Of a stretch of 64,000 bases of DNA, positions 1 through 64,000 are shown piece after piece. The stretch lies in IMG/VR virus record IMGVR_UViG_3300023184_000024, positions 186,001 through 250,000 of that record. The stretch is one strand, 5' to 3'. The number at the start of each line of letters is the position of its first letter. Position 1 is the stretch's first letter. The notes beneath the pieces are model-generated. The model worked only from the letters and a program-made list of their open reading frames with translations, made no database searches and was not told where the DNA came from. Made by a program: the position numbers and the translations under genes.

Positions 1-3000
1 TCGCCTTTGCTGGCCAAGTTTAGTAATCGATTTTTAAACTTGGTATACTCTTGACTGTTAAACTGTATAGAATTAAACAATTCGTACTGCTGTCGACGTA
101 AAAACGTACCAGTCAATGCCAATGGTGCAGAATGTTGTACAATATTATCACCGTAAGGAATAATATTGCCCAGATCTCGAGTATTATTGGCACCATTGAT
201 TGGACCGACTATGCTTTTTAAATTTTGTACCATGCTTTCGTAATGTGTACGAATGGTACCAAGTGTGTAGTTTGAACTATTTTCGTTTAACGGATTATTT
301 TCTAAGTTTAACGGAACCTGGTAGTAACCAATATTGCTGGCCACTGCACTGAGTGCCTGCACTTCAACGACTGTGCCAACAGGCACAGTTGATGTAAAAG
401 TAATCTTAGTTCCAGTATTGCTGATTTCAGTTGTGTAATTTTTTGGGTCAATGAAAACTGACTCAACAAAAATCTGCAACGATGGATACACAGTGTTGGT
501 ATTCACTGGTACATCCAATACCAATGGCTCTCCGTTGTATGTAAATCTAAAAATTTGTCTGCTTTGATTTGGTGCGGCAGCTGTTTGCCATCCTATTAAA
601 TCAGAAAATTCAATCCTGTTTTCGTACTGTCTTGCAAACCCAGTGCTGACATATTGTTCAGTGCTGACATTGTCGCGAACAAAAATAAATTTATCAGTAT
701 AGAGATAGTTTTCAAATACAATATCTCCTACATTATTAAGATTTGCATATTTTAATGCAAATCCTAGTATTTCATCAACAGTCTGTGTCCCGCCGAATGC
801 ATATCCAAATAACTTAGATCCAGTGAATGTACTACTTGGGTACACAGCACGATTGCTAAAACTTACACCATTGTTATCATATATTTCAAACAAAGGTGGC
901 TGATTAACGTCAATTTTAGCTTGCGCCTCTAACCAATCTACTCCATCAAACCAGAAACTTTTACCCTGTTGTTTAACTCCGCTTAATGCCACCACTGCCT
1001 GATTGATTTGTATTTCGCCAGCCGAGTCTGGGATTAAATCTATTATCTCTGTGCCAGACAATGTGGGATCAATGAATCGAACTTCATAGACTCGATTTCT
1101 GACCTGGGGGTCTTTGTCTGATGCAAATATAACGCGGCTACCGTCGATAAAATTATAGCCATCGGTGCTAAAACCCAATTGCCCATTGATGTTTGACAAT
1201 GCATCTGTTGTTGTATAATCAATGATGTCTACCGGGCTTATGCCCTGGGTGCCGTAATTAAACAATTTGACGTTTGCTCTAAATTCAACAATTGGTCGTT
1301 TTGCTCTAAATTCATTGTTAAGCAACGGTGTTTGATTGTTGTAAGTTGCGGCAGCACGTATTACATCAATGTGGAACCATCGATTACTACGGCTCCATGC
1401 ATTTCGATCCTGTGCAGATCTGTTGATTGTAATATAATCAGGCACTAGAGGTGCATCAAGTGCAGTATCGTAAGCGCCATCGTCGAACCCTGTACTATCA
1501 TATGGCAAGGTCAGATTTTTTGTGTATGTTTCAGGAGTAACCAACGATTGTGTTGGTATTAATACAATTCCGTTTCCTATTGATGTGTTAACCGTGGGTT
1601 CTGTAGAAAGCGGTGCTCCTAGTGGAGTCCCAAAGCCATAGAACTCTAAGCTTTCTTCAACTGTTTCGTAGATATACTGCTGGAAATAACCTGTTGCTGT
1701 TGCGCCGGTAATTTTTCTCCCATTCATAATATGGAATGGACCAAAGTATGCGCGGCCGTCGATGAAACCAACACGCTTGTTAATACCAAGTCCCGTGCCC
1801 ACTCCCTCAACATAGAATGTTAAATTTTGGTATGTTGACGGTTCAGTTGTGCCACGAAACACCACTTTTAAACCGTTGGTAAATTCTACGCCATTTGGGC
1901 TTGTATATGTTTTTGCCCCGATGATGTCATTGATGTCAACTGGCTCGGCAATTTCAGAGTCAATTAATTTAATAACACCAAACAGTTCTGGGTTGGTACT
2001 ATCCTGATAATACAGCACATCTTGCACTGCTGTCAGCAACGGTGCTTGTTCTAGGAATCCTGACGCATTTTTATACCAAAGAGTGTTGCTATACGTGGCG
2101 CCATAGGAAATTCGAAATTTATTCAAAGAAGGAATTTCTGCTATGTTGTTTAAAACCATGTAGGGTCTATTATCATAGTCATAGACATAACGAATTTGCC
2201 ATATGCTGTATCGTTGGCCGGCAGTGCTAATGTTTGTTGTTTGATCAAACAGCAGTGTGTCAAAACTTCCATTTAATCCAGTGTTTTCAGACAAGTCTTT
2301 CAAGGGATCAAACGGCGTTGTCACTTGCCAGCCGCCTTGTTCTGAGTCTTGTACAGTGTTGGCAAATACTATTGTGCGACCATTGAGTGCTGTTAGCCCA
2401 TCAATCCCGTTGGGGTATTCCGTAAGAAAAGAATCAACATAAACGTTATTAATTTGATTAAATTGCAAATATGTTAAAAGATCCACTGGTTGTAGATCCG
2501 GCATACTATAGTAAAAGTTTTGTGCAGTTTTTAACGGAACATACAACTCTACCTGGCCCGTTTCTTGACCATTGTTGATCGCTCCTAGCACATCTCGGCT
2601 GCTGATATTTGGAGACGCCGGCATTCTTCCTTCAACTCCGGGCGCTGCCTGTATCCAGAATTTATGCCCAGGTTGATCTAATGTAAATGTGTAATTTCCG
2701 CCACGTACCAATGTAATAATTGGGTTTGTGCCAGCGTTGCCTGATAGTGTGTATCCTGTGATACTACGTGTAACTGTAAAATCGTTGGTTGTTGGAATAT
2801 CAACAGTTGCTACGTTTACAGGTTCAGGGCCGCCCGGAAGCCAATAATATTGACTGTAGTTACTAAATTTATCAAAGTCGCAGAACGGATCCCATGTGTA
2901 GTACTGACTTTCAAATAACCGATCTTGTTTAACTGTTTCGCTGCCATGCACGTTGAGTGCATCGATAATGCCTGGATAAGTTATTGCATCATAGGATTTG

Positions 3001-3245
3001 TCTGAATCGGGTTTCTGAAAAACAATGCCTGGTTCAAGTTGATAATCTGCTCTTGTTGCTGTTTGCTCAGTTACATAATAGTCAGCAGGGTTTACACCCG
3101 GGCCAACTCGTCGGCCAACAAATCCCTGTGTGCGTTTAACACTGGGTTCTTGTGTGAGCTGATCTAAAGTGGCTGCTAAAAATTTTCTGTTCGTGTCAGT
3201 TCGAAAAATTTCTGGTAGTAAGTCTAAGGTACGACGTGTTGCCAT
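1..3245 (-). CDS. Large baseplate/structural protein, runs off the left edge (C-terminus missing)
   Basis: Not in the ORF track. ATG at 3245 reads MATRRTLDLLPEIFRTDTNRKFLAATLDQLTQEP... and starts 2 nt after the gp6-like stop. Function inferred from position in the baseplate module. Confidence 0.7.
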   Translation of the reverse strand, partial: MATRRTLDLLPEIFRTDTNRKFLAATLDQLTQEPSVKRTQGFVGRRVGPGVNPADYYVTEQTATRADYQLEPGIVFQKPDSDKSYDAITYPGIIDALNVHGSETVKQDRLFESQYYTWDPFCDFDKFSNYSQYYWLPGGPEPVNVATVDIPTTNDFTVTRSITGYTLSGNAGTNPIITLVRGGNYTFTLDQPGHKFWIQAAPGVEGRMPASPNISSRDVLGAINNGQETGQVELYVPLKTAQNFYYSMPDLQPVDLLTYLQFNQINNVYVDSFLTEYPNGIDGLTALNGRTIVFANTVQDSEQGGWQVTTPFDPLKDLSENTGLNGSFDTLLFDQTTNISTAGQRYSIWQIRYVYDYDNRPYMVLNNIAEIPSLNKFRISYGATYSNTLWYKNASGFLEQAPLLTAVQDVLYYQDSTNPELFGVIKLIDSEIAEPVDINDIIGAKTYTSPNGVEFTNGLKVVFRGTTEPSTYQNLTFYVEGVGTGLGINKRVGFIDGRAYFGPFHIMNGRKITGATATGYFQQYIYETVEESLEFYGFGTPLGAPLSTEPTVNTSIGNGIVLIPTQSLVTPETYTKNLTLPYDSTGFDDGAYDTALDAPLVPDYITINRSAQDRNAWSRSNRWFHIDVIRAAATYNNQTPLLNNEFRAKRPIVEFRANVKLFNYGTQGISPVDIIDYTTTDALSNINGQLGFSTDGYNFIDGSRVIFASDKDPQVRNRVYEVRFIDPTLSGTEIIDLIPDSAGEIQINQAVVALSGVKQQGKSFWFDGVDWLEAQAKIDVNQPPLFEIYDNNGVSFSNRAVYPSSTFTGSKLFGYAFGGTQTVDEILGFALKYANLNNVGDIVFENYLYTDKFIFVRDNVSTEQYVSTGFARQYENRIEFSDLIGWQTAAAPNQSRQIFRFTYNGEPLVLDVPVNTNTVYPSLQIFVESVFIDPKNYTTEISNTGTKITFTSTVPVGTVVEVQALSAVASNIGYYQVPLNLENNPLNENSSNYTLGTIRTHYESMVQNLKSIVGPINGANNTRDLGNIIPYGDNIVQHSAPLALTGTFLRRQQYELFNSIQFNSQEYTKFKNRLLNLASKG

Positions 3246-3247
3246 TG

Positions 3248-6200
3248 TTAAATGCTCCCCGTTGGGTCGGATGATATGTCGTTGGTCCCTGATTGGCTTA
3301 CCGTGGTTCCTAGTCTTCCCACAGATGTTGTTGGATACAATCCAGCCACTGAAGTTTGACTACGTATATTACTTTGAGTTAGTGCGTCAATGACCACAAC
3401 ATCACTGACAGTGGCAGCACTTACAAAAATTTGATTAGGCGCTGATCGTACTTCATACAAATCACCAAATGATTTTAATGGATTCAGTGGTACCAATACA
3501 ACACTGCTGACGATTGACCCCATGCGTTCGTGTATATAAGCGGCCAACTCTGAAAAATAGAAACTGTCGCCAAAGTCCCATTTATCAATGGTAAAATAAT
3601 TATTAATGTTTGCAATCACTTGACTACGTATCTCACTGTTACTTGCCACAGTATTTAATGCCTTGACCACTTTGATGGTTGCACGTAATTGTGTCGGAGC
3701 CTTGGCACCAAACAATGGCTGAAAGCTCACTGGGTTTAGTACAATATTGTCGCTGATCATTTTATAATCATTGAGTTTAGAATACGCCGCTGTTAATTGT
3801 TGTATAGTAGGCGTCTGAGGTTCAGGCACAGTGCCGGTGGTATCTTTGATATAATTTTGATAAGAATTATAGTAATCTTCTGTGACCACATACAAATCAA
3901 TAATGTTTGTTGCACCCGGATCAATGACATTGGTCAGTGCACTGTTGTGTCTGTATTGGAAGTACAAATCTTGTCTACCAGTTCTGGCAATAAACGTACT
4001 GATGGGCACCAAGGTTCGTACAATTATACCATTGGTAATTTCAACTAACAGTTGATAGAATAATTGGCTGGTATATGCGTAGAATACTTGTCCGTCAACA
4101 AATTCGCTTTTGACTAGTTGAATTGCATCTAGTGTTGGAAACGAGCTGTTTACAACTCCTTTTTCAACTGGCAAATATCTTTCAAGGTTGTCAAAGTCAA
4201 CGGTTTGTTGTAAAAATACTAATTTAGTACTGGGGTTCACATTTGGTGCCACAATTTCATTGAAGAAATCTGGGTTGTCGGCCACACCATCGGCATCCGA
4301 GTCTGCATAACTAACAACAACTTCATAATCGTTGACAAAGCCGTCGCTTTGAATTGGTTGCCCAATGATATCCAATGTTAAATCTGCATACAATGGTTGA
4401 TTTGAATCTGGCTTTGAGTTGGTTTTTAAAACTTTTACAAAATCGTTGATTACCAATCCTGTTTTACTGTCATACACTTCTTCGCTACCATCAAAATAAA
4501 ATCTTGTTTGTAACACACTGGCAAACACGTAGTCAAGTGCCCGTGATGATACTGTGTATTTTTCACCATCGGTAATAAATTGTATCAGCCAAGATGCATC
4601 AAGGTTAAGCCCTTGTTGATTTTGTGCATTTGCTAGACTAAACGTTGTGCCTTGAGCTAAGTTAGTGCTGGTAATCAAGTACCAAGTGGCAGTAACATAA
4701 TCATATCCGATGCCAAAATTTCGATATAGCTCAATTTGCTGTATCATTTCTTGTTGCAATGTCACTGACAAGTCATTGACAAACTTTGGAATAACTTGTG
4801 TGGCCAATGCGCCAGACGGTACAAAATTATTAACGCTAACTGGGCCAACCCCGTTGTTAAAATTACCCAGTCCTTGGTTAGTCCCATCAACTACTACCGC
4901 AGTGACCGTGGCCCATATAAGTAATTTCTCATCGGCTCGGACTGGTAGGCCTTCTTGTAATCTATTATTTGCATCAAAGAAATATCCAGCAGGTGGCTCA
5001 AATTTAACTAAACTGCCTCTGGTAACATACTTGGTATTGTTGCTACTGTATGTTCCAATTGATTTTGGATTGCTTGTACTGCCTGAATAAAAATATCCAG
5101 TGGTTTCGTTGACTTGTGTAGTGCTTTGATTCCATGCAAGACTTAAGACAGCCAAGTTTGGCCTAGGGAAGTTTGCATAATAAAACTGTAGCATGCCTCT
5201 GGTTGTCAACAATGGTTCCGCTGAATTTGTTAGCACGTCAGCAATGTCATTGCGATTTAACCAAGTAAAATCAAATGTCGGCAATGCATCTTCCTTGAAG
5301 AGCACTCCGTCTGAAGAAAAAATATTAGTACTTGAATATTTTCCAGTAATGTCAGTTAGGTCAATGTATCGACTTGTGCCGGTACTGGATCTTGCAATTG
5401 CTTTACTTTTTAAAATACTGTTATACTGGGTAAACGGAAAGTTATTATAATCTTCGCCGTTGACCATACGATTTTGAGTATAGTAACGTGCTGGAGCACG
5501 TTGTTTAATTTCTTGTATGCTTTCTCTACTTTGTGCATTGCTGACTGGTGTTGTAATGCCACAAGTAAATGTCATTGTTTCAAGTCTGCCTACTCGGCTT
5601 ACATAACTGATTGGAATTGCAACTGACTGCATTTCTTCGGGATTAATAATATATTTTAATCCATTGCTGGCTCTGACGTATGAACGGAATAACCCTACTG
5701 GTACTTCGGCAAATACCCCATCAGCAAATGTTAATGTAATTTGGTCATTGGCTCGGCTGGTAATAGAATATAATTTTCTCTTGTCAGGTGCAAGTTGTTC
5801 TACTGCTCCAGCAAAAATATTTTCTGAGTATGCCCACTCACTGGCAATGCTGCCAAGGTCATCTAGCTTGTATAACCAATGGTCCTGATTGTTACAACCT
5901 TCAATGTTGATGTTAACTGTGCGATTGGGCAGTGCTTCGGCCAAGTTAAAATCTTGATTCTGTAATACACCTTGTTTGAACAAAAAGAAAAAGCCTGTGC
6001 TATCGCTGGCAAAGCCAAGTTGATCGTTTCTGTACAGAATATTAAATGCGCCACTGGGTTTAGGTGGCGGCTCATACACATATTCTCGTCCTTGAGTAGT
6101 TCCACTAACTGCTTCAAACGGCATGTTAATTCCGTCAACTGTGGCGTTATAAGGAATAACTGGTAAAAATCCCGGAATTAAGTTTACAGTGTACTCTTCG

Positions 6201-6751
6201 GTTCGAACCCCTAAAATGTTGGCAGTGTTACCTGGGCGCCCAAATTTCTGGCTGTCTACCAATGCTGAATTAGTAATTGTGACAAATTGCTCTAGCCAAT
6301 CGGGATTGGTGGGGTCGTTCCAGTTGACCGTGATGTTTGATAAGTTGGTTCCGTTGAAATCTGATAAATTTTCTGTGGTGCTGACAGAAAAAACTTTTAA
6401 AAATCCCTGGGCCGATGTATTGCGTTTTGGTGTATAACTAACCAGGTTTGCTAGTCGAACAACACTGTCCCGTCGCTCAGCAGTGTCAAGAAAATTTTCA
6501 CGGGCATTTAAGTCATTGCGGAATGCCAATGCTTGTCCCATAAAGGCCATAACATCCAATAGTGCAATAAATTCACTGGATTCGATATAGTCGTTGAATG
6601 TTTCTGGATAGTACAGGCGAAGATAGTCAACAAAACTCTTGCGTAGAGTTTCAAAATCGTAGCTTTGAAAGTCTGCTTCCCTATACGTTTGGTATAGGCG
6701 CTTCCAATCTTCTACCCCAAAAATTGCTGTCTGTCTTGATGTTTTAGCCAT
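3248..6751 (-). CDS. gp6: Baseplate wedge subunit, T4 gp6-like
   Basis: 1167 aa; N-terminal DFETLRKSFVDYL...DLNARENFLDTAERRDSVVRLA and later RAPARYYTQNRMVNGEDY motifs typical of gp6/baseplate-J proteins; follows a gp25-like gene. Confidence 0.8.
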   Translation of the reverse strand: MAKTSRQTAIFGVEDWKRLYQTYREADFQSYDFETLRKSFVDYLRLYYPETFNDYIESSEFIALLDVMAFMGQALAFRNDLNARENFLDTAERRDSVVRLANLVSYTPKRNTSAQGFLKVFSVSTTENLSDFNGTNLSNITVNWNDPTNPDWLEQFVTITNSALVDSQKFGRPGNTANILGVRTEEYTVNLIPGFLPVIPYNATVDGINMPFEAVSGTTQGREYVYEPPPKPSGAFNILYRNDQLGFASDSTGFFFLFKQGVLQNQDFNLAEALPNRTVNINIEGCNNQDHWLYKLDDLGSIASEWAYSENIFAGAVEQLAPDKRKLYSITSRANDQITLTFADGVFAEVPVGLFRSYVRASNGLKYIINPEEMQSVAIPISYVSRVGRLETMTFTCGITTPVSNAQSRESIQEIKQRAPARYYTQNRMVNGEDYNNFPFTQYNSILKSKAIARSSTGTSRYIDLTDITGKYSSTNIFSSDGVLFKEDALPTFDFTWLNRNDIADVLTNSAEPLLTTRGMLQFYYANFPRPNLAVLSLAWNQSTTQVNETTGYFYSGSTSNPKSIGTYSSNNTKYVTRGSLVKFEPPAGYFFDANNRLQEGLPVRADEKLLIWATVTAVVVDGTNQGLGNFNNGVGPVSVNNFVPSGALATQVIPKFVNDLSVTLQQEMIQQIELYRNFGIGYDYVTATWYLITSTNLAQGTTFSLANAQNQQGLNLDASWLIQFITDGEKYTVSSRALDYVFASVLQTRFYFDGSEEVYDSKTGLVINDFVKVLKTNSKPDSNQPLYADLTLDIIGQPIQSDGFVNDYEVVVSYADSDADGVADNPDFFNEIVAPNVNPSTKLVFLQQTVDFDNLERYLPVEKGVVNSSFPTLDAIQLVKSEFVDGQVFYAYTSQLFYQLLVEITNGIIVRTLVPISTFIARTGRQDLYFQYRHNSALTNVIDPGATNIIDLYVVTEDYYNSYQNYIKDTTGTVPEPQTPTIQQLTAAYSKLNDYKMISDNIVLNPVSFQPLFGAKAPTQLRATIKVVKALNTVASNSEIRSQVIANINNYFTIDKWDFGDSFYFSELAAYIHERMGSIVSSVVLVPLNPLKSFGDLYEVRSAPNQIFVSAATVSDVVVIDALTQSNIRSQTSVAGLYPTTSVGRLGTTVSQSGTNDISSDPTGSI

Positions 6752-6769
6752 AATATCTCGTCTTTGGAA

Positions 6770-6775
6770 TATTTA
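6770..6775 (-). promoter_or_regulatory. Late promoter motif TAAATA
   Basis: TAAATA 18 nt upstream of the gp6-like ATG; motif recurs before most structural genes; gp55 is encoded in this window. Confidence 0.6.
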
Positions 6776-6798
6776 TGGATCAAATAAAGTAGGCATAT

Positions 6799-7173
6799 TT
6801 AGATAAAACTTGCCCTGCGACTTTCTTGATCAAAAAATATAGCCAGTCTTTCAGAGGTCTGACTAGGCACTACTTGTACATGAACCTCAAGTAGCATACC
6901 ATTATCTTGCGGATAAACATTTGCACCGGAAATGTAAATTCGTGGGTCGCCGCCGGCAACCCTTTGCAATTCTGCTAAAATATTCCGTTGTGTTTCTGGT
7001 GTCTGACTTTCAAATATAAAACTCCAGATAATAGTTCCGTAACCAGGGCGTCCAGGAATTTCTCCTTGTTGTATATTGAGTGCGTTTGCTAGATCGCGCT
7101 TAATCAACTCAAAATCTACTAGAGTAAATTTTTTATACTGATTGATAGTATTAAAACCAATAAATGTGGGCAT
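6799..7173 (-). CDS. gp25: Baseplate wedge subunit, gp25-like
   Basis: 124 aa; IKRDLANALNIQQGEIPGRPGYG...DPRI matches the GPW/gp25 pattern. Confidence 0.8.
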   Translation of the reverse strand: MPTFIGFNTINQYKKFTLVDFELIKRDLANALNIQQGEIPGRPGYGTIIWSFIFESQTPETQRNILAELQRVAGGDPRIYISGANVYPQDNGMLLEVHVQVVPSQTSERLAIFFDQESRRASFI

Positions 7174-7178
7174 GCCAT

Positions 7179-7184
7179 TATTTA
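7179..7184 (-). promoter_or_regulatory. Late promoter motif TAAATA (probably leaderless transcript)
   Basis: TAAATA lies 5 nt before the ATG; no Shine-Dalgarno (SD). Confidence 0.6.
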
Positions 7185-7197
7185 CCGAGATTTAATC

Positions 7198-9879
7198 TCA
7201 GGTTTTTCCCAAGGCAGTTATTCTTGTTATCAAAGAATTAATATACATTTCGACCAATGCATTTAACTCAAGTATGGTGTTGTAAGTTTCTATAAACGAG
7301 GCTATCAGGTTTGTTGGGCCTGCATTGGCATTTGTTAGAACAATAGATCTCAGCGCACTGTTTTTAGTGTTGTACTCTAACCTAATTAACTGGGCTTCTT
7401 TTCTAACTAAATCAAGTTGTGTGTTGTTGACTGAACTTTGCAATTCTAGTAGATTAACTACTTTTTCTGCTTGGTCTAATCTTTGTTTTATTGTAATCAA
7501 AAAAGTTTTCCAGTTATTAGCCAACCCATTAAAGTTTGTATTAATTGTCACTGAGGTTGCTGTTATTGTTTCATCAACTCGCTCTTCTTGCCCGTATGTT
7601 ATTGTTGGTACTTTGGGGTCGTCGATAATAGAATTTGCCGCTGTGTCTACTAGAGTTCTATCAACTGTGTTTGACACTCCAGTTACCGGGCCGCCCAATG
7701 ACACAAAAGTAGGAAGTTTTTGATCTACTACATTCACAGCATATTGAGCGTTCTTGGCCAATGAATTTAAGTCTGCAATTTCATTAGATGGTGCTTTGCC
7801 CACCAGCCATTCTGCCGTGGAGTCTGTTCCGTATTTGCTGGCATTTTGAACCACTGTGGCCAATTGTGTTGGAGTTTCTGTTCCGGTGACCAATCCTGTT
7901 TCCTGCAAAGACTGTAGACTGTCATTCATTATTTTTTGTTGGACAACACTTTGTAACTTTTCATTGTTTAAAAAAGAGTCTAGGTCAACAACATTGTATT
8001 TTCCAGTCCAAACAGTTGGACTTGACAGAATTGTGTAAATGCTACTCGGGTCTGACAGATAACTCTGTACTGTGCCCGGTTTTAGCAAGCCTTGTTGTTC
8101 AAGTTGATCAGGAGTTATTCCAAATTTTCCCACACCGTTGGCAATACTAAGTTCAGTGCTGGACTGATTTGTAATTGCGGCCTTTGAACTCAGTAGACCA
8201 GTTACTTGTTTAATATCTAGTGTGCCAACAGAAACTTTTGCTGTTGTCTCTATTAAAACATCTGCGGCTGTAATTGGACTGGTCACCGGTTGTTTAATCA
8301 AAGTGACCAGAGTCTTGTTCAACTCAGAATTTGATTCGCTGACACTGCCGCCACCACCGCCAATCACTGCACTTACCCCACCGCCGGCGGGCTCTTGGGC
8401 ATTTACTTGTTGTACAACTTCTGTTGTATTTTCTGTAATGCCGTCGAGGCTGTTTGCTGTAGACACCCCTTTGTTATGGTACGGGTATGGTTCATGTGTT
8501 GGTGCTCTGGAAACAATTGTAGTCAGTGCGCCTTCATCAACTTTCCACCCCGAGCCGCTTTCAAACACAGTATCTGGCAGTTCTCTGTCTGCTATTTCTT
8601 CAGGTTCGTCAACTCCATTTGCCGATGGACCGTTAAGGTCAATTGAGTTGGCATCAAACACCAACGAACTGCCACCGCCCCAACTACCACTAGTTGACTC
8701 TAGATTTAATTCCGAGTCGCTTAATATGCCAATTGTGCCATTGCTGAAAACTGTGAGCTGAGCACTTGACAATAATTCCAATGCACCCATGGCTTGTGCT
8801 TTGATATTGTTTCCTGATTTTATATTAATATTGTTGCCAGCATACATGTTGATATCTTTGTCAGCGTGTAAGTTTATTTCGCCCTTGGTTCTAATATTAA
8901 CAGAGTTGGTTGAGAACACGTCTACTGTTCCTTCAGATCCCAATTCAATCCAGGTCTGACCATTGGCATGTACTATGTAGAAACAGTCGCCCTCGTCACT
9001 CATTGTGATTTGATGGCCTTTGGAGGTGCGTATTCGAACTAGGTTATCCTGGCCGGTTAAATTACCGTCATCAAGAACAATGCTATGTCCTCCTCGTCGA
9101 GAAACTATTTTTACATCTTGAGGCTTTAACTGGCCTGAATCTAATTTAGACTTGATATCTTTGTCGGTTAATCCGCCTTGATAAATGGGTCGACCAGGTG
9201 TGCTAACGCCAAACACTGCCGACGGGCTTTCACGTTGGCTATTGCTGGTAATAGGTCCTCTGATTACATCTTTGATCAGACCTTGTTGTAACATCACTGC
9301 TGTTACCACAGAGTGTGTGGGTTTTTCTTGATCAAAAAATCTTGGGTTTTCTGAAATAGCAAGATTGTCCACGTTAATTTCAGTTACTGGCAACTGTGTT
9401 ACATCATTGAAGTAGCCACTTTCTTGTTGTTGTTTGCTTAAACTAAATTTTTTGCTGGCGCCAATTCCAGGTAACATGTGATTCACGCCCGGGTCAGGCA
9501 CACAGCCCATGTAATATCCTTGGTTTGGATCTCCTGCAACAAAAAAACATATGACGCTGACTCCAAGATCAGGTGGTGTGAACCACATTCCATAGCTTTG
9601 TTGATTGGCTATAAAAGAACCAGGGCCACTTTGTGCGCCCGGGGGTGGCGCAGTGGTTCCATAAAATGGCGGAATATAACTCACAGTTCTCCATAAACTT
9701 TTGTCTGCAGGGTTATCACCTCCAAACTGTTCAATGTAAACTTGTAAGCGACCGCTTCTTGTTGGGTCGATGTTATTTTTTACAACACCTATGTAAGGAC
9801 CAAATTCCGCAGGCGTGCCGCCGCGATCAAATTTATATCCTTGTCCGCGCCCTTTGGTTCTTAGTATATTTTCTGCCAT
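7198..9879 (-). CDS. Baseplate central spike, gp5/VgrG-like, with possible C-terminal muralytic domain
   Basis: N-terminal OB-fold pattern (GVVKNNIDPTRSGRLQV...WFTPPDLG), beta-helix repeats (INLHADKDINMYAGNNINIKSG), and a later GVGKFGITPDQL...WTGK segment. Confidence 0.7.
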   Translation of the reverse strand: MAENILRTKGRGQGYKFDRGGTPAEFGPYIGVVKNNIDPTRSGRLQVYIEQFGGDNPADKSLWRTVSYIPPFYGTTAPPPGAQSGPGSFIANQQSYGMWFTPPDLGVSVICFFVAGDPNQGYYMGCVPDPGVNHMLPGIGASKKFSLSKQQQESGYFNDVTQLPVTEINVDNLAISENPRFFDQEKPTHSVVTAVMLQQGLIKDVIRGPITSNSQRESPSAVFGVSTPGRPIYQGGLTDKDIKSKLDSGQLKPQDVKIVSRRGGHSIVLDDGNLTGQDNLVRIRTSKGHQITMSDEGDCFYIVHANGQTWIELGSEGTVDVFSTNSVNIRTKGEINLHADKDINMYAGNNINIKSGNNIKAQAMGALELLSSAQLTVFSNGTIGILSDSELNLESTSGSWGGGSSLVFDANSIDLNGPSANGVDEPEEIADRELPDTVFESGSGWKVDEGALTTIVSRAPTHEPYPYHNKGVSTANSLDGITENTTEVVQQVNAQEPAGGGVSAVIGGGGGSVSESNSELNKTLVTLIKQPVTSPITAADVLIETTAKVSVGTLDIKQVTGLLSSKAAITNQSSTELSIANGVGKFGITPDQLEQQGLLKPGTVQSYLSDPSSIYTILSSPTVWTGKYNVVDLDSFLNNEKLQSVVQQKIMNDSLQSLQETGLVTGTETPTQLATVVQNASKYGTDSTAEWLVGKAPSNEIADLNSLAKNAQYAVNVVDQKLPTFVSLGGPVTGVSNTVDRTLVDTAANSIIDDPKVPTITYGQEERVDETITATSVTINTNFNGLANNWKTFLITIKQRLDQAEKVVNLLELQSSVNNTQLDLVRKEAQLIRLEYNTKNSALRSIVLTNANAGPTNLIASFIETYNTILELNALVEMYINSLITRITALGKT

Positions 9880-12800
9880 TTAAAAATCTCTCGAAACACT
9901 TTGTACGTAGGTGGTGCTTGTTGCTTGTTGCGCTTCGGCTTTGATCTGCAAAGATAGTATTGCCGAGTTTGCAGTACGTATATCTATCTGCCCAGTATTC
10001 AATAATGTTTGTACATCAGATTCTGAATACACTGTTTCAACTGTGCCATTCAACAGTGCTACCTGGGTTGATACTGCTTGTTGCGACACTCCGGCGCCGC
10101 CTGCCCAGTCAGTCTGAGACACCGAGCTGGCCAGGCCAACAGTTTGTCCGCCACTTGTGGGTGCTAATGCAACTGCTAATCCCAAAGTTTGTAATGGGTC
10201 GTCTTGTTGTAATATTGAATTAATATTATTATCAACTGTTGCAGTATCGTTGATGTTTACCCCTGTTGGAGTATAAGACATTGCTTGTCCGTCACCTTGA
10301 CTAATGTCTGTGGTCGAATATGTAGTTTCATTTGGGGTGACTGATGCTGAACGAATTTGGGAGTCTGCGCCCGGATTGTTTGTGTTGTCACTGTTGGTTT
10401 GTCCCACATTGACAACGTTGGTATTTTGTTGTTGTTGAGTTTGGCTGGCTGCTGTTGTGGTTGGAAGCTGGAAGAATATCTGTGCACCATTTATTTCTTG
10501 TGTGAATTTTCCCTGAGAGAAAGTGCTGGTGCAGTCTATTGCTCGATACACATAACTTTGCTTGGCATCACCACCATTGCCGGCAGCTCTATTTGCTCCG
10601 TAATTATTTTGTCCCGGATCCATTAGTCCTGTTCCCGAGTTATAATCTACCGGTGTGTTAAATGCAACTTCAAACAGTATTTCCTGACTTTCAAAATTAA
10701 TAGTGCCATCGGATAAAAATGGACCGTAATTAAATTTCAACCCTGCTACACCTGACCACAACTCCCCTTGTTGTATCCATCCTGGATCTCCAACTATGTT
10801 TAATCTCACTCGTGCTGTGTCTGCCGGACTGTAAAGATAATCGGCAGCATTGGCTGATGGTTCGTTGATTTTACCTTCAAGACCTTGGTCACTTTGGTTA
10901 CTCCGGGGTTGGAATGTTCGTTTATCTAAATCTCGATAGTTGGCAGTTCTTGTAGTCGACGGTCGCTTGGAGTTAACTACCACATAGTACAAATAATTAT
11001 AATCTTGCTGGTAATCCAAGATTTCGGTGTTTTGTCCCGTGAACCAATGATTGTATTTCTTGTGCGTTCCTTTAAAAGGACTTTGTACAAAATAATCACT
11101 CTTTACATCATTGACCTTGTACATGCTGACCTGATATGTAATCTTGTATGCATAGTCATTTCTTTTTGGGTCGTACCTGGTTTGTTCAGATTCCATGCCA
11201 ATTCTGTACCAGGCAAATGCTTCAGCTGGTGTGCCTTGTGGAATTTCCTTGCCGTCTTCTGTGATAATTTTAGTCTGTTGATCGTATATGTAAGTGCTGG
11301 TTCTAGTAACTTGATCAATGAATTGAACAATACTCATACCGGCAACTGCGCTAACTGTTTTTGCAGAATTGTTAACTGATTGTTTTGCTCCATCTTTGGA
11401 CTGTGCGGCAGTTTGTGCAGTGGTCATTGGCAAGAACTTTTTATTAATAGTGCCCGGGGGTGTTAATTTAGAATTTTGTATTGCTGGTTCTACAATAACA
11501 ATCTTGTATTCGTCGGGGTAGGTATACGTTCCTTTTTTAACCAACTCTGCTTGAAATTGATTTAGTGCATAAGTTAGACCACGTGCTATACTAGGGTTGG
11601 GTGCCGAACTAGCCATGGACGGTGCTTGATTTTGTGTGGTTACTATTCCAGTCTCACTGGCAGTGGTGTCACTGTCAGATGTCTGTGTGGCATTTTGTGT
11701 GGTAAGTTGCCGAGACGTTGCACCAGTTACTGCAGAAGTTGTGACTTCTCTTCCTTCGTTGTCTGTGGTTTGATTAGAATTATTACTTGTTTGGTTGCCC
11801 GACAGCAACTCCTTGAGTGTTGTGGCAGTCAATTCTATGTTGTATGGTATAACTCCTCGTCCATTGCCCGACCCAATTGCATTTTGTGGGCACACTGCCT
11901 GACAATCATATTCAACCAAGTTGTTTGCCAACTTAAATTTAATTCCAGTGAATTGAAAGGGGATAAACTTTTCAGTGATGGCATTTTTATCTGAGAGGCC
12001 CGAAGTATCTGTGGACATGTTGCCTGCTGATACCAAGTTTCCGTTGATATCGTACCCGTAAAATCGTATTACCATAAGATAATTTTGTGCGGCATAGTTT
12101 TGGTTAGCGCCTTTGCCTGCATACTGTTTTGTGGCTGCAACAAGATTGTCTAAGAATGATACACCATTTGGTTCAATTATTTTAAACGACATATCAAAAA
12201 CATTGTGCGCACCCTTTGATCCTTTGCCTGTGATAAGACTGCGCAATTTTATATCGTCAATGTAATAATCCAATGGGAAATATTGATTTCTACCGGCGTT
12301 GCTGGCCGGACTTCCTGCACCTACTGCGCCTGCAGAAACTGCGGCACCACCACTTTGCATCAACAGCTGATGACTGGGAATGTATCTGCGTTTAGTGCGA
12401 AGCAATTTTGAATAATCATCCTTGTTCATGATGTAAATGCTGACACTGTAAGTATAACTGGCATACTTGGATAGCATATTGGCCTGGGGAGTAATTACTG
12501 CATTTTGTCCGCCAAACACATCGTTGATCGAAGATCGTGTGTTGGTGTTAGTATTTCCAACTAGAGTTGTGTCATCTTGATCATCACCGGGGGCAGCGAC
12601 TCCTGGAGAATATGGTGCTGTTGGGGCAGACGTGGCCGTAAATATTTCATTCTGGCTCTCCATTTCGTTATTTTGGTAATCTGATCCCACTGGCAAATTG
12701 CCCGGGATCGGTCGTCCCGATGTTGGTGGTGGTATTGATTGTAGATCCGTTGCTGTTCTTGTGGCAGCATCGGTGCCAGTGTCCGTGGATTCACCTGGAT

Positions 12801-13128
12801 CAAATCTTGCGGCATTTGACCCTCCGGACGTGCCGGGCCGGATCATTCTTCCTTCTACTTCTAATATGTCTCCAGGCAGTTCCGGAGTTTGTGTGTTTGC
12901 ACGGTCATCGCGGGCAAGTTGCGCATTTGCTGTTATTTCTCCCGAACTGGTAACAGATCCATTTGTGCCAATGGCATCCATTTCTAGTAGAGTTCGCCGA
13001 ATGTCGGTGTTGATAAATTGTATTTCTGGAAGCACAGTTGCATCACCGCCAGAATATCGTTGTGCAAGAACTTCTCGTTGCTGTAGTAAACGTTGATACC
13101 TTGCTTCTAATTGTTCTAGGCTGGCCAT
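9880..13128 (-). CDS. Large baseplate hub-like structural protein
   Basis: 1082 aa between gp53-like and gp5-like genes; LNIVGDPGWI and STFSQGKFTQEI resemble hub (gp27/gpD-like) proteins; low-complexity T/Q/S/N linkers. Confidence 0.5.
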   Translation of the reverse strand: MASLEQLEARYQRLLQQREVLAQRYSGGDATVLPEIQFINTDIRRTLLEMDAIGTNGSVTSSGEITANAQLARDDRANTQTPELPGDILEVEGRMIRPGTSGGSNAARFDPGESTDTGTDAATRTATDLQSIPPPTSGRPIPGNLPVGSDYQNNEMESQNEIFTATSAPTAPYSPGVAAPGDDQDDTTLVGNTNTNTRSSINDVFGGQNAVITPQANMLSKYASYTYSVSIYIMNKDDYSKLLRTKRRYIPSHQLLMQSGGAAVSAGAVGAGSPASNAGRNQYFPLDYYIDDIKLRSLITGKGSKGAHNVFDMSFKIIEPNGVSFLDNLVAATKQYAGKGANQNYAAQNYLMVIRFYGYDINGNLVSAGNMSTDTSGLSDKNAITEKFIPFQFTGIKFKLANNLVEYDCQAVCPQNAIGSGNGRGVIPYNIELTATTLKELLSGNQTSNNSNQTTDNEGREVTTSAVTGATSRQLTTQNATQTSDSDTTASETGIVTTQNQAPSMASSAPNPSIARGLTYALNQFQAELVKKGTYTYPDEYKIVIVEPAIQNSKLTPPGTINKKFLPMTTAQTAAQSKDGAKQSVNNSAKTVSAVAGMSIVQFIDQVTRTSTYIYDQQTKIITEDGKEIPQGTPAEAFAWYRIGMESEQTRYDPKRNDYAYKITYQVSMYKVNDVKSDYFVQSPFKGTHKKYNHWFTGQNTEILDYQQDYNYLYYVVVNSKRPSTTRTANYRDLDKRTFQPRSNQSDQGLEGKINEPSANAADYLYSPADTARVRLNIVGDPGWIQQGELWSGVAGLKFNYGPFLSDGTINFESQEILFEVAFNTPVDYNSGTGLMDPGQNNYGANRAAGNGGDAKQSYVYRAIDCTSTFSQGKFTQEINGAQIFFQLPTTTAASQTQQQQNTNVVNVGQTNSDNTNNPGADSQIRSASVTPNETTYSTTDISQGDGQAMSYTPTGVNINDTATVDNNINSILQQDDPLQTLGLAVALAPTSGGQTVGLASSVSQTDWAGGAGVSQQAVSTQVALLNGTVETVYSESDVQTLLNTGQIDIRTANSAILSLQIKAEAQQATSTTYVQSVSRDF

Positions 13129-13131
13129 ATA

Positions 13132-13431
13132 TTAAAATCCCAGTGTGGCTCTTAAGGTAGTTATTTTAGGAAGGTATATAGTTTTTCCAGCTTCAAAATC
13201 CCAAGGTGGCGCAATAAGCGTGTTTGGATTGCGTTGGTAAAATACCCACCACAGAGAAGGCTGGTCGTACAAGTCAAAGGCCAACAAATCAGGCCTAAAT
13301 TGATAAGTTTGATTAATACGAAATATTGTATCATCGTTCTCCTTGGGGATAGCACGATTGGTCATGGTATCCAAATAGAATTGATTGTACGGTGTTGAAA
13401 AATAAGGACTGGTTGAATCGTAGATAGCCAT
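13132..13431 (-). CDS. Baseplate wedge protein, gp53/LysM-like
   Basis: 99 aa; YQFRPDLLAFDLYDQPSLWWV...N...G.TIYLP pattern. Confidence 0.7.
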   Translation of the reverse strand: MAIYDSTSPYFSTPYNQFYLDTMTNRAIPKENDDTIFRINQTYQFRPDLLAFDLYDQPSLWWVFYQRNPNTLIAPPWDFEAGKTIYLPKITTLRATLGF

Positions 13432-15710
13432 TACCAGAATCCTCCCTTGATTAATTGACCATTTGCAAACTGTTTAAGACTAAACTCTTTGCTGACTTGT
13501 TCTCTGGTTTGTATTGGCAACAATGTCAGGTTCATCTCTAATTTAGTCGGAACATAGGTTGGTCGATTTATTCCTCCTAACACCTGAGCTGGCGCTGGTG
13601 TGCTTGTAATAGCACCTTTTTTTAGTCCGGCTGCAGAAATTCTAGCAAGCACAGCATCAAATGGATTGGTTGGCAAACTTTGTCGGTCTCTACGTTGTAA
13701 CAGGCTGGTGCCGTCAACATTGGGACTTCTTGCTCTAATGTAATCCACATCATTGGGCAACGTGTAATTAAAATTACTGACCACGCATGAATGCAAATTA
13801 AACTGATACTCTCCTAGGCCTTCAAGAAACACCATTGGAGGCGGCGCTCCTCGTTGCGCATCTTGTCCATAAAACATTTTAGTAACACTGCGGAAAAAAT
13901 GTATTACCGCCAGTACATAACTGGCTTCCGCGGAGTCTTGAGCAGTAAAGGTTGCTCTTAAATTTATTTCGCCAACATAGCTGTTTCGATAAAAATATCC
14001 ACGATAGTTGCTGTGTGTCAAATCGTATTCGTTGTAGTTGGCATGATAATTTGTATCAATTTGTGGCATGTACGGAAATACCACACCATCTGTGATTGCC
14101 AATGGTTGTAAAATTCCCTGTTCGTTGGCTGGCAATTTGTACAAATAGTTTGCACCGGGTGCCAGCCGTAATCTCACACGCCAGTCACCATCATTGGCTT
14201 GGCTACGTTGTGCTTGCAATGCCGCTTGTTTCCTTGCATTGTTAAGGGTCGCTTGTTGTCTGGCTTCTTGTGCCAATGCCTGTGTGCCAGGATCAACATA
14301 GTCGCCACCGGCATAGTAAGGCTCCCCGGTTTCAGGGTTAATTGCCCAGCCAGGGTTTAAATTGCCTTCGTCATCATAGGGCAATCCGTTAGGGTATGCC
14401 GATGGGTCATCATTGGGTGGCTCAGGCAAGGAGTTTTCAATGTCCGTTTCCACTTCCTCGGGTAATTTGTATAGGCCGCCATCAGTTTCTACAAATTGAT
14501 CTTCGGGCAATACCAGCAATCCTGTGCCGTTGTCAACAAACTCATTTTCTGCATTGTTAGTGGCCAGGGCAGCCGGATCGCTGTTGTCAACAGCAACTGG
14601 ACCATAGTCAATATCCCCCGGTGGGAATTCGTCCTCGGCGCCACCGCCGCCTGCACCAAGGAAGCCATTGCCGCCGTTGATCAGATTGTATCCTTGAACC
14701 AAAAGATTTACTTGTGGTACAAAGAGTCTTGCCAAAGCTAATGCGACCTCTGCCGGTGTTTGCTCAACATTAGTTGCAATGTCACCAAGTTTTACTATTT
14801 TGTTTGTTGTGCCAATTATACTATTAACCTGACTGTACCCGGGTATTTGATTCAACCCTAAATTGATGGCTTTGTCAATTAACTTGTCAAGAATGGGGCC
14901 TTGATAAGGTAGTCCCAACGAGTCCTTGATTGCTTTGGTTACGCTGGTATTAGCTGTAACTTCCACTGTTTGGATTTTGGTATCGCCCTCATCTATAGTG
15001 GGCAAGGTTGTGTCTGTGGTAACATCTGCTAGGCTTGTTATCGAAGATTTGGCAAGGTTGCTGCCTGTGGTGTTTACTGTAGTTGATGTAACTTGCCCAT
15101 CAAACGGCGTGAGGTCGGTGGGGAGTTTTACAGTCAATCCTCCTTCAACATCGGCTTGGTATTCAGCAATGGTTTGTAGTGCTAAGTCTTGTAACTCTGC
15201 AACCAGTGCTGGTAGATTATCTTTGTATCCAAACAAGGCAGCATAGGCCACATCAATGGCGCCTTCGGCTGCATCTAATGTGTAGGCTTGTACTCCGTCA
15301 ATTATAGTCAGTGAATTATCTGGATTTTGGCCTCGTGCGTTAAGTTCAGTAACAATACTTTCTTTTAAGGCAAGAGCAGTGTCTACATTTTGTTGTAAAA
15401 ATGCCAAGGCTTGATCGTTGGTTATAGTGTCATCGGCGGCATAGCGAACTATTGTATTATATGAAGTTGCTCCAGTTCCGTTGCTGGGTTGTTGTACGTT
15501 GTTATAGCCCACAGTTGTGGTGCCATCTGTGACACTGATTTTATCATCACCGCCAACGATATCCACAGAAACTCCAGAAGTGCCCTCGGCTGTGACTGCG
15601 TTATCTTGAACCCACGCATTGTATTCTTCTTCTGTTACAGTTTGGCCAGCAGAATCGTAACCGCCTTGTGCGTTAATAATAAAAATGCTTTGGTTGTTAT
15701 TTTCTGCCAT
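13431..15710 (-). CDS. Tail-tube initiator/baseplate protein with long acidic N-terminal extension
   Basis: C-terminal VVFPYMPQI...THSNY...GAPPPMVFL...VVSNFNYTLPNDVDY resembles tube-fold baseplate proteins; first gene of the baseplate operon. Confidence 0.5.
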   Translation of the reverse strand: MAENNNQSIFIINAQGGYDSAGQTVTEEEYNAWVQDNAVTAEGTSGVSVDIVGGDDKISVTDGTTTVGYNNVQQPSNGTGATSYNTIVRYAADDTITNDQALAFLQQNVDTALALKESIVTELNARGQNPDNSLTIIDGVQAYTLDAAEGAIDVAYAALFGYKDNLPALVAELQDLALQTIAEYQADVEGGLTVKLPTDLTPFDGQVTSTTVNTTGSNLAKSSITSLADVTTDTTLPTIDEGDTKIQTVEVTANTSVTKAIKDSLGLPYQGPILDKLIDKAINLGLNQIPGYSQVNSIIGTTNKIVKLGDIATNVEQTPAEVALALARLFVPQVNLLVQGYNLINGGNGFLGAGGGGAEDEFPPGDIDYGPVAVDNSDPAALATNNAENEFVDNGTGLLVLPEDQFVETDGGLYKLPEEVETDIENSLPEPPNDDPSAYPNGLPYDDEGNLNPGWAINPETGEPYYAGGDYVDPGTQALAQEARQQATLNNARKQAALQAQRSQANDGDWRVRLRLAPGANYLYKLPANEQGILQPLAITDGVVFPYMPQIDTNYHANYNEYDLTHSNYRGYFYRNSYVGEINLRATFTAQDSAEASYVLAVIHFFRSVTKMFYGQDAQRGAPPPMVFLEGLGEYQFNLHSCVVSNFNYTLPNDVDYIRARSPNVDGTSLLQRRDRQSLPTNPFDAVLARISAAGLKKGAITSTPAPAQVLGGINRPTYVPTKLEMNLTLLPIQTREQVSKEFSLKQFANGQLIKGGFW

Positions 15711-15728
15711 GTCAGTAGTCCTTGTGAA

Positions 15729-15734
15729 TATTTA
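15729..15734 (-). promoter_or_regulatory. Late promoter motif TAAATA
   Basis: 18 nt upstream of ATG 15710, with an AAGGA SD in between. Confidence 0.6.
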
Positions 15735-15787
15735 CCTAAAAAATAAACGGCAAATATAACGGTCGAGAATAAACGAGCAAATAAAGG

Positions 15788-15816
15788 TTGATGTTGCCAA
15801 AAAAGTGTGTTACAAT
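15788..15816 (+). promoter_or_regulatory. Sigma70-type promoter for the gp55 operon
   Basis: TTGATG-17 nt-TACAAT with TG extension; AGGAGG SD before ATG 15837. Confidence 0.55.
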
Positions 15817-15836
15817 AACTAGGAATAGGAGGACTA

Positions 15837-16781
15837 ATGTCTTTACCAACTACACCAAAAGTAAACTATCTGAACAATAGAGATATTCTTAAAGAAATAC
15901 ATTTAAGCAAAAACACATATTGCAGTTATCGTGATCCAGTTACTGATCACCAATACGACATTATTTTACCCAGCGTTTCTAAAATCAATGTCAGAACAAT
16001 AGCAGAAGCTCGCCGAAATCGTGCTGATCGACTCAAACGAGAAACCGGAACTCCGGTTGACCCCAAGAAAATTCCCAACACTGATTTGGTGTTTAGAATT
16101 TCTTGCTGGGATCATATTCCAATTGCTCCTAAAAAAGTTCCCAAAACACAGGTCAAAAAACGCAAGATTGAAGACATTCTGGAAATCGAAGATACGCCCG
16201 AAGATGATGTCATTGACGATATACCTGCACTTGCTGCCGTAGTTGACACAGCACATGTGCGTGTAAACTTTCCTCCTTTTTGGCAATATCGACTTGATGA
16301 AAATAAAACTCCGTTTCTAGTAGGAAAAAGTCACTGGAAGGGTGATTTAGAAACCGGTGAATACAGTCGTGAGCACGGTAACATGACTCGTAAATTAGCA
16401 CTGATGTTTATTAAATTATGTGAACGATATGCAACAAGGAGCAACTGGCGTGGATACACCTACAACGAAGAAATGCGAGGACAAGCCTTGCTACAACTCA
16501 GTCAAATTGGACTCCAGTTCGATGAATCAAAATCGCAGAACCCTTTTGCGTATTATACTGCCGCTATCACTAATAGCTTTACTCGTGTCTTGAACATTGA
16601 AAAGAAGATGCAGAACATCCGCGATGATATTTTAGAAATGAATGGTCTCAATCCAAGTTGGACTCGACAAAATGCGGCAAATGGCAACCGGTCTGGCCCA
16701 GTTACTACCACTTCCTACGATACCGCCACCGAAAGCGATGTTGATCCAGCGCCTGATAATATCACAGTTCCAGAAAAATGA
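15837..16781 (+). CDS. gp55: Late-transcription sigma factor, T4 gp55-like
   Basis: NYLNNRDIL N-terminus; RYATRSNWRGYTYNEEM...FDESKSQNPFAYYT...F.R.L..EK motif; upstream of gp47/gp46 as in T4. Confidence 0.85.
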   Translation: MSLPTTPKVNYLNNRDILKEIHLSKNTYCSYRDPVTDHQYDIILPSVSKINVRTIAEARRNRADRLKRETGTPVDPKKIPNTDLVFRISCWDHIPIAPKKVPKTQVKKRKIEDILEIEDTPEDDVIDDIPALAAVVDTAHVRVNFPPFWQYRLDENKTPFLVGKSHWKGDLETGEYSREHGNMTRKLALMFIKLCERYATRSNWRGYTYNEEMRGQALLQLSQIGLQFDESKSQNPFAYYTAAITNSFTRVLNIEKKMQNIRDDILEMNGLNPSWTRQNAANGNRSGPVTTTSYDTATESDVDPAPDNITVPEK

Positions 16782-17704
16782 AATCCAAGTCTACGGTGAT
16801 TTTATACAACGGAGGATCGTATGGATCGTATCTGCACTGGCTGATTTATTCAATGACATTCGATGGCGAGTTATTTGAGCCGTTCACTAGCAAAGGAACC
16901 AGTCATGAATTTGGTCGATTGATCAAAGACGATCATGCACATCTAATTGGCTCGCCGACCATTGAAGAGTTGTTGGCCATGCCCAATGAGCAGATTCCGC
17001 CGTTGATAAAAATTCATCCAAAAACACAGCAAAGTGAAAGCTTGGTTGAGAATATCGAGTTGCTTTTAGAAAAATTTGAAAAATTAATCATAGTTTACCC
17101 GGACAAGAACTCATACCTACTAAACATCAACAATTATGTTTATAAGATTTGGGATGACTTATGGTCTGGAGCTCTTGGCCACATGCGCAAAGAAGATCTC
17201 TACAATAATTTTCCTATTGCACTCGATACACCCCTTGAAGACATACCCACGTGGATTATCAGAGAATATCTCAGCTACAACTTATTTGAATCCTGGGAAG
17301 ATCAAGTTGAGTGGTACCTCCCTCAACAGTATCAACATCCCGACTGCCACTATGTGTTTGTCAATGACTTGTTATACCAACCAATAAATACATTGAACAC
17401 AATCAAGCAGTTTGCAAACTTGTCTTGGGTGCGTAACCCTCAAGAAATATTGCCCTACCATGAAAAAAATCTTGTACTTCAGAAATACCTTGAGCAAGAT
17501 CACATTGCAAGAACAATATTAACTAATTTGATTGACAATGACTTTTGTTCTTGGGGCGCCGACGAAATTACTATCATCACCGAAGCATGGATACAAAAAG
17601 TTCTTAGAGATCACGGGTATAGTTTTAAATGCCACGGACTCAACCAATTTCCTTGCAACACAATCGACTTAACAAACCTAATAGAAAAACATGAATCTAT
17701 TTAA
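16778..17704 (+). CDS. Hypothetical protein, possibly sulfotransferase-like P-loop fold
   Basis: 308 aa; N-terminal YNGGSYGSYLHWL and KIHP segments; overlaps both neighbours. Confidence 0.4.
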   Translation: MKSKSTVILYNGGSYGSYLHWLIYSMTFDGELFEPFTSKGTSHEFGRLIKDDHAHLIGSPTIEELLAMPNEQIPPLIKIHPKTQQSESLVENIELLLEKFEKLIIVYPDKNSYLLNINNYVYKIWDDLWSGALGHMRKEDLYNNFPIALDTPLEDIPTWIIREYLSYNLFESWEDQVEWYLPQQYQHPDCHYVFVNDLLYQPINTLNTIKQFANLSWVRNPQEILPYHEKNLVLQKYLEQDHIARTILTNLIDNDFCSWGADEITIITEAWIQKVLRDHGYSFKCHGLNQFPCNTIDLTNLIEKHESI

Positions 17705-18704
17705 AAAAGCTGCCATCTTCACTGACATCCATTTTGGACTAAAGTCAAACAGTCAACTGCACAACGATGACTGCTTGAACTTTATCAAATGGGCCACTGC
17801 CAAGGCCAAAGCCGAAGGCTGTGAAACTTGTTTGTTTCTTGGCGACTGGCACAATAACCGAGCCAGTTTAAATATTGTCACATTGAACTACAGCTTACAA
17901 GCACTGGAGCACTTAAATGCAAATTTTAATGACGTCTACTTTATTCCTGGGAATCATGACTTGTATTATCGCGACAAACGGGATATACAAAGCGTGGAGT
18001 GGGCAAAACATCTCCCAAACGTACATATATGTAACGATTGGTTCAACAGTGGCGATGTGGTTATCGCTCCTTGGCTGTGTGGCGATGATCACAAGCGCAT
18101 ACCTAAGCTGACAGGCAAGTACATGTTTGGGCACTTTGAGTTGCCTGGTTACTTGATGAATGCCATGGTGGAAATGCCGGACCATGGTGAGGTACGCAGA
18201 GAAGATTTTACGAACTTTGAACATGTGTTCACCGGTCACTTTCACAAACGTCAGACCAAAAAGAACATCACCTACATTGGCAATTGCTTTCCGCACAACT
18301 ACGCCGATGCCGGTGACGATGATCGCGGGCTTGCTGTACTAGAATGGGGCAAAGATCCTGTGTATCATGCATGGCCTGACCAACCTAGATATCGAGTTTA
18401 TAAATTAGGCAATGTAATTGACCATGCTGCCACACTCTTGGCGCCCGGTATGCATGTTCGTGTAGAACTTGACATCGAGATCAGCTACGAAGAAGCAAAT
18501 TTTATCAAAGAAACATTTATTAAACAATACAATCTAAGAGAGATGGCGCTTATACCTAGTAAAAATTCCGGGGTTGACACAGACATGTCGCCAGGGGAAA
18601 TTAAATTTGAAAGCGTTGATCAGATTGTCATTGATCAAATTACAAAAATTGAATCAAATTTTTATGATCCAAAGCTGTTGCTTTCCATATACCAATCATT
18701 ATGA
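17691..18704 (+). CDS. gp47: Recombination nuclease subunit, gp47/SbcD/Mre11-like
   Basis: Metallophosphoesterase motifs DIHFG, GDWH, GNHD, GHFH. Confidence 0.9.
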   Translation: MNLFKKAAIFTDIHFGLKSNSQLHNDDCLNFIKWATAKAKAEGCETCLFLGDWHNNRASLNIVTLNYSLQALEHLNANFNDVYFIPGNHDLYYRDKRDIQSVEWAKHLPNVHICNDWFNSGDVVIAPWLCGDDHKRIPKLTGKYMFGHFELPGYLMNAMVEMPDHGEVRREDFTNFEHVFTGHFHKRQTKKNITYIGNCFPHNYADAGDDDRGLAVLEWGKDPVYHAWPDQPRYRVYKLGNVIDHAATLLAPGMHVRVELDIEISYEEANFIKETFIKQYNLREMALIPSKNSGVDTDMSPGEIKFESVDQIVIDQITKIESNFYDPKLLLSIYQSL

Positions 18705-19372
18705 CAAACATAGAATCTCTGAGACGAACTGACATCACTGATTTAAAAGAACTGGGGTTACAGTTCAACGAGCCGTGGCAGGTGGTAGATCATTTTGAAA
18801 AATTAGTAGCAGGATTTTTTGGAGCACAATACGGTGTGGCCACTGATTGTTGTAGTCATGGTATTGAACTTTGTTTGCGTATACTTCCGCGCTCAGAAAA
18901 AAATGTTGTTGTCCCAACCCATACATATATGAGTGTGCCAATGACATTAGAAATTCTATCAATCCCATATGAATTATCAGATTTAAAATGGCAAGGTAGC
19001 TATAAGTTAGATCCATACCCGATCATTGATGCTGCCACAATGTGGATGCCAAATTCGTATGTTCCGGGATCGATGACCGTTATTAGTTTTCAATATCAAA
19101 AATATCTACCCATTGGCCGTGGCGGAATGATTTTGCTAGATGATGTTACAATGTACAATAGGTTACAACGATTGGTGCGCGATGGTCGGGATCGTACAAT
19201 CAATCATAGAATTGACAATGTCAACGAAATAGGTTTTCATTATCATATGATCCCCGAAGATGCCGCACGAGGAATAAAATTGTTTGACTTGCGCAAAGGT
19301 ACATCTTTTGCTGGATGGTCTTGGCAGGATTATACAAATTTAAAAGACAAAGATATTTTCAAGGAAAAATAA
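18701..19372 (+). CDS. DegT/DnrJ/EryC1/StrS-family PLP aminotransferase (short form)
   Basis: FEKLVAGFFGAQYGVATDCCS, PTHTYMSV, IIDAA, SFQYQKYLPIGRGG (PLP lysine motif); only 223 aa. Confidence 0.75.
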   Translation: MTNIESLRRTDITDLKELGLQFNEPWQVVDHFEKLVAGFFGAQYGVATDCCSHGIELCLRILPRSEKNVVVPTHTYMSVPMTLEILSIPYELSDLKWQGSYKLDPYPIIDAATMWMPNSYVPGSMTVISFQYQKYLPIGRGGMILLDDVTMYNRLQRLVRDGRDRTINHRIDNVNEIGFHYHMIPEDAARGIKLFDLRKGTSFAGWSWQDYTNLKDKDIFKEK

Positions 19373-19373
19373 T

Positions 19374-19886
19374 ATGGTTGTAGGGCACATTACTCCGTGT
19401 TGGGATACGCAACAAATCAAAGATTTGCAGTACAAGGCTGATTATTATCAAGACACTGAGCTTATTAAGAAATACGCTCAATCAGGTCACAGCATGGCCC
19501 ACATGACATTGTTCAACTACTTTGAACCAAATCCCATGCCCGAGGCTGCCAGTCAAATAAAAAAACATTTTGATCATCTCGCTAATACCAGCATTGCTAT
19601 TAATAAATTCACGCCCGGACAATACCTACCAGTGCATCATGATTTCTATGGCAAATTTAAATCTGTTCATCAGTTAGATGATGCTGCCAATGTCATGCGA
19701 ATTATTATTATGATAGAAGATTCAGTGCCTGGACAGATTTTGCAAGTCGAGGATACCTCCTGGTGTAAATGGGTAGCTGGAGACTGGATTGCCTGGCACA
19801 ATTCTGCTAAACATGCATTTTACAATTTTAGTATGGTTGATAGATATGCATGGCAACTAACAGGAACTGTTGATAATATATGTTAA
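19374..19886 (+). CDS. 2OG-Fe(II) oxygenase-like protein
   Basis: PGQYLPVHHD (HxD), distal H (KHAF) and R (DRY). Confidence 0.65.
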   Translation: MVVGHITPCWDTQQIKDLQYKADYYQDTELIKKYAQSGHSMAHMTLFNYFEPNPMPEAASQIKKHFDHLANTSIAINKFTPGQYLPVHHDFYGKFKSVHQLDDAANVMRIIIMIEDSVPGQILQVEDTSWCKWVAGDWIAWHNSAKHAFYNFSMVDRYAWQLTGTVDNIC

Positions 19887-21001
19887 GCAAACCAAGAATA
19901 TCAACGTATTACAGTGAGCTTGTTAACAGCATTGCTGTTAGATACGGCTATAAGTTTTTGCATCAATGGCGTATAGTTGACTATGATTACCGATTTCATA
20001 CATTTGCAAGTGAGTTAGCTAGCCTTAAAAAAGATACCTTTGCGCCTGAAGAAAAATTTCTAATAGAACATGCTGATGTAGAGTATTTTGTCAACGGATT
20101 TGGGTTTAGCATTGATAACTTCAATACCATGATTAGATCTTTAGACATTGACCCGTGTAGGTTTGTTATTCTAACCAATCATTATTGCAGTACACAAAAG
20201 TGGAATAGTTATTGTTCAGATCCTAATAACCAGTTTCATGTAATCGAAACTCCTCTTTCAACATTGTTGGTTAACCACGATTACAAACCTGTTACATCAG
20301 CAGAAGAGTGTCAGTATCGATTTTGCTCAATGCTAGGGAAAAGTCGAGTACACAGAGATATTTTGGCCAAGTATTTTATTTCACAAAATCTTGTTAAGGA
20401 CAACTTGATTTCAGTTAATTTGTGGCCCGAACGAGCATCTAGTAGAACAAAAACCAGACAAGACGAACAAAAGTATATTAACAATTTATTTTTTTTACGT
20501 ACAGATCCGTTTGCTCGCATCAACGAACACTGGATACACGATCAATCATTGCTAGACATTGAAAAATTTGTTGTGATCAACGGACCATTGACCAATGATA
20601 TACTTAACTCTGCCACTAAGTCGCTTGCTCCTGAAGAATTGTATAAAAAAATATTTGTTGATATTGTAGCCGAGAGCGTTTACAACTATCCTCATGCATA
20701 CATTTCAGAAAAAACAATTAGACCTATTATATCTTCTCGACCGTTTATCATAGTTGGTGCTCCTGGTACATTGGCATGGTTACATCAACTTGGTTTCAAA
20801 ACATTTGACCAATACTGGGATGAAGACTACGATCAATGCACAGATTCCAATCAAAGATTTCATAAAATTTTTAAACTAATCGAAACCATCAACTCATGGC
20901 CTATTGCAAAATGTCAAGAAATTCTTACCTCTATGATGGAAATTTTTAAACACAACATTGAAGTCTACAACCATTGGGTAGAAAATCCGTTACATGTCTA
21001 A
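19880..21001 (+). CDS. Glycosyltransferase-like hypothetical protein
   Basis: DIVAESV...ISEKTIRPI....PFIIVG...GFKTF...WDEDYD; the SEK motif resembles GT10-like donor-binding motifs. Confidence 0.45.
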   Translation: MLSKPRISTYYSELVNSIAVRYGYKFLHQWRIVDYDYRFHTFASELASLKKDTFAPEEKFLIEHADVEYFVNGFGFSIDNFNTMIRSLDIDPCRFVILTNHYCSTQKWNSYCSDPNNQFHVIETPLSTLLVNHDYKPVTSAEECQYRFCSMLGKSRVHRDILAKYFISQNLVKDNLISVNLWPERASSRTKTRQDEQKYINNLFFLRTDPFARINEHWIHDQSLLDIEKFVVINGPLTNDILNSATKSLAPEELYKKIFVDIVAESVYNYPHAYISEKTIRPIISSRPFIIVGAPGTLAWLHQLGFKTFDQYWDEDYDQCTDSNQRFHKIFKLIETINSWPIAKCQEILTSMMEIFKHNIEVYNHWVENPLHV

Positions 21002-21833
21002 GCCTGTATTGCCGTTTGTTGAATCGATGATTATTCGGCCTTGCAATTTATCGTGTGAGGGTTGCACTACATTTTCTGATTTAAAATGGCAGGGTTATGT
21101 CACATGGGAACAGGGCAAACAGTCCTTGTCTCCTTGGGTGCAAAGATTAAACATCGAAGCATGGGGAGTCATGGGAGGGGAACCTTTTATGAATCCAGAG
21201 TTGGCAGATTGGCTTGTTGGTGTTCGCAGTCTGATGCCAGACACACAAATTAGATTAACCACAAACGGATTACTTGTAGAAAAAAATTGGCATGTAGTTG
21301 AGTTAATGCAACGGTTAGGCAATTGCATATTAAAACTTAGTCAGCATATAGAAGATACTTCAATTGACTCTATGGTAGATCGACTGTACTCTCAATGGAA
21401 CTGGTCCCCGGTACATGAGTACGGATTAAATCGGTTGGTCACTGACAACAAATTTAAATTTCAACTATCAAACACTTCTACATTTTATAAAACATTCAAA
21501 GGCAAGTACGAAAATATGTTGCCCCACAACAATACACCAGCAGACGCTTTTAAACATTGTTGTCAACAACGATGCCCAATGATTTACAAAGGTAGATTAT
21601 TTAAATGTGGCACCGTGGCTCTGACTCCCGAATTGCTGGATAGATTTGATCGTCCAAATTGGGACATGTGGCAAGACTATATTGTCCCAGGACTGGGTGC
21701 TGATTGTAATGATCGAGATCTAGAGCAATTTATTAATAACTTTGGGCGGCCTAACTCTCTTTGCAGACAATGCCCAACCGACCAAGATCATGACTCAGTA
21801 ATTGAACACAAAATAACAGTAACAAGGAAATAA
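20994..21833 (+). CDS. Radical SAM protein
   Basis: CNLSCEGC (CX3CX2C), GGEPF, TTNG, plus C-terminal Cys cluster. Confidence 0.85.
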   Translation: MSKPVLPFVESMIIRPCNLSCEGCTTFSDLKWQGYVTWEQGKQSLSPWVQRLNIEAWGVMGGEPFMNPELADWLVGVRSLMPDTQIRLTTNGLLVEKNWHVVELMQRLGNCILKLSQHIEDTSIDSMVDRLYSQWNWSPVHEYGLNRLVTDNKFKFQLSNTSTFYKTFKGKYENMLPHNNTPADAFKHCCQQRCPMIYKGRLFKCGTVALTPELLDRFDRPNWDMWQDYIVPGLGADCNDRDLEQFINNFGRPNSLCRQCPTDQDHDSVIEHKITVTRK

Positions 21834-21834
21834 C

Positions 21835-23007
21835 ATGTATCAAGTTTATCAACATTGGGACCCACTAAACGTTTGTCTTGTGGGCAAAACATACCCTCCT
21901 GAGTTTTATTCGTGGGTTGCCGACACTAATACTCGTCGACGGTTTGAAAAGTTAGCCGAAGAAACTGAAGAAGACTATCAGAATCTCATTGGGCTGTTAA
22001 GCAACAAATTTGGAGTTAAGATTTTTCGACCAGAGTTTCCTGAAGATTTGAACACGTTGTACATTAACGGCAAATGGGTTCAACCGCCCACTGCCCCTCG
22101 CGATTATTTTTTAATGATACAAGACAAATTCTGGGTTCCTAAAATCCCCAATGCCAGTCATGCATGGTCAGTGTTTTATCGTCAACACAAACAAAGTTGG
22201 TGGCCGGACTATGTTCGCCCAGAAGATTTTTATCAAGCCTTGCCCGAGTATGCCATCGAGATCCAGAAAAAATTTGAATTGTTTAAACACACCGATCAAC
22301 TGCATCTTGATGCCAAGTTAAATTTTTATAATCATGTTACTGACCATATCACAGCACAAGGAAATACCATTGAGTACACTGATCTTGATTTTATCAACGG
22401 ATGTTTTGTGAGCCGTCTTGGGCAAGATCTGTATTTTGCCACTCAAACGTATCATGACGACAAACAAGGTATTCTAAACAAGGTCAATGGGCTATTTCCG
22501 CACACACGTAATCATGTAGTAAACTCTGGTGGACACGGTGATGCGGTATACTGCCCAGTAACCCCGGGATTGATCATCAGTTTAAATGATGTTCCAACCT
22601 ATGCAGACACATTCCCAGACTGGGAAGTGGTGTATCTCCCACCGAGCAACTATTCTCACATGAGAGAGTTTGAGCACAGCATGAAGCGCAACAAAGGTCG
22701 ATGGTTCATGCCCGGATTTGAGCAAGACAATAATCTAACCAATATGGTAGACCACTACTTTGACGAATGGGTTGGGCAAGTTTCTGAAACTGTGTTTGAT
22801 GTTAACATTCTAATTGTTGATCCTAAAAATATTGTAGTCAGCACTCACAATGATTTAGTGGAGCAGGCCTGTGCCAGACACGGCATAGAGGTACACGTTG
22901 TGCCATTTAGGCACAAATATTTTTGGGATTGCGGTATACACTGTGTCACCAACGACCTTGATAGATCTGGCGCCAAGGAAAACTTTTTTCCTAATCGTAC
23001 CGATTGA
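21835..23007 (+). CDS. Amidinotransferase (pentein superfamily)
   Basis: WDPL N-terminus, PRD, HGD and terminal GIHCVTNDL with catalytic Cys, as in glycine/inosamine amidinotransferases. Confidence 0.8.
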   Translation: MYQVYQHWDPLNVCLVGKTYPPEFYSWVADTNTRRRFEKLAEETEEDYQNLIGLLSNKFGVKIFRPEFPEDLNTLYINGKWVQPPTAPRDYFLMIQDKFWVPKIPNASHAWSVFYRQHKQSWWPDYVRPEDFYQALPEYAIEIQKKFELFKHTDQLHLDAKLNFYNHVTDHITAQGNTIEYTDLDFINGCFVSRLGQDLYFATQTYHDDKQGILNKVNGLFPHTRNHVVNSGGHGDAVYCPVTPGLIISLNDVPTYADTFPDWEVVYLPPSNYSHMREFEHSMKRNKGRWFMPGFEQDNNLTNMVDHYFDEWVGQVSETVFDVNILIVDPKNIVVSTHNDLVEQACARHGIEVHVVPFRHKYFWDCGIHCVTNDLDRSGAKENFFPNRTD

Positions 23008-23009
23008 TA

Positions 23010-23038
23010 TTGCTTTCTGCCAAAGATTCAGCTATTAT
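23010..23038 (+). promoter_or_regulatory. Possible sigma70-type promoter for gp46
   Basis: TTGCTT-17 nt-TATTAT in the 39-nt intergenic gap. Confidence 0.4.
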
Positions 23039-23046
23039 AGTATGAT

Positions 23047-24810
23047 ATGATCAAAATTAAAAATATAACTGTTAAAAACTTTTTATCTGTGGGCAATGCA
23101 ACACAGGCTGTAAATTTTGATCGTAACGATCTAACATTGGTGCTTGGAGAAAATCTAGATCTTGGCGGAGACGGTAGTCGCAATGGTACTGGCAAAACCA
23201 CGTTGATTAATGCACTTAGCTACGCATTGTACGGCAATGCCATCAGCAATATTCGCAAAGACAATCTTATAAACCGAACCAATGGTAAATCCATGTTGGT
23301 TAGTTTAGAGTTTAGTGTGCAAGGAAAAGAGTACAAAGTCGAACGTGGGCGTAAACCCAATGTTCTTAAATTCTATATCAACAACGAAGAACAATCGTCT
23401 GAGGACAATGCACAAGGCGACAGCAGAGAAACACAGGATGCAATTGAACGTGTTCTCGGTATGAGTCACGACATGTTCAAACATGTACTAGCGTTGAACA
23501 CTTACACTGAACCGTTTTTAAGTTTAAAATCCAATGATCAACGTGCAATAATTGAACAGTTGTTAGGTATTACTCAGCTCAGTGAACGAGCAGATCGTAT
23601 CAAAGAGTTGAATCGAGTAACCAAGGACGCTATCTCTCAAGAAGAAATGCGCATACGAGCACAGCAAGAAGCTAATAAGCGAATTGAAGAACAGATAGAA
23701 GCTATAAAACGCAGACAAACATTGTGGAAAACCAAAAATGCCAATGACATTGCTGACCTAACCACCGCACTAATTTCGTTGCAAAATATAGACATTGACG
23801 TCGAGGTGCAAGCACACCGAGACCACAAGATATGGGAACAAAAACGCAAAGAGATCAACGAGTTGGCATCTGCAATTAGTCGTGCCAAACTTGATCTAGG
23901 ACGTGAAGAAAAAAACATTGCTAAGATAGTCAAAGATATTTCTGCATTAAAAAACCACACTTGCCATGCTTGTGGTCAAGACTTGCACGATTCAAAGCAT
24001 GAGGAAGTGTTAGCCGGCAAACAACAAGACTTGGAATCTGCAACAACCAGTGAACTTGCATTCTCTACTGAATTAGCTGTGTTGGAATCTACACACAAAG
24101 AGTTGGGAGTTCTAGGAAAACCTCCTAAAATGTTCTATGACAAAGAAGAAGATGCTATTCAGCATCGAGCTACTTTAGAAAATTTACAAAAACAAATTGC
24201 AGACAAATCCAATGATGTAGATCCTTACGGTGAACAAATTGACGAAATGCAAAATCAAGCACTAGTTGTGGTCACGTATGATGTGTTAAACGAGTTAACC
24301 AGACTACAAGACCATCAGGATTTCTTACTCAAGCTGTTGACCAACAAAGACAGTTTTATCCGCAAAAAAATTATTGAGCAAAATCTCAGCTACCTTAATA
24401 ATAGATTAACACATTATCTTGATCGCATCGGACTACCACATCAAGTTGTTTTCCAAACTGACTTAACTGTTGAAATTACAGAGCTGGGTCGAGATTTAGA
24501 TTTCGACAACCTGAGCAGAGGCGAGCGCAATAGATTGATCCTGTCGATGTCGTGGGCATTCAGAGACGTTTGGGAAAGCTTGTACTATCCAATTAATCTC
24601 TTGTTCATTGACGAACTAGTCGATTCTGGTATGGACACGCAGGGTGTTGAAAATAGCTTATCTTTACTAAAGAAAATGAGCAGAGAACGCCACAAGAGTA
24701 TCTGGTTAGTAAGCCACAGAGATGAACTAGCAGGACGAGTAGAGAATATACTTCGTGTAATTAAAGAGAACGGATTTACTACATACAATACAGATGTGGA
24801 TGTATTATAA
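23047..24810 (+). CDS. gp46: Recombination ATPase subunit, gp46/SbcC/Rad50-like
   Basis: Walker A NGTGKTT, coiled coil with CHACG zinc hook, signature LSRGE, Walker B LLFIDE, VSH. Confidence 0.92.
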   Translation: MIKIKNITVKNFLSVGNATQAVNFDRNDLTLVLGENLDLGGDGSRNGTGKTTLINALSYALYGNAISNIRKDNLINRTNGKSMLVSLEFSVQGKEYKVERGRKPNVLKFYINNEEQSSEDNAQGDSRETQDAIERVLGMSHDMFKHVLALNTYTEPFLSLKSNDQRAIIEQLLGITQLSERADRIKELNRVTKDAISQEEMRIRAQQEANKRIEEQIEAIKRRQTLWKTKNANDIADLTTALISLQNIDIDVEVQAHRDHKIWEQKRKEINELASAISRAKLDLGREEKNIAKIVKDISALKNHTCHACGQDLHDSKHEEVLAGKQQDLESATTSELAFSTELAVLESTHKELGVLGKPPKMFYDKEEDAIQHRATLENLQKQIADKSNDVDPYGEQIDEMQNQALVVVTYDVLNELTRLQDHQDFLLKLLTNKDSFIRKKIIEQNLSYLNNRLTHYLDRIGLPHQVVFQTDLTVEITELGRDLDFDNLSRGERNRLILSMSWAFRDVWESLYYPINLLFIDELVDSGMDTQGVENSLSLLKKMSRERHKSIWLVSHRDELAGRVENILRVIKENGFTTYNTDVDVL

Positions 24811-25437
24811 ATGGACTCAATAATTGAACTTGATAGCTGGATTACGCTGAAAGAAATAGACGATCTATTGGCCATTGCCAACACATGGGACAAAGTTGAA
24901 TACACTGCAAAAGAAGGAAAATTTCCTGGAAAATTGGTTGCAACACAAAGTTGGCATACCTGGGATAACAATGATGATCTTGGAAAAATTTTGCATGACC
25001 GTATGCAGTCAGTTATTGGCAATCACCGGGTAGTCGAATTGGACTATGTAGAGCTATACTTGCCGTGGGATATACATTGCGATTATGAACGTCCATTCCC
25101 GACACCTAACCCTTATTATAGTTTTTTGATTCCTTTACAATCCTTTCCTAGTAGAACTATATTTTTTGAACAAATCGCAGACTACAATGATTTTTGGAAA
25201 TACAAACAACACAACAGGCATGTTGAAAATTGTGTTGACCTAGAATTTTGGAACAATAATCTAAGTCACTGCTGGGACGAAGACCGACTATACTTGTCGT
25301 TACAGCATGTTAGCAAGCAATGGATTGCCGGCGATGCTATATGCTTCAAACGTGATATCTTACACAGCAGTGATGATTTTTATGTACGTCATCCGGGACC
25401 AAAGAAATTTTTACAAATTTTAACCGACACAGTATGA
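24811..25437 (+). CDS. 2OG-Fe(II) oxygenase-like protein
   Basis: IHCD (HxD), SFLIPL strand, distal LHSS. Confidence 0.5.
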   Translation: MDSIIELDSWITLKEIDDLLAIANTWDKVEYTAKEGKFPGKLVATQSWHTWDNNDDLGKILHDRMQSVIGNHRVVELDYVELYLPWDIHCDYERPFPTPNPYYSFLIPLQSFPSRTIFFEQIADYNDFWKYKQHNRHVENCVDLEFWNNNLSHCWDEDRLYLSLQHVSKQWIAGDAICFKRDILHSSDDFYVRHPGPKKFLQILTDTV

Positions 25438-25955
25438 ACATTCTTATAACTGGTACAAAAGGATTGGCTGAAGCATTGGGAAGATTATTGTCACAAGACA
25501 ACCACGTTACTTGTGTCAGCAAATCCAATGGATACAACATTGCTGATATCATGACATGGGGACCAAAATTTTATCACTACGATGTTTGTATTAACTGTTG
25601 TTATGATACGTGGCATCAAGTTGGTGTGTTGGAACAATTTTATTATGCATGGCGCAATGATTCATCAAAGCAAATTATAAACATTGGTTCAATTATCAGT
25701 GACTATACTCGCACAGACGTGACTACTGAGCACGAATATCTAGCATATCGTGTTCATAAACAGGCATTACAAACTGCATTTAACAAACTTAGTAGATCAG
25801 CCAAATGCGATATTAAACTAATCAATCCAGGTGCAATTGACACTGATATGATAAAGCACATGGACTGTGTTAAAATGTCTCCGGAGTGGTTGGCTACCCA
25901 AATTAAAAATGTTATGTCGCAAACATGGTTAAAGAGAGTTGACTTATGGCAATAA
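25434..25955 (+). CDS. Short-chain dehydrogenase/reductase
   Basis: ILITGTKGLA Rossmann start, IINIGS, YRVHK (YxxxK), INPGAIDTDM. Confidence 0.8.
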   Translation: MNILITGTKGLAEALGRLLSQDNHVTCVSKSNGYNIADIMTWGPKFYHYDVCINCCYDTWHQVGVLEQFYYAWRNDSSKQIINIGSIISDYTRTDVTTEHEYLAYRVHKQALQTAFNKLSRSAKCDIKLINPGAIDTDMIKHMDCVKMSPEWLATQIKNVMSQTWLKRVDLWQ

Positions 25956-27049
25956 ATTGGCAATACTATCATTGGCACTTGGAACTCAGCGCAGTTTGTG
26001 CTCTTCAATGTCCTCGCTGTCCAAGAACAGAACATCCAGATACTCCTTGGTTAAATTACAGCATGAGTTTGGATTTTTTTAAATCCTTTATGACTCCTGA
26101 CATGTTAAAAAACAAAGTAAAAAGATTGACCATGTGCGGAGATGTAGGTGATCCAATTTACTGCAAAGATTTCCTTGACATATACAAATATATCAAAGAA
26201 GTCAATCCTAAAATACATGTGTATACTATTACCAACGGCAGCAATCGAAAAGCCGAGTGGTGGCAGGCATTTGCACAAGTTGCCAACGAGTATGACACAA
26301 TAAATTTCAGCATCGATGGGTACGATCAACTCAGCAATGCAATGTATCGTGTTGGCAGTAACTGGCAATCTATCATGACTGGTATTAGCACTCTTAGAAA
26401 ATACAATACAAAAATTCTAATCAACTGGGCAATGATTGTTTTTAAGTTCAATCAAAACCATATTGGTAAAATACAAGCATTGGCTAGTGACCTAGGAATG
26501 GATGCTTTGCAAATTACAAAAAGCACCAAGTTTGGCAGCAAGTACGGAGAAGCATATCTTGGCGTTAATGATTATCTTGAGCCAGACAGCAAATGGATTT
26601 CACCAAGTCATCGTTACGAACGTTCGATGATTAACATCAGTGGTCGACAACCACTTAATCAAGAGTTTATAATACAAAACAAGCAACAATACATTGCTAT
26701 CAAGCAAGAGTATCATAACAAACCAATCACTCCGCTGTGCGAAATTGGCAATAGAGGACTGTATGTCAATGCCGAAGGTGTATTATTTCCATGCAGTTGG
26801 ACTAGTTTTCCTTATAAAAGTTTGAGTAATGGTGTAAAAACCATAGAATGGAAGGATAGCTTTTTTGCTATGTACAGAGAGCAAATGAACTTACGTACAC
26901 GATCGTTGGACGAAATACTCAACGATCCACTATGGGACAAGTGCAGCCAAGGTTGGCATGACGAGTCTAAGACTTGGGTAGAATGCCAGCAAAAATGTAA
27001 TACCAGTATTGTTGATGTAAATTATGCAGTGGGTTGGGAAACCAATTAA
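25946..27049 (+). CDS. Radical SAM protein with SPASM/twitch-like C-terminus
   Basis: CALQCPRC, TNG, FSIDG, and C-terminal C...G..FPC...CQQKC. Confidence 0.85.
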   Translation: MAINWQYYHWHLELSAVCALQCPRCPRTEHPDTPWLNYSMSLDFFKSFMTPDMLKNKVKRLTMCGDVGDPIYCKDFLDIYKYIKEVNPKIHVYTITNGSNRKAEWWQAFAQVANEYDTINFSIDGYDQLSNAMYRVGSNWQSIMTGISTLRKYNTKILINWAMIVFKFNQNHIGKIQALASDLGMDALQITKSTKFGSKYGEAYLGVNDYLEPDSKWISPSHRYERSMINISGRQPLNQEFIIQNKQQYIAIKQEYHNKPITPLCEIGNRGLYVNAEGVLFPCSWTSFPYKSLSNGVKTIEWKDSFFAMYREQMNLRTRSLDEILNDPLWDKCSQGWHDESKTWVECQQKCNTSIVDVNYAVGWETN

Positions 27050-27465
27050 TGAAATTCTACCTGGGCCTAGAACATCCAACACTTAACAGAGTACGGTTAC
27101 TTGTTGATCAACGAGAAATCACAGACTGCGAAGTAGTATCTCAATGGGAATCAACTGTTGATGTTACTAGAACAACCAGCATTGAAGTTTGGTTTTGGCC
27201 TTGGGGTATTAAACCATTGTTAAGAGTTAATGGGCACTTAGTAGATTTTAGTTTGGCAAAAGTAGATCAATTTGATCATATGTTAAAGTTCAACTTGACC
27301 AAAGACTTTTTTAATCTATACGGCCAAGAGTTAGTGACCAGTAGAATTGAGTCACAGTTCAAGAATGGTGTTGTTGACAAAGACGTTTACGATTCAGTCA
27401 TTGGATTTGGACAGCACCACTATGATTTGGTTGAAAAAATAAAACGACGATTAGTTAATGGATAA
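27049..27465 (+). CDS. Hypothetical protein
   Basis: Start placed at ATG 27049 (TAATG overlap with upstream stop); no recognisable motif. Confidence 0.55.
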   Translation: MKFYLGLEHPTLNRVRLLVDQREITDCEVVSQWESTVDVTRTTSIEVWFWPWGIKPLLRVNGHLVDFSLAKVDQFDHMLKFNLTKDFFNLYGQELVTSRIESQFKNGVVDKDVYDSVIGFGQHHYDLVEKIKRRLVNG

Positions 27466-28951
27466 CAAAAAGTTTGCGTTTGTAACTGTACCTGTGCTAG
27501 AGCTATGGAATCCATCGGCTGCATTGGCTGCGCTTACTCCAATGATAAAACGCCACGGACTTGAGCCACAACTGATTGACATAAACCTAGAGCTCAACGA
27601 AATGTTGTCCGAGGCTGATTGGGATCAATTCAACGATTGGGCAAGTATGGTCACTGATCAAATTGACGATCAGTTGATCATCCGTGTGCTAGACATAGTA
27701 GATCAACACTTGTCTACTATAGAGTGCGGTTGGTTGGCTTTCAGTGTATTTTCATTTTACAGCGTTAGGCCAACGGCACTAATATTATCCCATCTAGGAA
27801 AAAACAGCAGTCGACAACATAAAATATTGTTAGGCGGCAGCGGTACAATGAGTAGCATGGCAGAATTTGGTCAAAAACCTTTTGGCCAGTGGTGTTTAGA
27901 AAACAATCTTGCAGACTACTGTATATTTGGCGAAGGTGAACAGGCCTTAGATAATCTTCTCAGCGGCAATGACCAATATCCCGGAATCAACAATACCAAT
28001 TTTACACAGATCACCAATCTTGATACATTGCCGTTGCCTGAATATTCAAGTTTTGATTTTTCTAGGTACAAAGACAGTCGAGTGTTATTAACTGGTAGTC
28101 GTGGATGTGTTAGACATTGCACATTCTGTGACATTGACTTGACTTGGCCAAAATACACTTACCGCAGTCCACACTTGATTGTTGAAGAGATGCGGCGACA
28201 TGTGCACGAATTGGGAGTAAGTAAATTTGAATTCACTGACAGTCTCATCAATGGATCAGTGTCAAACTGGAACAAATTCAACGAGTTGCTAATTGAGGCC
28301 AAGGCCAAGGACCCAGCAATGAAAGATGTCAGTTACATGGGTCAGTTTATTTGCAGGAATCGCACTAGTATGCATTCAAGCACCTATGAACTCATGCACT
28401 ACGCTGGATGTAAACAAATACATGTGGGCATCGAACACTTCAGTGAACGAGTTCGTTATCACATGAAGAAAAAATTCAGTGACGCAGACATTGACTATCA
28501 CTTGGAAATGAGCAGTCGTTGGCACATTCCAAATATTTTTTTGATGATTGTAGGTTATCCAACTGAAACCTTGCAGGATCATCAACAACAATTAAAAGCA
28601 ATAGAAAAATATCAAATTTATGCACAAACTGGCGCTATCTTTATGCTACGATGGGGTCTTACCATGCATATCTACGAAAACACTCCGTTGACAAAAATGT
28701 CAAACGAACTACAGTTGTCGTTTACAGACAATGCATTTCATGACAGCGTTTTCAACTGGGTCGCTGGTGTTAACCCGACTCTGGACTTGGCGGAACGTAT
28801 CCGTCGCAGAGTTGAACTACACGAGCTCAGTGCAAAATTAGGGTATTCAATGCCCAACACCAGAAAAGAACTAGCAAGTTTATTACAGCTCACAGAACAA
28901 ATGCACCTTATTAAACCACCACCAAAAACTATTCAAATAATACCAGCTTAA
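27458..28951 (+). CDS. B12-binding-domain radical SAM protein
   Basis: N-terminal cobalamin-binding-like region (KILLGG...GEGE), SRGCVRHCTFC, GIEHFSE, VGYPTET. Confidence 0.85.
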   Translation: MDNKKFAFVTVPVLELWNPSAALAALTPMIKRHGLEPQLIDINLELNEMLSEADWDQFNDWASMVTDQIDDQLIIRVLDIVDQHLSTIECGWLAFSVFSFYSVRPTALILSHLGKNSSRQHKILLGGSGTMSSMAEFGQKPFGQWCLENNLADYCIFGEGEQALDNLLSGNDQYPGINNTNFTQITNLDTLPLPEYSSFDFSRYKDSRVLLTGSRGCVRHCTFCDIDLTWPKYTYRSPHLIVEEMRRHVHELGVSKFEFTDSLINGSVSNWNKFNELLIEAKAKDPAMKDVSYMGQFICRNRTSMHSSTYELMHYAGCKQIHVGIEHFSERVRYHMKKKFSDADIDYHLEMSSRWHIPNIFLMIVGYPTETLQDHQQQLKAIEKYQIYAQTGAIFMLRWGLTMHIYENTPLTKMSNELQLSFTDNAFHDSVFNWVAGVNPTLDLAERIRRRVELHELSAKLGYSMPNTRKELASLLQLTEQMHLIKPPPKTIQIIPA

Positions 28952-29010
28952 ATTTTTACAATTCACAAACATAAGATAACTATAGCACAAGGACAAACTC
29001 CAACACATTC

Positions 29011-29445
29011 ATGACATGGCTTTATCAAAACACCCCAGTTGAGACATTGCCCGAAGATTGTATAGGATTTGTTTATCTAATCACAAATACAACCAGCTCA
29101 CGCAAATACATAGGCAAAAAACTAGCAAAATTCTCCAAGACTACACAACGAACAGTTAAACTCAAGAATGGTACCAAGAAGAAAAAAAAGATTCGCAATA
29201 AAGTTGATTCAGATTGGCGAGACTATTATGGGTCTAGTCCTGAACTTAGCAAGGATGTGGAACTTTTTGGCAAAGATAATTTTATCAGAGAAATACTTTA
29301 TTATTGTAAATCAAAATCAGAATGTAGCTATATTGAGGCAAGAGAACAATTTTCAAGGCGTGTATTAGAATCATCAGATTATTACAACGGGCATATTCAA
29401 GTCCGTGTTCATGGTTCTCATATCAAAGACAAACTAAGCAATTAA
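29011..29445 (+). CDS. Stand-alone GIY-YIG nuclease
   Basis: GFVYLITNTTSSRKYIGKK, YYGSS, conserved E (YIEARE) and YYN; 144 aa with no C-terminal DNA-binding domain; Lys-rich insert. Confidence 0.8.
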   Translation: MTWLYQNTPVETLPEDCIGFVYLITNTTSSRKYIGKKLAKFSKTTQRTVKLKNGTKKKKKIRNKVDSDWRDYYGSSPELSKDVELFGKDNFIREILYYCKSKSECSYIEAREQFSRRVLESSDYYNGHIQVRVHGSHIKDKLSN

Positions 29446-29922
29446 GCAGTTACAGCTTGCACAGGCTAATATCATGTGCCCTAGACCTGGATCTCGGATC
29501 GCAGGGATGGAAGTCTTGCCGCTGCCGCAAGCACTCAGCAACTATCCTTGACAGGACGATGATCGCAAATTGCCGCGGTTTTGCTGTTTGAAAAGAATTT
29601 AAAGGCTAAAAAGACGCAGGAGTGATCCTGCAGGTTTGTGCAATGTGTTAGCGTATGTTGTGCAAATTGCCGTTGTAAAAGACGGAACGAGCAGGTACCG
29701 GACAACCGCCTGTGCAAGAGTTTATAGTGGATTATAGTCAACTATAAACAATTATAGTTCTAACGCTAAGTGACTGTGCTACTCAGATAATGACAGTTTC
29801 TTTGCCCTGTGTGGGCAAAGTGTGACCAATTAATCTAGATAATAACTTAAATCTCACTTTGTTCGATGACTATAATAGCATTGATGAACGAAGTGAAATC
29901 AATAGACTTACGAAGTAAGTCT
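29446..29922 (+). ncRNA. Candidate large structured non-coding RNA
   Basis: Longest non-coding stretch in the window. Perfect 11-bp long-range stem 29456-66/29708-18; outer stem 29446-53/29770-77; at least 9 further helices; GUGA tetraloop; G-U pairs favour the + strand. Confidence 0.7.
29904..29922. terminator. Perfect hairpin AGACTTAC-GAA-GTAAGTCT between convergent transcription units
   Basis: 8-bp stem, GAA loop, abuts the stop of the convergent minus-strand gene; no strong U-tract. Confidence 0.4.
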
Positions 29923-30254
29923 TAGAACTGGTCTGGCCAATCTCTAAACAATGCGTGTTGAATATTGCCACTGACAAATTGATTAAAGCTTTTGTGTTTG
30001 TCTTCGAGTTCACCTTCAAGTGGTGCTACTCTTCGAAAAGCTGAATCCATTTGACCCATGTCTCGAAACTCCATGAGTATCATCCATTCTGGCATGTCAG
30101 CAATGCTACGAAATCCCATCTTGCATCTAGTAATGCGATAGCTTACCATTTTATCTTCTGACACTAAATGATCAAAAAAACTCTTCATGCCGTTGACCCA
30201 GTCAATGTCTGAGATGTCACCTTCTTTGTCTGCCCAAATTGTATATAAATCCAT
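29922..30254 (-). CDS. Hypothetical protein, DUF6614-like
   Basis: MDLYTIW...YRITRCKMGF...PEWMILMEFRDMGQMDSAF; family recalled from pattern, not searched. Confidence 0.45.
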   Translation of the reverse strand: MDLYTIWADKEGDISDIDWVNGMKSFFDHLVSEDKMVSYRITRCKMGFRSIADMPEWMILMEFRDMGQMDSAFRRVAPLEGELEDKHKSFNQFVSGNIQHALFRDWPDQF

Positions 30255-30257
30255 GTG

Positions 30258-30692
30258 TTACTCCAGTGGTCCTAGTATTTCAAATCCTGCCATATCAGAT
30301 TTGTATAAGTGTGCTTGTTCAAGATACAGGTATTTAAATCCGCGTTCTTTGTAGATAGCACACTCTGTTTGTAGTGTTTCAATGCCTAACCGCAACTTAG
30401 GATTGTTATAATTCCATGCAAATTGATCGCAAAGAGCATTCTCTTCATCGTAGCGTTTGATTAAACTAAATGCCACCAGCTTGTCTTTGTCGTAGTATCC
30501 TATTACATCTGTCATGGGATCTGTATAACGGCTATCAAAGATGGGCATTACTGATGCAAAGTGTTTGTACTTGCAGTAGTCTCGGTAGATTAAATTCAGC
30601 TTTGAAATGTCAGGTGATTGTAGATATTCCCACTTTACGCTTATATCGTAGTTGGTTTTGCTTAAATCAATTCTGGCAAACTGATAACTCAT
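30258..30692 (-). CDS. GNAT-fold protein resembling the C-terminal domain of Arg/Leu-tRNA-protein transferases (ATE1/Bpt)
   Basis: YDKDKLVAFSLI...LRLGIETLQTECAIYKERGFKYLYL...YK; start placed at ATG 30692 (ATGA overlap). Confidence 0.55.
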   Translation of the reverse strand: MSYQFARIDLSKTNYDISVKWEYLQSPDISKLNLIYRDYCKYKHFASVMPIFDSRYTDPMTDVIGYYDKDKLVAFSLIKRYDEENALCDQFAWNYNNPKLRLGIETLQTECAIYKERGFKYLYLEQAHLYKSDMAGFEILGPLE

Positions 30693-31192
30693 GCTCGTGG
30701 GTCCTGTCTGTGTGCAAACAACGACTGTAGATAGTCTTCGGGCCAAGAGTTGTAAAATCCTTTGTTGGCCATCAATATTGCTTTAGTATTAAGATCACTT
30801 AAACTTTGCACCAGTGCCAATGCATAAGTTCCTTGATTCATACAAACACCGTTGACCATTTCAACATCGGCAGGATGATCTTCTAGTGCCAGTAAATCGG
30901 CAGCAAGTAAAAATTCTTGATTGGCCTGTTCTAGGCTACTGGCAAACAACTCACGCGACCATTCCACAGGGTTATACACATATATAATAACTTCCTTGTT
31001 GCCTAGTCCGTACCGTGCTCGATTTTTAAGATCGTAGTAAGGATCACTGCCAATGAACACATCGTAGCTGTTTTTTAATCGAGCACTGCGAGCATATGGG
31101 CAAGGAGGAAACCCTCCTAGTGCTGGATGTGGAACTTCTATAAAGTTCACAATCCACTGCTCTATGTCTTGTTTAACTTGTTCAATGTCCAT
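30689..31192 (-). CDS. DUF1415-like protein
   Basis: IEQWI......PCPYA...DHP motifs; start at ATG 31192 (TAATG overlap). Confidence 0.5.
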   Translation of the reverse strand: MDIEQVKQDIEQWIVNFIEVPHPALGGFPPCPYARSARLKNSYDVFIGSDPYYDLKNRARYGLGNKEVIIYVYNPVEWSRELFASSLEQANQEFLLAADLLALEDHPADVEMVNGVCMNQGTYALALVQSLSDLNTKAILMANKGFYNSWPEDYLQSLFAHRQDPRA

Positions 31193-31404
31193 TAGAACCA
31201 ATTTAATCCAGTTTTCTTAGTAGTTTCAATATTTTCTTTGATAATACCACTGATGAGTTTTCGTTCATCTGGGCTTAGATTCATTGCATCGTTGTAGCTG
31301 AGTCCGCCTCGCATATACCAAGAAAATTTTAGTGCCTCTTGCCTGATACTTTCGCAGTCTTTGTCCATTCTCTCAATGAGTTTGGTGATACCGCCAGAGT
31401 CCAA
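31192..31404 (-). CDS. gp51-like baseplate/tail assembly ORF, probably made as a -1 frameshift extension of the gp26-like gene
   Basis: WYMRGGLSYNDAMNLSPDER motif; TTG start without SD; in the -1 frame of the upstream slippery site. Confidence 0.6.
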   Translation of the reverse strand: MDSGGITKLIERMDKDCESIRQEALKFSWYMRGGLSYNDAMNLSPDERKLISGIIKENIETTKKTGLNWF

Positions 31405-31406
31405 GG

Positions 31407-32249
31407 CTAAGAGTTGGATTCGAAAAAATTTGTCATATCCAATGTAAATGGTTGTTCAAATTTGGTCTGACATGCAGTGCAACTAATGTTAAGTGGCACA
31501 AGTTCAGTGGATTTTTTCAAATCAACTGCATGATCCCTGACTTGATTAAACACTGCTCTTGTGCAGTTGTTCAACCATTCTTCTATGTGTGCAGTTTCTG
31601 TGACCATTGCATCTGGAGTGCGAATAGACGATATACTTTCTGCAATGCTTCTCACTGTTAGTTTGGCAATGTTGGCAAAGGCAGAGCCTAGTCGCGTCAT
31701 CTTTTCTTCTTCGCTCAATTCTGCATTTTGTAACAACTGCACAAGCTTTTGATCTTCAAACTGCACTTGCCCTAGTTCATTGACTTCTTTGTAGTTCATG
31801 GGCTCAAAATATATTTCAAGTCCAGATGTTTTTAAACAAGCTGAATAGTCAATGGGGCGAATATTTTCCAACACAGTACGTAAATCCAAGCCGTATTCTT
31901 GAGCATTGTCGCATTTAGGACACCTGGTGTCAATTTCCATGGTGTGCCCATAAGTGGCAATCCTGATGGCCACTAACAATGTGTCAAGGTCCACAGATGG
32001 GGTTGCCCACCCGTCTTTGATATTGGGCACACAGCTTTCGATAATTTTTACTGTGGCTGATCCATTGAACAGCGCATCGGGTGTTCTACTAGTGACTTCG
32101 TCAATGGCAGTCATTGGGTATATAGGTAATTCGTTGTTGGGCGGCATGTTAATGGTGCCGGGCGCCCAGAATTTGCCCTGTGACGGCAAGCGAATGTAAA
32201 TCACCGGCTGTCTAAAAAATTGTTTTAATGGATTGGTGTTTTCTTGCAT
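31407..32249 (-). CDS. gp26: Baseplate hub assembly protein, T4 gp26-like
   Basis: LPSQG, PMTAIDE, DLDTLLVAIRIATYG, two CxxC pairs, terminal NFF; start placed at ATG 32249. Confidence 0.75.
   Translation of the reverse strand: MQENTNPLKQFFRQPVIYIRLPSQGKFWAPGTINMPPNNELPIYPMTAIDEVTSRTPDALFNGSATVKIIESCVPNIKDGWATPSVDLDTLLVAIRIATYGHTMEIDTRCPKCDNAQEYGLDLRTVLENIRPIDYSACLKTSGLEIYFEPMNYKEVNELGQVQFEDQKLVQLLQNAELSEEEKMTRLGSAFANIAKLTVRSIAESISSIRTPDAMVTETAHIEEWLNNCTRAVFNQVRDHAVDLKKSTELVPLNISCTACQTKFEQPFTLDMTNFFESNS
31422..31428 (-). other. Slippery heptamer T_TTT_TTC (programmed -1 frameshift candidate)
   Basis: In-frame X_XXY_YYZ four codons before the stop; -1 frame is open into the downstream ORF. 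Confidence 0.65.
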
Positions 32250-32257
32250 TTTTAGGC

Positions 32258-32277
32258 TATAAATATACAAATACTTA
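32258..32277. promoter_or_regulatory. Face-to-face late promoters: TATAAATA (+, 32258-65) and TAAGTA (-, 32272-77)
   Basis: Exact T4 late consensus on +; variant on -; both inside the 40-nt gap between divergent genes. Confidence 0.6.
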
Positions 32278-32289
32278 TGTGGTTAAAAC

Positions 32290-35200
32290 ATGGATGAAAG
32301 AGAATTTGAAGAAATAGTCCGGAAGCTCAATTCCGGACTGACACTGACTACTGAAGAAATGCTCAAGCTTTCGGCAGCAACAGGCTTGACTATTAATGCG
32401 TTAAAGCAACTCAAAGACAGTGCCAAAACAGCAGGACTTGATGTTGGTAAAAGTCTAGGAAGATTAACCAAAGACGTTGGGGCTGGGTCTGCATCTTTTC
32501 AATCACTAAACCCTATAATAGACTCTGTTGCCAACGGGCTTGGCAGCATGGCCGAAGCCATACCATTTGCTGGCAAAGCTATTTCGGGCAGTTTAAAAGT
32601 AGTAGCCGAAGGCAGCAAGTTTGTAATTGACCAGCTACAGAAAACAGTCAACACATTCAATGAACTAGGGCAAGTTGGTGGATTAACTGCCGACGGCATG
32701 ACCGGGCTACAACGCCAATTCTTAGCTTCGGGTATGAGCCTAGATGGGTTCAAGAAATCAGTGGTTGACAATGCAGGCGCATTGGCAAAGTTTAGAGGAA
32801 CAGTGGGCCAAGGTGCCGAAGACTTTAGCAAGATAGTCGGCGGAATAGTTGACAGTGGCGCTGGCACTGAACTGCGTAGAATTGGGTACAGTGCTGATCA
32901 AATTGGTGAAACCACAGCATCGTTTGTTGCCATGCAAAATAGACTGGGCATGACCCAGGGCAAGACAAATGCACAGCTAACAAAAAGCTCAGTTGAGTAT
33001 GCCAAAGAACTAGATATATTGTCCAAGATAACAGGACAAAGTCGCAAGCAAGCACAGGCGCAGATTGATTCTGCATTGAGTGAAAGTAGATTCCGAAGTA
33101 CCATTGAATTGATGAATCGTAACAATCAACAAGGTGCAGCCAAAGAATTAACATTCTTTCAAAATCAAGTATCCAATGTCAACGATGAGTTGGGACAAGC
33201 TGTGCGTGATATTTCATCGGGTGTGTACGACAGTGAAGCTGTTTTAAAATTTGTACGTGCCGGAGTTGACCTTGAAAGTGTGGTCAGTGGCATCAAAGAC
33301 GGCAGTCTAAAAGCCAACGATGCAATAACACAGCTACAAAAATCAACGCGAGCAGTTGAGCAAGAACAACTAGAATTTGCACAGTACGTCAAAGAAGGCG
33401 AATCACCGTTTCCCAATCTAGCCAAACAGCTGGAATTTAATACAGCACAATTAGAAAATGGTCGATTAACAGCAAAGAAGGTTCAAGATGCCCAAGTTGA
33501 AGGACAGGACAAATTAACCAATTCAGCGGTTGAAGCTCAAGTGGCTATGGAACAGATGACTCGACAGCTGGCAAATTTTGGATTTGGTGCTATGCCTGCA
33601 GCCACCGATGCTGTGGTATTGTTCACTGATTCTCTCAATGAGTTTATCAAATATGTTGCTGAAAAAACTGGTATTGAGTTGCCTAGTATCACCGGTGGTG
33701 CAGTCAGGGAAAACATACCTAAGCCCGGCGGGGATGCGGCAAAAACTGCACCCACAGCGGTTAAAGCTACAGCAGAATCTAGAAAAGCACAGGCAGTGGC
33801 CAAAGCAAAGGCCGAACAAGTACTTACATTAACCAAACAAGAGGACGAGGCAAAACAACAACTTCGTCGGATGGAACTGGCAAGAGCGCCTGAAGAAGAA
33901 CTCAACCAACAAAAAGAAAAATTAGCTGCCTTGGGCAAGTTTAAACTGCAAGCCGAAGAAGACGAACGCAAACAGGCCATTGCGGCAGCACAAGCAGGAC
34001 TTGAAGCTAAAAATGAACGTCAGCGTGTGCGTAAGTTGCAGAACACAGCAACTTCAGCAGATAGAGAAGTGACTGCCGCACAAAAAACTGTTGATGAATT
34101 AAGGCTTGAACAAGCTCGTTTAGAAATTCAACAGCGTGATAATCCCACAGCATCTCCTGGGCCAGTTGATGCAAAAGTTACTAGAACTCGTGAAGCCACC
34201 GAAGCAAGGAAAAAGGCCGAGGCTGCGGTAGAAGCTGCCACAGCAGAAAGAAAACGACTCGAAGATGAAAAGGGCCGCGCCGCAGAAGAAACCAAAGCTG
34301 CCAGAGTAGCTGAAATGAAGGCCAAAGACGACGCTGCCAAAGCCAAGGCAGCCGAAGAACTTAGCCGCCGTCAACAAGGGCAAGTCAGCGGCCCTGGTGA
34401 CAGTAGACTGGTTACTGTGGAAAAAGAATTGGCTGCGGCTGAACGGACTCTTAAAGAAAAAACCAACAATCTCACTGAAATCAGAAAAGAACTTGGTGAT
34501 GCAAGCAAATCTGGTGTTGCGCCAGAAAAAAAGTATGCCAAAACAATTGAAAACTTAATCATACAAGCCGAGTCAGGCGGTAAAAACATCAACACTGGAA
34601 TCAAAGATGCGTCGGGCAAGCCAACAACCACAGCAACTGGAATTGGGCAATTTACCAAAGGTACGTTCGAAGGTGTTGCTGGCATGGCCAAGCCAGGCGA
34701 ACTGTTACACGGCAAGACATTTGAAGATTACAAAAAAGACATCAACATTCAACGAGAAGCAGTTACCCAACTAACTGGGTTCAACAAAAAACAACTGTCA
34801 TCAAGCGGGTATGATCTCAGCGATCGTAACGTGTACTTGGCACACTTTTTAGGTGCCAACGGTGCGGCACGAGTTTTAAGAGCCAGCGACACTACACCGA
34901 TCAAGGATGCAATTAACTCTGAATCATATGAGTCAAATTTGCCACTGTTTGAAAATGTAAAAAATCCTATCAGGACAGTGGGTGATCTCAAAACCTGGAC
35001 AGATAAAAAACTTGCTCAAGCATCCAGTGAATTAGACAAATCAACTGGTGAAGATATAAAAATGGCCTTGGGTGGCATAATCACTGCTAAACCAGGTGGC
35101 ACAAAAGTCACAGTAGGAGAAGCAGGGTTTAACGAAGCATTTGTACCGTTACCCGACGGCAAAACTATTCCAGTGTCAATGGACAAGTCTTTTAAAGAAT

Positions 35201-35586
35201 TTGTCAAATATCTATCAACACTAGATTCTGAACAATTAGCCAGATCCAACTCTATGTCGACGGACAAGTCATTTCAGGAGTTTTCCAAATATCTAAAATT
35301 GGATTCTGATCGAATAGCTGGGGTAGCAAACAAAAATTTTGAACAATTTCCTTCTATTCGCAATGAGTTAACTAGTTTGGTTGACATAGTCGGCGAACAA
35401 GAACGCACATCACAAGAAATATTACGAACTACAATAGACACATTTAGCAAAGAGATTGTCAAGGCATTGACGCCCACAGTTGGAATGCAAGGTCCAGATG
35501 TTGCCATATTGCTAGAGCAATTGATTAATTTACAACGTGATAACAACCAAACATCGCAGAAATTGTTACAGGTAACTCAGAACTAG
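32290..35586 (+). CDS. Tape-measure-like protein with lytic transglycosylase-like domain
   Basis: 1098 aa, helical A/Q/K/E-rich; AESGG...ATGIGQF..GTF...YLAHFLG lysozyme-like motifs; VGEAGFNEAFVPL motif common in tape measures. Confidence 0.7.
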   Translation: MDEREFEEIVRKLNSGLTLTTEEMLKLSAATGLTINALKQLKDSAKTAGLDVGKSLGRLTKDVGAGSASFQSLNPIIDSVANGLGSMAEAIPFAGKAISGSLKVVAEGSKFVIDQLQKTVNTFNELGQVGGLTADGMTGLQRQFLASGMSLDGFKKSVVDNAGALAKFRGTVGQGAEDFSKIVGGIVDSGAGTELRRIGYSADQIGETTASFVAMQNRLGMTQGKTNAQLTKSSVEYAKELDILSKITGQSRKQAQAQIDSALSESRFRSTIELMNRNNQQGAAKELTFFQNQVSNVNDELGQAVRDISSGVYDSEAVLKFVRAGVDLESVVSGIKDGSLKANDAITQLQKSTRAVEQEQLEFAQYVKEGESPFPNLAKQLEFNTAQLENGRLTAKKVQDAQVEGQDKLTNSAVEAQVAMEQMTRQLANFGFGAMPAATDAVVLFTDSLNEFIKYVAEKTGIELPSITGGAVRENIPKPGGDAAKTAPTAVKATAESRKAQAVAKAKAEQVLTLTKQEDEAKQQLRRMELARAPEEELNQQKEKLAALGKFKLQAEEDERKQAIAAAQAGLEAKNERQRVRKLQNTATSADREVTAAQKTVDELRLEQARLEIQQRDNPTASPGPVDAKVTRTREATEARKKAEAAVEAATAERKRLEDEKGRAAEETKAARVAEMKAKDDAAKAKAAEELSRRQQGQVSGPGDSRLVTVEKELAAAERTLKEKTNNLTEIRKELGDASKSGVAPEKKYAKTIENLIIQAESGGKNINTGIKDASGKPTTTATGIGQFTKGTFEGVAGMAKPGELLHGKTFEDYKKDINIQREAVTQLTGFNKKQLSSSGYDLSDRNVYLAHFLGANGAARVLRASDTTPIKDAINSESYESNLPLFENVKNPIRTVGDLKTWTDKKLAQASSELDKSTGEDIKMALGGIITAKPGGTKVTVGEAGFNEAFVPLPDGKTIPVSMDKSFKEFVKYLSTLDSEQLARSNSMSTDKSFQEFSKYLKLDSDRIAGVANKNFEQFPSIRNELTSLVDIVGEQERTSQEILRTTIDTFSKEIVKALTPTVGMQGPDVAILLEQLINLQRDNNQTSQKLLQVTQN

Positions 35587-35589
35587 CGG

Positions 35590-35595
35590 TAAATA
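35590..35595 (+). promoter_or_regulatory. Late promoter motif TAAATA (probably leaderless transcript)
   Basis: 7 nt before the portal ATG; no SD. Confidence 0.6.
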
Positions 35596-35602
35596 TAATA
35601 CT

Positions 35603-37378
35603 ATGTCTTGGAAAAAATATTTTAAAGTTGCCAACGTCGGCGGCGAACTTAGTCCGTTATCTGGAAAAGGCTCAACCGGCCTGCCAGGATACGGACGCAA
35701 TGACGGCAGAGATGCAATGCAAGTACATGCAGATATTGTGTACAGAAACTATGCAAGTCGACTACCAGAAGTTTATACAGGGCACCCAAATCGTGTTGAA
35801 CGATATAATCAATACGAAAACATGGATTCGGACAGTGAGATTAACGCATGTTTAGACATTCTTGCTGAATTTTGTACTCAGACCATCGAAGGAGAAACGG
35901 TTCCTTTTCAAGTTACGTACAACGATACTCCCACTGACAACGAAGTTAAAATCATCAAGCAACAGCTACAGCAATGGGTCAAGCTCAACAAATTAGATCA
36001 GCGTATATTCCGTATTTTCCGTAACACAATCAAGTATGGCGATCAGGTTTTTGTGCGTGATCCAGAAACATTTGAAATGTACTGGGTTGATATGACCAAA
36101 GTGGCCAGAGTTATTGTCAACGAATCAGAAGGCAAACGCCCTGAGCAGTATGTTATTCGAGATATCAATCCCAACTTTCAAAATCTAACCATTGCGGCCA
36201 AAACAACCACAGATTTGCAAAGCAATCCGCCGAGTAGTGGGTACACTGCGCCTAATAACTACACAGCACCCAGCGCAGGAGCCCAAGGCACCGGGGGTAA
36301 TAGATTTTCGGCAGCAATGAATGAAGCAGTGTTGGATGCCAAACATGTAATACATTTAAGTTTAAGCGAAGGTTTGGATTTTTATTGGCCATTCGGAATG
36401 AGTGTTTTAGAAACAATTTTCCGTGTGTTTAAACAAAAAGAGTTGCTGGAAGATGCAGTTTTAATTTATCGTGTTAGTAGAGCGCCTGAACGTAGAGTAT
36501 TTAAAATCGACGTGGGAAACATGCCAAGCCATATGGCCATGGCCTTTGTTGACAGGGTTAAAAACGAAATTCATCAACGTAGAATTCCTAGTCACAACGG
36601 TGGCGGGCAAAATGTCATGGACAGCAGTTACAATCCATTGAGCATCAACGAAGATTACTTTTTCCCACAAACAGCTGATGGTCGGGGCAGTAGCGTAGAC
36701 ACACTGCCAGGCGGCTCAAATCTTGGCGAAATTGATGATTTGAAATATTTCAACAATAAAATGTGCCGTGGTCTGCGTGTGCCCAGCAGTTACTTGCCCA
36801 CAGGACCCGACGACAGTGATCGCCCAATGAACGATGGCCGTGTTGGTACAGCACTAATTCAAGAATATCGCTTTAACCAATACTGTGAACGTTTACAGCG
36901 ATTGATCATAGAAAAACTCGACGATGAATTTAAAATGTTCATGCGTTGGAGAGGTTTTAACATAGATTCGGGTTTATTTTCAATTCAATTCAACCCGCCA
37001 CAGAACTTCGCCAGCTATCGACAAGCAGAGTTAGATACTACCCGTGTTAATACGTTTCAACAATTAGAACAAGTACCGTACTTGAGTAAACGTTTTATGT
37101 TAAAACGATACCTGGGTTTAACAGAAGCTGAAATTACAGAAAACGAAGAGTTGTGGGAAGAAGAACGCAGTAGTCCAGAATCCCCGGCAGCCAGCGGAAA
37201 TGATTTGCGCAGTGTTGGAGTTACACCTGCAGACCTGGAAAGTGACATCACTTCTGGTGAAGACATGGCAAATCTTGGGCAAGCAGAACCTGGAATGGGT
37301 GTAGACGCACCAGTGGCAGCGCCCGGTAGCCAGCCCGGTGCGGCAGTGACACCGGCACCAACTGGCGCTCCAGCATAA
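35603..37378 (+). CDS. gp20: Portal protein
   Basis: LLEDAVLIYRVSRAPERRVFKIDVGNMP, EDYFFP, TLPGG, LRVPSSYL: T4 gp20 signatures. Confidence 0.93.
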   Translation: MSWKKYFKVANVGGELSPLSGKGSTGLPGYGRNDGRDAMQVHADIVYRNYASRLPEVYTGHPNRVERYNQYENMDSDSEINACLDILAEFCTQTIEGETVPFQVTYNDTPTDNEVKIIKQQLQQWVKLNKLDQRIFRIFRNTIKYGDQVFVRDPETFEMYWVDMTKVARVIVNESEGKRPEQYVIRDINPNFQNLTIAAKTTTDLQSNPPSSGYTAPNNYTAPSAGAQGTGGNRFSAAMNEAVLDAKHVIHLSLSEGLDFYWPFGMSVLETIFRVFKQKELLEDAVLIYRVSRAPERRVFKIDVGNMPSHMAMAFVDRVKNEIHQRRIPSHNGGGQNVMDSSYNPLSINEDYFFPQTADGRGSSVDTLPGGSNLGEIDDLKYFNNKMCRGLRVPSSYLPTGPDDSDRPMNDGRVGTALIQEYRFNQYCERLQRLIIEKLDDEFKMFMRWRGFNIDSGLFSIQFNPPQNFASYRQAELDTTRVNTFQQLEQVPYLSKRFMLKRYLGLTEAEITENEELWEEERSSPESPAASGNDLRSVGVTPADLESDITSGEDMANLGQAEPGMGVDAPVAAPGSQPGAAVTPAPTGAPA

Positions 37379-37386
37379 ATATCATT

Positions 37387-37605
37387 ATGATTCTTAATGA
37401 ACTTTATTCAAAACCCCCGAGTGCATACCAAGATATTGCGCAAGACAATAGTCAGCCTCGGTTAGGTGATCTAAGAAAAACAAAATTAACTTTGCGTCAA
37501 ATTAACAAGCTTCGTCGCCTCAACGATGTTAGAGCATTTGAGTTTAAAGAAAAACTTAAAAAAGTTAAAAATCAATACGCGGCACCAGTTCAACCGTTGG
37601 CTTAA
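37387..37605 (+). CDS. Small basic head-region protein
   Basis: 72 aa, own TAAATA motif at 37376-81, between portal and scaffold genes. Confidence 0.6.
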   Translation: MILNELYSKPPSAYQDIAQDNSQPRLGDLRKTKLTLRQINKLRRLNDVRAFEFKEKLKKVKNQYAAPVQPLA

Positions 37606-37720
37606 AGTTACAAAAATTGTAATTTTTACTCAATTATTACAAAAATACACGGGTAAACAGCATAGTTTACTCAGGTCTATGTAAATATTCAACAGAGCCA
37701 TTTCTTGGAGGATATTTTAC

Positions 37721-38548
37721 ATGAATAAGTTTGAACAACTAATTGAATACGTCATTAATGATGATGACGCAAAAGCCAAAGAACTTTTCCACAACATTGT
37801 TGTAGAAAAAAGTAGAGCCATCTATGAGCAAATGATGGAAGAAGAGTCAATTGAAGAAGCTGCCGAAGAGGAAGAAGAATCAATCGAAGAAGGCGCCGAT
37901 GATGACCTCGAAGAAGGCATGCAACTCGGTGGCGATCAATCCGATGACTACATTGAAGATGTAGAAATGGAAGAGCAAGGCATGTCTGAAGACGAAGAGT
38001 CTGGTGACGAGTCTGGTGACGAGTTTGGCGACGGTGCTGAAGAAGCCGGCGACGACATGGGCGGTATGGACGACATGGGCGGCGACGAAGGCGGTGCTGA
38101 ACCAGCATCCAAAGACGACATACTCAATCTTGAAGACAAATTAGACCAATTAATGGCCGAGTTTGAAAGCATGATGGACGGCGGCGCCGACGAAGAAACA
38201 GACGACATGACTGGCATTGAAGTTGCTGACGACGAGTTAGAAACTGAAGGCATGTTTGAAAACGTTACTCTTAAAGCTGTTCCCAAGCCAACACATGGTG
38301 ATAACGGTGCTAACAACAAAAGTGTAGTAGCTGCCAATAGTGGTGCCCGCGGTGCCCTAGCTAAACCAGTACATGCTGGCGCCAATGAAGGCGGCAAGCA
38401 CGATTCATCTGCTTACAAAAACAATGTCAAAGACATGATTGGTAAAGTTGGTAATACACCTGCACAAAGCACACAAAAACCAACGCCTGCTACCAAAGCT
38501 CACTTGGCACAAGCGTCAGGTGTTAATAATAAATCTGTAATTCAGTAA
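37721..38548 (+). CDS. Acidic prohead core/scaffold-like protein
   Basis: Extremely D/E-rich; between portal and protease; TAAATA at 37682-87 and GGAGG SD. Confidence 0.6.
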   Translation: MNKFEQLIEYVINDDDAKAKELFHNIVVEKSRAIYEQMMEEESIEEAAEEEEESIEEGADDDLEEGMQLGGDQSDDYIEDVEMEEQGMSEDEESGDESGDEFGDGAEEAGDDMGGMDDMGGDEGGAEPASKDDILNLEDKLDQLMAEFESMMDGGADEETDDMTGIEVADDELETEGMFENVTLKAVPKPTHGDNGANNKSVVAANSGARGALAKPVHAGANEGGKHDSSAYKNNVKDMIGKVGNTPAQSTQKPTPATKAHLAQASGVNNKSVIQ

Positions 38549-38561
38549 GGGATTACATTAA

Positions 38562-39188
38562 ATGGCTCTTTACCTCAGGGAAAACCTTACTTTCAATCAA
38601 GCCGGCATCATTGTCGAAGGCTCAAGCGAAGGTAAGGATCTTTACATGAAGGGAATTTGCATTCAAGGCGGTGTTAAAAATGCCAATGAACGTGTGTATC
38701 CTGTCAATGAAATTGAACGTGCAGTTGCAACACTGAACGAACAAATCACTGAAGGGTATTCAGTCATGGGCGAAGTAGATCACCCAGACGACCTTAAAAT
38801 TAATCTAGACCGCGTCAGCCATATTATTACAAGTATGTGGATGGACGGTCCTAACGGTTACGGCAAGTTGAAAATACTTCCAACACCAATGGGGCAACTG
38901 GTTACAACCATGTTGCAGTCAGGTGTAAAACTAGGAGTTTCTAGTCGTGGTTCCGGCAACGTGAACGACGCCAACGGACATGTCAGTGACTTTGAAATAG
39001 TCACTGTGGATGTGGTTGCCCAACCCAGTGCGCCTAATGCATATCCTAAAGCCATTTATGAAGGCTTGATGAATATGAAGTATGGACATCGTGTGCTAGA
39101 AGTAGCACGTGACGCTGGACAGGACAACAAAGTACAGAGATATTTGAAGAGCGAAGTAATGAAACTCATCAAAGATCTCAAGATTTAG
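38562..39188 (+). CDS. gp21: Prohead protease
   Basis: NANERVYP, GEVDHP, GVSSRGSG, DVVAQPSAPNA. Confidence 0.92.
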   Translation: MALYLRENLTFNQAGIIVEGSSEGKDLYMKGICIQGGVKNANERVYPVNEIERAVATLNEQITEGYSVMGEVDHPDDLKINLDRVSHIITSMWMDGPNGYGKLKILPTPMGQLVTTMLQSGVKLGVSSRGSGNVNDANGHVSDFEIVTVDVVAQPSAPNAYPKAIYEGLMNMKYGHRVLEVARDAGQDNKVQRYLKSEVMKLIKDLKI

Positions 39189-39197
39189 GAGAAATCG

Positions 39198-40283
39198 ATG
39201 CTAGACGCAATTAAACCATTGCTCGACAGCGATCTGATTAACGAGGAAACTCGTACTGCGATTTCAGAAGCTTGGGAAGCCAAGATGACTGAAGCTCGCG
39301 AATCAGTACGTGCAGAACTTCGCGAAGAGTTTGCACAACGCTATGAGCATGACAAAAGTGTAATGGTGGAGGCCCTAGATCGCATGGTAACAGAAGGTCT
39401 TGCAACCGAAATTCAAACAGTACAAGCCGAAAAGCGTGCATTGGTTGAAGATCGTGTTAAGTTCCAACAGAAAATTAAAGAATCATCTACAAAGTTTAAC
39501 GACTTTATGGTATCTAAATTAGCTGAAGAGATTGGAGAACTACGCAAAGACCGCAAGCAACACAACGAAAGTCTAGCAAAACTAGAAAAATTTGTTGTAC
39601 GTGCATTGGCAGAAGAAATCACAGAATTCGCAAAAGACAAGAAAGACGTTGTTGAAACCAAAGTTAGACTAGTCCGCGAAGCCCGTGCCAAACTTGAAAA
39701 TCTAAAAGCTAAATTTGTAAAAGAATCAGCTGAAAAGATGAGCCAATCTGTTGCTCGGCATCTCAAAACCGAACTTAGTCAATTGCACGAAGACATTAAA
39801 ATTGCTCGAGAGAACAATTTTGGTCGACGTATTTTTGAAGCATACGCCGCTGAATTTGGATCAACATATCTTAACGAAAATGTTGAAATCCGTAAATTAC
39901 ACACAGCAGTTGCACAAAAAGAACAACAATTGGCAGAAGCCACCCGGATTGCCCAAGAGAAACATAGTCTTGTGGAATCCAAAGAGCGTGAGATTCGCAT
40001 GATTAAAGAATCCAATGAACGTGCAAGCGTTATGGAAGAATTGTTAGGCCCTCTAAACGGGGACAAACAAGAAGTCATGAAGAATCTACTAGAAAGCGTT
40101 CAAACAAGCCGTTTGAAATCAGCTTTTGAAAAGTATCTACCAGCAGTATTATCTGACACCTCACCAAAAGCCCGAAAAGTGATTAGTGAAAGTGTACGTA
40201 CTGTGACTGGTGATAAAACCGTTAAGGCGCCAGAAGAAGACCGTTCCAACGTGATCGACATCAAGCGCCTGGCAGGTCTGTAA
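39198..40283 (+). CDS. gp22: Prohead core scaffold protein, gp22-like
   Basis: Coiled-coil E/K-rich protein between protease and capsid genes. Confidence 0.7.
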   Translation: MLDAIKPLLDSDLINEETRTAISEAWEAKMTEARESVRAELREEFAQRYEHDKSVMVEALDRMVTEGLATEIQTVQAEKRALVEDRVKFQQKIKESSTKFNDFMVSKLAEEIGELRKDRKQHNESLAKLEKFVVRALAEEITEFAKDKKDVVETKVRLVREARAKLENLKAKFVKESAEKMSQSVARHLKTELSQLHEDIKIARENNFGRRIFEAYAAEFGSTYLNENVEIRKLHTAVAQKEQQLAEATRIAQEKHSLVESKEREIRMIKESNERASVMEELLGPLNGDKQEVMKNLLESVQTSRLKSAFEKYLPAVLSDTSPKARKVISESVRTVTGDKTVKAPEEDRSNVIDIKRLAGL

Positions 40284-40299
40284 TATAAAGGAGACTTAA

Positions 40300-41517
40300 A
40301 TGTCACAAGAACTATTAGAAAGCCGCTGGGGCGAGACTAAAGAAGCATTGCTTGAAGGTCTAAATGGCAACAAACGCAACAGCATGAGTGTTATTCTCGA
40401 AAATACTCGTAAATACTTGAAAGAGAACGCATCTGCTGGCTCTACAGTATCTGGTAACATCGCTACATTAAACCGTGTGATTCTGCCAGTGTTACGTCGT
40501 GTTATGCCAACAGTTATCGCCAACGAAATCGTTGGTGTACAACCTATGACAGGTCCGGTGGGTCAAATCCACACATTGCGTGTGCGTTATGCATCTACAA
40601 TGACAGACCAATCAGCAGCCGCTACTAGCGTAGTTGCTGGTGAAGAAGCATTGTCACCATTCAAGATTGCTGTTGCATACTCTGCAGGCGCTCGCGGTGC
40701 TGACAACGCTGCCACAACACAAACAGCCGCTCAAGGCTATTCCGGTGGCGCCACAGCTACCATGGAAGGTAACGGCGGTCGTCAGATCTCTGTTCAAATC
40801 TTGAAGCAAGCTGTTGAAGCTAAGACACGTAAATTGCAAGCTCGTTGGACATTTGAGGCAGCTCAAGATGCACAAGCTATGCATGGCATTGACGTAGAAG
40901 CTGAAATCATGGCTGCTCTTGCACAAGAGATCACAGCTGAGATTGACCAAGAGATCCTATTGAGCCTGCGCTCATTGGCTCAGACTGAGTTCACATACAA
41001 CCAAGCTACTGTATCTGGTACAGCCACATTCGTTGGTGACGAGCATGCCGCATTGGCAGTTCTGATCAACCGTGTTGCTAACTTGATCGCTCAACGCACA
41101 CGTCGTGGCGCTGGTAACTGGGCTGTTGTTTCTCCAGCATCTTTGACAGTATTGCAATCTGCTACAACTAGCGCATTTGCACGTACTACAGAAGGTACTT
41201 TCGAAGCACCTACAAACACCAAGTTTGTTGGTACATTGAACGGCGCAATGCGTGTGTTCGTTGACTCTTATGCATCTGACTCAACACCTGTGTTGGTTGG
41301 TTACAAAGGTTCCAGCGAAGCTGACGCAGCCGCATTCTACTGCCCATACATTCCTTTGATGAGCAGTGGTGTTGTTCTAGATCCATCAACATTCGAACCA
41401 GTCGTATCGTTTATGACACGTTATGGCTACATCGAATTGACAAACACTGCATCTAGCTTCGGCAATGCTGGTGACTATGTCGGTGAGATTGCTGTATCTA
41501 ACCTTTCATTCTCCTAA
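40300..41517 (+). CDS. gp23: Major capsid protein
   Basis: GVQPMTGPVGQI, VEAKTRKLQARWTFEAAQD, EITAEIDQE, FYCPYIPL, FMTRYG. Confidence 0.95.
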   Translation: MSQELLESRWGETKEALLEGLNGNKRNSMSVILENTRKYLKENASAGSTVSGNIATLNRVILPVLRRVMPTVIANEIVGVQPMTGPVGQIHTLRVRYASTMTDQSAAATSVVAGEEALSPFKIAVAYSAGARGADNAATTQTAAQGYSGGATATMEGNGGRQISVQILKQAVEAKTRKLQARWTFEAAQDAQAMHGIDVEAEIMAALAQEITAEIDQEILLSLRSLAQTEFTYNQATVSGTATFVGDEHAALAVLINRVANLIAQRTRRGAGNWAVVSPASLTVLQSATTSAFARTTEGTFEAPTNTKFVGTLNGAMRVFVDSYASDSTPVLVGYKGSSEADAAAFYCPYIPLMSSGVVLDPSTFEPVVSFMTRYGYIELTNTASSFGNAGDYVGEIAVSNLSFS

Positions 41518-41549
41518 TCAGAGAATCCAACCCAAGGGATGGGAAGGAC

Positions 41550-41574
41550 AAAAACCTGCTTCGGCAGGTTTTTT
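41550..41574 (+). terminator. Rho-independent terminator after the capsid gene
   Basis: AAAAACCTGC-TTCG-GCAGGTTTTTT with C(UUCG)G tetraloop. Confidence 0.9.
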
Positions 41575-41594
41575 GTTGGCCACTAAATACCAGC

Positions 41595-42209
41595 GTGGCT
41601 AAAATATTTTATACTCCCCCTGGCTATTACGGATCTGCAGAATTAACCGCTTCGACTGGGTTGATCGTTGATGATCAAGGGCTATGGCGATTAAGTCAGG
41701 CAGGGTACAATGACGGTGCAACTTTTGGCCTAAGCCTATCGTACCCACACCCAGAATCTGGTGGACATTTAGATTTGTCCGCAACAAACTGGACAATTGC
41801 TGATATAGGCAACGAATTAACATCGTACTATAATCCGGACACCAGTGAAACATATCCAGCTAGTCAATGCAGAATACAAATAACTGGTCGATGGCAAGTG
41901 ATCAGACAACCCAATTCAAACAGCTGGAACAGCGTTGGGGTCTCCTGGGCAGGGCATACCAACACTGATCTAGGCAATCGCGAAATGAGTCCTTGGCTGT
42001 TGACTTATTACACCAACTTTGCAACATATACCATACAAGGTGGTGACGTCACTGGTGGAGCACAAGATACATTCAGCGACCATGAATTTTACTGTAGGAT
42101 CACAGAATCATCAACCAGTGACAACAGCAACAAAGAATATCAAAGTAACACCATTTCAAGACCTGCTTGGGCGTACAGCTACATCAAGAGCTGGGAAATT
42201 GATATTTAA
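41595..42209 (+). CDS. Hypothetical late (probably virion) protein
   Basis: GTG start 5 nt after TAAATA (41584-89); aromatic and S/T-rich. Confidence 0.55.
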   Translation: MAKIFYTPPGYYGSAELTASTGLIVDDQGLWRLSQAGYNDGATFGLSLSYPHPESGGHLDLSATNWTIADIGNELTSYYNPDTSETYPASQCRIQITGRWQVIRQPNSNSWNSVGVSWAGHTNTDLGNREMSPWLLTYYTNFATYTIQGGDVTGGAQDTFSDHEFYCRITESSTSDNSNKEYQSNTISRPAWAYSYIKSWEIDI

Positions 42210-42211
42210 AA

Positions 42212-42308
42212 TAAATATCTATAACACAATTTGGTGTTTTATGCTGATGATTAAACCCAACAGCGTAGCGGGTAGAACCCGCATCGGACTTCTATTAGGA
42301 GAAATCAA
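42212..42308 (+). promoter_or_regulatory. Late promoter plus structured 5' leader
   Basis: TAAATA 42212-17; hairpins 42223-38, 42240-67, 42268-82; weak stem 42290-303 over the AGGAGA SD. Confidence 0.5.
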
Positions 42309-42827
42309 ATGGGTCGCCCACTAAAAATTAAAAAATCCACTACCAAAGACATCGGTTTTAACAATCTTGGCAGTTTAACAAATCCAGTGTATCCAGCAAC
42401 ACTAAACACAGCTCAGTACCTGGGTGTGGTTGGTGGTGAAAATACCAGCGTAGCCACCGCATCTTATCCTGTGGTACGTTGCCAAGCATGTGAAATTGGT
42501 GGTACTGAAGAAGCAGCCATCATTGTGCGTCAAAAAGGAACCACCACATATTTGGTATTAGGCCAAACCAGCGGAAACACATATCAAGCCACGCTGGCCA
42601 ATGAAGCCACAGGTGCATTGTCACCGGGCAACATGAACATTGCCATGTTCAATGGCGACAGCACTGACATCTTGATCAGTAAACTTACTAATAAGTGGGC
42701 ATTGGATTATTCTACACCACCAGTTCGTTATGTGATCAACTTCTTCAGCGACGAAGGCACTGAGATCAAGTCTGGCACCAAAGGTGTAACAAACGATCTA
42801 GCCATTGCAGAAAATTACACTAGCTAA
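42309..42827 (+). CDS. Probable virion structural protein (head decoration-like)
   Basis: 172 aa, strong SD, late promoter, near the capsid gene. Confidence 0.55.
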   Translation: MGRPLKIKKSTTKDIGFNNLGSLTNPVYPATLNTAQYLGVVGGENTSVATASYPVVRCQACEIGGTEEAAIIVRQKGTTTYLVLGQTSGNTYQATLANEATGALSPGNMNIAMFNGDSTDILISKLTNKWALDYSTPPVRYVINFFSDEGTEIKSGTKGVTNDLAIAENYTS

Positions 42828-42846
42828 TTTCTATCTAGTCAACTAA

Positions 42847-42880
42847 TCCTCTCTAATATATACACTAGGGAGGATTTTTT
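42847..42880 (+). terminator. Terminator-like hairpin containing the SD of the next gene
   Basis: TCCTCTCTA/TAGGGAGGA stem, then T6, then ATG 42881. Confidence 0.6.
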
Positions 42881-43465
42881 ATGACTGCGTTTGTGCTTGG
42901 AAATGGGGTTAGTAGGAATGTATTAGACCCAGCTCTTCTGCTGAGATTTGCACCAGTTTACGGATGCAATGGCTTGTACCGTACACATACACCCACAGTG
43001 TTAGTTGCCACTGATACTCCAATAAGCCGACAAATACAAGAGTCGGGATACAGTAAAAATAATAGATTTTATACGCGAAGACCAATGGCAAATCTAGGAG
43101 CCAATGAAATCCCCAAGCCTTATTTTGGGTTCAGTTCAGGCCCAGTTGCAGTGGCACTGGCTGCTATGGACAAGCATTATAAAATTTACATGTTGGGATT
43201 TGACATGGGGCCAGATACCGCAGGAAAGTTCAACAACTTGTATGCTGGCACTGAATTTTATAAACCGATGGGTGCATCACCAACGTTTACAGGAAATTGG
43301 TGCAAACAACTTATAAAAATAACTCAAGATTTTCCAAAAACAGAATTTGTAAGAGTGTTTGGTGACACTACTGCTCGTATAGCTGAATTAGAAAAATTGT
43401 CAAACCTTTCTCATTTGTCGATTACTGACCTTGCATCAACAATAAATAAAGAAAAGGATCTATAA
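42881..43465 (+). CDS. Rossmann-like protein resembling Maf/DUF115 or sialyltransferase-type folds
   Basis: FVLGNGVSR, YGCNGLY, LVATD, SSGPVA, IYMLGFD. Confidence 0.5.
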   Translation: MTAFVLGNGVSRNVLDPALLLRFAPVYGCNGLYRTHTPTVLVATDTPISRQIQESGYSKNNRFYTRRPMANLGANEIPKPYFGFSSGPVAVALAAMDKHYKIYMLGFDMGPDTAGKFNNLYAGTEFYKPMGASPTFTGNWCKQLIKITQDFPKTEFVRVFGDTTARIAELEKLSNLSHLSITDLASTINKEKDL

Positions 43466-44098
43466 ATGGCCGTTTATAAAAACGTAACTGGTGATTATAC
43501 TATCACTACAATAAGCACTGCTGACAACGTAATTGTTAACACAAATACGGTAAAAATCAATGGCAACCTTGATGTAGTTGGAAATGTTACTTATATCAAT
43601 ACCACTGAACTTAATATCACTGATCCGTTTATAGAGTTAAACGTCAGTAACACAGGGTCATATTATGCCAACTCTGGCATATTAACATACCGAACAGCTA
43701 ATAACATTGCCGGATTACGATTTAACAACAATGCCAACGCTTGGCAACTTAGCTCAGCCACTGACGTAAATGGCACAGCAGGTACTTGGGTAAATATTGC
43801 CACAGGTAATGTGGTGTCAGCTGCCGCTGGGTCTAACACTTCTATACAATACAACAATAACATGTCCTTTGGTGGAGACACCAATTATACCTATGATTTT
43901 GCAAGCTACAAAGTCACACTCAACGGACATCAAATATTTGGTAATATTGGATCTACTCCATCAGCAGTGGCAAATTCTTTGGCAGTGTACCACAAACAAG
44001 TGGGAACTGGCGGCAGTGGGCTTTATGTCAAAGGCACCTCAGTTGATGACGAGTTGGTCAGTAAAAACAAAGCCATCGTTTTTTCACTTATATTTTAA
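43466..44098 (+). CDS. Fibre-associated structural protein
   Basis: INGNLDVVGNVTYINTTELNITDPFIELN repeats a module at the N-terminus of the giant fibre. Confidence 0.6.
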   Translation: MAVYKNVTGDYTITTISTADNVIVNTNTVKINGNLDVVGNVTYINTTELNITDPFIELNVSNTGSYYANSGILTYRTANNIAGLRFNNNANAWQLSSATDVNGTAGTWVNIATGNVVSAAAGSNTSIQYNNNMSFGGDTNYTYDFASYKVTLNGHQIFGNIGSTPSAVANSLAVYHKQVGTGGSGLYVKGTSVDDELVSKNKAIVFSLIF

Positions 44099-44107
44099 GG
44101 AATCTCA

Positions 44108-44422
44108 ATGTCAATAACAACATCTAATGTAACAACCGCAGTTGGTAATGTTTACGTAAGTTCAGGAAATACTGCTATTACATTTTTAAGTTTATGTAAT
44201 TACAGTGTGGGAAATGTAACAGCAAATGTGCATGTGGTGCCTAGTGGTTCTTCTGCCAACAGCATTAACCAGATCCTGGCAAGTATACCAATTACCACAC
44301 TTGATACTTTTCAACTGTATGTCACAGGAGAAAAATTAATATTAAGCAACAACGACTCGGTGCAAGTCAGTGCCAGTGGCAATTCGTCGATTAGTGCACT
44401 AACCAGTTACACCAGTCTTTAA
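44108..44422 (+). CDS. Small beta-rich structural protein
   Basis: 104 aa, S/T/N/V-rich, AAGGA SD, within the fibre cluster. Confidence 0.55.
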   Translation: MSITTSNVTTAVGNVYVSSGNTAITFLSLCNYSVGNVTANVHVVPSGSSANSINQILASIPITTLDTFQLYVTGEKLILSNNDSVQVSASGNSSISALTSYTSL

Positions 44423-44821
44423 ATGGGATACTACGTTAAAAACAGACAGTTGCAATCGGGCTCATCGGGTGTGGTGATCCCAAGCGGTCCTACTGCTGAA
44501 AGACCATTGGCTCCTCGCTTTGGATTAATACGATACAACACTGACTCAGGCGCAGTTGAGTTTTTTAACGGAACACAATTTGTACAACTTAGTCAAGCTG
44601 GATCTATTAGTTACATTGTTGATAGTTTTACCGGCGATGGCTCCACTGTTGTTTTTACAATGTCAATACAGGAAACACTAACTACTCAAATTATTGTGTT
44701 TGTAGGATCAATATATCAAGATCCTGCCACAGCGTATACAGTAAATGGATCTTATAATATAACTTTTACTTCGGCTCCGCCATCAGGAGAGCCAATCAGC
44801 GTGATTCACAGCACGACTTAA
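44423..44821 (+). CDS. Fibre-associated protein
   Basis: IPSGPTAERP...IRYNTD...EFFNG and FTGDGS...F modules shared with neighbouring fibres. Confidence 0.6.
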   Translation: MGYYVKNRQLQSGSSGVVIPSGPTAERPLAPRFGLIRYNTDSGAVEFFNGTQFVQLSQAGSISYIVDSFTGDGSTVVFTMSIQETLTTQIIVFVGSIYQDPATAYTVNGSYNITFTSAPPSGEPISVIHSTT

Positions 44822-44847
44822 CCCATAAATATCCTACAAGGATCAGA

Positions 44848-47189
44848 ATGGCTATAAACAAGATTTCCGGCAATATACTAGCAGATAATCTGCAACGTGG
44901 TGCCAACTTAAGTATACAAGGCAACCTAGTTTATGTAGATGTTGTCAATACTCGTCTTGGCATAAACACCAACTCAACCACGTCTACATTGACCGTTGCC
45001 GGCAATGCTGAAATTTCTACAACGCTTACTGTAAACGGTAATGCCACTGTTGGTAACTTGGGCACATCAGGGATATTGACTGCAACTGGTAACATCACCG
45101 GAGGCAACTTGATCACCGGCGGGATTGTCAGTGCAATTGGCAACGTTTCAGGAAATTACATATTTGGCAACGGTAGCCAGTTAACCGGTATTGACGCCAC
45201 GTCCATCCAAAACGGCAACTCAAATGTTCGAGTATCTGCAAACGGTAATGTGTCTGTTGGCATCACTGGCACAAGCAATGTTGTGGTAATTGCATCAACT
45301 GGTGAATATGTTACTGGCGTTGTAAGTGCATCAGGTAACATCACCGGTAATGGTGTAACTTTGTCAGCCAATGCTATCTCGGCAGCATCTGGAGTTCTTA
45401 ATCTAGGATCTAATGCTAATATAAAAATTGCCGGTGGATCTACCAATTATTTGTTGACCACAGACGGTTTTGGCAATTTAATCTGGGCTTCTGCCGGAGC
45501 AGTTGGTGTGGTTGGCAATGTTATTCCGATGGGAACTAACACACTAGGAAATCTTGTCAGCAATGCAGTAATATTAACAACAGCAACAACAGTGACCGAC
45601 GGCATTACACAATTAAACACAGTACTTGGAAAATTAGTACCAGCAAGTCCGCCTAATTTTCCAAACAGCACAACACTTTCGATTACCACAGCAACATCAT
45701 CAGGTCGCATGTGTAATTTTACTCAAACTGATAACACGCCGGGTGCCAATAAAGCAGTGGCAGCTGGAACTGTGGTGTCGGTGGTACGGGGTAGTGCTTA
45801 CACAACCAACACAATTTCTAATACCGGTCCAGGTGACACCGGAACATTGACAGTGTACTTGAATGGCACAGGTGCCGGCAATGTAACATTCAACACTGGG
45901 GCATCGCCTACTGCAAACGGTACCTACAGTAATCTGGTTGTAACCAACAACTATGACTACCATACAGCCAATTCAAGTATTGCCTCGGGTTTTTGGTATG
46001 TGTTTACATCACAAGCCAGCGGTGTAGTTACACAGGGGTGGAACGAAGTATACCTATCAGATTCTGTTACTGGTAACACAAATACGCCATATTGGTACTA
46101 TGATGCAGCCGCTCCGGGAACACCGGTATTTTCAAATGTCAGCGTAACAGCCAGTGCAAGCCCTAGCCTAACTTATTCTAGTACAATTCCGCACTATAAT
46201 TCAGGAACACAATTCGGACTTGGATTTAGTGTAAACAAGCTGTCGGGCGATTTATACCCAAACAACGGCAACTTGCTAACAAATTCAACAGCCGCTGGCG
46301 GAGCATTCCAAGCACCAGCCAGCGTGACTTATGCCGCTGCCAATGTCACTGTGCCATTAACTCGAAGCTTGTATGTAAGTTCAGGAACAGCAACAGGAAA
46401 CACAACAGCTAATATTGTTGCTAGTGGATTTGGTTCTAGCGCAACTGGTCCAAGTGTGACAGTTACAAATAGTTATAATTCAGCATCACAAGCATTTACA
46501 ACTGCCTTGGCAGCAACGGTGCTTTACAAAAATGGAAATTCCACAGCCGTAGATGAAGGCAATGTCATTGTCACCAGTGTTGGCACAGGGTCCGGTAATG
46601 CATATAGGATTATCAATCCAGGATCAGTGGCCACCCCGACCTACACCGGCAGCGAGGCAGCATTTAACAGTCAAACCAGTACTTTACAAACATATGATGC
46701 CACAGTGGTTGGATCAGGATCTGCTGGAGTTCTCAAACACGACCAAACAAATTACTCAACTGGTTATTTGCCAGCAGGCCCAAATTTAAGTTCTGGCCGT
46801 ACAGGCACACAATACTTTACACTTAAGTTTGTGAGAACAAACGTTTCAAAATTTGATATCACGTACTCGGGGAATGTAGCCGGTATGTGGGTAGCCTTGC
46901 CGGGGTCAGTAATAGATTCAAGTTCCAGTGCCAATGGATGGATCAACATGGCAACTGCTTATGGAGGTGCCGGGTACCCGGGAGTTAATTCTCCAGGTAA
47001 CGGCAGTGATGGGTGTAGTCTGGGCGGGGTTGTGCCAATAAACGTCAATCAAGCCAGTGCAATCAACCGAACTTGTACATTTGGTACAGTGAGTAGTTCT
47101 AGTACAGCAACCAACGAAATTTACGTTAGGGTAGCTCTAACGTCAGGGCAGACCGTGTCGGCCTTATCAATTAACGCGGCGAGTAACTA
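44848..47189 (+). CDS. Tail fibre/structural protein
   Basis: 780 aa G/T/N/S-rich; ATGNITGGN repeats; TAAATA at 44826-31. Confidence 0.65.
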
Positions 47190-48875
47190 ATGGCAGTTTC
47201 AATAGCACAATACGTTGACCTACTGTTTAAAAAGCTACAAGGCGTTGCAAAAACAGCCAACAGCACAGTCAAAGGAGCATCCAATGAAAGCATTGCAAGC
47301 CCACCGCTGTTGCGCGGGGATGTTGTATGGGTAGAGTCTAATCAAATTGGCAACACTGCTCAGGCAATTGCTGGCATTGCCACCGCTTATAGAAACAGTG
47401 GAGCAGTTGAATGTGCGCCTGATACCACAGTGCCGCCTATTGGAAGTATTAGGCCCACTTGGTTGACCAACAAAACGTACTGGATACCACAAGAATTTGG
47501 ATCTACATGGCTGCCGAAAGTATTTGTTGGGCCAAGTGGTGCTGCTAATATTGAATCAACTGGTACACAGATATTTTCTGCTGGTATTGGCGGAGCTGGT
47601 GAATATTACTTTGATACACAAGCCGGAGTTTTAAACTTCATAGGTGAAACTATTCCCGCAGTGCTCACTGCCGGCAATGTTGTTTATGTAGCAGGATACC
47701 AATATTCGGGATTGCTTGGAACCACAAACTTACCAGGAAATACCACAATTGGTAATTTGGTAATAGCAAATACAACCATAACTACCAACCAGGTAAATGG
47801 TAATATTACTTTACAGCCAACTGGAAATGGCCTTGCAATAATCAACACTACCACTGGATTGGCTGTGCCATCGGGTAATACAGATCAACGACCAACAGGA
47901 GTCAATGGCGGGACAGTTAGATTTAATACACTAATTCAGAATTTAGAAGTTTACAACGGAACTTCATGGGTGCAAGCCGGCAGTAGCGGCAATACATTTA
48001 CGATTACAAATCAAACAATTTCACCAGATGGAGTTGGTGCTGTTTACACGTTGAATCAAGACGCAACGTCACCCAGTATATTACTAACAATAAACGGTAT
48101 TAATCAAACACCAGACGTCGACTATTCAGTGACTGGAAACTCGCTGACAATGACCACAGTTCCATTGAGCTCAGATTTTATTCAAGTAAGATTTTTAGCA
48201 GGATTGACAACAAATTATTTGATGACCAACAGTTCAGGAAATGCTGTTATATCTGTGGAGAACTCGGGAAATATAAATTTACAGCCAAGTGCTGGACACT
48301 TGATTAATTCTTACAGTAATATTCTTCCCACAGCTAATGTGACTTACAGTTTAGGATCATCAACTCAACGTTGGAAAGACCTGTGGTTGTCGGGGTCAAC
48401 TCTGACTCTTGGCAACATTGTTATTAAGAACGTCACTGGAAATACTATTAGTTTTTACGGACCAGACGGAGTTACACCGGCCATACTGGCAGCGGCAAAT
48501 GCTGATTTGGCAGAAAAGTACACCAGCGACCGGGAGTACAGTTCGGGCACTGTATTGGTATTTGGCGGTTTGGCACAGGTCACAGCTTGCACACACTCAG
48601 AAGACCACAGAGTTGCTGGTGTAGTAAGTACTGCCCCTGCACATTTAATGAATTCTGATCTGACAGGAACATCGGCTGATGTTGCCTTGGCCGGTCAGGT
48701 TCCTTGCTATGTCATTGGTCCAGTGGCCAAAGGCGATGTTTTAACTACATCAGACATAGAAGGATATGCCAAAGTATTGGATTTTTCACTGTTTAAACCA
48801 GGTTGTATAGTTGGAAAATCGCTGGAAAATTGTGGCAACGGCCAACATAAAATATTAATTTCTGTAACTCGCTAG
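47190..48875 (+). CDS. Tail fibre with C-terminal intramolecular-chaperone (Peptidase_G2-like) domain
   Basis: ADLAEKY...GTVLVFGG...RVAGVVSTAP...VALAGQVPC...KGD...IVGKSLE. Confidence 0.7.
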   Translation: MAVSIAQYVDLLFKKLQGVAKTANSTVKGASNESIASPPLLRGDVVWVESNQIGNTAQAIAGIATAYRNSGAVECAPDTTVPPIGSIRPTWLTNKTYWIPQEFGSTWLPKVFVGPSGAANIESTGTQIFSAGIGGAGEYYFDTQAGVLNFIGETIPAVLTAGNVVYVAGYQYSGLLGTTNLPGNTTIGNLVIANTTITTNQVNGNITLQPTGNGLAIINTTTGLAVPSGNTDQRPTGVNGGTVRFNTLIQNLEVYNGTSWVQAGSSGNTFTITNQTISPDGVGAVYTLNQDATSPSILLTINGINQTPDVDYSVTGNSLTMTTVPLSSDFIQVRFLAGLTTNYLMTNSSGNAVISVENSGNINLQPSAGHLINSYSNILPTANVTYSLGSSTQRWKDLWLSGSTLTLGNIVIKNVTGNTISFYGPDGVTPAILAAANADLAEKYTSDREYSSGTVLVFGGLAQVTACTHSEDHRVAGVVSTAPAHLMNSDLTGTSADVALAGQVPCYVIGPVAKGDVLTTSDIEGYAKVLDFSLFKPGCIVGKSLENCGNGQHKILISVTR

Positions 48876-48934
48876 AAACGTTTTTTTACCTTTACGGTAA
48901 ATAGATGTTAGAAGCCTTAACGTTGGAGAATATA

Positions 48935-51900
48935 ATGGCCGTAACACGAATTAAAAATAATCAGATCACCGATACCACAATTAATGCGGCAGCCAAACTT
49001 GCCGACTATACAGTTACTGGTGGTAAGCTAGCAAATAACATAACCTATGGTTCAGACTGGACCATATCGGGAAATTTAACCGTTAACGGTACAACCAGCA
49101 CAATTGATACCATTGACTTGATCGTTGAAGATCCGTTGATGTTGTTGGCAAAAAATCAAACAGGAACTCCTGCACTTGATATTGGTTATATTGGTAAACG
49201 TGGATCAGCTACAAACATCGCATTCGTCTGGGATGAAAGTTCACAGAGATTTGTAACTGTTTTCACAGACAGTGAAAATACTAACACAGTTATTACTATT
49301 AATAGCTACGCCAGTTTTCAAACTTTAAATCTCACAGCACAAGACGGCAATTTTTCAGGAAATATCACAGTAACCGGCACCAGCGGCTTCACAGGAAATA
49401 CCACCATTGGTAATATGAGTGTGTCGGGTAATAATAAAACAATTGACATGGGACTCAACATTGTAGGCAATGTTCTTGACCCAGTAGGTGCGCAAGACGC
49501 TGCCACAAAAAGCTATGTTGACGGCATTGTCAGCGGCGGTATTACCATTGAAGATGACACTGCCAACACAACAGCACTGGCACTTGACGGAACTCTGGTA
49601 TTAAATGGCACAGCAAATGAAGTGACAGTGACTATCAGTGCTGTTGATACAGTGACATTTGGATTGCCAGACAGTATCAGCATTTCAGGTAACGTAAGTG
49701 CTGGTAACATAAGTGCTACAAACACAATATCTGCCGGTGACATAACTTCTGGCAATATTATTCCTACTGCCAACGTAACATATAATTTAGGTAGCCCAAC
49801 AGCTCAATGGAAGAGCTTGTACATCAGTGGCAACACAATTTACATGAGAGATGTTCAGCTACAACAACCTTCTGCCAGTGCCAATACGTTACAAGTTACC
49901 ACTGCTGATGGTACAACGTTGGGTGATTTTAAAACAGGCGGACTAACAGCCACAGGAAATGCCAATGTGGGCAATTTGGGCACTGCTGGCGTAGTGACTG
50001 CAACTGGCAACGTAACGGGTGGCAATGTTGGTACAGGCGGTACTGTGACTGCAACTGGCAACGTAACGGGTGGCAATGTTGGTACAGGCGGTACTGTGAC
50101 TGCAACTGGCAACGTAACGGGCGGCAACGTCGGCACAGGCGGTACTGTGACCGCAACTGGTAATGTAACAGGTGGCAACGTAGGTACTGCTGGATCAGTG
50201 ACAGCCACAGGCAATGTTAGCGGTGGTAATATGAGCACAGGTGGTACTGTGACCGCAACTGGCAATGTAGCTGGCGGCAATTTGACCACAGCTGGAGCAA
50301 CAAGTACAGCTACATTGACAGCTACAGGAAATGCCAATGTGGGCAATTTGGGCACAGGCGGTACGGTAACAGCAACTGGCAATGTAACCGGCGGTAATAT
50401 GAGCACAGGTGGCACTGTGACAGCAACTGGCAACGTAAGCGGTGGCAATGTGACCACAGTTGGTGCTGTAACTGCAACAGGTACAGTGACTGGTGGCAAT
50501 GTAAGCACAGGCGGTACTGTAACAGCAACTGGTAATGTAAGCGGTGGCAATGTGACCACAGGTGGTGCTGTAACTGCAACTGGCACAGTAACTGGTGGCA
50601 ATTTGACCACAGCAGGATTGACCAGTACTGCCACATTATCAGCCAGTGGCAATGCCACCGTGGGCAATTTGGGTACGGGCGGTACTGTGACAGCAACTGG
50701 TAATGTAAGCGGTGGCAATATAACAACTGGCGGAGCAGTAGATGCAACTGGCACAGTAACTGGTGGCAACTTGACCACAGCAGGATTGACCAGTACTGCC
50801 ACATTATCAGCCAGTGGCAATGCTAACGTGGGTAATTTGGGCACTGCTGGTACGGTGACTGCTACAGGTAACGTTGCAGGTGGCAACATCAGCACAGGTG
50901 GCACTGTGACTGCTACAGGTAATGTTGCAGGCGGCAACGTAACCACAGGTGGTACTGTGACTGCTACCGGTACAGTGACTGGTGGTAATGTAAGCACAGG
51001 TGGTACTGTGACTGCTACAGGTAATGTAAGCGGTGGTAATTTGGCCACAGGCGGCCAGGTAACAGCAACTGGCAACATTAACGGCGGCAATGTTAATACT
51101 TCTAGTGTTAACAACACAGGCGCATTAACTATAACCACAACAACTGGTAACCTTAATTTAGAACCAACTGGCAACATCGTATTAAACAACAAGTACATTA
51201 ATGGCGTAAATCAGCCAGTGCAAGACAACGATGCGGCCAGCAAGATCTATGTTGACAACATGGTGTCAACTCAAATAGCATACCACCAAGCAGTGACAGC
51301 GGCCACAACAGGCACACTGGCTACAGCCACAGGTGGTACAGTTACATATAATAATGGAACTGCTGGTGTTAATGCTACACTGACCACAACTGGTGCATTT
51401 AATTTAATCGACACAGCCAACGTTCAAACAGTTGGCACCCGTATTCTAGTTAAAAACGAAGCCAATGCTGCCTGGAACGGGGTATACACATACGCTAATA
51501 CAACAGCCATTGTTCGTTCCACAGACACCGACGAATACGGTCCAAACAGTTCTGAAGAATTGAGTATCAATGATTACTTCTTTGTCACCGGTGGTAGCAC
51601 CAACGCTGGTAGCGCATGGATTTGTGACGCACCGACTGGTGTAATCACTTTTGGTACCAGCAACATTCAGTTCGCTCAGTTTAGTAGCAGCCAAACATAC
51701 AGTGCTGGCAATGGCGTCAGCATCAACGGAACAGTGCTTTCTGCCAAAGTTGACGAAATTACCACATCATTTGATGGACTAGGCAATATCATTGTCAAAG
51801 CATCAGCACAATTAACAACACCAAACATTGGTGCGGCAACCGGTACATCGCTGACAGTAACAAGCGGGGTCACAGCAAATACTATAAGTGCTAATTTAAC

Positions 51901-54900
51901 AGTAAGTGCCACAGGCAATGTAAGCGGTGGCAATTTGACCACTGGTGGTGCAGTAGATGCTACTGGCACCGTAACTGGTGGCAATTTAAGCACAGGTGGT
52001 ACTGTAACTGCCACAGGTAATGTAAGCGGTGGCAATGTAACCACAGGCGGCGTAGTAACAGCAACTGGTACAGTAACCGGCGGCAACTTAAGCACAGGTG
52101 GCACAGTAACTGCCACAGGTAATGTAAGTGGTGGCAATTTGACCACAGGTGGTACTGTAACTGCCACAGGTAATGTAAGTGGTGGAAATGTGACCACAGG
52201 CGGCGTGGTAACTGCAACTGGTAATGTAAGCGGTGGCAACTTGACCACAGCAGGATTGACCAGTACTGCCACATTGACAGCCAGTGGCAATGCCAATGTG
52301 GGTAATTTGGGCACTGCTGGATCAGTGACAGCAACTGGCAATGTGGCTGGCGGCAATGTGACCACAGTTGGAGCAGTAGATGCAACTGGCACAGTAACTG
52401 GTGGCAATTTGGCCACAGGTGGTACTGTAACTGCCACAGGTAACGTAAGCGGTGGCAACATCAGCACTGCTGGATCAGTGACTGCAACTGGCAATGTTGC
52501 TGGTGGAAATGTAACCACAGGTGGTACTGTGACTGCAACTGGCAATGTTGCTGGTGGAAATGTGACCACAGGTGGTACTGTGACTGCAACTGGCAACGTA
52601 AGTGGCGGCAACTTGACCACAGCTGGAACAACAAGTACTGCCACATTATCAGCCAGTGGCAATGCCAATGTGGGTAATTTAGGCACTGCTGGATCAGTGA
52701 CTGCAACTGGCAATGTAGCCGGTGGCAATATAACAACTGGCGGTGTAGTAACTGCAACTGGCACAGTAACTGGCGGCAACATCAGCACAGGTGGTACTGT
52801 AACTGCCACAGGTAACGTAAGTGGTGGCAACATCAGCACAGCCGGACAAACAAGTACTGCCACATTATCAGCCAGTGGCAATGCCAATGTGGGTAATTTA
52901 GGCACTGCTGGATCAGTGACTGCAACTGGCAATGTAGCCGGTGGCAATATAACAACTGGCGGAGCAGTAGATGCAACTGGCACAGTAACTGGTGGCAATT
53001 TGGCCACAGGTGGTACTGTAACTGCTACAGGCAACGTAAGCGGTGGCAATTTAACCACAGGTGGTGTAGTAACTGCAACCGGCACAGTAACTGGCGGCAA
53101 CATCAGCACAGGTGGTACTGTGACAGCCACAGGCAATGTAAGTGGTGGCAACGTAACCACAGGTGGTGTAGTATCTGCCACAGGCAACGTAAGCGGTGGC
53201 AATTTAACCACAGCTGGTGCAGTAGTAACGCCAACAGTTACCAGCACATCAGGGTTGTCTATCACATCTGGATCAAATGGAAACATTACTCTTGATCCAA
53301 ACGGTACTGGCGTAATTGTTCTATCTGACCAAACAGCAAATCGCATGTTGTTTACTGGCGTAAATCAAGAAATCAAAACAGATGGCAATGCAACATTTGA
53401 CGGCGCCAATTTGGTTATCAGCGGTTCAGTAACAGTTGACAATGTTCTCATCAATGGCAACGACATTAAAGGCATTGGTAATGTATTGACCATCAATGAT
53501 GGTGCCCCAAATGATATTGTATTCACAATTTTTGGCGCAAATAATTCAAATGCACTTATAGTGGATTCATCTACTACCACAGTATTAGTTCACACTGGAA
53601 CACCCACCACAGGTGCAGCATTCAAGATTGGAACTTCGGACTCAATGATGGTACCAGTTGGTAATTCTATACAGCGTCCAGCTACTGGTGTAACTGGTAT
53701 GGTGCGTTTCAACACCAGCCTTAACAACTTGGAATTCTATGACAACAATTCATGGGAATCAGCTGGTAGTCAGTTCACTGTTATCACAGCCAACACACAA
53801 ACTGGAACTGGTAGTCAAACAGCATTCACATTGCCAGCTAACAGTACCACTGCTGGTACAATTGTTGCAATCAACGGTGTGGTACAATTGCCAACATCGG
53901 CTTACAGTATTGCGGCCGATGTTTGTACATTCACTGAAGCGCCTACTGCCACTGATGTGATTGATTTTAGAATTTTAACTACTACATCAACAATTACTGG
54001 GATACTTGGCACAGCTGGAGCTTCAATAACAGCCAGCGACACAGCAGCCAACCTTAACGTCACTGGTAACTTGATTGTTGCTGCCGGCGGTGTATACTAC
54101 GGTGATGGTAGCGGATTGACCAACTTGAACGTGTCTGGAAACACAATTAGTTTTGGTAATTCCAAAGTTGATGTGGCCACCAACGGTGGTAATGTCAACA
54201 CAGTAATTTCTGGTACTACAGTACAAACTATTAGCCCAGGACTTGTCAACATCATTGGAGACTTGACTGTCAGTGGTAATGCTACACTAAGCGGTAACAT
54301 TTTGGGTGACAGAATACAAAATGGTACAACCACCATTGATATTCAAACACCTAACGGCAATGCTGACATCACAGTCGGTGGTGTAGGTGTTGCTGCGTTT
54401 GGCACAGGTGGATTAGCACTAACTGGTAACCTTGTACCAACTGCCAATGTTACATATGACTTGGGTAGTTCTATATCAGCTTGGAGAGACTTGTATTTGT
54501 CAGGCACAAGTATTAAACTTGGTGCTCAAACAATCTCATCAAATGCCACATCAGTGAGTTTTGGCTCTGCAACTGTTGCTACTACAGGCAACATTGTGGC
54601 TGCAAATATGACTGGTAACATCACATTCCCAGCAGGCAGTATAATTAACACAACTGGTAATGTAACTGGTGGTAACATTAACACAGGTGCTCAAGTAGTA
54701 GCAACTGGCAATATCACAGGTGGTAACATTACCACAGCTGGCAAACTAAGTGTAACCGGCAACGCTAACGTGGGTAACCTGGGCACATCAGGAAACATCA
54801 CTGCTTCATACTTCTTAGGTAACGGTAGTCAGCTAACAGGCATTGACGCCACAGCCATACAAAATGGCACAGCCAACGTTAGAACATTTAACAACGCTAA

Positions 54901-57900
54901 CGTAACAGTTAGCGCCGCAGGTACAGCCAACGTACTAGTTGTAACTGGTACAGGCGCTAACATTGCTGGCACATTGAATGCCACAGGCAATGCCAACGTG
55001 GGCAACATTGGTGCAACTAATGTAGTTGCTACTAACGTAGCAGGTACATTGACCACAGCCGCACAAACCAACATTACGTCAGTGGGCACATTGACAAGTT
55101 TGGCTGTAACTGGCAACGTCACAAGTGGCAATGTAAGTGGTACAGCAGGTACGTTCACCAATGTCACTGGTACATTACAGACGGCAGCACAAACCAACAT
55201 TACGTCAGTGGGCACATTGACAAGTTTGGCTGTAACCGGCAACGTCACAAGTGGCAACGTAAGTGGCACAGCAGGTACATTCACCAATGTCACTGGTACA
55301 TTACAGACCGCGGCACAAACAAACATCACTAGTGTTGGTACATTGAGTGCATTAACTGTAACTGGTAATGTAACTGGTGGTAACATTAACACAGGTGCTC
55401 AAGTAGTAGCAACTGGCAATATTACAGGTGGTAATTTGACCACAGCTGGTAATGTTTCTGGTGCTTACATCTTGGGTAACATTAGTCTAGCAACTGGTTA
55501 TAACTCAAGCAGAATCTACAACGGTACAAGTGAAGTTAACGTTGCTGCCAACGCCAATACTACAATCAAAGTAGGCGGTGATGTGGCAGCAACATTTAGC
55601 GGCTCATTGCTCGACTTGACTACTTCGCCTAATTATGCTGTTACTGCAACAGGTAATATTCGTGGTGCCAACTTAACCACAGCTGGCACAGTAACAGCCG
55701 CAACAGTTAACGCAGCCGCAATTGGTAACTCAGGTGCAACTTTAACTGGTACACTACAAACTGCGGCACAGACCAACATCACGTCAGTGGGCACATTGGG
55801 CAGTTTAAGTGTTACTGGCAACATCACAGGTGGCAACATCTTGGGTGGTGCCAATGTCAATGCCACAACTCACACAGGTACCACAGTCAATGTTACAGGT
55901 AACATTACTGGTGGTAATCTATCAGTAACCAACATTGTAGGAACGTTAACTACTGCCGCACAAACCAACATCACTTCGGTGGGTACATTAAGTAGTTTAG
56001 CAGTATCTGGTACAGGTTCATTTGGTGGTAACGTTAACTTAAATAGCTTCAATATTACTAGTCTGGCTACTCCAGTTAACTCAACTGATGCCGCAACAAA
56101 ACAATATGTTGATGATGTTTCACAAGGTTTGAACATACACGACGCTTGCGGTGCAGCCACAAACACAACGTTAGCAACAATATCAGGTGGTACGGTTACA
56201 TATAATAACGGTACAGCAGGTGTTGGAGCAACATTGACGACAACAGGAACATTTACAACTATTGACGGTGTTACATTGTCAAATGGTATGCGTATTCTTG
56301 TTAAGAACGAAGCAACTGCCGCAAATAATGGTATATATACTCGCACAAGTGCAACAGTATTGACCCGTGCCGCAGATTATAACACAGTTCCTGAAGTAGA
56401 AGCAGGCGACTTTACATTCGTAACTGCTGGAACATTGTATGATAACACTGGTTGGGTGCAAACATCTACTGTGGCAACTATTGGTACTGATGCCATTGAC
56501 TTCGCACAATTCTCTGGTGCTGGTACATACACAGCTGGTACAGGATTAACATTAACTGGTTCACAGTTTAGTATTAGTAACACTGCTGTCAGTGCTGCCA
56601 GCTATGGTAGTTCTACAGCAATCCCAACCTTCACTGTCAACCAACAAGGTCAGCTAACTGCCGCAAGTACCGCCGCAGTTGTTGCTCCAGCTGGTACATT
56701 GAGTGGTGCAACATTGGCTAGTGGTGTAACTGCAAGTAGCTTGACGTCGGTGGGCACATTGGGCTCGCTGAGTGTAACTGGTAACATCACTTCGGGTAAC
56801 ATCAGTGGTACAAATCACACTGGTACTAATGCCACATTAACTGGCACAGTAACAGCCGCAACAGTTAACGCAGCCGCAATTGGTAACTCAGGTGCAACTT
56901 TAACTGGTACACTACAAACTGCGGCACAGACCAACATCACGTCAGTGGGCACATTGACAAGTTTGGCTGTAACTGGTAATATCACAAGTGGCAACGTAAG
57001 TGGCACAGCAGGTACATTCACCAATGTCACTGGTACACTACAAACAGCAAGTCAAACCAATGTTACCGCAGTGGGCACATTGACAAGTTTGGCAGTATCT
57101 GGTAACGCAAGTTCGGCAACAGCGGCAGCAGATACAAACACAACACAGTTGGCAACAACAGCATTTGTAATTGGACAAGCCAGCGCAACAACTCCAACCA
57201 GCATTGGTACCAACACAACTGGCACAAGTTTGCGTTATGCTCGCGCAGACCACACGCACACTGGTGTTGCTAGTTTGGCCAATGGCGGCGGCATTACTGC
57301 TAGTGTGTCGAGTGGTGCAGTTACTCTAGGATCAACTGCTACCAACGCAAACACAGCAAGCGCAATTGTTGCACGTGATGCAAGTGGTAACTTTAGTGCA
57401 GGCACAATTACTGCTACTTTGAGTGGATCAGCAACAAGTGCTGGGACAGCAACTACTGCTGGCACAGTGACAACTGCGGCACAAGGTAACATTACAAGTG
57501 TTGGTACACTAACTGGATTGACATTAAGTGGAACATTAACTGGTACAACAGTCAACGCAGCCGCAATTGGTAATGCAGGTGCAACACTAACTGGCACACT
57601 ACAAACTGCCGCACAGACTAACATTACAAGTGTTGGTACACTAACTGGATTGACTGTATCAAGTACTATCAATGGTTCAATAACTGGATCGGCAGCTAGT
57701 GCTACCACAGCAGGTACAGTGACAACTGCGGCACAAGGTAACATTACAAGTGTTGGTACATTGACTGGATTGACTGTGTCAAGTACTATCAATGGTTCAA
57801 TTACTGGATCGGCAGCTAGTGCTACCACAGCAGGTACTGTGACCACAGCGGCACAAGGTAACATTACCAGCGTTGGTACACTGACTGCTCTAACAGTTAG

Positions 57901-58405
57901 TGGTGCAATTACAGTTAACTCAAGTAACGCTGTGACTGCTATTGTTAATGGCGGTTCTAACGGTGTTGGTAACATTGGTAGTGCATCGACCTACTTTAAC
58001 ACAGTGTTTGCCAAAGCAACATCGGCACAATACGCTGACTTGGCAGAGAAGTACGAAGCTGACGCAGAGTACGCACCGGGTACAGTGGTTGAGTTTGGTG
58101 GAGACAAAGAAGTTACATTGTCAGTTGAAGCAGGTTCAACTCGTGTAGCCGGTGTTGTTTCTACAAACCCAAGTTATATCATGAATGCCACACTTGAAGC
58201 TGAACACGTAGCAACGATAGCATTGCAAGGTCGTGTACCATGTCGAGTAGTTGGACCAGTGCGCAAAGGTGACATGATGGTGGCAGCCGGCAACGGTGCA
58301 GCCAAAGTAGATAATGCGGCTCGTGCAGGTACTATTATTGGTAAGGCCCTGGAAAACTTTGATGGTGCTGAAGGCACAATTGAAGTTGTAATTGGTCGGA
58401 ACTAA
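48935..58405 (+). CDS. Giant repeat-rich tail fibre/adhesin (~3156 aa) with C-terminal chaperone domain
   Basis: Start placed at ATG 48935 (GGAGA SD; TAAATA at 48898-903); 17-aa and 40/42-aa repeat arrays; C-terminal YADLAEKY...GRVPC...GKALE. Confidence 0.8.
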   Translation: MAVTRIKNNQITDTTINAAAKLADYTVTGGKLANNITYGSDWTISGNLTVNGTTSTIDTIDLIVEDPLMLLAKNQTGTPALDIGYIGKRGSATNIAFVWDESSQRFVTVFTDSENTNTVITINSYASFQTLNLTAQDGNFSGNITVTGTSGFTGNTTIGNMSVSGNNKTIDMGLNIVGNVLDPVGAQDAATKSYVDGIVSGGITIEDDTANTTALALDGTLVLNGTANEVTVTISAVDTVTFGLPDSISISGNVSAGNISATNTISAGDITSGNIIPTANVTYNLGSPTAQWKSLYISGNTIYMRDVQLQQPSASANTLQVTTADGTTLGDFKTGGLTATGNANVGNLGTAGVVTATGNVTGGNVGTGGTVTATGNVTGGNVGTGGTVTATGNVTGGNVGTGGTVTATGNVTGGNVGTAGSVTATGNVSGGNMSTGGTVTATGNVAGGNLTTAGATSTATLTATGNANVGNLGTGGTVTATGNVTGGNMSTGGTVTATGNVSGGNVTTVGAVTATGTVTGGNVSTGGTVTATGNVSGGNVTTGGAVTATGTVTGGNLTTAGLTSTATLSASGNATVGNLGTGGTVTATGNVSGGNITTGGAVDATGTVTGGNLTTAGLTSTATLSASGNANVGNLGTAGTVTATGNVAGGNISTGGTVTATGNVAGGNVTTGGTVTATGTVTGGNVSTGGTVTATGNVSGGNLATGGQVTATGNINGGNVNTSSVNNTGALTITTTTGNLNLEPTGNIVLNNKYINGVNQPVQDNDAASKIYVDNMVSTQIAYHQAVTAATTGTLATATGGTVTYNNGTAGVNATLTTTGAFNLIDTANVQTVGTRILVKNEANAAWNGVYTYANTTAIVRSTDTDEYGPNSSEELSINDYFFVTGGSTNAGSAWICDAPTGVITFGTSNIQFAQFSSSQTYSAGNGVSINGTVLSAKVDEITTSFDGLGNIIVKASAQLTTPNIGAATGTSLTVTSGVTANTISANLTVSATGNVSGGNLTTGGAVDATGTVTGGNLSTGGTVTATGNVSGGNVTTGGVVTATGTVTGGNLSTGGTVTATGNVSGGNLTTGGTVTATGNVSGGNVTTGGVVTATGNVSGGNLTTAGLTSTATLTASGNANVGNLGTAGSVTATGNVAGGNVTTVGAVDATGTVTGGNLATGGTVTATGNVSGGNISTAGSVTATGNVAGGNVTTGGTVTATGNVAGGNVTTGGTVTATGNVSGGNLTTAGTTSTATLSASGNANVGNLGTAGSVTATGNVAGGNITTGGVVTATGTVTGGNISTGGTVTATGNVSGGNISTAGQTSTATLSASGNANVGNLGTAGSVTATGNVAGGNITTGGAVDATGTVTGGNLATGGTVTATGNVSGGNLTTGGVVTATGTVTGGNISTGGTVTATGNVSGGNVTTGGVVSATGNVSGGNLTTAGAVVTPTVTSTSGLSITSGSNGNITLDPNGTGVIVLSDQTANRMLFTGVNQEIKTDGNATFDGANLVISGSVTVDNVLINGNDIKGIGNVLTINDGAPNDIVFTIFGANNSNALIVDSSTTTVLVHTGTPTTGAAFKIGTSDSMMVPVGNSIQRPATGVTGMVRFNTSLNNLEFYDNNSWESAGSQFTVITANTQTGTGSQTAFTLPANSTTAGTIVAINGVVQLPTSAYSIAADVCTFTEAPTATDVIDFRILTTTSTITGILGTAGASITASDTAANLNVTGNLIVAAGGVYYGDGSGLTNLNVSGNTISFGNSKVDVATNGGNVNTVISGTTVQTISPGLVNIIGDLTVSGNATLSGNILGDRIQNGTTTIDIQTPNGNADITVGGVGVAAFGTGGLALTGNLVPTANVTYDLGSSISAWRDLYLSGTSIKLGAQTISSNATSVSFGSATVATTGNIVAANMTGNITFPAGSIINTTGNVTGGNINTGAQVVATGNITGGNITTAGKLSVTGNANVGNLGTSGNITASYFLGNGSQLTGIDATAIQNGTANVRTFNNANVTVSAAGTANVLVVTGTGANIAGTLNATGNANVGNIGATNVVATNVAGTLTTAAQTNITSVGTLTSLAVTGNVTSGNVSGTAGTFTNVTGTLQTAAQTNITSVGTLTSLAVTGNVTSGNVSGTAGTFTNVTGTLQTAAQTNITSVGTLSALTVTGNVTGGNINTGAQVVATGNITGGNLTTAGNVSGAYILGNISLATGYNSSRIYNGTSEVNVAANANTTIKVGGDVAATFSGSLLDLTTSPNYAVTATGNIRGANLTTAGTVTAATVNAAAIGNSGATLTGTLQTAAQTNITSVGTLGSLSVTGNITGGNILGGANVNATTHTGTTVNVTGNITGGNLSVTNIVGTLTTAAQTNITSVGTLSSLAVSGTGSFGGNVNLNSFNITSLATPVNSTDAATKQYVDDVSQGLNIHDACGAATNTTLATISGGTVTYNNGTAGVGATLTTTGTFTTIDGVTLSNGMRILVKNEATAANNGIYTRTSATVLTRAADYNTVPEVEAGDFTFVTAGTLYDNTGWVQTSTVATIGTDAIDFAQFSGAGTYTAGTGLTLTGSQFSISNTAVSAASYGSSTAIPTFTVNQQGQLTAASTAAVVAPAGTLSGATLASGVTASSLTSVGTLGSLSVTGNITSGNISGTNHTGTNATLTGTVTAATVNAAAIGNSGATLTGTLQTAAQTNITSVGTLTSLAVTGNITSGNVSGTAGTFTNVTGTLQTASQTNVTAVGTLTSLAVSGNASSATAAADTNTTQLATTAFVIGQASATTPTSIGTNTTGTSLRYARADHTHTGVASLANGGGITASVSSGAVTLGSTATNANTASAIVARDASGNFSAGTITATLSGSATSAGTATTAGTVTTAAQGNITSVGTLTGLTLSGTLTGTTVNAAAIGNAGATLTGTLQTAAQTNITSVGTLTGLTVSSTINGSITGSAASATTAGTVTTAAQGNITSVGTLTGLTVSSTINGSITGSAASATTAGTVTTAAQGNITSVGTLTALTVSGAITVNSSNAVTAIVNGGSNGVGNIGSASTYFNTVFAKATSAQYADLAEKYEADAEYAPGTVVEFGGDKEVTLSVEAGSTRVAGVVSTNPSYIMNATLEAEHVATIALQGRVPCRVVGPVRKGDMMVAAGNGAAKVDNAARAGTIIGKALENFDGAEGTIEVVIGRN
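49945..51090 (+). repeat. 51-nt (17-aa) tandem repeat array 1, ATGNVxGGNxxTGGTVT
   Basis: Directly visible tandem units with interspersed 22-aa variants; boundaries approximate. Confidence 0.9.
51900..53225 (+). repeat. 51-nt (17-aa) tandem repeat array 2
   Basis: Same unit as array 1; boundaries approximate. Confidence 0.9.
55043..57900 (+). repeat. Second repeat family (TAAQTNITSVGTL) with 126-nt and 120-nt tandem units
   Basis: 126-nt period near 55043-55340; 120-nt period near 57621-57880; identical 116-nt blocks at 55683-55798 and 56841-56956. Confidence 0.85.
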
Positions 58406-58420
58406 TCGATAATTAAGCAA

Positions 58421-58449
58421 AAAGATAGGGTCTTAATGGCCCTATCTTT
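58421..58449 (+). terminator. Terminator hairpin after the giant fibre gene
   Basis: AAAGATAGGG...CCCTATCTTT perfect 10-bp stem. Confidence 0.75.
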
Positions 58450-58470
58450 CTACTAGACAAGGAACAAAGT

Positions 58471-59133
58471 ATGAAATTATTAACTAGATATCGCAAAGAC
58501 TATGACGGTGAATTTATAGTTACAAAAACTATTTTTAGAGATGGCCAAAAGATTCAGGAACGTGAGTGGATTCCTAACACTGTTACAAATCATCATACAT
58601 CGGGCAGAGCTGCCTGCATTGGATCGTTGGCCGAGGTTGACCAGTTCGATCTTAAATTAATTGAAAATCACAAAGGCGGATTATTGGGCGTCAAGAGACT
58701 ACAAACCTATACCACCGGCGACACCGTTGGATTTATGAAATATGATTTTGTTGTTTCACAAAAAGAACACGAGCTACTTAAACTCAAAGGAAGTTATTCT
58801 GCCAACAACATTGTATACACTACTCCTAATTTTTGTTTAAAGCATCCTGGTAGATTTTATATGATTCCGCATTCTCCCCAAATTGGAGACATGGCAGCCG
58901 CAGCCTATCTTGCGGCATTTGATGCACACGATGAAATATTTTTAATTGGCTATAGCAACGACTCGCCGGACTTGGTAAATTTGATACCGGAGATGAAACA
59001 AATTTTTAGAACATTTAGAAGTGCAAAATTTTATCTAATCGGAGCAGAGTCCAACATGCCCACTGAGTGGTTGGAAATGGCAAATGTCAATGTACTAAAA
59101 TATCGAGATTTTGTGACTCACTGCGATGTTTGA
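58471..59133 (+). CDS. Hypothetical protein, apparent distant paralog of 42881-43465
   Basis: RAACIGS, AAAAYLAAFDAHDEIFLIGY parallels VALAAMDKHYKIYMLGF. Confidence 0.5.
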   Translation: MKLLTRYRKDYDGEFIVTKTIFRDGQKIQEREWIPNTVTNHHTSGRAACIGSLAEVDQFDLKLIENHKGGLLGVKRLQTYTTGDTVGFMKYDFVVSQKEHELLKLKGSYSANNIVYTTPNFCLKHPGRFYMIPHSPQIGDMAAAAYLAAFDAHDEIFLIGYSNDSPDLVNLIPEMKQIFRTFRSAKFYLIGAESNMPTEWLEMANVNVLKYRDFVTHCDV

Positions 59134-59558
59134 AAATTATTGGTTATTGTTTCTACTTTTTGTAAAACTGCATCAGAATTAACCATGTTCCAAAGGCCAG
59201 GGTGCAACGGTCTTGGCCAAACTTTGGAATCAAGCCAAGCATAACCTTGGTGCTCGTAATTAAGTGTTGGCGTAAACTCGGCAGCGACACAGGCAAAAAA
59301 TGTATGGTATACAAAACTAGAGTCCTGACTAGTAAATTGTTCCAACGGCATTAACTTAATGTAGTCGGGCATACTACCCATTTCTTCGATGCATTCTCGA
59401 TTGATTGTGTCTAATAGATTTTCGTTTCGGTCGCATTTGCCACCCGGCAAACCCCAAGTGTTTGGGTTTTTACTATCTTTCCTCATCAGGTACAAACATC
59501 GCTTGGTATCTAAACTATAAAACCAAACGCCCACAGCATTTACAACACTAGGCTCCAT
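59118..59558 (-). CDS. Nudix hydrolase
   Basis: WGLPGGKCDRNENLLDTINRECIEEMG Nudix box; start uncertain (59558 or 59612). Confidence 0.85.
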   Translation of the reverse strand: MEPSVVNAVGVWFYSLDTKRCLYLMRKDSKNPNTWGLPGGKCDRNENLLDTINRECIEEMGSMPDYIKLMPLEQFTSQDSSFVYHTFFACVAAEFTPTLNYEHQGYAWLDSKVWPRPLHPGLWNMVNSDAVLQKVETITNNFQTSQ

Positions 59559-60925
59559 TCGCCCCCCGGATACAATCCTTCGTAACTTTTTACCCATTCT
59601 GTTCCTGTCCAACGATATTGTAAATTGGTTGTAATATTAGTTACAAACTGAATGTTATTATAATGCGTACCTGCTTCAAATGCAACCTGCCATCCAGTGT
59701 TGGTATACTCAATAATGTCATTGGCATTGCAATACAAATTCCCCCAGGCTTCAGTTGACGAGTTTCCGTGTTCGGATCCTGTGCCTTCCAGCACCAAGTA
59801 TCGTTGACCAACCACTGCCACTGCCAACCCACTTCCTGGACCGTTTAGCAACGGATTAATAACAGCATCCACTGGGTCGAGTGTATTTTGTGGAATAGTG
59901 TCGGCGTCAACATCAAACAACATAAAACGATCGTCAGTGGGGTCGTAGCTTATTGTTCCAATTACTTCGGTGCTGTCTCCCCAGGGACTTTCTAATCTAA
60001 TTTGACTAATTCCAGGACGTAAAGTTCCGTATATCCCAACCACTGACTGCCAGAATTCGTTGCTGGCTGGGCTGGTTGGTTCTACTGTGTTGTTGTTTGG
60101 TGTATTAACCGCTGTAGATTGTGATAGCACTTGAATTTTATTGCCTATTAACAACACTTGATAATTGTAGGGTGTAACCTTTTGTCGTGTGCCCAACAAT
60201 AAATCATTGTTGGTAATAGCTTCATTTGCATCACCATTGGAATCAAAAATACTGTAGATAATTTGTTGAACCACGCCAAGTTTTTTAACTTTTGCTGGAC
60301 TACTGATCCAAATTGGCACACTAAATCTCATGGTCATGATGTCAATGGGATTTTCTGTGGTCACCGGTATAACCCTACTGCTCCATGTAACTTGTTCTAA
60401 TTCAACCACGCTCAAACTGGTCCAATCAATGAAGTTGTCAGTGCTTTGTATTTCTAAACTGGGATTGAATAATGTAGCAACCTGTTCAAACAACTGCATT
60501 TTTTGGTTGGTGTTTGACGTCCAAAAATCTGCGTTGATTGTCATCTTGTATGGAACCGGCATTAAACGTTCAATGGTAAATGCATTTCCTTGCGTGGTTT
60601 CGTAGCTGTCAGTGTCAGTGTCGTAGGTTCGTTGCCGTACCTGCATCTTACTCACATGGTAAGGTTCTTGCAAGCGTGGTCGATCATAGTCCATGCCGGT
60701 GATATAAAAAGTAATCAATGGAGTACTGGGCATGCTACTAGCAGAGTTTTGTTGTATAATAGTTTGAGCTTGTCTAGTTGCATCACCGTATCTAACAGGC
60801 ACACGTATCAATGTTGCATTGTTGCTTTCATCTCGTCCATATTCAATTTGAAAATTACTGAACATTCGAGTAAATTGTAGCAGAAATCTGCGTATTTGTT
60901 CGTCGTAGAAGAATTGTTGTGCCAT
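59540..60925 (-). CDS. Tail completion/sheath stabiliser, gp15-like, with C-terminal extension
   Basis: FFYDEQIRRFLLQFTRMFSNFQI, VPVRYG, MPVPY, EQVATLFNP; adjacent to neck gene. Confidence 0.7.
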   Translation of the reverse strand: MAQQFFYDEQIRRFLLQFTRMFSNFQIEYGRDESNNATLIRVPVRYGDATRQAQTIIQQNSASSMPSTPLITFYITGMDYDRPRLQEPYHVSKMQVRQRTYDTDTDSYETTQGNAFTIERLMPVPYKMTINADFWTSNTNQKMQLFEQVATLFNPSLEIQSTDNFIDWTSLSVVELEQVTWSSRVIPVTTENPIDIMTMRFSVPIWISSPAKVKKLGVVQQIIYSIFDSNGDANEAITNNDLLLGTRQKVTPYNYQVLLIGNKIQVLSQSTAVNTPNNNTVEPTSPASNEFWQSVVGIYGTLRPGISQIRLESPWGDSTEVIGTISYDPTDDRFMLFDVDADTIPQNTLDPVDAVINPLLNGPGSGLAVAVVGQRYLVLEGTGSEHGNSSTEAWGNLYCNANDIIEYTNTGWQVAFEAGTHYNNIQFVTNITTNLQYRWTGTEWVKSYEGLYPGGEWSLVL

Positions 60926-60927
60926 GA

Positions 60928-62253
60928 TTATCCGCCGTTGTCTGCTTTGGGTTTAAGTATCTCACTGAGACTTTGCCTACTTGGTATTGGGCCACGGTCT
61001 GTGGTTGGTACGCTGGCGGTATTATTTACAAAACTACTGCGTAGAGTTTGATTTTGTGGCCCATTGGTTAGATCGGTACGAACCTTATCTTCAATTTTGA
61101 CCCAAACTTTGCCGTTGAATCTAAATAAACGATTTGGAAAATAATCTAAGCGCAATGCATACTGACCTTCTAATGGGTTTATCGGGAAACTGACCCCGGG
61201 CGTGACAGGCAAGCCATTTGGAGCAATACCATCGCCGGTCAGGTAGCCCATGGTATACCCATCAGACCTTGGAGTTTGAGACGCAGTGTCTGCATTTGGA
61301 TCTAAAGCGTCTACAGTAGATGAAGTGCTGTCAATGGTAGTTGCACTCGGGTCGCCAGGAGTACCGTCGGGGTTGGTTGGAAAAATGTAAAACTTAACAG
61401 TGTCGTAACCTGACAACGGAACTTCGATCTCGCTTTGTAGTAAGATTGCATCATTTATTTCTAAATCTTTATTACGAGTACTGTCTTTGTCAGCAATGGT
61501 TGGCGGAGTGTATTCACTCCAGTAATTGGTATTTGTAATATCAGTATCAACCGGAGTATTCTGAGTAGCTCTGTAGTACACATCACCGTAGTTGACAATG
61601 GTTCCAGTAGGATAAAAATTTCCTGGATCCCAGATATTTTCCGTCACAAAAGGTTTGTTAATTACTTCCTGGTATTCTTGTGCGTTAACCATTGGAGTGG
61701 CTTTGACTCTCCACAGGTGTGGTAACCAAGTCTGACTAAACCCTTCACTGGCAAATGCCGCATCTTGGACAACATAGTATCTTGGCAGTGCTTTGGCAAT
61801 AGTGGGATCCAACGGATTATGGTCTTGAAGATTGGGCACTTCTAAAACATCGCCGCTCATTAATTTACGTTCGAGCGTGTCGATCATATCGTTGTAATGA
61901 AATGTGATGAACAATGTGTCGTTGTTCAAAAACAAACCAAATTGACTTAAATCAAAATCAATGTCTTGTACATTGTACACTCCTCGCATGCGGTAAACAT
62001 CAGGAGCATACGCTCGATCTCGATTTTCTAGTAGAAACAAGTCTTGAATAAACAAAGGACTTTCTACATTATAAACTGGTTGTGTGGCATCAAAGTTACT
62101 GCTTTCCCCGCTGTCGTCACCGCCGATTTTTGGGCCAAGATATTTGTGTATATAAATGTCTAACCCCCCAACAGTGTACATTTCCGCAATAGTACGGTCA
62201 AGGAATCGATAATCATTGGTTTTGTTGGGACGATAAAGTGATAAACGTGGCAT
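60928..62253 (-). CDS. Neck/head-completion protein, gp14-like
   Basis: LSQFGLFL..D.LFITF...GDVLEVP; TAAATA 6 nt upstream (62260-65). Confidence 0.6.
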   Translation of the reverse strand: MPRLSLYRPNKTNDYRFLDRTIAEMYTVGGLDIYIHKYLGPKIGGDDSGESSNFDATQPVYNVESPLFIQDLFLLENRDRAYAPDVYRMRGVYNVQDIDFDLSQFGLFLNNDTLFITFHYNDMIDTLERKLMSGDVLEVPNLQDHNPLDPTIAKALPRYYVVQDAAFASEGFSQTWLPHLWRVKATPMVNAQEYQEVINKPFVTENIWDPGNFYPTGTIVNYGDVYYRATQNTPVDTDITNTNYWSEYTPPTIADKDSTRNKDLEINDAILLQSEIEVPLSGYDTVKFYIFPTNPDGTPGDPSATTIDSTSSTVDALDPNADTASQTPRSDGYTMGYLTGDGIAPNGLPVTPGVSFPINPLEGQYALRLDYFPNRLFRFNGKVWVKIEDKVRTDLTNGPQNQTLRSSFVNNTASVPTTDRGPIPSRQSLSEILKPKADNGG

Positions 62254-62273
62254 AGCATATATTTATGGACGGA

Positions 62274-62302
62274 TTGACACATAATTCAAAAGCTTGTATA
62301 AT
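62274..62302 (+). promoter_or_regulatory. Perfect sigma70 early promoter
   Basis: TTGACA-17 nt-TATAAT; AAGGAG SD downstream. Confidence 0.9.
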
Positions 62303-62330
62303 TAGGGCTTAACTACACAAAGGAGCCACC

Positions 62331-62588
62331 ATGCTTACAGATGTACAAAGCGCACAAATTAATAGTACTGAAGTATACACTTTAGATTATGAGGCAGAAG
62401 CCCTGCAAAGTTACGAGGACACCGGTGAGGACTTAATGGACGAGCTGGAAGTTCGTGCCACTAATGTTATTTTGGAACAGACAGCATGGGACGCCCGCGA
62501 GGATTTGGGCGGCATTACAGTGTATTTTCGAGATAATACTTTAGTAGCATTCTACGACTACGAGCAGTTTCGTGGCACTGTGTTCTAA
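62331..62588 (+). CDS. Small acidic early protein
   Basis: 85 aa, strong promoter and SD. Confidence 0.7.
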   Translation: MLTDVQSAQINSTEVYTLDYEAEALQSYEDTGEDLMDELEVRATNVILEQTAWDAREDLGGITVYFRDNTLVAFYDYEQFRGTVF

Positions 62589-62606
62589 AAACAACACCAG
62601 CAAAGA

Positions 62607-62635
62607 TTGACACCAAAATCAATCTTTGCTATAAT
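62607..62635 (+). promoter_or_regulatory. Perfect sigma70 early promoter inside a 12-bp inverted repeat
   Basis: TTGACA-17 nt-TATAAT with TG extension; arms at 62599-610 and 62619-630. Confidence 0.88.
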
Positions 62636-62662
62636 ACTTGCTTGTACACTATAGGAGTAGCC

Positions 62663-62950
62663 ATGAAAGCCGCTAATTTTGTTGCAAAGTACACGGGCCC
62701 AAAGGGCAAGGGTTTTATACAGCCCTATGACAAAATAAAAGCCACAGAAAAGTGGGTGGAGTACGCACTGGACATTGTGGACATGAGCCGTATTATAATG
62801 ACAGTGGACTTCAACACAAAATGGCGCCTAGCAGAAGCCCTGGAAGTAGCAGAACGCAAACGTGCATACATGTACAAGCACAAAAATTTTGACGTTAAAC
62901 GTGCCGCCAAACTTTTTGACGCTGTAAAACACTTGCCCAAGACTAAGTAA
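62663..62950 (+). CDS. Small basic early protein
   Basis: Start placed at ATG 62663 after AGGAG. Confidence 0.7.
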   Translation: MKAANFVAKYTGPKGKGFIQPYDKIKATEKWVEYALDIVDMSRIIMTVDFNTKWRLAEALEVAERKRAYMYKHKNFDVKRAAKLFDAVKHLPKTK

Positions 62951-62959
62951 GGAATAATT

Positions 62960-64000
62960 ATGATCGCAATCAAAACTATTAAACTTCTAAACCCACGTAG
63001 TGCAGATACCAATGCCCTGGGCATGGAACCCACTTGGAAAACCCAACCCACAGAAGGTCGCATCAGTGCCTTTAGTCATGCCTTTTCTTGGTACAACTAT
63101 TTTTACGGCAAAAAAGATGCTCGTGAGATGATTGTAAATTATCTAGAAACACATGGTCGTAAGGCAGACGTCCGTACACTCAAACGTATCCCAGATAGCT
63201 CAATCCGTTTGACCACAGGTTGGTTATGCCGCATGAGCATGGTAGGATTGGAGCTCACAGACCACGAGCAGATCAAATTGGACAATTTGCTAACAGAGAT
63301 TTTAGAATCCAAACAAGATGAAGTGGCAGAAGAAGTAGTAGTTGATGATACAGTGCCTCGCGTTACCATCCAAGACAGACTGCGAGAAAAAGTATCAGAG
63401 TGCGCAGGTGAACTAGATGGATTGTTTGACGACTTTATCACAGCCGGCGCCAAGCTCAACGCAGACTACAAACCTGTGGTGCTCATGCGTAGCCTAAACA
63501 TTGCCCCACAAATGGTCAATGACATCAAACAAATTTGGACACGCAAACTATCAGAGTTTGATGCCGCAGTTGAGGGCAAGGATGCTGATTTGGTACAGGG
63601 CTACAGCTACTTGACCAAAGTGCAGTTAAAGAATTGCGTGAAGTTCTGTGAGCTTGTGATTTCAGACTGTGGTGCTTACGTACAGATTAAAAAGGTTGAA
63701 CGCAAGCCACGTAAAGTTAAAGCAGTGCCGCCTGAGAAACGTGCCGCAAAGTTCAAACATGTCATGGAATTTGCTGAGCTCAAGCTCAAAGGATTGTCGG
63801 CCGCAAGTCTAGTGGACAAAGCAGAAGCTTGGCTATATGACACTAAAAAGCGCAAGTTGATACACCTTGTTGCTGACAGCCATACACAGGCATTTACTGT
63901 AAAGTCTAACTCAATTATTGGGTATAGCACAGTAGAAAGCCAGCAAAAAACCTTGCGCAAACCAGCTGATGTGCTTAAAGCACTAGGTGCCGCAGGCAAG
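62960..64000 (+). CDS. Hypothetical early protein, runs off the right edge
   Basis: Not in the ORF track; ATG 62960 after AAGGA, open to the window end (MIAIKTIKLLNPRSADT...). Confidence 0.7.
   Translation, partial: MIAIKTIKLLNPRSADTNALGMEPTWKTQPTEGRISAFSHAFSWYNYFYGKKDAREMIVNYLETHGRKADVRTLKRIPDSSIRLTTGWLCRMSMVGLELTDHEQIKLDNLLTEILESKQDEVAEEVVVDDTVPRVTIQDRLREKVSECAGELDGLFDDFITAGAKLNADYKPVVLMRSLNIAPQMVNDIKQIWTRKLSEFDAAVEGKDADLVQGYSYLTKVQLKNCVKFCELVISDCGAYVQIKKVERKPRKVKAVPPEKRAAKFKHVMEFAELKLKGLSAASLVDKAEAWLYDTKKRKLIHLVADSHTQAFTVKSNSIIGYSTVESQQKTLRKPADVLKALGAAGK

What the first reader, a model, noticed from the sequence alone, without database searches (positions are those of the whole stretch)
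16778..28951. Biosynthetic-type enzyme cluster interleaved with gp55/gp47/gp46
Seen: a DegT-family aminotransferase, an amidinotransferase, an SDR, three radical SAM enzymes (one B12-type), two 2OG-Fe(II) oxygenases, a GT-like and a sulfotransferase-like ORF are translationally coupled with core genes. Established: dehydrogenase, then DegT/StrS aminotransferase, then amidinotransferase is the logic of streptidine (guanidino-cyclitol) synthesis; B12 radical SAM enzymes are often methyltransferases. Inference: the phage may build an unusual guanidino- or methyl-decorated sugar or residue to modify its virion, DNA or the host surface. The product cannot be determined from sequence.
Basis: partly seen in the sequence, partly recalled or inferred. 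Interest (0 to 1): 0.6.

Follow-up and report, generated by a model that had tools for sequence, protein, structure and literature searches.

The report
Shuffled sugar-tailoring gene cassettes, jumbo phage
A giant freshwater phage has packed the gaps between three of its core replication genes with small, movable cassettes of sugar-tailoring enzymes, probably to build an unusual decorated sugar coat whose product and target are still unknown.

Summary
The gene run is real. Thirteen co-directional, mostly overlapping ORFs fill the three junctions of a conserved gp55-gp47-gp46 module in a complete 353-kb freshwater jumbo phage.

Tools confirm:
- an amidinotransferase with Cys/His/Asp kept;
- three radical-SAM enzymes, one B12-class-like;
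- one 2OG/Fe(II) oxygenase by fold, and a second probable one;
- a GT-B (GT10-like) glycosyltransferase;
- a 223-aa 'mini-DegT' that keeps the PLP lysine;
- a short SDR.

'Sulfotransferase-like' stays a lead.

This is not one inherited pathway operon. Relatives keep only small cassettes (C-D, E-F-G, I-M, K-J), shuffled among a few hot spots between core genes. The amidinotransferase is 61-85% identical in 70 viral contigs yet sits at six or more different sites.

The same families are multi-copy across the genome: 16 radical-SAM genes, at least 8 GT10-like, 3 amidinotransferase-like. Paralogues lie beside plain nucleotide-sugar enzymes.

Best reading: part of a dispersed phage toolkit that makes and transfers heavily tailored amino/guanidino sugars. 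The acceptor is unknown. Virion or host surface is likelier than DNA, because ThyX is present and no hydroxymethylase or DpdA was found. The streptidine-like gene logic is not supported.

The parts
15837..16781 (+). gp55-type late sigma factor (core gene; start of the co-directional run)
   Evidence: phrog_12791 2.8e-73. 72-79% identical in sister contigs, 39-41% in PA5oct/Atu_ph07/Phosso.
16778..17704 (+). A: 308-aa protein of unknown family; the sulfotransferase-like fold is only a lead
   Evidence: No Pfam/PHROG/NCBIfam/PDB hit. 35 metagenomic homologues without Pfam domains. Invariant N-terminal GxYGxY, H43, H80, K82. Atlas structure TM 0.46-0.51 to sulfotransferase clusters. Paralogue at genome 89370.
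17691..18704 (+). gp47 (SbcD/Mre11-like nuclease subunit), core gene
   Evidence: phrog_100 8.3e-61; Metallophos 25.3 bits.
18701..19372 (+). C: 'mini-DegT', a 223-aa PLP-enzyme homologue. It lacks about 40 residues of the large domain and most of the C-terminal domain.
   Evidence: PF01041 1.1e-12. PDB alignments to sugar aminotransferases. More than 1300 clusters of about 220-aa homologues. Invariant D110 and S129-F130-x3-K134. Same gp47-C-D order in L087/L088.
19374..19886 (+). D: small (170 aa) probable double-stranded beta-helix / 2OG-Fe(II) oxygenase-like protein
   Evidence: Invariant H88-x-D90...H147 in 5 family members. Weak Pfam 2OG-FeII_Oxy_3, Asp_Arg_Hydrox, JmjC, Cupin_2. hhalign to the I family over the distal His strand, E 7e-4. 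Four paralogues in the genome.
19880..21001 (+). E: GT-B fold glycosyltransferase, GT10 (fucosyltransferase)-like
   Evidence: Family of 70 proteins in 45 loci. Conserved E..TEK motif aligns to the FEN..YVTEK motif of FUT11. AF2 pLDDT 73. VIA Z 9.3 FUT11, 8.3 FUT9, 8.2 T4 beta-GT; all top Foldseek hits are GT-B GTs. Eight copies in the genome, and a ninth seen through relatives' E proteins.
20994..21833 (+). F: 279-aa radical SAM enzyme with a Cys-rich C-terminus
   Evidence: PF04055 31.3 bits (cut-off 29.5). CNLSCEGC at 17-24. 49-58% identical orthologues next to G in 11 loci; the wider F cluster occurs in 13 loci.
21835..23007 (+). G: amidinotransferase-family (pentein fold) enzyme, the most conserved accessory gene of the run
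   Evidence: PDB phmmer: HsvA 3.8e-9, StrB1, AGAT, SxtG. H234, D236, C370, R89-D90 invariant, also in two genomic paralogues. 70 IMG/VR loci at 61-85% identity. 568 representative relatives in 1.84 billion.
23047..24810 (+). gp46 (SbcC/Rad50-like ATPase subunit), core gene
   Evidence: phrog_77 4.4e-100; AAA_23. 51% identity to PA5oct.
24811..25437 (+). I: Fe(II)/2-oxoglutarate-dependent oxygenase
   Evidence: AF2 pLDDT 94.9. Foldseek SnoN/SnoK, OkaE, AsqJ, P4H, E down to 8e-8. H89 31/31, D/E91 31/31, H185 31/31, K198 31/31. Paired with a B12-type radical SAM in L006, L059 and at genome 4667-6738.
25434..25955 (+). J: short (173 aa) SDR-like oxidoreductase
   Evidence: NCBIfam SDR families, best 2.4e-6, all far below cut-offs. 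TGTKGLAEA and Y105-x3-K109 in the sequence. One homologue (L015) next to a K-type radical SAM.
25946..27049 (+). K: radical SAM enzyme with a SPASM/twitch-like C-terminal Cys domain
   Evidence: PF04055 38.7 bits; SPASM 17.9 bits (below cut-off 21.5). CALQCPRC. TIGR04317 6e-14, twitch rSAM 1.4e-8. Four paralogues.
27034..27465 (+). L: 138-143-aa orphan ORF (TTG at 27034, or ATG at 27049)
   Evidence: No family and no homologue in the genome or the 70 loci. Not detectably related to the conserved small ORF that follows other M-type genes.
27458..28951 (+). M: B12-class-like radical SAM enzyme (putative methyltransferase)
   Evidence: PF04055 53.4 bits. CVRHCTFC. TIGR04072 6e-21, TIGR03975 2e-20, PhpK family 7e-20, all below cut-offs. 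Four paralogues. No match in 50,697 phage records.
29011..29445 (+). SegE-like GIY-YIG homing endonuclease that closes the run
   Evidence: PF19835 3.6e-33. 53-79% identical at the same place in sister contigs.

Best explanation
The stretch is a hot spot, not a single inherited biosynthetic operon.

The three junctions of a conserved gp55-gp47-gp46 module are filled with small cassettes of tailoring enzymes:
- A, sulfotransferase-like;
- C+D, a mini-DegT PLP enzyme plus a small oxygenase;
- E+F+G, a GT10-like glycosyltransferase, a radical SAM enzyme and an amidinotransferase;
- I...M, a 2OG oxygenase and a B12-type radical SAM enzyme;
- J+K, a mini-SDR and a SPASM radical SAM enzyme.

All are read through with the core genes as one tightly coupled transcription/translation unit.

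These cassettes are members of multi-copy families spread over the whole 353-kb genome. Together with plain nucleotide-sugar enzymes elsewhere in that genome, they most likely form a phage-encoded toolkit. The toolkit would convert a host NDP-hexose into heavily tailored deoxy-amino sugars (aminated, amidinated to a guanidino group, C-methylated, hydroxylated or epimerised, carbamoylated, perhaps sulfated). The GT10-like transferases would then move these sugars onto an acceptor in the cytoplasm.

I rank virion proteins first as acceptor, host envelope glycans second and DNA last.

Shown: the gene identities and folds, the cassette structure, the paralogy, and the adjacency to sugar genes. Inferred: the sugar substrate, the guanidino product and the acceptor.
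For: Gene identities.

Insertion into a conserved module: PA5oct, Atu_ph07 and Phosso have gp55-gp47-gp46 without these genes, and Phosso has a different glycosyltransferase in the gp55|gp47 gap.

Cassettes recur in uncultivated relatives:
- E lies within four genes of G in 44 of 71 loci, and F in 13.
- gp47-C-D recurs in L087/L088.
- I+M pairs occur in L006, L059 and at genome 4667-6738.
- K+J occurs in L015.
- L059 holds I, M, E, G, F and D within 14 kb.

Genome-wide repertoire: 16 radical-SAM hits; 8 copies of E by phmmer plus a ninth seen through relatives' E proteins; G x3, D x4, K x4, M x4, I x2, A x2.

Link to sugars:
- Genome 149.6-158.3 kb encodes a dTDP-glucose-4,6-dehydratase-like SDR (1.7e-33), a full-length PseC-like DegT (1e-42), E, E, G' and a NodU-type carbamoyltransferase.
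- Genome 329-333 kb encodes E, an NDP-sugar dehydrogenase (2.2e-40), D' and G''.
- In relatives the mini-DegT sits beside a hexapeptide acyltransferase, the usual partner for N-acylating amino sugars.
- SAM methyltransferases also occupy the same hot spots.

The catalytic residues of G and its paralogues, of C and of I are strictly conserved.

Marine cyanomyovirus contigs combine a G-like protein with carbamoyltransferases, a radical SAM enzyme, a 2OG oxygenase and GT11/GT25. Comparable clusters in jumbo cyanophages have been predicted to decorate polysaccharide or to make a sugar/amino-acid metabolite (PMC7824862).

Cytoplasmic acceptor: no Bac_transf or Glycos_transf_4 initiating transferase was found.
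Against: - No product or acceptor is shown, and none of the window's own genes is a classical nucleotide-sugar enzyme by curated cut-offs.
- G has no Pfam/NCBIfam hit. Its acceptor could be a polyamine or an amino acid, as for its best PDB match HsvA.
- G is as conserved as the DNA polymerase (61-85%) while the GTs beside it are only 27-38% identical. That is odd for enzymes of one variable glycan.
- SPASM and B12 radical SAM enzymes are at least as typical of peptide maturation as of sugar chemistry.
- The E model is only moderate (pLDDT 73; best Z 9.3, where Z 7-8 is common background).
- Only two families of lipid-carrier initiators were tested, and host enzymes could supply that step.
Confidence: 0.45

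Rival explanations
1. The enzymes make a diffusible small molecule: an aminoglycoside-, guanidino-cyclitol- or amidinated-polyamine-type metabolite. It would act as an antibiotic, a signal or a DNA counter-ion rather than as a glycan on a macromolecule.
For: - The enzyme set (DegT, amidinotransferase, SDR, twitch/SPASM and B12 radical SAM, 2OG oxygenase, carbamoyltransferase, GT) is also the aminoglycoside toolbox (established knowledge of the btr/gen/str pathways).
- The best solved relative of G is the polyamine amidinotransferase HsvA.
- The strong conservation of G fits a fixed small substrate.
- Similar cyanophage clusters were read as 'antibiotic synthesis genes' or secondary-metabolite systems (PMC12801897; PMC7824862).
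Against: - There is no conserved gene set or order that would define one pathway.
- At least eight paralogous GT10-like transferases per genome fit oligosaccharide assembly better than a single metabolite.
- No cyclitol synthase, kinase/phosphatase or exporter was identified among the roughly 70 proteins scanned.
Confidence: 0.15
2. The radical SAM enzymes, 2OG oxygenases, methyltransferases and the pentein-fold enzyme modify phage or host proteins or peptides (RiPP-like or structural-protein maturation), independently of sugars.
For: - K and the N-terminal-SPASM family resemble peptide maturases, and M's near-best family hit (2e-20, second to a lipid B12-radical-SAM family at 6e-21) is 'RiPP maturation radical SAM C-methyltransferase'.
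- A conserved ORF of about 140 aa follows M-type genes in four contexts.
- Contigs L096/L098 carry a G'-like gene among 5-7 radical SAM genes and no recognised sugar gene.
- Campylobacter phages have 5 radical SAM genes plus an amidinotransferase (PMC2853527).
- An amidinotransferase and a 2OG oxygenase were found in the S-SCSM2R virion proteome (PMC12801897).
Against: - No precursor peptide or recognition element has been identified.
- G matches amidinotransferases, not peptidyl-arginine deiminases.
- G and D paralogues lie next to NDP-sugar enzymes, and GTs are the commonest partner of G.
Confidence: 0.15
3. The cassettes are unrelated, independently acquired accessory genes ('morons' or stuffer) that merely pile up at permissive junctions. 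There is no joint pathway.
For: - Gene order and content differ in nearly every relative.
- A, J and L have one homologue or none among the 70 loci.
- G moved repeatedly between the same few sites.
- 'Stuffer DNA' was considered for cyanophage LPS clusters (PMC3037559).
Against: - Catalytic residues are strictly kept across hundreds of homologues.
- The same families co-localise again and again in different orders.
- There is tight translational coupling.
- All identified members are tailoring enzymes rather than a random sample of genes.
Confidence: 0.15
4. The enzymes hypermodify the phage DNA (a glycosylated or amino/guanidino-decorated base) to evade restriction.
For: - The location is beside replication/recombination genes.
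- E's fold also matches the T4 alpha- and beta-glucosyltransferases (Z 7.8-8.2).
- PLP and radical SAM enzymes occur in known thymidine hypermodification pathways (own knowledge of the phage M6 and ViI systems).
Against: - The complete genome has no ThyA-like dNMP hydroxymethylase and no DpdA/TGT.
- It does encode ThyX, which makes ordinary dTMP.
- The GT motif is of the GDP-sugar/GT10 type.
- G sits at many sites unrelated to replication genes, for example beside the head-tail adaptor.
Confidence: 0.07

Closest known systems
Polysaccharide ('LPS') modification clusters and sugar/amino-acid 'secondary metabolite' clusters of jumbo and T4-like cyanophages (P-SSM2, S-SSM6a; PMC7824862, PMC3037559)
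   Same: - Paralogous glycosyltransferases, NDP-sugar enzymes, carbamoyltransferases, 2OG and cupin-like DSBH oxygenases and methyltransferases.
- Sporadic and polymorphic between related phages.
- Function only predicted.
- A G-like gene occurs in such cyanophage contigs.
   Different: - This is a non-cyanophage freshwater lineage nearest to PA5oct/Atu_ph07.
- The genes are not in one island; they are scattered as 2-3-gene cassettes at core-gene junctions.
- 16 radical SAM genes, three amidinotransferase-like genes and mini-DegT/mini-SDR forms dominate.
- No halogenase, sugar kinase or nucleotidyltransferase was seen among the proteins scanned.
Synechococcus phage S-SCSM2R 'antibiotic synthesis genes' and its amidinotransferase-2OG oxygenase pair (PMC12801897)
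   Same: - A DegT-family (AHBA_syn) gene, a radical SAM enzyme and an inosamine amidinotransferase occur together.
- A second amidinotransferase is followed by 2OG oxygenases, near KdsA/KdsB, a GT and a sulfotransferase.
- Its ORF266 is one of only four phage records that match G (27% identity).
   Different: Only distant homology. That phage has single copies in a cyanophage AMG region, and its function is equally unknown. The virion-proteome detection applies to that phage only.
Radical SAM + glycine amidinotransferase module of Campylobacter phages CP220/CPt10 (PMC2853527)
   Same: - A T4-like myovirus with 11-12 radical SAM genes.
- An exchangeable central module of five radical SAM genes plus an amidinotransferase.
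- Judged to be acquired en bloc.
   Different: No detectable sequence match to G, G' or M in the phage collection. The host and habitat differ, and no GT10-like family is reported there.
Streptidine branch of streptomycin biosynthesis (StsC-type DegT aminotransferase, StrB1 inosamine-phosphate amidinotransferase)
   Same: G is homologous to StrB1 (2e-4 over the catalytic C-terminus, with Cys and His aligned). C is a DegT/StrS-family member.
   Different: - The dehydrogenase-aminotransferase-amidinotransferase trio is not conserved in relatives.
- C lacks the C-terminal domain.
- No inositol or cyclitol enzymes, kinases or phosphatases were found.
- The partners are glycosyltransferases and radical SAM enzymes.
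Virus-encoded glycosylation machineries (Mimivirus fibril sugars, chlorovirus capsid glycans, glycosylated mycobacteriophage virions; own knowledge; Freeman 2023 as cited in PMC12801897)
   Same: The virus carries its own 4,6-dehydratase, DegT aminotransferase, tailoring enzymes and several GTs, and glycosylates in the cytoplasm without a lipid-carrier route.
   Different: Virion glycosylation is not shown here. Amidinotransferases and a large radical SAM complement are not part of those systems, as far as I know.

Membership tests
Amidinotransferase family (pentein fold; AGAT, StrB1, HsvA, SxtG) - ORF G | Significant full-length sequence similarity to characterised members | tested here: met
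   phmmer against PDB: HsvA 3.8e-9 (three collinear stretches from residue 3 to 384), StrB1 2.2e-4, AGAT 6e-4. The Pfam and NCBIfam models gave no hit, so it is a divergent subfamily.
Amidinotransferase family - ORF G | Catalytic Cys-His(-Asp) residues in the conserved H-x-D and H-C-x-T motifs | tested here: met
   HGD (H234, D236) aligns to HsvA HID. GIHCVT (C370) aligns to SFHCAT. These residues are invariant in 19 diverse members and in both genomic paralogues.
Amidinotransferase family - ORF G | Transfers an amidino group from arginine to an amine acceptor | not testable with these tools
   Needs an enzyme assay. Hydrolase relatives of the same fold (deiminases, DDAH) cannot be excluded by sequence, although none appeared among the matches.
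DegT/DnrJ/EryC1/StrS sugar aminotransferases - ORF C | Pfam PF01041 above the gathering score, with the PLP-binding Lys and the pyridine-N Asp | tested here: met
   48.3 bits against a cut-off of 19.8. D110 and K134 are invariant in 37 members.
DegT/DnrJ/EryC1/StrS sugar aminotransferases - ORF C | Two-domain architecture of about 360-400 residues | tested here: not met
   C is 223 aa. The alignments cover profile positions about 25-77 and 185-252 only. All 120 listed homologues are 218-241 aa. It is therefore a distinct 'mini-DegT' lineage, not a canonical member.
Radical SAM superfamily - ORFs F, K, M | PF04055 above cut-off and a CxxxCxxC cluster motif | tested here: met
   31.3, 38.7 and 53.4 bits against a cut-off of 29.5. 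Motifs CNLSCEGC, CALQCPRC and CVRHCTFC.
Class B (cobalamin-binding) radical SAM methyltransferases - ORF M | N-terminal B12-binding domain plus similarity to class B families | tested here: inconclusive
   Best NCBIfam hits are all B12-radical-SAM families (6e-21 to 7e-20) with alignments starting at residues 105-171, but all are far below the curated cut-offs. No separate B12-domain Pfam hit was found.
SPASM/twitch radical SAM - ORF K | C-terminal auxiliary Fe-S Cys domain | tested here: inconclusive
   SPASM 17.9 bits, below the cut-off of 21.5. Twitch-family NF033640 1.4e-8, below cut-off.
Fe(II)/2-oxoglutarate oxygenases - ORF I | Double-stranded beta-helix fold with the HX(D/E)...H triad and a basic 2OG-binding residue | tested here: met
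   pLDDT 94.9. 324 PDB matches at E<=1e-3, all listed top ones 2OG oxygenases. H89, D/E91, H185 and K198 in 31/31.
Fe(II)/2-oxoglutarate oxygenases - ORF D | The same fold and triad | tested here: inconclusive
   HxD...H is invariant in 5 members. Only weak Pfam hits, the best 0.0032 in a paralogue. hhalign to the I family has probability 27%.
Short-chain dehydrogenases/reductases - ORF J | Rossmann TGxxxGxG, catalytic YxxxK, about 250 residues, family HMM above cut-off | tested here: inconclusive
   The motifs are present. But J is 173 aa, and the best HMM scores 27 bits against a cut-off of 279.
GT-B glycosyltransferases, GT10 fucosyltransferase-like - ORF E | Two Rossmann-like domains; a C-terminal nucleotide-sugar motif (..E..YxTEK..) | tested here: inconclusive
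   E277 and K278 are (nearly) invariant in 40 members. The profile aligns to the FUT11 motif at E 0.11. VIA Z is 9.3/8.3 to FUT11/FUT9, and all other top hits are GT-B, but Z 7-8 is common background and the Foldseek E-values are only about 7e-3. The GT-B fold is likely; GT10 membership is unproven.
Sulfotransferases - ORF A | PAPS-binding 5'-PSB/3'-PB motifs and the sulfotransferase fold | tested here: inconclusive
   Only the Atlas gives a link: structure TM 0.46-0.51, feature score 0.93-0.94 to sulfotransferase clusters. There are no HMM or PDB sequence hits.
Streptidine-type guanidino-cyclitol pathway | Co-inherited dehydrogenase + StsC-type aminotransferase + amidinotransferase (with phosphorylation steps) | tested here: not met
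   The trio is not found together in any of 70 related loci. Only E-(F)-G, C-D, I-M and K-J recur. No kinase, phosphatase or cyclitol enzyme was seen among the proteins scanned.
T4-type gp55 / gp47 / gp46 core module | Homology to the late sigma factor and to the SbcD/SbcC-like recombination nuclease pair, in conserved order | tested here: met
   PHROG hits at 2.8e-73, 8.3e-61 and 4.4e-100. The same order occurs in PA5oct, Atu_ph07 and Phosso.

The most novel reading that the evidence does not exclude
The near-universal, site-hopping amidinotransferase G converts a phage-made NDP-amino sugar (or a sugar already on a glycan) into a guanidino sugar, working with its GT10-like and radical-SAM neighbours. 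A whole clade of freshwater jumbo phages would then coat virions with a cationic, guanidino-decorated, C-methylated glycan. That would be a kind of viral glycan, and a use of amidinotransferases and class-B radical SAM enzymes, not described for any virus. The mini-DegT family (more than 1300 clusters) would be a new minimal sugar aminotransferase.
Probability: 0.15. Interest if true: 0.8.

Novelty: new variant of a known kind. Interest (0 to 1): 0.55.

Why it matters
Large phages are known to carry sugar and 'secondary-metabolite-like' genes, but no product or target has been established for the cyanophage and Campylobacter-phage examples. This freshwater jumbo-phage clade is an extreme and well-sampled case: 16 radical SAM genes, at least eight paralogous glycosyltransferases and three amidinotransferase-like genes.

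It offers three concrete handles:
- a very conserved amidinotransferase that can be expressed and assayed;
- an abundant, uncharacterised 220-aa DegT form with its PLP residues intact;
- conserved two-gene cassettes that define minimal units to reconstitute.

It also shows how accessory enzymes are shuffled among a few junctions between core genes. That warns against reading gene adjacency in such phages as pathway order.

If the product is a virion glycan, it bears on phage-host recognition and on particle stability in lakes.

Tried and rejected
- Megablast of the whole region against 50,697 phage records found no match.
- The search for related loci with E alone found nothing, because its exact-word patterns were too divergent. 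The E family was recovered instead by clustering ORFs of the G loci.
- Sequence searches of A, D, E and I against PDB, singly or as profiles, gave nothing significant.
- My first idea that ORF D was the missing C-terminal half of a split DegT was rejected. D has its own HxD...H family.
- My second idea that C is a decayed remnant was rejected by more than 1300 conserved short homologues.
- The sigma-70 promoter and terminator scan gave counts near the shuffled expectation (promoter-like 58 vs 48.7 ± 6.5; terminator-like 16 vs 10.0 ± 3.0), so it was uninformative.
- The T4 late-promoter word TATAAATA occurs once in the window, below chance.
- No conserved DNA flank travels with G.
- The genome-contig scan for bacterial homologues of G returned only MAG contigs. 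At least one of them (L091) is plainly a mis-binned phage of this family, so there was no bacterial context to borrow a function from.
- Longer G-like proteins (P0190, P0240, P0247) have no Pfam family on record for the whole protein, so they gave no Rosetta-stone hint.
- A motif-from-memory guess that the 162-aa ORF at 30258-30746 is an aminoacyl-tRNA protein transferase got no support from PDB.
- No RNA run holds the region, so expression is untested.
- Read laying was kept to 6,000 letters.

Full report
WHAT THE WINDOW IS

The window is bases 186001-250000 of a single-contig virus record of 352,754 bp. The record has direct terminal repeats and is estimated 100% complete.

Its gp46 is 51% identical to that of Pseudomonas phage PA5oct and 45-46% to Agrobacterium phage Atu_ph07 and Sinorhizobium phage Phosso. 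It is therefore an uncultivated jumbo myovirus of that broad group.

Near-identical DNA occurs in lake and freshwater metagenomes from several studies. Short contigs from an independent study match with zero differences. They bridge the gp47|C, C|D, D|E and F|G junctions, and one reaches 17 letters across G|gp46. The arrangement is therefore not an assembly artefact.

THE OBSERVATION

From 15837 to 29445 there is one co-directional run of 15 ORFs. Successive genes overlap by 4-16 nt or are separated by 0-1 nt, except for 39 nt before gp46 and 59 nt before the last gene.

Three of the ORFs are core genes: gp55 late sigma factor, gp47 and gp46. The other ORFs are as follows.

- A (16778-17704, 308 aa). 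No family hit. It has 35 metagenomic homologues and a genomic paralogue. Only the ESM Atlas links it, weakly, to sulfotransferases.
- C (18701-19372, 223 aa). DegT family by Pfam.
- D (19374-19886, 170 aa). A small protein with an invariant HxD...H and weak 2OG-oxygenase/cupin hits.
- E (19880-21001, 373 aa). A family with a conserved E...TEK motif that aligns to the GT10 fucosyltransferase motif. Its model (pLDDT 73) matches only GT-B glycosyltransferases, best FUT11 at Z 9.3.
- F (20994-21833). Radical SAM.
- G (21835-23007, 390 aa). Amidinotransferase family: HsvA 3.8e-9, StrB1, AGAT and SxtG. The catalytic His, Asp and Cys are aligned and invariant.
- I (24811-25437, 208 aa). A 2OG/Fe(II) oxygenase by a confident model (pLDDT 95; SnoN 8e-8), with a perfectly conserved HX(D/E)...H...K.
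- J (25434-25955, 173 aa). A short SDR-like protein with TGxxxG and YxxxK.
- K (25946-27049). Radical SAM with a SPASM/twitch-like tail.
- L (27034-27465). An orphan.
- M (27458-28951, 497 aa). Radical SAM; its best family matches are all B12-dependent classes.
- A SegE-like GIY-YIG endonuclease closes the run.

Three qualifications apply: the DegT and the SDR are miniature forms, one oxygenase is only probable, and 'sulfotransferase' is a lead.

THE DEGT IS NOT A REMNANT

I first suspected a split or decayed gene. ORF D proved to be a family of its own. The big protein search then found more than 1300 clusters of 218-241-aa homologues of C, many on contigs of 130-340 kb.

In 37 of them the PLP lysine (K134, in S-F-x3-K) and the aspartate that pairs with the pyridine nitrogen (D110) are invariant. 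C is therefore a conserved 'mini-DegT' that lacks the usual C-terminal domain. The genome also has a normal 340-aa DegT elsewhere.

WHAT RELATIVES SHOW

PA5oct has gp55, gp47 and gp46 back to back. Atu_ph07 has one small ORF between gp47 and gp46. Phosso has a glycosyltransferase and small ORFs in the gaps. The junctions of this module are thus insertion sites.

A scan of IMG/VR with G returned 70 loci at 61-85% identity. I clustered all ORFs of these loci and mapped them onto the 353-kb genome. They come from the same phage family: DNA polymerase is 77-81% identical, UvsX 77-85% and helicase 64-79%, in collinear order.

G nevertheless lies at different places in different members:
- between gp47 and gp46;
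- between gp32 and UvsX;
- just upstream of the DNA polymerase;
- beside the head-tail adaptor;
- near the helicase;
- at other sites.

A maximum-likelihood tree of G needs at least 7 and most parsimoniously 22 changes of location. It contains well-supported sister pairs that sit at different sites. The tree was the quick search, not the finished careful one.

No conserved DNA flank moves with G. G is as conserved as the best core proteins, yet nomadic.

WHAT TRAVELS TOGETHER

- E-type genes lie within four genes of G in 44 of 71 loci, often in two or three divergent copies. F does so in 13 loci.
- The order gp55-gp47-C-D recurs in L087/L088.
- In other members the mini-DegT lies at the polymerase hot spot, beside a hexapeptide acyltransferase.
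- I pairs with an M-type radical SAM in L006, in L059 and at 4667-6738 of this genome. There, and after the M-type gene of L015, it is followed by a conserved ORF of about 140 aa. The window's copy lacks that ORF.
- K pairs with a J homologue in L015.
- L059 has I, M, E, G, F and D within 14 kb.

The cluster is therefore a mosaic of two- to three-gene cassettes. The whole set, and in particular the SDR-DegT-amidinotransferase trio that underlies the streptidine analogy, is not conserved.

THE REST OF THE GENOME GIVES THE BEST CLUE TO FUNCTION

The families are multi-copy:
- 16 radical-SAM matches;
- 8 E-type genes by phmmer, plus a ninth between gp32 and UvsX seen through relatives' E proteins;
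- three amidinotransferase-like genes, all with the catalytic residues;
- four D, four K-type, four M-type, two I and two A.

At 149.6-168.7 kb the following lie together:
- a dTDP-glucose-4,6-dehydratase-like SDR;
- a PseC-like full-length DegT;
- two E genes;
- the G' paralogue;
- a NodU-type carbamoyltransferase;
- a block of at least six radical SAM genes, at least three of which carry the SPASM-like domain at the N-terminus.

At 329-333 kb an E gene, an NDP-sugar dehydrogenase, a D paralogue and the G'' paralogue are adjacent. In relatives, SAM methyltransferases share the hot spots.

The amidinotransferase, oxygenase and GT families are thus embedded in nucleotide-sugar chemistry.

The complete genome has no ThyA-like hydroxymethylase and no DpdA/TGT, and it does encode ThyX. 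That argues against the two known routes to hypermodified phage DNA. It also has no Bac_transf or Glycos_transf_4 initiating transferase.

MOST LIKELY MECHANISM

The shown facts are fold and family assignments, conserved catalytic residues, cassette co-occurrence, paralogy and adjacency to sugar genes.

From these I infer the following. The phage converts a host NDP-hexose through a 4-keto-6-deoxy intermediate into amino sugars (DegT and mini-DegT). It then tailors them by amidination to a guanidino group (G family), by hydroxylation or epimerisation (I and D; SnoN, the top structural match of I, epimerises an amino sugar), by C-methylation or other radical chemistry (M, K, F), by carbamoylation and perhaps by sulfation. 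The GT10-like E enzymes then transfer the sugars to an acceptor.

Read-through with gp55, gp47 and gp46 would express the window's cassettes together with those genes; timing was not tested.

The acceptor is not determined. I rank virion proteins first, by analogy with giant viruses and glycosylated mycobacteriophages and because no lipid-carrier initiator was found. Host envelope glycans come second, as proposed for cyanophage 'LPS' clusters (PMC7824862). DNA comes last.

My confidence in the glycan-toolkit reading is about 0.45.

POINTS THAT DO NOT FIT WELL

- G is far more conserved than its GT neighbours.
- Its best solved relative amidinates polyamines.
- SPASM and B12 radical SAM enzymes are typical of peptide maturation.
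- Two MAG contigs (L096, L098) and the Campylobacter phages CP220/CPt10 combine an amidinotransferase with many radical SAM genes, without obvious sugar genes (PMC2853527).

These points keep three readings alive: a small-molecule product, a protein-modification role, and 'no joint pathway'.

COMPARISON WITH WHAT IS KNOWN

Polymorphic sugar and 'secondary-metabolite-like' clusters in jumbo cyanophages have been described and interpreted only by prediction (PMC7824862; PMC3037559).

Cyanophage S-SCSM2R was reported to carry a DegT-family gene, a radical SAM enzyme and an inosamine amidinotransferase, plus a second amidinotransferase followed by 2OG oxygenases. Their function was left unexplained (PMC12801897).

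Marine cyanomyovirus contigs hold a G-like protein near carbamoyltransferases, a radical SAM enzyme, a 2OG oxygenase and GT11/GT25.

Among 50,697 deposited phage genomes, only S-SCSM2R and three fragments of one marine virus match G or G', and none matches M. Among 1.84 billion representative proteins, 568 relate to G.

I therefore class the finding as a new variant of a known kind. The features new to the literature I could search are:
- the clade (freshwater, PA5oct-related);
- the scale of the radical SAM and GT10-like expansions;
- the nomadic, highly conserved amidinotransferase;
- the mini-DegT family;
- the organisation as cassettes at core-gene junctions.

LIMITS

D, A, G and L were therefore not folded, and most of the roughly 420 genes of the genome were not annotated.
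- Gene calls in related loci are crude longest-ORF calls.
- No RNA data exist for the region.

Noticed in passing
window 21835-23007, and loci L004-L073: The amidinotransferase gene G is single-copy and 61-85% identical across 70 contigs of one jumbo-phage family. Yet it occupies at least six different junctions between core genes. Its tree forces repeated relocations between the same few sites, and no conserved flanking DNA travels with it.
   Followed up: yes
window 18701-19372; proteins P0065-P0184: There is a very large (more than 1300 clusters at 90% identity), uncharacterised family of about 220-aa 'mini-DegT' proteins. The PLP Lys and Asp are invariant, but the C-terminal domain is missing. 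Many members lie on 130-340-kb contigs.
   Followed up: partly
G000 159481-168693 (L074 10481-19693, minus strand); L045:7195-8442: A block of at least six radical SAM genes. In at least three of them the SPASM-like Cys domain lies at the N-terminus, before the radical SAM core, which is an unusual order. The same family (c21) recurs in the hot spots of relatives.
   Followed up: partly
window 29922-31201, minus strand (ORFs of 110, 162 and 170 aa): Homologues of the 162- and 170-aa ORFs lie directly beside G-like genes in distant contigs (L093, L095, L096) and beside the second, divergent G copy of L004. This hints at a functional partner. No family was found for them, and a PDB search of the 162-aa ORF was blank.
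   Followed up: partly
G000 6701-7153; L006, L015, L059 (ORFs just after M-type genes): A conserved ORF of about 140 aa, with a D..D..GKI..D..I motif, follows B12-type radical SAM genes in four contexts. The window's M (27458-28951) lacks it and is instead preceded by the unrelated orphan L.
   Followed up: partly
L096 and L098 (MAG contigs labelled Bdellovibrio / Pseudobdellovibrionaceae): A G'-like amidinotransferase sits among 5-7 radical SAM genes, including a 33%-identical relative of M. This recalls the radical SAM + amidinotransferase module of Campylobacter phages CP220/CPt10. Whether these contigs are bacterial or viral was not settled.
   Followed up: no
L091 (MAG contig labelled Haliscomenobacter sp.), also L092-L095: GTDB MAG contigs that carry G are, at least for L091, mis-binned phage contigs of this family (DNA polymerase 80% identical, same gene order). 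The bin labels are inconsistent and should not be read as the host.
   Followed up: partly
window 29011-29445: A SegE-like GIY-YIG homing endonuclease is conserved (53-79%) just after the gp46 hot spot in sister lineages. It does not travel with G.
   Followed up: partly
window 48905-58405, + strand: A 3166-aa open reading frame lies within the structural-gene region. It was not analysed.
   Followed up: no
window 23047 (start of gp46); read laying loose ends in runs X3 and X5: In two lake metagenomes, contigs that match gp46 continue upstream into a different sequence. That is consistent with co-occurring relatives that lack G at this junction.
   Followed up: no

What the first reader, a model, noticed from the sequence alone, without database searches (positions are those of the whole stretch)
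29011..29922. Minimal GIY-YIG nuclease followed directly by a ~475-nt highly structured RNA: candidate nuclease-RNA system
Seen: in an otherwise tightly packed genome, the only long non-coding stretch begins at the base after the nuclease stop. It folds into a nested multi-branch structure: outer stem GCAGTTAC/GTGACTGT (29446-53/29770-77); perfect 11-bp stem CTTGCACAGGC/GCCTGTGCAAG (29456-66/29708-18) closing ~240 nt; internal helices at 29486-505, 29515-31, 29536-41/29581-86 (enclosing 29545-56), 29616-31 (GUGA GNRA loop), 29634-67 (14 bp, 6 G-U) and 29670-85; then 3' hairpins at 29720-49, 29800-20, 29854-96 and 29904-22. The G-U pairs would be A-C mismatches on the other strand, which points to a + strand RNA co-transcribed with the nuclease. 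The 144-aa protein is only a catalytic domain with a very basic insert (KTTQRTVKLKNGTKKKKKIRNK). Established: GIY-YIG homing endonucleases (I-TevI, Seg) normally carry a separate DNA-binding domain, and IscB/TnpB nucleases use an adjacent structured RNA. Inference: protein and RNA may form a ribonucleoprotein, possibly RNA-guided, or acting in late DNA processing or packaging (a late-like TAACTA lies at 28977-82). I could not match the RNA by eye to RNase P, tmRNA, SRP, 6S or group I/II introns.
Basis: partly seen in the sequence, partly recalled or inferred. Interest (0 to 1): 0.88.

Follow-up and report, generated by a model that had tools for sequence, protein, structure and literature searches.

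The report
Phage nuclease gene with large partner RNA
A big, intricately folded non-coding RNA always sits right after a small nuclease gene in a large group of T4-like freshwater phages; a third of it was catalogued in 2010 as an orphan motif, but its full size, its partner gene and an odd pair of co-evolving short motifs had not been described.

Summary
29011-29445 encodes a stand-alone SegE-type GIY-YIG nuclease domain. 29446-29922 is a real plus-strand structured RNA, supported by a fold z-score of -5.3 and dozens of compensatory base-pair changes. Its 5' third (29454-29589) is the known orphan Rfam family Polynucleobacter-1 (118.9 bits), which Weinberg 2010 already noted lies downstream of this gene family. 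New here:
- The RNA is about 430-475 nt long with four pseudoknots.
- A second variant has a different 5' domain but the same 3' core.
- The gene-RNA pair is a fixed, syntenic core module (52 of 52 loci anchored on the baseplate hub), not a sporadic homing element.
- In about 5% of loci an unrelated PD-(D/E)XK nuclease replaces the GIY-YIG gene and the RNA is kept.
- Two 7-nt motifs flanking a GC hairpin vary among phages (12 haplotypes) but are identical to each other in 178 of 181 RNAs.

No guide-like hypervariable end exists, and cultured homologues lack the RNA. My best guess is that the RNA is a co-transcribed partner (specificity or regulation) of the adjacent nuclease. The mechanism is unproven.

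The parts
29011..29445 (+). Stand-alone SegE-type GIY-YIG nuclease domain gene (144 aa), with a long Lys-rich beta-hairpin insert at residues ~40-66
   Evidence: Pfam PF19835, E 3.6e-33, residues 3-129. PHROG 447. AF2 model pLDDT 81.7 with strands 40-50/56-66. Best meaningful fold match is the I-TevI catalytic domain 1ln0, prob 0.80. Y22, Y33, R93, E109 and N126 are invariant even against distant homologues.
29446..29922 (+). Full-length structured non-coding RNA (about 477 nt here, 430-475 nt in relatives)
   Evidence: z = -5.29. 49 of 86 RNAalifold pairs have compensatory changes. An nhmmer profile finds it over its whole length in more than 100 loci.
29446..29449 (+). 5' leader GCAG, first bases after the stop codon. 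Pairs with the P3 loop CUGC 29522-29525 (pseudoknot pk2).
   Evidence: At least 8 compensated variants, e.g. ACGG/CCGU, GUAG/CUAC, GCCAA/UUGGC, GCGA/UCGC.
29454..29589 (+). 5' domain = Rfam RF01718 Polynucleobacter-1 RNA (P1-P5, plus pk1 29454-56/29465-67)
   Evidence: cmscan 118.9 bits against gathering score 37, model positions 1-141. Helix counts.
29572..29606 (+). pk3: P5 loop GCC 29572-74 pairs with GGC 29604-06, tying the Rfam domain to downstream sequence
   Evidence: GC:41 / CG:40 at 29572-29606.
29616..29631 (+). P6 hairpin
   Evidence: Compensatory changes in 5 of the 7 pairs counted for P6 (29615-29632).
29634..29667 (+). P7 long hairpin. Its loop 29648-54 forms pk4 with 29763-69.
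   Evidence: P7: 13 of 14 pairs covary. pk4: 7 of 7 pairs have double-sided changes and 95% are canonical.
29685..29760 (+). P8 (29685-88/29757-60) enclosing P9 and the invariant 17-mer GGUACCGGACAACCGCC (29694-29710). Also contains a window-specific insertion hairpin 29720-29749.
   Evidence: P8: 4 of 4 pairs covary. P9: 100% canonical. The 17-mer retrieves the family from sequence collections. The insertion is seen only in the window and L056.
29781..29794 (+). Motif m1: A-CUC-[AGAUAAU]-GA
   Evidence: The 7-nt core is identical to that of m2 in 178 of 181 distinct RNAs, with 12 haplotypes.
29800..29820 (+). GC-rich hairpin between m1 and m2
   Evidence: 90% canonical in type A. Type B carries a fully compensated different sequence.
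29833..29846 (+). Motif m2: A-UCU-[AGAUAAU]-AA
   Evidence: The fixed differences from m1 are all transitions.
29854..29896 (+). Long 3' hairpin with a variable loop
   Evidence: 77% canonical with some compensatory changes.
29904..29922 (+). Terminal hairpin: the likely 3' end of the RNA. Read on the minus strand it is terminator-like for the convergent gene.
   Evidence: 8 of 8 pairs covary. Terminator scan.
23047..24810 (+). Context: gp46/SbcC-like recombination nuclease subunit. In many relatives it is the gene directly upstream of the nuclease-RNA pair.
   Evidence: PHROG 77, E 4e-100. L015 and L470 gene order.
31407..32270 (-). Context: baseplate hub gene of the convergent late block, used as a synteny anchor
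   Evidence: PHROG 150. 52 of 52 hub loci hold the module.

Best explanation
What it is (high confidence): a two-part module that is fixed in a deep lineage of T4-like freshwater phages. It consists of a small stand-alone nuclease gene (here a SegE-type GIY-YIG domain) followed on the same strand by a gene for a 430-475-nt RNA with four pseudoknots. The RNA starts at the first base after the stop codon. Its 5' domain is the orphan Rfam motif Polynucleobacter-1. The module lies at the end of the gp47/gp46 recombination-gene block, convergent with the baseplate genes.

How it most likely works (inferred, low confidence): the RNA is transcribed with the nuclease mRNA and acts as the nuclease's dedicated partner. 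It would bind the enzyme, in the GIY-YIG version through the elongated Lys-rich beta-hairpin. It would then either direct the enzyme or restrain it. The two matched 7-nt motifs (m1, m2) that flank the GC hairpin would be the element that base-pairs with one common external nucleic acid.

The nuclease itself is more likely a core DNA-processing enzyme (host-DNA breakdown or branch resolution alongside gp46/47) than a homing endonuclease.

Shown: gene identity, RNA reality and architecture, linkage, synteny, nuclease replacement, and the motif identity rule. Inferred: co-transcription, physical binding, and the role of m1/m2.
For: - RNA reality and extent.
- Rfam 5' domain.
- Linkage from the RNA side: 97 adjacent, 8 with an inserted ORF, 9 at contig ends, 1 with only 559 nt upstream, of 115. 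Metagenome contigs: 52 adjacent and 12 with an insert of 75. Type-B scan: 82 adjacent and 17 with an insert of 118.
- Linkage from the synteny side: 52 of 52 hub-anchored loci hold both, while hub identity is only 48-57% and the nuclease 65-92%.
- The flanks on both sides are fluid. The commonest upstream-neighbour family covers only 38 of 122 loci. The gene-RNA junction is interrupted in only about 10-15% of loci.
- When the GIY-YIG gene is absent, an unrelated PD-(D/E)XK nuclease (PF24608, E 1e-22 to 1e-26) sits in exactly its place, and the RNA again starts right after its stop codon.
- The RNA-linked GIY-YIG clade has a basic beta-hairpin 6-11 residues longer than six RNA-less cultured homologues.
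- The m1/m2 cores are identical in 178 of 181 RNAs across 12 haplotypes. All fixed or sporadic differences in positions -4 to +7 are transitions, as expected for wobble-tolerant pairing to one partner.
Against: - Homologous nucleases in cyanophages, Melnitz, C48C1, ACP17 and phiN3 work without any such RNA.
- One RNA scaffold serving two unrelated nuclease folds is hard to reconcile with a specific protein-RNA interface.
- ORFs can be inserted between the gene and the RNA.
- Three GIY-YIG loci have no RNA within 3 kb.
- No complementary partner for m1/m2 was found in the RNA, in the flanking 5-10 kb, or in the 64-kb window.
- Protein columns do not track the m1/m2 haplotype.
- There is no transcript or binding data.
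Confidence: 0.4

Rival explanations
1. Autonomous trans-acting non-coding RNA, for example a decoy, sponge or scaffold for a host or phage factor, possibly self-assembling like other ornate phage RNAs. It would simply be parked at the end of the gp47/gp46-nuclease transcription unit, with no direct interaction with the nuclease.
For: - The RNA is kept when the nuclease family is swapped.
- ORFs can separate the gene and the RNA.
- Nuclease homologues do without the RNA.
- The RNA's size and four pseudoknots resemble stand-alone large RNAs.
- Two interchangeable 5' domains share one 3' core.
Against: - The gene-RNA junction is far better preserved than either neighbouring junction in a region full of accessory-gene insertions.
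- The replacement gene is again a nuclease, not a random gene.
- The clade-specific extension of the basic hairpin coincides with RNA presence.
Confidence: 0.3
2. Cis-acting 3' untranslated element. It would control translation termination, stability or 3'-end formation of the nuclease mRNA, and insulate convergent early/middle and late transcription.
For: - The RNA begins at the base after the stop codon for both nuclease types, so a terminating ribosome would cover pk2, pk1 and P1.
- The terminal hairpin is terminator-like on the minus strand.
- No conserved promoter lies directly upstream of the RNA.
Against: - About 450 nt, four pseudoknots and near-invariant single-stranded blocks are far more than such a role needs.
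- The RNA still occurs when another ORF lies between it and the nuclease.
- The m1/m2 identity rule has no place in this model.
Confidence: 0.15
3. One reading: an RNA-guided DNA endonuclease analogous to IscB/TnpB, with the RNA replacing the missing DNA-binding domain.
For: - The nuclease lacks a DNA-binding domain.
- Linkage is tight.
- m1/m2 behave like a short (7-13 nt) programmable element.
Against: - There is no hypervariable 16-20-nt guide at either end. The 5' end is in pk2 and the 3' end is a conserved hairpin.
- There are no transposon ends and no RuvC/HNH domain.
- RNA-less homologues also lack a DNA-binding domain.
- The phage's own 7-mer haplotype is not clearly enriched or depleted in its own DNA.
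- No target-like complement was found.
Confidence: 0.1
4. Selfish mobile cassette: a free-standing homing endonuclease plus a degenerate intron-like or protective RNA.
For: - GIY-YIG Seg-type domain.
- Neighbouring genes vary.
- The nuclease is much more conserved than the hub gene.
Against: - It is present at the same syntenic spot in 52 of 52 hub-anchored loci, and no empty site was found.
- There is no split host gene and no group I/II intron hit even at E<=10.
- The closest DNA relatives are only about 70-80% identical, so there has been no recent transfer.
Confidence: 0.03

Closest known systems
Polynucleobacter-1 RNA motif (Rfam RF01718; Weinberg et al. 2010, PMC2864571)
   Same: Window 29454-29589 matches the whole 141-position model at 118.9 bits. 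The family comes from freshwater/estuary samples. It lies downstream of the gene family GOS11034/PSSM2_218, which I show is this GIY-YIG family (37% identity, E 3e-20).
   Different: The published motif is only the 5' third. The leader pseudoknot (pk2), pk3, P6-P9, pk4, the m1/m2 unit and the 3' hairpins lie outside it. The gene was not recognised as a nuclease. The motif had not been found in any phage, whereas here it sits in T4-like phage contigs of up to 346 kb. A sister RNA type lacks the Polynucleobacter-1 domain altogether.
HEARO / omega-RNA with IscB, and TnpB reRNA (OMEGA systems)
   Same: A conserved large structured RNA is genetically locked to a small nuclease gene. HEARO was also first an orphan motif from the same 2010 survey.
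   Different: The nuclease families differ (GIY-YIG or PD-(D/E)XK, not RuvC/HNH). The RNA lies downstream of the ORF. There are no IS200/605 ends and no long variable guide. The module is a fixed phage core locus, not a transposon.
T4 Seg endonucleases and I-TevI (GIY-YIG homing endonucleases)
   Same: Same catalytic domain type (Pfam SegE_GIY-YIG; weak structural match to the I-TevI catalytic domain).
   Different: There is no C-terminal DNA-binding domain. The gene is not sporadic: it is syntenic and near-universal in the lineage, and its family is present in hundreds of cyanophage records.
T4 endonuclease II (DenA), a ~136-aa GIY-YIG enzyme that starts host DNA breakdown (recalled from memory, not tested)
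   Same: Similar size. It is a stand-alone GIY-YIG domain with a basic middle region and a core phage function. Cyanomyoviruses are said to lack a recognisable denA (PMC2984593), which leaves that role open.
   Different: No sequence hit to any PDB entry, even with a profile. Foldseek did not retrieve it. No RNA partner is known for DenA.
GOLLD / ROOL large ornate RNAs of phages and prophages
   Same: Large, pseudoknotted, phage-borne RNAs of unknown function found by comparative genomics.
   Different: No Rfam match. This RNA is smaller and is tied to a specific protein gene, whereas GOLLD and ROOL form RNA-only assemblies (PMC12286853, seen).
Type III toxin-antitoxin systems (ToxIN)
   Same: A nuclease gene paired with an adjacent structured RNA that could restrain it. 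Mixing one RNA with different nucleases is reminiscent of antitoxin/toxin shuffling.
   Different: There the RNA is a tandem repeat array upstream of an endoribonuclease. Here a single complex RNA lies downstream of DNA-nuclease-type domains.

Membership tests
Rfam RF01718 Polynucleobacter-1 RNA | Covariance-model score at or above the gathering threshold over the full model | tested here: met
   118.9 bits against 37; model 1-141; E 3e-25.
Rfam RF01718 Polynucleobacter-1 RNA | Located downstream of the GOS11034 / PSSM2_218-type gene | tested here: met
   PSSM2_218 (T4-GC 213) is 37% identical to the window ORF, E 3e-20.
Rfam RF01718 Polynucleobacter-1 RNA | The family model describes the whole RNA | tested here: not met
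   Conserved, covarying structure runs from 29446 to 29922. pk2 and pk3 link the motif to sequence outside the model.
GIY-YIG nuclease superfamily, SegE type | Domain profile match with conserved catalytic Tyr/Tyr/Arg/Glu/Asn positions | tested here: met
   PF19835, E 3.6e-33. Y22, Y33, R93, E109 and N126 are invariant across distant homologues.
Homing endonuclease genes (Seg/I-TevI kind) | Separate sequence-specific DNA-binding domain | tested here: not met
   The domain covers residues 3-129 of 144, and no other Pfam hit is found.
Homing endonuclease genes (Seg/I-TevI kind) | Sporadic presence/absence among related genomes | tested here: not met
   52 of 52 hub-anchored loci carry the gene.
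OMEGA RNA-guided nucleases (IscB/TnpB) | RuvC (with or without HNH) nuclease encoded in an IS200/605-type element | tested here: not met
   The protein is GIY-YIG or PD-(D/E)XK. The locus is a syntenic phage locus.
OMEGA RNA-guided nucleases (IscB/TnpB) | Hypervariable guide of ~16-20 nt at one end of a conserved scaffold | tested here: not met
   The 5' end pairs internally. The 3' end is a conserved hairpin. The only programmable-looking element is the internal 7-13-nt m1/m2 pair.
Group I / group II introns | Match to intron models and a split host gene | tested here: not met
   No hit at E<=10. No plus-strand ORF continues across the region.
tRNA / tmRNA | ARAGORN detection | tested here: not met
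   0 genes in the window.
Type III toxin-antitoxin | Tandem array of antitoxin RNA repeats processed by an endoribonuclease toxin | tested here: not met
   Only two short motifs 47-61 nt apart inside a unique fold. RNase activity was not testable.
T4 endonuclease II (DenA) orthologues | Detectable sequence or fold similarity to the solved EndoII structure | tested here: inconclusive
   No PDB sequence hit. Foldseek found only I-TevI at prob 0.80. The comparison rests on memory.

The most novel reading that the evidence does not exclude
A new kind of RNA-dependent nuclease module in T4-like phages. One ornate RNA would carry a duplicated, freely re-programmable 7-13-nt recognition element (m1 = m2), which pairs through Watson-Crick and wobble pairs with two copies or both strands of an external target. 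It would thereby direct or gate whichever small nuclease (GIY-YIG or PD-(D/E)XK) is encoded in front of it.
Probability: 0.12. Interest if true: 0.92.

Novelty: new variant of a known kind. Interest (0 to 1): 0.66.

Why it matters
- An orphan RNA motif catalogued in 2010 turns out to be one domain of a much larger RNA that is fixed in an abundant group of freshwater phages and locked to a nuclease gene. This is the same starting situation that HEARO was in before IscB/omega-RNA was understood.
- The nuclease swap (GIY-YIG to PD-(D/E)XK with the RNA kept) and the strictly matched but variable twin motifs give concrete, cheap experiments: binding, cleavage with and without RNA, and motif reprogramming.
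- If the RNA programs or gates the nuclease, it would be a new RNA-protein principle in phage DNA metabolism and possibly a compact tool.
- If it does not, it is still a new large RNA class with an unusual identity-type covariation that needs explaining.
- The work also reassigns a widespread 'NAD synthetase'/'homing endonuclease' annotation (T4-GC 213, PHROG 447) to a core stand-alone GIY-YIG nuclease.

Tried and rejected
1. Whole RNA as a known family: only the 5' third matches Rfam. The 3' two-thirds and the type-B RNA give nothing, even at permissive E-values.
2. tRNA/tmRNA: none found.
3. Group I intron carrying a GIY-YIG ORF: no model hit and no split gene.
4. Mobile homing cassette: rejected by 52 of 52 syntenic presence.
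5. Bacterial origin: the 17-mer gave 71 hits in 596 Gb, which is about the chance number. Only two are real RNAs, both on phage-like MAG contigs.
6. Cultured phage carriers: none by blastn or nhmmer.
7. Internal complementary partner for m1/m2: none, even allowing G-U pairs and using full sequences.
8. Partner in the flanking 5-10 kb or in the window: none above chance.
9. Genome-wide enrichment of a phage's own 7-mer haplotype: only about 1.2-fold, not convincing. AGATAAT occurs 19 times in the window against 7.9 expected; this was left unexplained.
10. m1/m2 read as sense codon plus stop codon, or as a gene-60-like take-off/landing pair: the spacing to the upstream GUG varies by 1-2 nt, m1-m2 spacing is 47-61 nt, and there is no flanking ORF.
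11. Protein residues tracking the haplotype: none.
12. A dedicated promoter directly upstream of the RNA: none conserved.
13. PDB sequence and fold searches for a closer structural relative (for example EndoII): nothing significant.
14. RNAalifold's alternative long-range pairing of 29499-29509 with 29668-76: it conflicts with the covarying P2, so I did not adopt it.
15. mafft-qinsi was unavailable.
Full report
**The sequence itself**

The ORF 29011-29445 (+) encodes 144 aa. These match Pfam SegE_GIY-YIG (PF19835) from end to end (E 3.6e-33) and PHROG 447, a family misleadingly named 'NAD synthetase'. The next gene, 29922-30254, is on the minus strand (DUF6614). So 29446-29921 is a non-coding stretch between convergent genes. 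It is the longest stretch in the window without an ORF of 90 aa or more. The plus strand folds to -153.9 kcal/mol with z = -5.29 against dinucleotide shuffles. The minus strand gives z = -4.33.

**Known family**

cmscan places 29454-29589 (+) in Rfam RF01718, Polynucleobacter-1 RNA. The score is 118.9 bits against a gathering score of 37, over the full model. The remaining 330 nt match nothing, even at E<=10. The only paper in the library that names the motif is Weinberg et al. 2010. Its supplement makes three points:
- The motif has 16 representatives from fresh water or estuaries.
- It was not found in any sequenced phage.

PSSM2_218 (T4-GC 213, 'NAD synthetase') is 37% identical to the window protein (E 3e-20). 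The gene-RNA neighbourhood was therefore seen in 2010, but the gene was not recognised as a nuclease, and only a third of the RNA was described.

**Relatives**

IMG/VR holds at least 590 relatives of the protein. The best 80 are 69-89% identical.
- A profile of the non-coding region finds it over its full length directly after the gene in most of these loci.
- Starting instead from the RNA (17-mer GGTACCGGACAACCGCC), 115 viral loci carry the RNA. Of these, 97 have the GIY-YIG gene within 200 nt upstream on the same strand, 8 have one extra ORF in between, 9 are cut by a contig end, and one (L174) keeps only 559 nt upstream.
- The same 17-mer in 596 Gb of bacterial and archaeal genomes gives 71 hits, about the chance number. 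Only two are real RNAs, both on phage-like MAG contigs.
- Metagenome contigs repeat the picture: of 75 RNAs, 52 are adjacent, 12 have an insert and 6 have no room upstream.

**Structure**

RNAalifold on 26 sequences predicts 86 pairs, of which 49 have compensatory changes. I then aligned 103 non-identical RNAs and used mutual information and per-pair counts.

Supported elements:
- P1 29459-63/75-79.
- pk1 29454-56/29465-67.
- pk2: leader GCAG 29446-49 with P3 loop 29522-25, with at least 8 compensated variants.
- P2, P3, P4, P4a and P5 (the Rfam helices).
- pk3: 29572-74/29604-06.
- P6 29616-31.
- P7 29634-67 (13 of 14 pairs covary).
- pk4: P7 loop 29648-54 with 29763-69 (7 of 7 pairs).
- P8 29685-88/29757-60.
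- P9 around the invariant 17-mer 29694-29710.
- The GC hairpin 29800-20.
- The terminal hairpin 29904-22 (8 of 8 pairs).

Invariant G-U pairs fix the strand as plus.

29720-49 is an insertion found only here and in L056. The RNA is real and ornate, but its architecture is pseudoknotted rather than one nested multi-branch fold.

**A second RNA type**

Many loci align only from the middle of the profile onward. Their 5' half is a different conserved domain with no Rfam match. The 3' core is shared:
- the 17-mer with one substitution,
- UGACUG,
- the m1-hairpin-m2 unit,
- the 3' hairpins.

The hairpin between m1 and m2 is fully compensated between the two types.

**Not a homing element**

I used the baseplate hub gene (31407-32270, minus strand) as an anchor. 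In 52 of 52 loci with at least 3 kb beyond the hub, both the nuclease gene and the RNA are present and convergent with the hub. The hub proteins are only 48-57% identical to the window's, while the nucleases are 65-92% identical. Upstream lies the T4-like gp55 / gp47 / gp46 block. Accessory genes (radical SAM and others) are inserted at various points on both sides. The module is a fixed core feature of a deep lineage. The gene-RNA junction is much better preserved than the junctions next to it.

**Nuclease replacement**

Five metagenome RNAs had no GIY-YIG gene. In four of them (L365, L387, L460, L470) a 171-172-aa PD-(D/E)XK nuclease occupies exactly the same place on the same strand. It matches PF24608 (E 1e-22 to 1e-26) and PHROG 244, 'Holliday junction resolvase'. 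A type-B-like RNA starts right after its stop codon, in the same synteny: SbcC-like gene, nuclease, RNA, then the convergent small gene and hub. A scan with the type-B 17-mer gives 82 GIY-YIG adjacent, 17 with an insert and 6 PD-(D/E)XK among 118 loci.

**Protein**

Homologues occur in 496 cultured-phage records, all below 60% identity. Most are T4-like cyanophages, plus Melnitz, C48C1, ACP17 and phiN3. In the seven I inspected (Melnitz, S-SRM01, S-ShM2, C48C1, ACP17, phiN3 and P-SSM2) the next gene follows within 0-148 nt, and nhmmer found no RNA in the three it scanned (Melnitz, S-SRM01 and S-ShM2).

An AlphaFold model (pLDDT 81.7) shows the basic insert as a long beta-hairpin, residues 40-50/56-66. 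This hairpin is 6-11 residues longer in the RNA-linked clade than in the six RNA-less homologues included in the alignment. The catalytic positions are invariant. PDB searches give only a weak I-TevI catalytic-domain match. A review notes that cyanomyoviruses lack recognisable denA, ndd and denB. So a core DNA-degrading or branch-processing role for this family is plausible, but that is an inference.

**The twin motifs**

Two motifs, m1 (29781-94, A-CUC-AGAUAAU-GA) and m2 (29833-46, A-UCU-AGAUAAU-AA), lie 47-61 nt apart and flank the GC hairpin. What the data show:
- The 7-nt core has 12 haplotypes among phages.
- The core is identical in m1 and m2 of the same RNA in 178 of 181 distinct RNAs of both types. 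The three exceptions differ by one transition.
- The fixed differences between the copies (CUC against UCU, G against A) are also all transitions.

That pattern is what wobble-tolerant pairing of both copies to one common partner of about 12-13 nt would produce. No such partner exists in the RNA, in the flanking DNA or in the window. The phage's own DNA is not clearly enriched for its haplotype. Protein residues do not track it. Readings as codon-plus-stop or as a bypass-type repeat do not fit. This remains unexplained.

**Interpretation**

The identity of the parts is secure. For function, I favour a co-transcribed RNA partner of the adjacent nuclease, acting in specificity or restraint (about 0.4). 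The reasons are:
- the junction is selectively preserved;
- the only replacement for the upstream gene is another nuclease;
- the basic hairpin is extended exactly where the RNA exists;
- the RNA carries a programmable-looking element.

An autonomous RNA parked in this operon (about 0.3) and a cis-acting 3' element (about 0.15) remain serious rivals. The strict IscB-like guide model (about 0.1) and a homing cassette (about 0.03) are poorly supported.

Noticed in passing
window 42222-42311 (+): A second Rfam hit: freshwater-2 RNA (RF02980), 65.9 bits against a gathering score of 49.9. It ends in AGGAGAAAUCAAAUG, i.e. it runs into the ribosome-binding site and start codon of ORF 42309-42827, so it is probably a 5' leader element.
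   Followed up: no
L470:1933-2448 (-), L365:5122-5640 (-), L387:495-1013 (+), L460:570-1088 (-): A PD-(D/E)XK nuclease (PF24608 / PHROG 244) replaces the GIY-YIG gene in front of the RNA in about 5% of loci, in the same synteny.
   Followed up: yes
L008:3426-4199, L069:3426-4571, L030:3426-3692: Extra ORFs of 257, 381 and 88 aa start at the ATGA overlap with the nuclease stop codon. The 257-aa and 381-aa ORFs have no PHROG match; the 88-aa ORF was not searched. In L008 and L030 they sit between the nuclease gene and the RNA. In L069 no RNA was found within 3 kb.
   Followed up: partly
window 25946-28951 (+): Two radical SAM genes (one with a SPASM-like C-terminus) and a 143-aa ORF are inserted between the gp46-like gene and the nuclease gene. 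A radical SAM gene is also the commonest upstream neighbour in relatives.
   Followed up: no
window, 19 sites (e.g. 7026, 15315, 27949, 29274): The window's own m1/m2 core AGATAAT occurs 19 times on both strands, against 7.9 +/- 2.8 in dinucleotide shuffles. Pooled over 217 loci the own-haplotype excess is only about 1.2-fold.
   Followed up: partly
L137 (MAG binned as Bifidobacterium, 56.7-kb contig) and L095 (Flavobacteriales MAG, 1.7-kb contig): These are the only two real RNA copies in the bacterial genome collection. Both are probably phage contigs mis-binned into MAGs.
   Followed up: no
window 29720-29760: The window-specific insertion hairpin carries repeated UUAUAG units (GAUUAUAGU, AAUUAUAGU). 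Other RNAs (L038, L039) have unrelated insertions at the same point, so this position tolerates extra hairpins.
   Followed up: no
window 37379-37720 and 62254-62641: These are the next-longest stretches without an ORF of 90 aa or more (342 and 388 nt). I did not examine them for RNA structure.
   Followed up: no
window 48905-58405 (+): A single 3166-aa ORF, not analysed.
   Followed up: no
window 29544-29557: In P4a the neighbouring pairs swap between A.C + U-A and A-U + C.A (68 against 34-35 sequences). This is coupled non-canonical covariation.
   Followed up: no

Follow-up and report, generated by a model that had tools for sequence, protein, structure and literature searches.

A putative frameshifted tail-hub chaperone gene of the gp26/gp51 type in a giant freshwater phage

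A stretch of 64,000 nucleotides from a giant freshwater phage (IMG/VR record IMGVR_UViG_3300023184_000024, positions 186,001 to 250,000; hereafter the window) was analyzed around a pair of overlapping reading frames on the minus strand. The genome is a complete 352,754-bp phage with terminal repeats. The following features were recognized at the locus:
31407..32249 (-), zero-frame ORF of 280 aa, a T4 gp26/gp51-family hub assembly protein (short product), including the TAG stop at 31407-31409
31422..31428 (-), slippery heptamer T_TTT_TTC (U_UUU_UUC in the mRNA), in register AA[T TTT TTC]
31410..31421 (-), four zero-frame codons (GAA TCC AAC TCT) between the heptamer and the stop, the unconserved tail of the short product
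31192..31422 (-), -1 frame extension of 76 codons (RIQLLALD...GLNWF) plus TAA at 31192-31194, the C-terminal tail of the predicted long trans-frame product
32290..35586 (+), divergently transcribed gene of a 1098-aa tape-measure-like virion protein, the presumed client of the chaperone pair
30689..31192 (-), downstream gene (167 aa, function unknown; phrog_28122, E 1.8e-11) whose ATG overlaps the TAA of the -1 frame extension (TAATG)

The zero-frame ORF starts with ATG at 32249 and its last sense codons before the four-codon tail are ACA AAT TTT TTC. The heptamer occupies the X_XXY_YYZ register and the -1 frame is open from upstream of it to 31192. Reading of the -1 frame from C31422 gave RIQLLALDSGGITKLIERMDK... 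for 76 codons, so that the products would be 280 aa and 276+76 = 352 aa. The only conventional start codons in the small ORF were TTG 31404, which has no Shine-Dalgarno sequence upstream, and ATG 31368. This confirmed the sequence features reported in the initial annotation, which had proposed a probable programmed -1 frameshift fusing a gp26-like and a gp51-like ORF, head-to-head with a tape-measure-like gene.

Profile searches assigned the 280-aa protein to the Pfam family PF12322 (T4_baseplate; E 7.7e-15, 55.6 bits against a cut-off of 24.5, residues 57-276) and to phrog_150 (E 2.5e-13). It was the single match to this family in the phage genome. A DNA-level search of phage records with the locus found nothing, and relatives were detectable only at the protein level. 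A total of 6464 homologs were found, of which the 120 best are 274-298 aa long. Two Cys pairs (C110/C113 and C257/C260) were nearly invariant and F275 and F276 were invariant in alignments that include T4 gp26. The AlphaFold model of the protein has a pLDDT of 88.7 and a pTM of 0.83, and the extension is predicted to be helical (pLDDT 90). However, structural comparisons revealed no meaningful relative. No PDB sequence match was found, a Foldseek search of the PDB with the tail gave no meaningful relative, Foldseek and wide VIA-align searches with the body gave only generic helical-hairpin matches (Z of 8.2 or less in VIA-align), and no fold match for the tail was found in the BFVD viral library.

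In order to assess whether the heptamer is maintained by selection, homologous loci were compared. The heptamer was invariant and in the same register in 92 of 92 jumbo-type loci, in 79 of 79 cyanophage-type loci, and in S-SSM7 and Aeromonas phage Aeh1. Together these are 173 of 173 loci, representing 142 unique proteins with identity down to 14%, 19 clusters at 60% identity and 6 at 40%, and the 8 different preceding codons all end in T. In the 92 jumbo-type loci the preceding codon encodes 8 different amino acids, whereas the next codon takes 16 forms and starts with G in 91 of 92. In the 79 cyanophage-type loci the preceding codon is GAT or AGT and the next codon always starts with G. As a control, Phe-Phe pairs elsewhere in the same ORFs were examined: only 15 of 52 (29%) are encoded by TTT-TTC, AAT accounts for 49% of Asn codons, and Ser(AGY) codons end in T about half the time. 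The heptamer together with the next G formed the only zero-entropy nucleotide run in the scanned positions -12 to +27 around it. Moreover, where no frameshift is needed the FF dipeptide decays to FL, FV, LL, VF, LF or IF and the codons are not slippery, so the strict FF elsewhere is a constraint at the nucleotide level.

Protein conservation switches to the -1 frame exactly at the slip site. The zero-frame tails after FF are 1-11 codons long and not conserved, with only their first base G fixed, which gives Arg (CGN) in the -1 frame. In contrast, the -1 frame is conserved from its first codon (FFR-x-[RQK]-LL), and R1 and L4 are invariant in a gapless 76-column alignment of 65 homologs. Third-position entropy exceeded that of positions 1 and 2 in the -1 frame for extension codons 1-5 and 6-17, upstream of any ATG. 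The prediction of the initial annotation therefore passed the test it had itself proposed, namely that homologs should keep both the slippery codons and the -1 frame relationship.

Comparison with bacteriophage T4 revealed that gp26 and gp51 are paralogs of this family. T4 gp51 hits PF12322 (E 3.9e-52) and phrog_150 over positions 13-280 of 282, T4 gp26 hits phrog_150 over positions 14-235 of 282, and BLASTP of gp51 against gp26 gave an E-value of 2e-6. The gp26 proteins stop just after the FF position (...EFFELL* in gp26), like the short product. The trans-frame products align colinearly with four T4-type gp51 proteins, including the junction (KLLVNPDEI against KLLISEPEEI or RLFVLEPEEI) and the P/S-x-ER-x2-[IV]-x2-LI motif. 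The C-terminus of gp51 hits phrog_634, the family of the cyanophage and Aeh1 -1 ORFs. However, the small ORF of the window alone has no Pfam or PHROG hit, and its inferred homology to the gp51 tail rests on colinearity, shared motifs and one profile-profile comparison: hhalign of 78 jumbo tails against 50 T4-type tails gave E 1.7e-4 with a probability of 49%. Less rich profiles were uninformative. A 12-sequence tail alignment against whole T4 gp51 or gp26 gave probabilities below 1%, and the 65-sequence alignment against the gp51 C-terminus or against a 4-sequence tail alignment was also weak (E 0.28 and 0.036). The label gp51-like in the initial annotation needs qualification but is probably essentially right, as the small ORF occupies the position of the ORF that cyanophage annotators call gp51 (phrog_634), which matches the C-terminal tail of T4 gp51. 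It is not a positional equivalent of T4 gene 51, which is divergent from gene 26 in T4.

Interestingly, six genomes with the heptamer have one PF12322 gene, whereas four T4-type genomes without it have two. The initial annotation had contrasted the pair with the separate genes 26 and 51 of T4; these turn out to be diverged paralogs without a slippery site that appear to correspond to the short and long products. The body studied here is about 70 aa longer at the N-terminus than in T4 (280 against 208 aa) and the tail is about 25 aa longer than the gp51 tail. The cyanophage gp26 plus small gp51 gene pair (Kyanoviridae, T4-like gene clusters 11 and 12) and Aeh1 gene 26 show the same arrangement and the same heptamer, with a -1 ORF that begins FFRL... 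and one PF12322 gene per genome. Their tails are shorter (60-69 aa), the zero-frame tail is a single codon, and most cyanophage copies also have an ATG three codons after the slip, which annotators use as the gp51 start.

The comparative evidence strongly suggests that one gene yields two proteins by -1 programmed ribosomal frameshifting, although this is inferred without expression data. In the proposed mechanism, most ribosomes read through the heptamer in the zero frame to UAG and release the 280-aa short form, whereas a fraction slip back one base on U_UUU_UUC, with tRNA-Phe in both the P and A sites re-pairing on UUU UUU, and continue as ...N-F-F-R-I-Q-L-L... to the end of the 352-aa long form. 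Neither a conserved downstream stem-loop nor an upstream Shine-Dalgarno-like stimulator was found: RNAalifold returned no consensus structure, and the z-scores were -0.5 (mean across homologs) and -1.67 (window). The efficiency is therefore probably low and set mainly by the heptamer. Such an element is not obligatory, and lambda G/GT likewise seems to lack a strong stimulator.

The function of the pair may be inferred from T4 and by analogy with lambda G/GT. T4 gp26 and gp51 are listed as hub assembly chaperones (PMC3004832), the GenBank record of phage AM101 calls both "tape measure protein assembly chaperone", and T4 literature and GenBank notes treat both as non-virion hub or tape-measure assembly chaperones. 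The 1098-aa neighbor matches the virion structural protein family phrog_14121 (E 8.7e-10), and its nearest named protein-atlas clusters are tape measure families (score 0.94), but BLASTP revealed no similarity to T4 gp29. Its homologs CBB_251 and PA5oct gp335 were detected in virions by mass spectrometry. As indirect evidence for a non-virion role of the pair, CBB_250 is missing from the CBB virion table that lists CBB_251, and PA5oct gp336 carries no mass-spectrometry flag whereas gp335 does. By analogy, the shared body would act on the neighboring tape-measure-like protein, the helical tail, present only on the minority long form, would contact a second tail or hub component, and the frameshift would fix the ratio of the two forms. 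Prediction of a complex between residues 1-700 of the tape-measure-like protein and the 280-aa body returned no verdict and is not evidence for or against binding.

The initial annotation had interpreted the pair as a G/GT-type frameshifted chaperone. The analogy to lambda G/GT and P2 E/E' (PMC5009743) holds for architecture and neighborhood only, that is, two overlapping ORFs with a slippery heptamer a few codons before the upstream stop, an expected majority short and C-terminally extended minority product, and a position next to the tape-measure gene. No sequence or fold similarity to known tail assembly chaperone families was found, as PF12322 was the only Pfam hit, and the pair is not a member of the lambda G/GT protein family. 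The body has 276 aa with two Cys pairs, against about 140 aa for gpG, and the heptamer is U_UUU_UUC, not the G_GGA_AAG of lambda. Moreover, the gene does not lie between the tube and tape-measure genes but is divergent from the tape-measure-like gene, with a 40-bp gap between the two start codons. It lies head-to-head with the operon that contains the tape-measure gene, as T4 gene 26 does. Of the phage relatives whose annotated neighborhood was inspected, seven have the gene next to a large protein gene, head-to-head in Phosso, PA5oct, XaC1, CBB and GAP32 and with the large gene downstream in S-SSM7 and Cygsa01, whereas Atu_ph07 has no such gene beside it.

An alternative, considered unlikely, is that the small ORF is translated on its own by re-initiation or translational coupling at TTG 31404 or ATG 31368, giving a free protein of about 58-70 aa and no fusion, with the TTTTTTC run only reflecting a conserved Phe-Phe. 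An ATG overlaps the zero-frame stop in Atu_ph07 and Phosso, an ATG at extension codon 3 is present in 77 of 79 cyanophage-type loci and annotated as the gp51 start, and phage Cygsa01 has the small ORF with its own ATG (TAATG coupling) and no heptamer. A free-standing small protein is therefore viable, and independent initiation may coexist with frameshifting. However, in the window the position matching the Atu_ph07/Phosso ATG is ATC, and the jumbo clade has no conserved start, the first ATG being at codon 1, 6, 12-18, 32, 36 or 40, or absent. Residues and codon periodicity are conserved upstream of every candidate start, three wobble positions of the heptamer are invariant although synonymous alternatives are common elsewhere, FF is not conserved in the non-frameshifting paralogs, and T4 gp51 shows the fused form as the functional long protein.

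Transcriptional slippage is similarly improbable. Homopolymer runs are known slippage sites (PMC5009743), and one extra U in the T6 run would yield exactly the same N-F-F-R... fusion protein. However, the run is 6 T, in a fixed register and followed by an invariant C, in 172 of 173 loci, whereas bacterial programmed transcriptional slippage probably requires about 8-9 or more in most cases. Selection keeps the exact register and the terminal C rather than lengthening the run, and only one locus has CTT TTT TTC, which gives a run of 8 T. A sequencing or assembly artefact, or a decayed in-frame gp51-like gene, can be dismissed despite the error-prone nature of homopolymer runs and the single in-frame ORF of T4 gp51, because contigs from an independent study span the T6 run without gaps, the same break occurs in 173 loci including isolate phage genomes, and none of the 120 best homologs is an in-frame protein of about 350 aa.

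The single frameshifted gene is probably ancestral, with the T4 lineage having duplicated it and fixed one frame in each copy. A broader reading, which we consider somewhat more likely than not, is that the -1 frameshift is the ancestral way in which the whole T4-like and jumbo myophage superfamily makes its tape-measure or hub chaperone pair. This would identify gp26 and gp51 as the missing G/GT counterpart of T4 and would provide a natural example of a programmed frameshift replaced by gene duplication. Frameshifted tail assembly chaperones are regarded as a near-universal feature of long-tailed phages, to which T4-like phages appear to have been the conspicuous exception, and the roles of gp26 and gp51 seem to have stayed vague for decades. 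No published report of a gp26/gp51 frameshift was found by full-text searches, which did not cover most subscription journals, or by targeted reading of the PA5oct omics paper, the PRFect paper and the 2016 recoding review. On this broader reading, thousands of cyanophage and jumbo-phage genomes would mis-annotate the long product as a separate gp51 or hypothetical gene. Every GenBank record inspected that annotates the small ORF gives it as a separate CDS, whereas PA5oct and Aeh1 leave it unannotated.

The minus strand of the window carries an ORF of 280 aa, which ends ...GAT ATG ACA AAT TTT TTC GAA TCC AAC TCT TAG. Within this end the heptamer T_TTT_TTC lies in the X_XXY_YYZ register, and reading from C31422 in the -1 frame gives RIQLLALDSGGITKLIERMDK... 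for 76 codons. The features of the locus are as follows:

ATG 32249 to TAG 31409-31407, minus strand: zero-frame ORF of 280 aa
31428-31422, minus strand: heptamer T_TTT_TTC
C31422 to TAA 31194-31192, minus strand: -1 frame extension of 76 codons
31190-31194, minus strand: TAATG, in which the ATG of the next gene (167 aa, phrog_28122, function unknown) overlaps the TAA of the extension
32290-35586, plus strand: gene of 1098 aa, likely but not proven to be tape-measure-like
29011-29445, plus strand: ORF of 144 aa in an otherwise minus-strand stretch, with a GFVYLITN...KYIGKK motif

The two products would be 280 aa and 276+76 = 352 aa, in agreement with the initial annotation. The gene downstream is coupled to the end of the frameshift ORF and not to the zero-frame stop. 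The window is part of a complete 352,754-bp phage genome with direct terminal repeats, which was assembled from lake water. Contigs from an independent study span the T6 run without gaps, so the frame break is real DNA.

The 280-aa product matched Pfam PF12322 T4_baseplate (E 7.7e-15) and phrog_150 "baseplate hub". Its relatives among isolated phages are jumbo myophages, namely Atu_ph07, Phosso, PA5oct, XaC1, CBB, GAP32 and the Rak2-like group, at about 28-32% identity. A large protein database contained 6464 homologs, of which the 120 best are 274-298 aa long. The gene lies head-to-head with the 1098-aa gene, which is followed by genes for portal, prohead protease and major head protein. The 1098-aa protein has no Pfam hit and shows no BLAST similarity to T4 gp29. 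However, its nearest named protein-atlas clusters are tape measure families (score 0.94), and its homologs in CBB and PA5oct are abundant virion proteins by mass spectrometry, so that its designation as tape-measure-like was accepted as likely but not proven. The protein also contains an AESGGKN...ATGIGQF stretch, and its nearest atlas clusters combine tape-measure and SLT lytic transglycosylase families, although no Pfam SLT hit was obtained at E 0.01 or below.

In order to test the frameshift by comparison, homologous loci were collected from isolate genomes and from IMG/VR, and the 3' end of each was examined. All 92 jumbo-type loci (83 unique nucleotide sequences) carry exactly T TTT TTC in the same register. 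The codon before it takes eight forms (AGT, AAT, CAT, ACT, GAT, CGT, CTT, GCT), which encode eight different amino acids and all end in T. Only one locus, the IMG/VR contig L086, has CTT TTT TTC, giving a run of eight T. The codon after the heptamer takes 16 forms and starts with G in 91 of 92 loci, and this G completes an Arg codon (CGN) in the -1 frame. Accordingly, the residue after FF in the 120 database proteins is D, E, V, A or G, which are all encoded by G-initial codons.

Conservation switches frame at the heptamer. Zero-frame tails after FF are 1-11 codons long and unconserved, whereas the -1 product is conserved from its first residue (FFR-x-[RQK]-LL...) and is 76 codons long in 84 of the 89 loci where it is complete. 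It aligns without a single gap across 65 sequences, with R1 and L4 invariant. Nucleotide entropy showed third-position periodicity in the -1 frame from extension codon 1 onward, and the seven heptamer bases plus the next G form the only zero-entropy run in the scanned stretch, positions -12 to +27 around the heptamer. Moreover, short pieces (37-40 nt, at least 90% identical) of otherwise unrelated contigs in three lake metagenomes match only the stretch around the heptamer (31420-31456), which fits exceptional nucleotide-level conservation of the slip region among co-occurring relatives.

As a control, codon usage elsewhere in the same ORFs was determined. Phe is TTT 66% of the time, other Phe-Phe pairs are TTT-TTC in 15 of 52 cases, and Asn is AAT 49% of the time. 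Amino-acid constraint alone would therefore preserve the heptamer in roughly one lineage in seven. The first ATG in the -1 frame wanders (codon 1, 6, 12-18, 32, 36, 40 or none), and the jumbo clade thus has no conserved start. ATG 31368 (codon 18), which the initial annotation had named as a possible independent start, lies downstream of conserved coding sequence.

T4 gene 26 (208 aa) ends ...GAG TTC TTT GAG TTA CTA TAA, giving EFFELL*. This FF aligns with the FF of the window's gene, but the codons are not slippery, and gene 25 follows. The T4 RefSeq record also annotates an internal in-frame start in gene 26 (26', positions 2803-3090 of our T4 locus L015) that gives a 95-aa C-terminal product, so that T4 gene 26 also yields two products, by a different route. 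T4 gene 51 is divergent from gene 26, and the small ORF is therefore not a positional gene 51. Nevertheless, T4 gp51 is a member of the same family. It hits PF12322 with E 3.9e-52 and phrog_150 over profile positions 13-280 of 282, whereas gp26 covers 14-235, and BLASTP of gp51 against gp26 gave E 2e-6. The extra C-terminal part of gp51 hits phrog_634 "baseplate hub assembly catalyst". Interestingly, phrog_634 is also the family of two small ORFs that sit in the -1 frame behind a heptamer: the 63-aa ORF that cyanophage annotators call gp51, directly after cyanophage gp26 and behind GAT TTT TTC GCC TAA, and an unannotated 69-aa ORF after Aeh1 gene 26, behind GAT TTT TTC GAC TGA. A scan of IMG/VR with cyanophage-type queries gave 79 of 79 loci with the heptamer in register. 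Across all 173 loci there are 142 unique proteins, which form 19 single-linkage clusters at 60% identity and 6 at 40%.

Alignment of the trans-frame products with four T4-type gp51 proteins was colinear across the junction. The junction motifs correspond (T4 gp51 ...VFKLLVNPDEI..., CBB ...FFRTKLLISEPEEI..., Atu_ph07 ...FFRMRLFVLEPEEI...), and the alignment continues through a shared P/S-x-ER-x2-[IV]-x2-LI motif, whereas the gp26 proteins stop two or three residues after the junction. Profile-profile comparison of 78 jumbo-type tails against 50 T4-type tails gave E 1.7e-4 and a probability of 49%, which is moderate support. The window's tail does not hit phrog_634 by HMM.

Copy number was then compared with the presence of the heptamer. 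The window's genome, Atu_ph07, PA5oct, CBB, S-SSM7 and Aeh1 have one PF12322 gene and the heptamer, whereas the T4-type genomes T4, KFS-EC, AM101 and avDM3 have two PF12322 genes and no heptamer. Pseudomonas phage Cygsa01 has one PF12322 gene per genome and no heptamer (AGC ATT TTC ACC TAATG; positions 1190-1382 of its locus, L104). Its phrog_634 small ORF has its own ATG overlapping the stop, which appears to be a third solution, coupled separate genes, besides the frameshift and the duplication. In the two-gene phages the FF position itself decays, to FL, FV or LL in gp26 and to VF, LF or IF in gp51, and the codons there are not slippery. This argues that the strict FF elsewhere is a nucleotide-level requirement. 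A maximum-likelihood tree of the body domain grouped the T4-type gp26 and gp51 proteins together (support 91/97), with the gp51 proteins forming a clade (100/99) and Aeh1, the cyanophage and the jumbo phages lying outside. The simplest reading is that the frameshifted single gene is ancestral and that a duplication in the T4 lineage fixed one frame in each copy. As the tree has only 18 rows and is midpoint-rooted, this is an inference, which we consider somewhat more likely than not.

These observations make it highly likely, in our view, that the site is a real programmed recoding signal. The best explanation, inferred without direct expression evidence, is tandem -1 slippage of two tRNA-Phe on U_UUU_UUC, giving a majority short form and a minority long form. 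No conserved stimulatory structure or Shine-Dalgarno-like element was found, and low efficiency is therefore expected, as for lambda G/GT. Transcriptional slippage that inserts one U would give the same protein; it is disfavoured by the short run, the fixed register and the invariant C but, in the absence of RNA data, is not excluded. Independent initiation of the small ORF cannot explain the conservation upstream of every start codon, although it may coexist with frameshifting where an ATG abuts the stop (Atu_ph07, Phosso, cyanophages) and has apparently replaced it in Cygsa01.

T4 gp26 and gp51 are listed as hub assembly chaperones, with gp51 required for assembly but absent from the particle (PMC3004832), and the GenBank record of phage AM101 calls both "tape measure protein assembly chaperone". 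In lambda, gpG and gpGT are made at a 30:1 ratio, G binds the tape measure protein, the T domain binds the tube protein, and neither protein is in virions (PMC5009743). The anatomy of the window's locus, a frameshifted pair next to a tape-measure-like gene, fits this paradigm. By analogy, the body would hold the tape-measure-like protein and the helical tail would recruit a second tail or hub component. The G/GT-type reading of the initial annotation is a functional analogy and not family membership. The AlphaFold models are good (body pLDDT 88.7; tail pLDDT 90, helical) but have no solved structural relative, no tail-assembly-chaperone Pfam family is hit, and the gene is divergent from its presumed client. 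The absence of CBB_250 from the CBB virion table, and of an MS flag on PA5oct gp336, agrees with a non-virion role but is weak evidence.

What distinguishes this locus from lambda G/GT is that the same logic is most likely realised in an unrelated protein family of T4-like and jumbo myophages, and that T4 appears to split the two products into paralogous genes. No mention of a frameshift in gp26/gp51-type genes was found in full-text literature searches, in the 2016 recoding review, in the PRFect paper or in the PA5oct omics paper, although most subscription journals were outside these searches and a prior description cannot be excluded. All inspected GenBank records annotate two separate genes or omit the small ORF. 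In PA5oct (positions 3352-3576 of its locus, L016) and Aeh1 (positions 1411-1578 of its locus, L101) the -1 frame extension ORFs are not annotated at all and appear as unexplained intergenic gaps after the "baseplate hub" gene.
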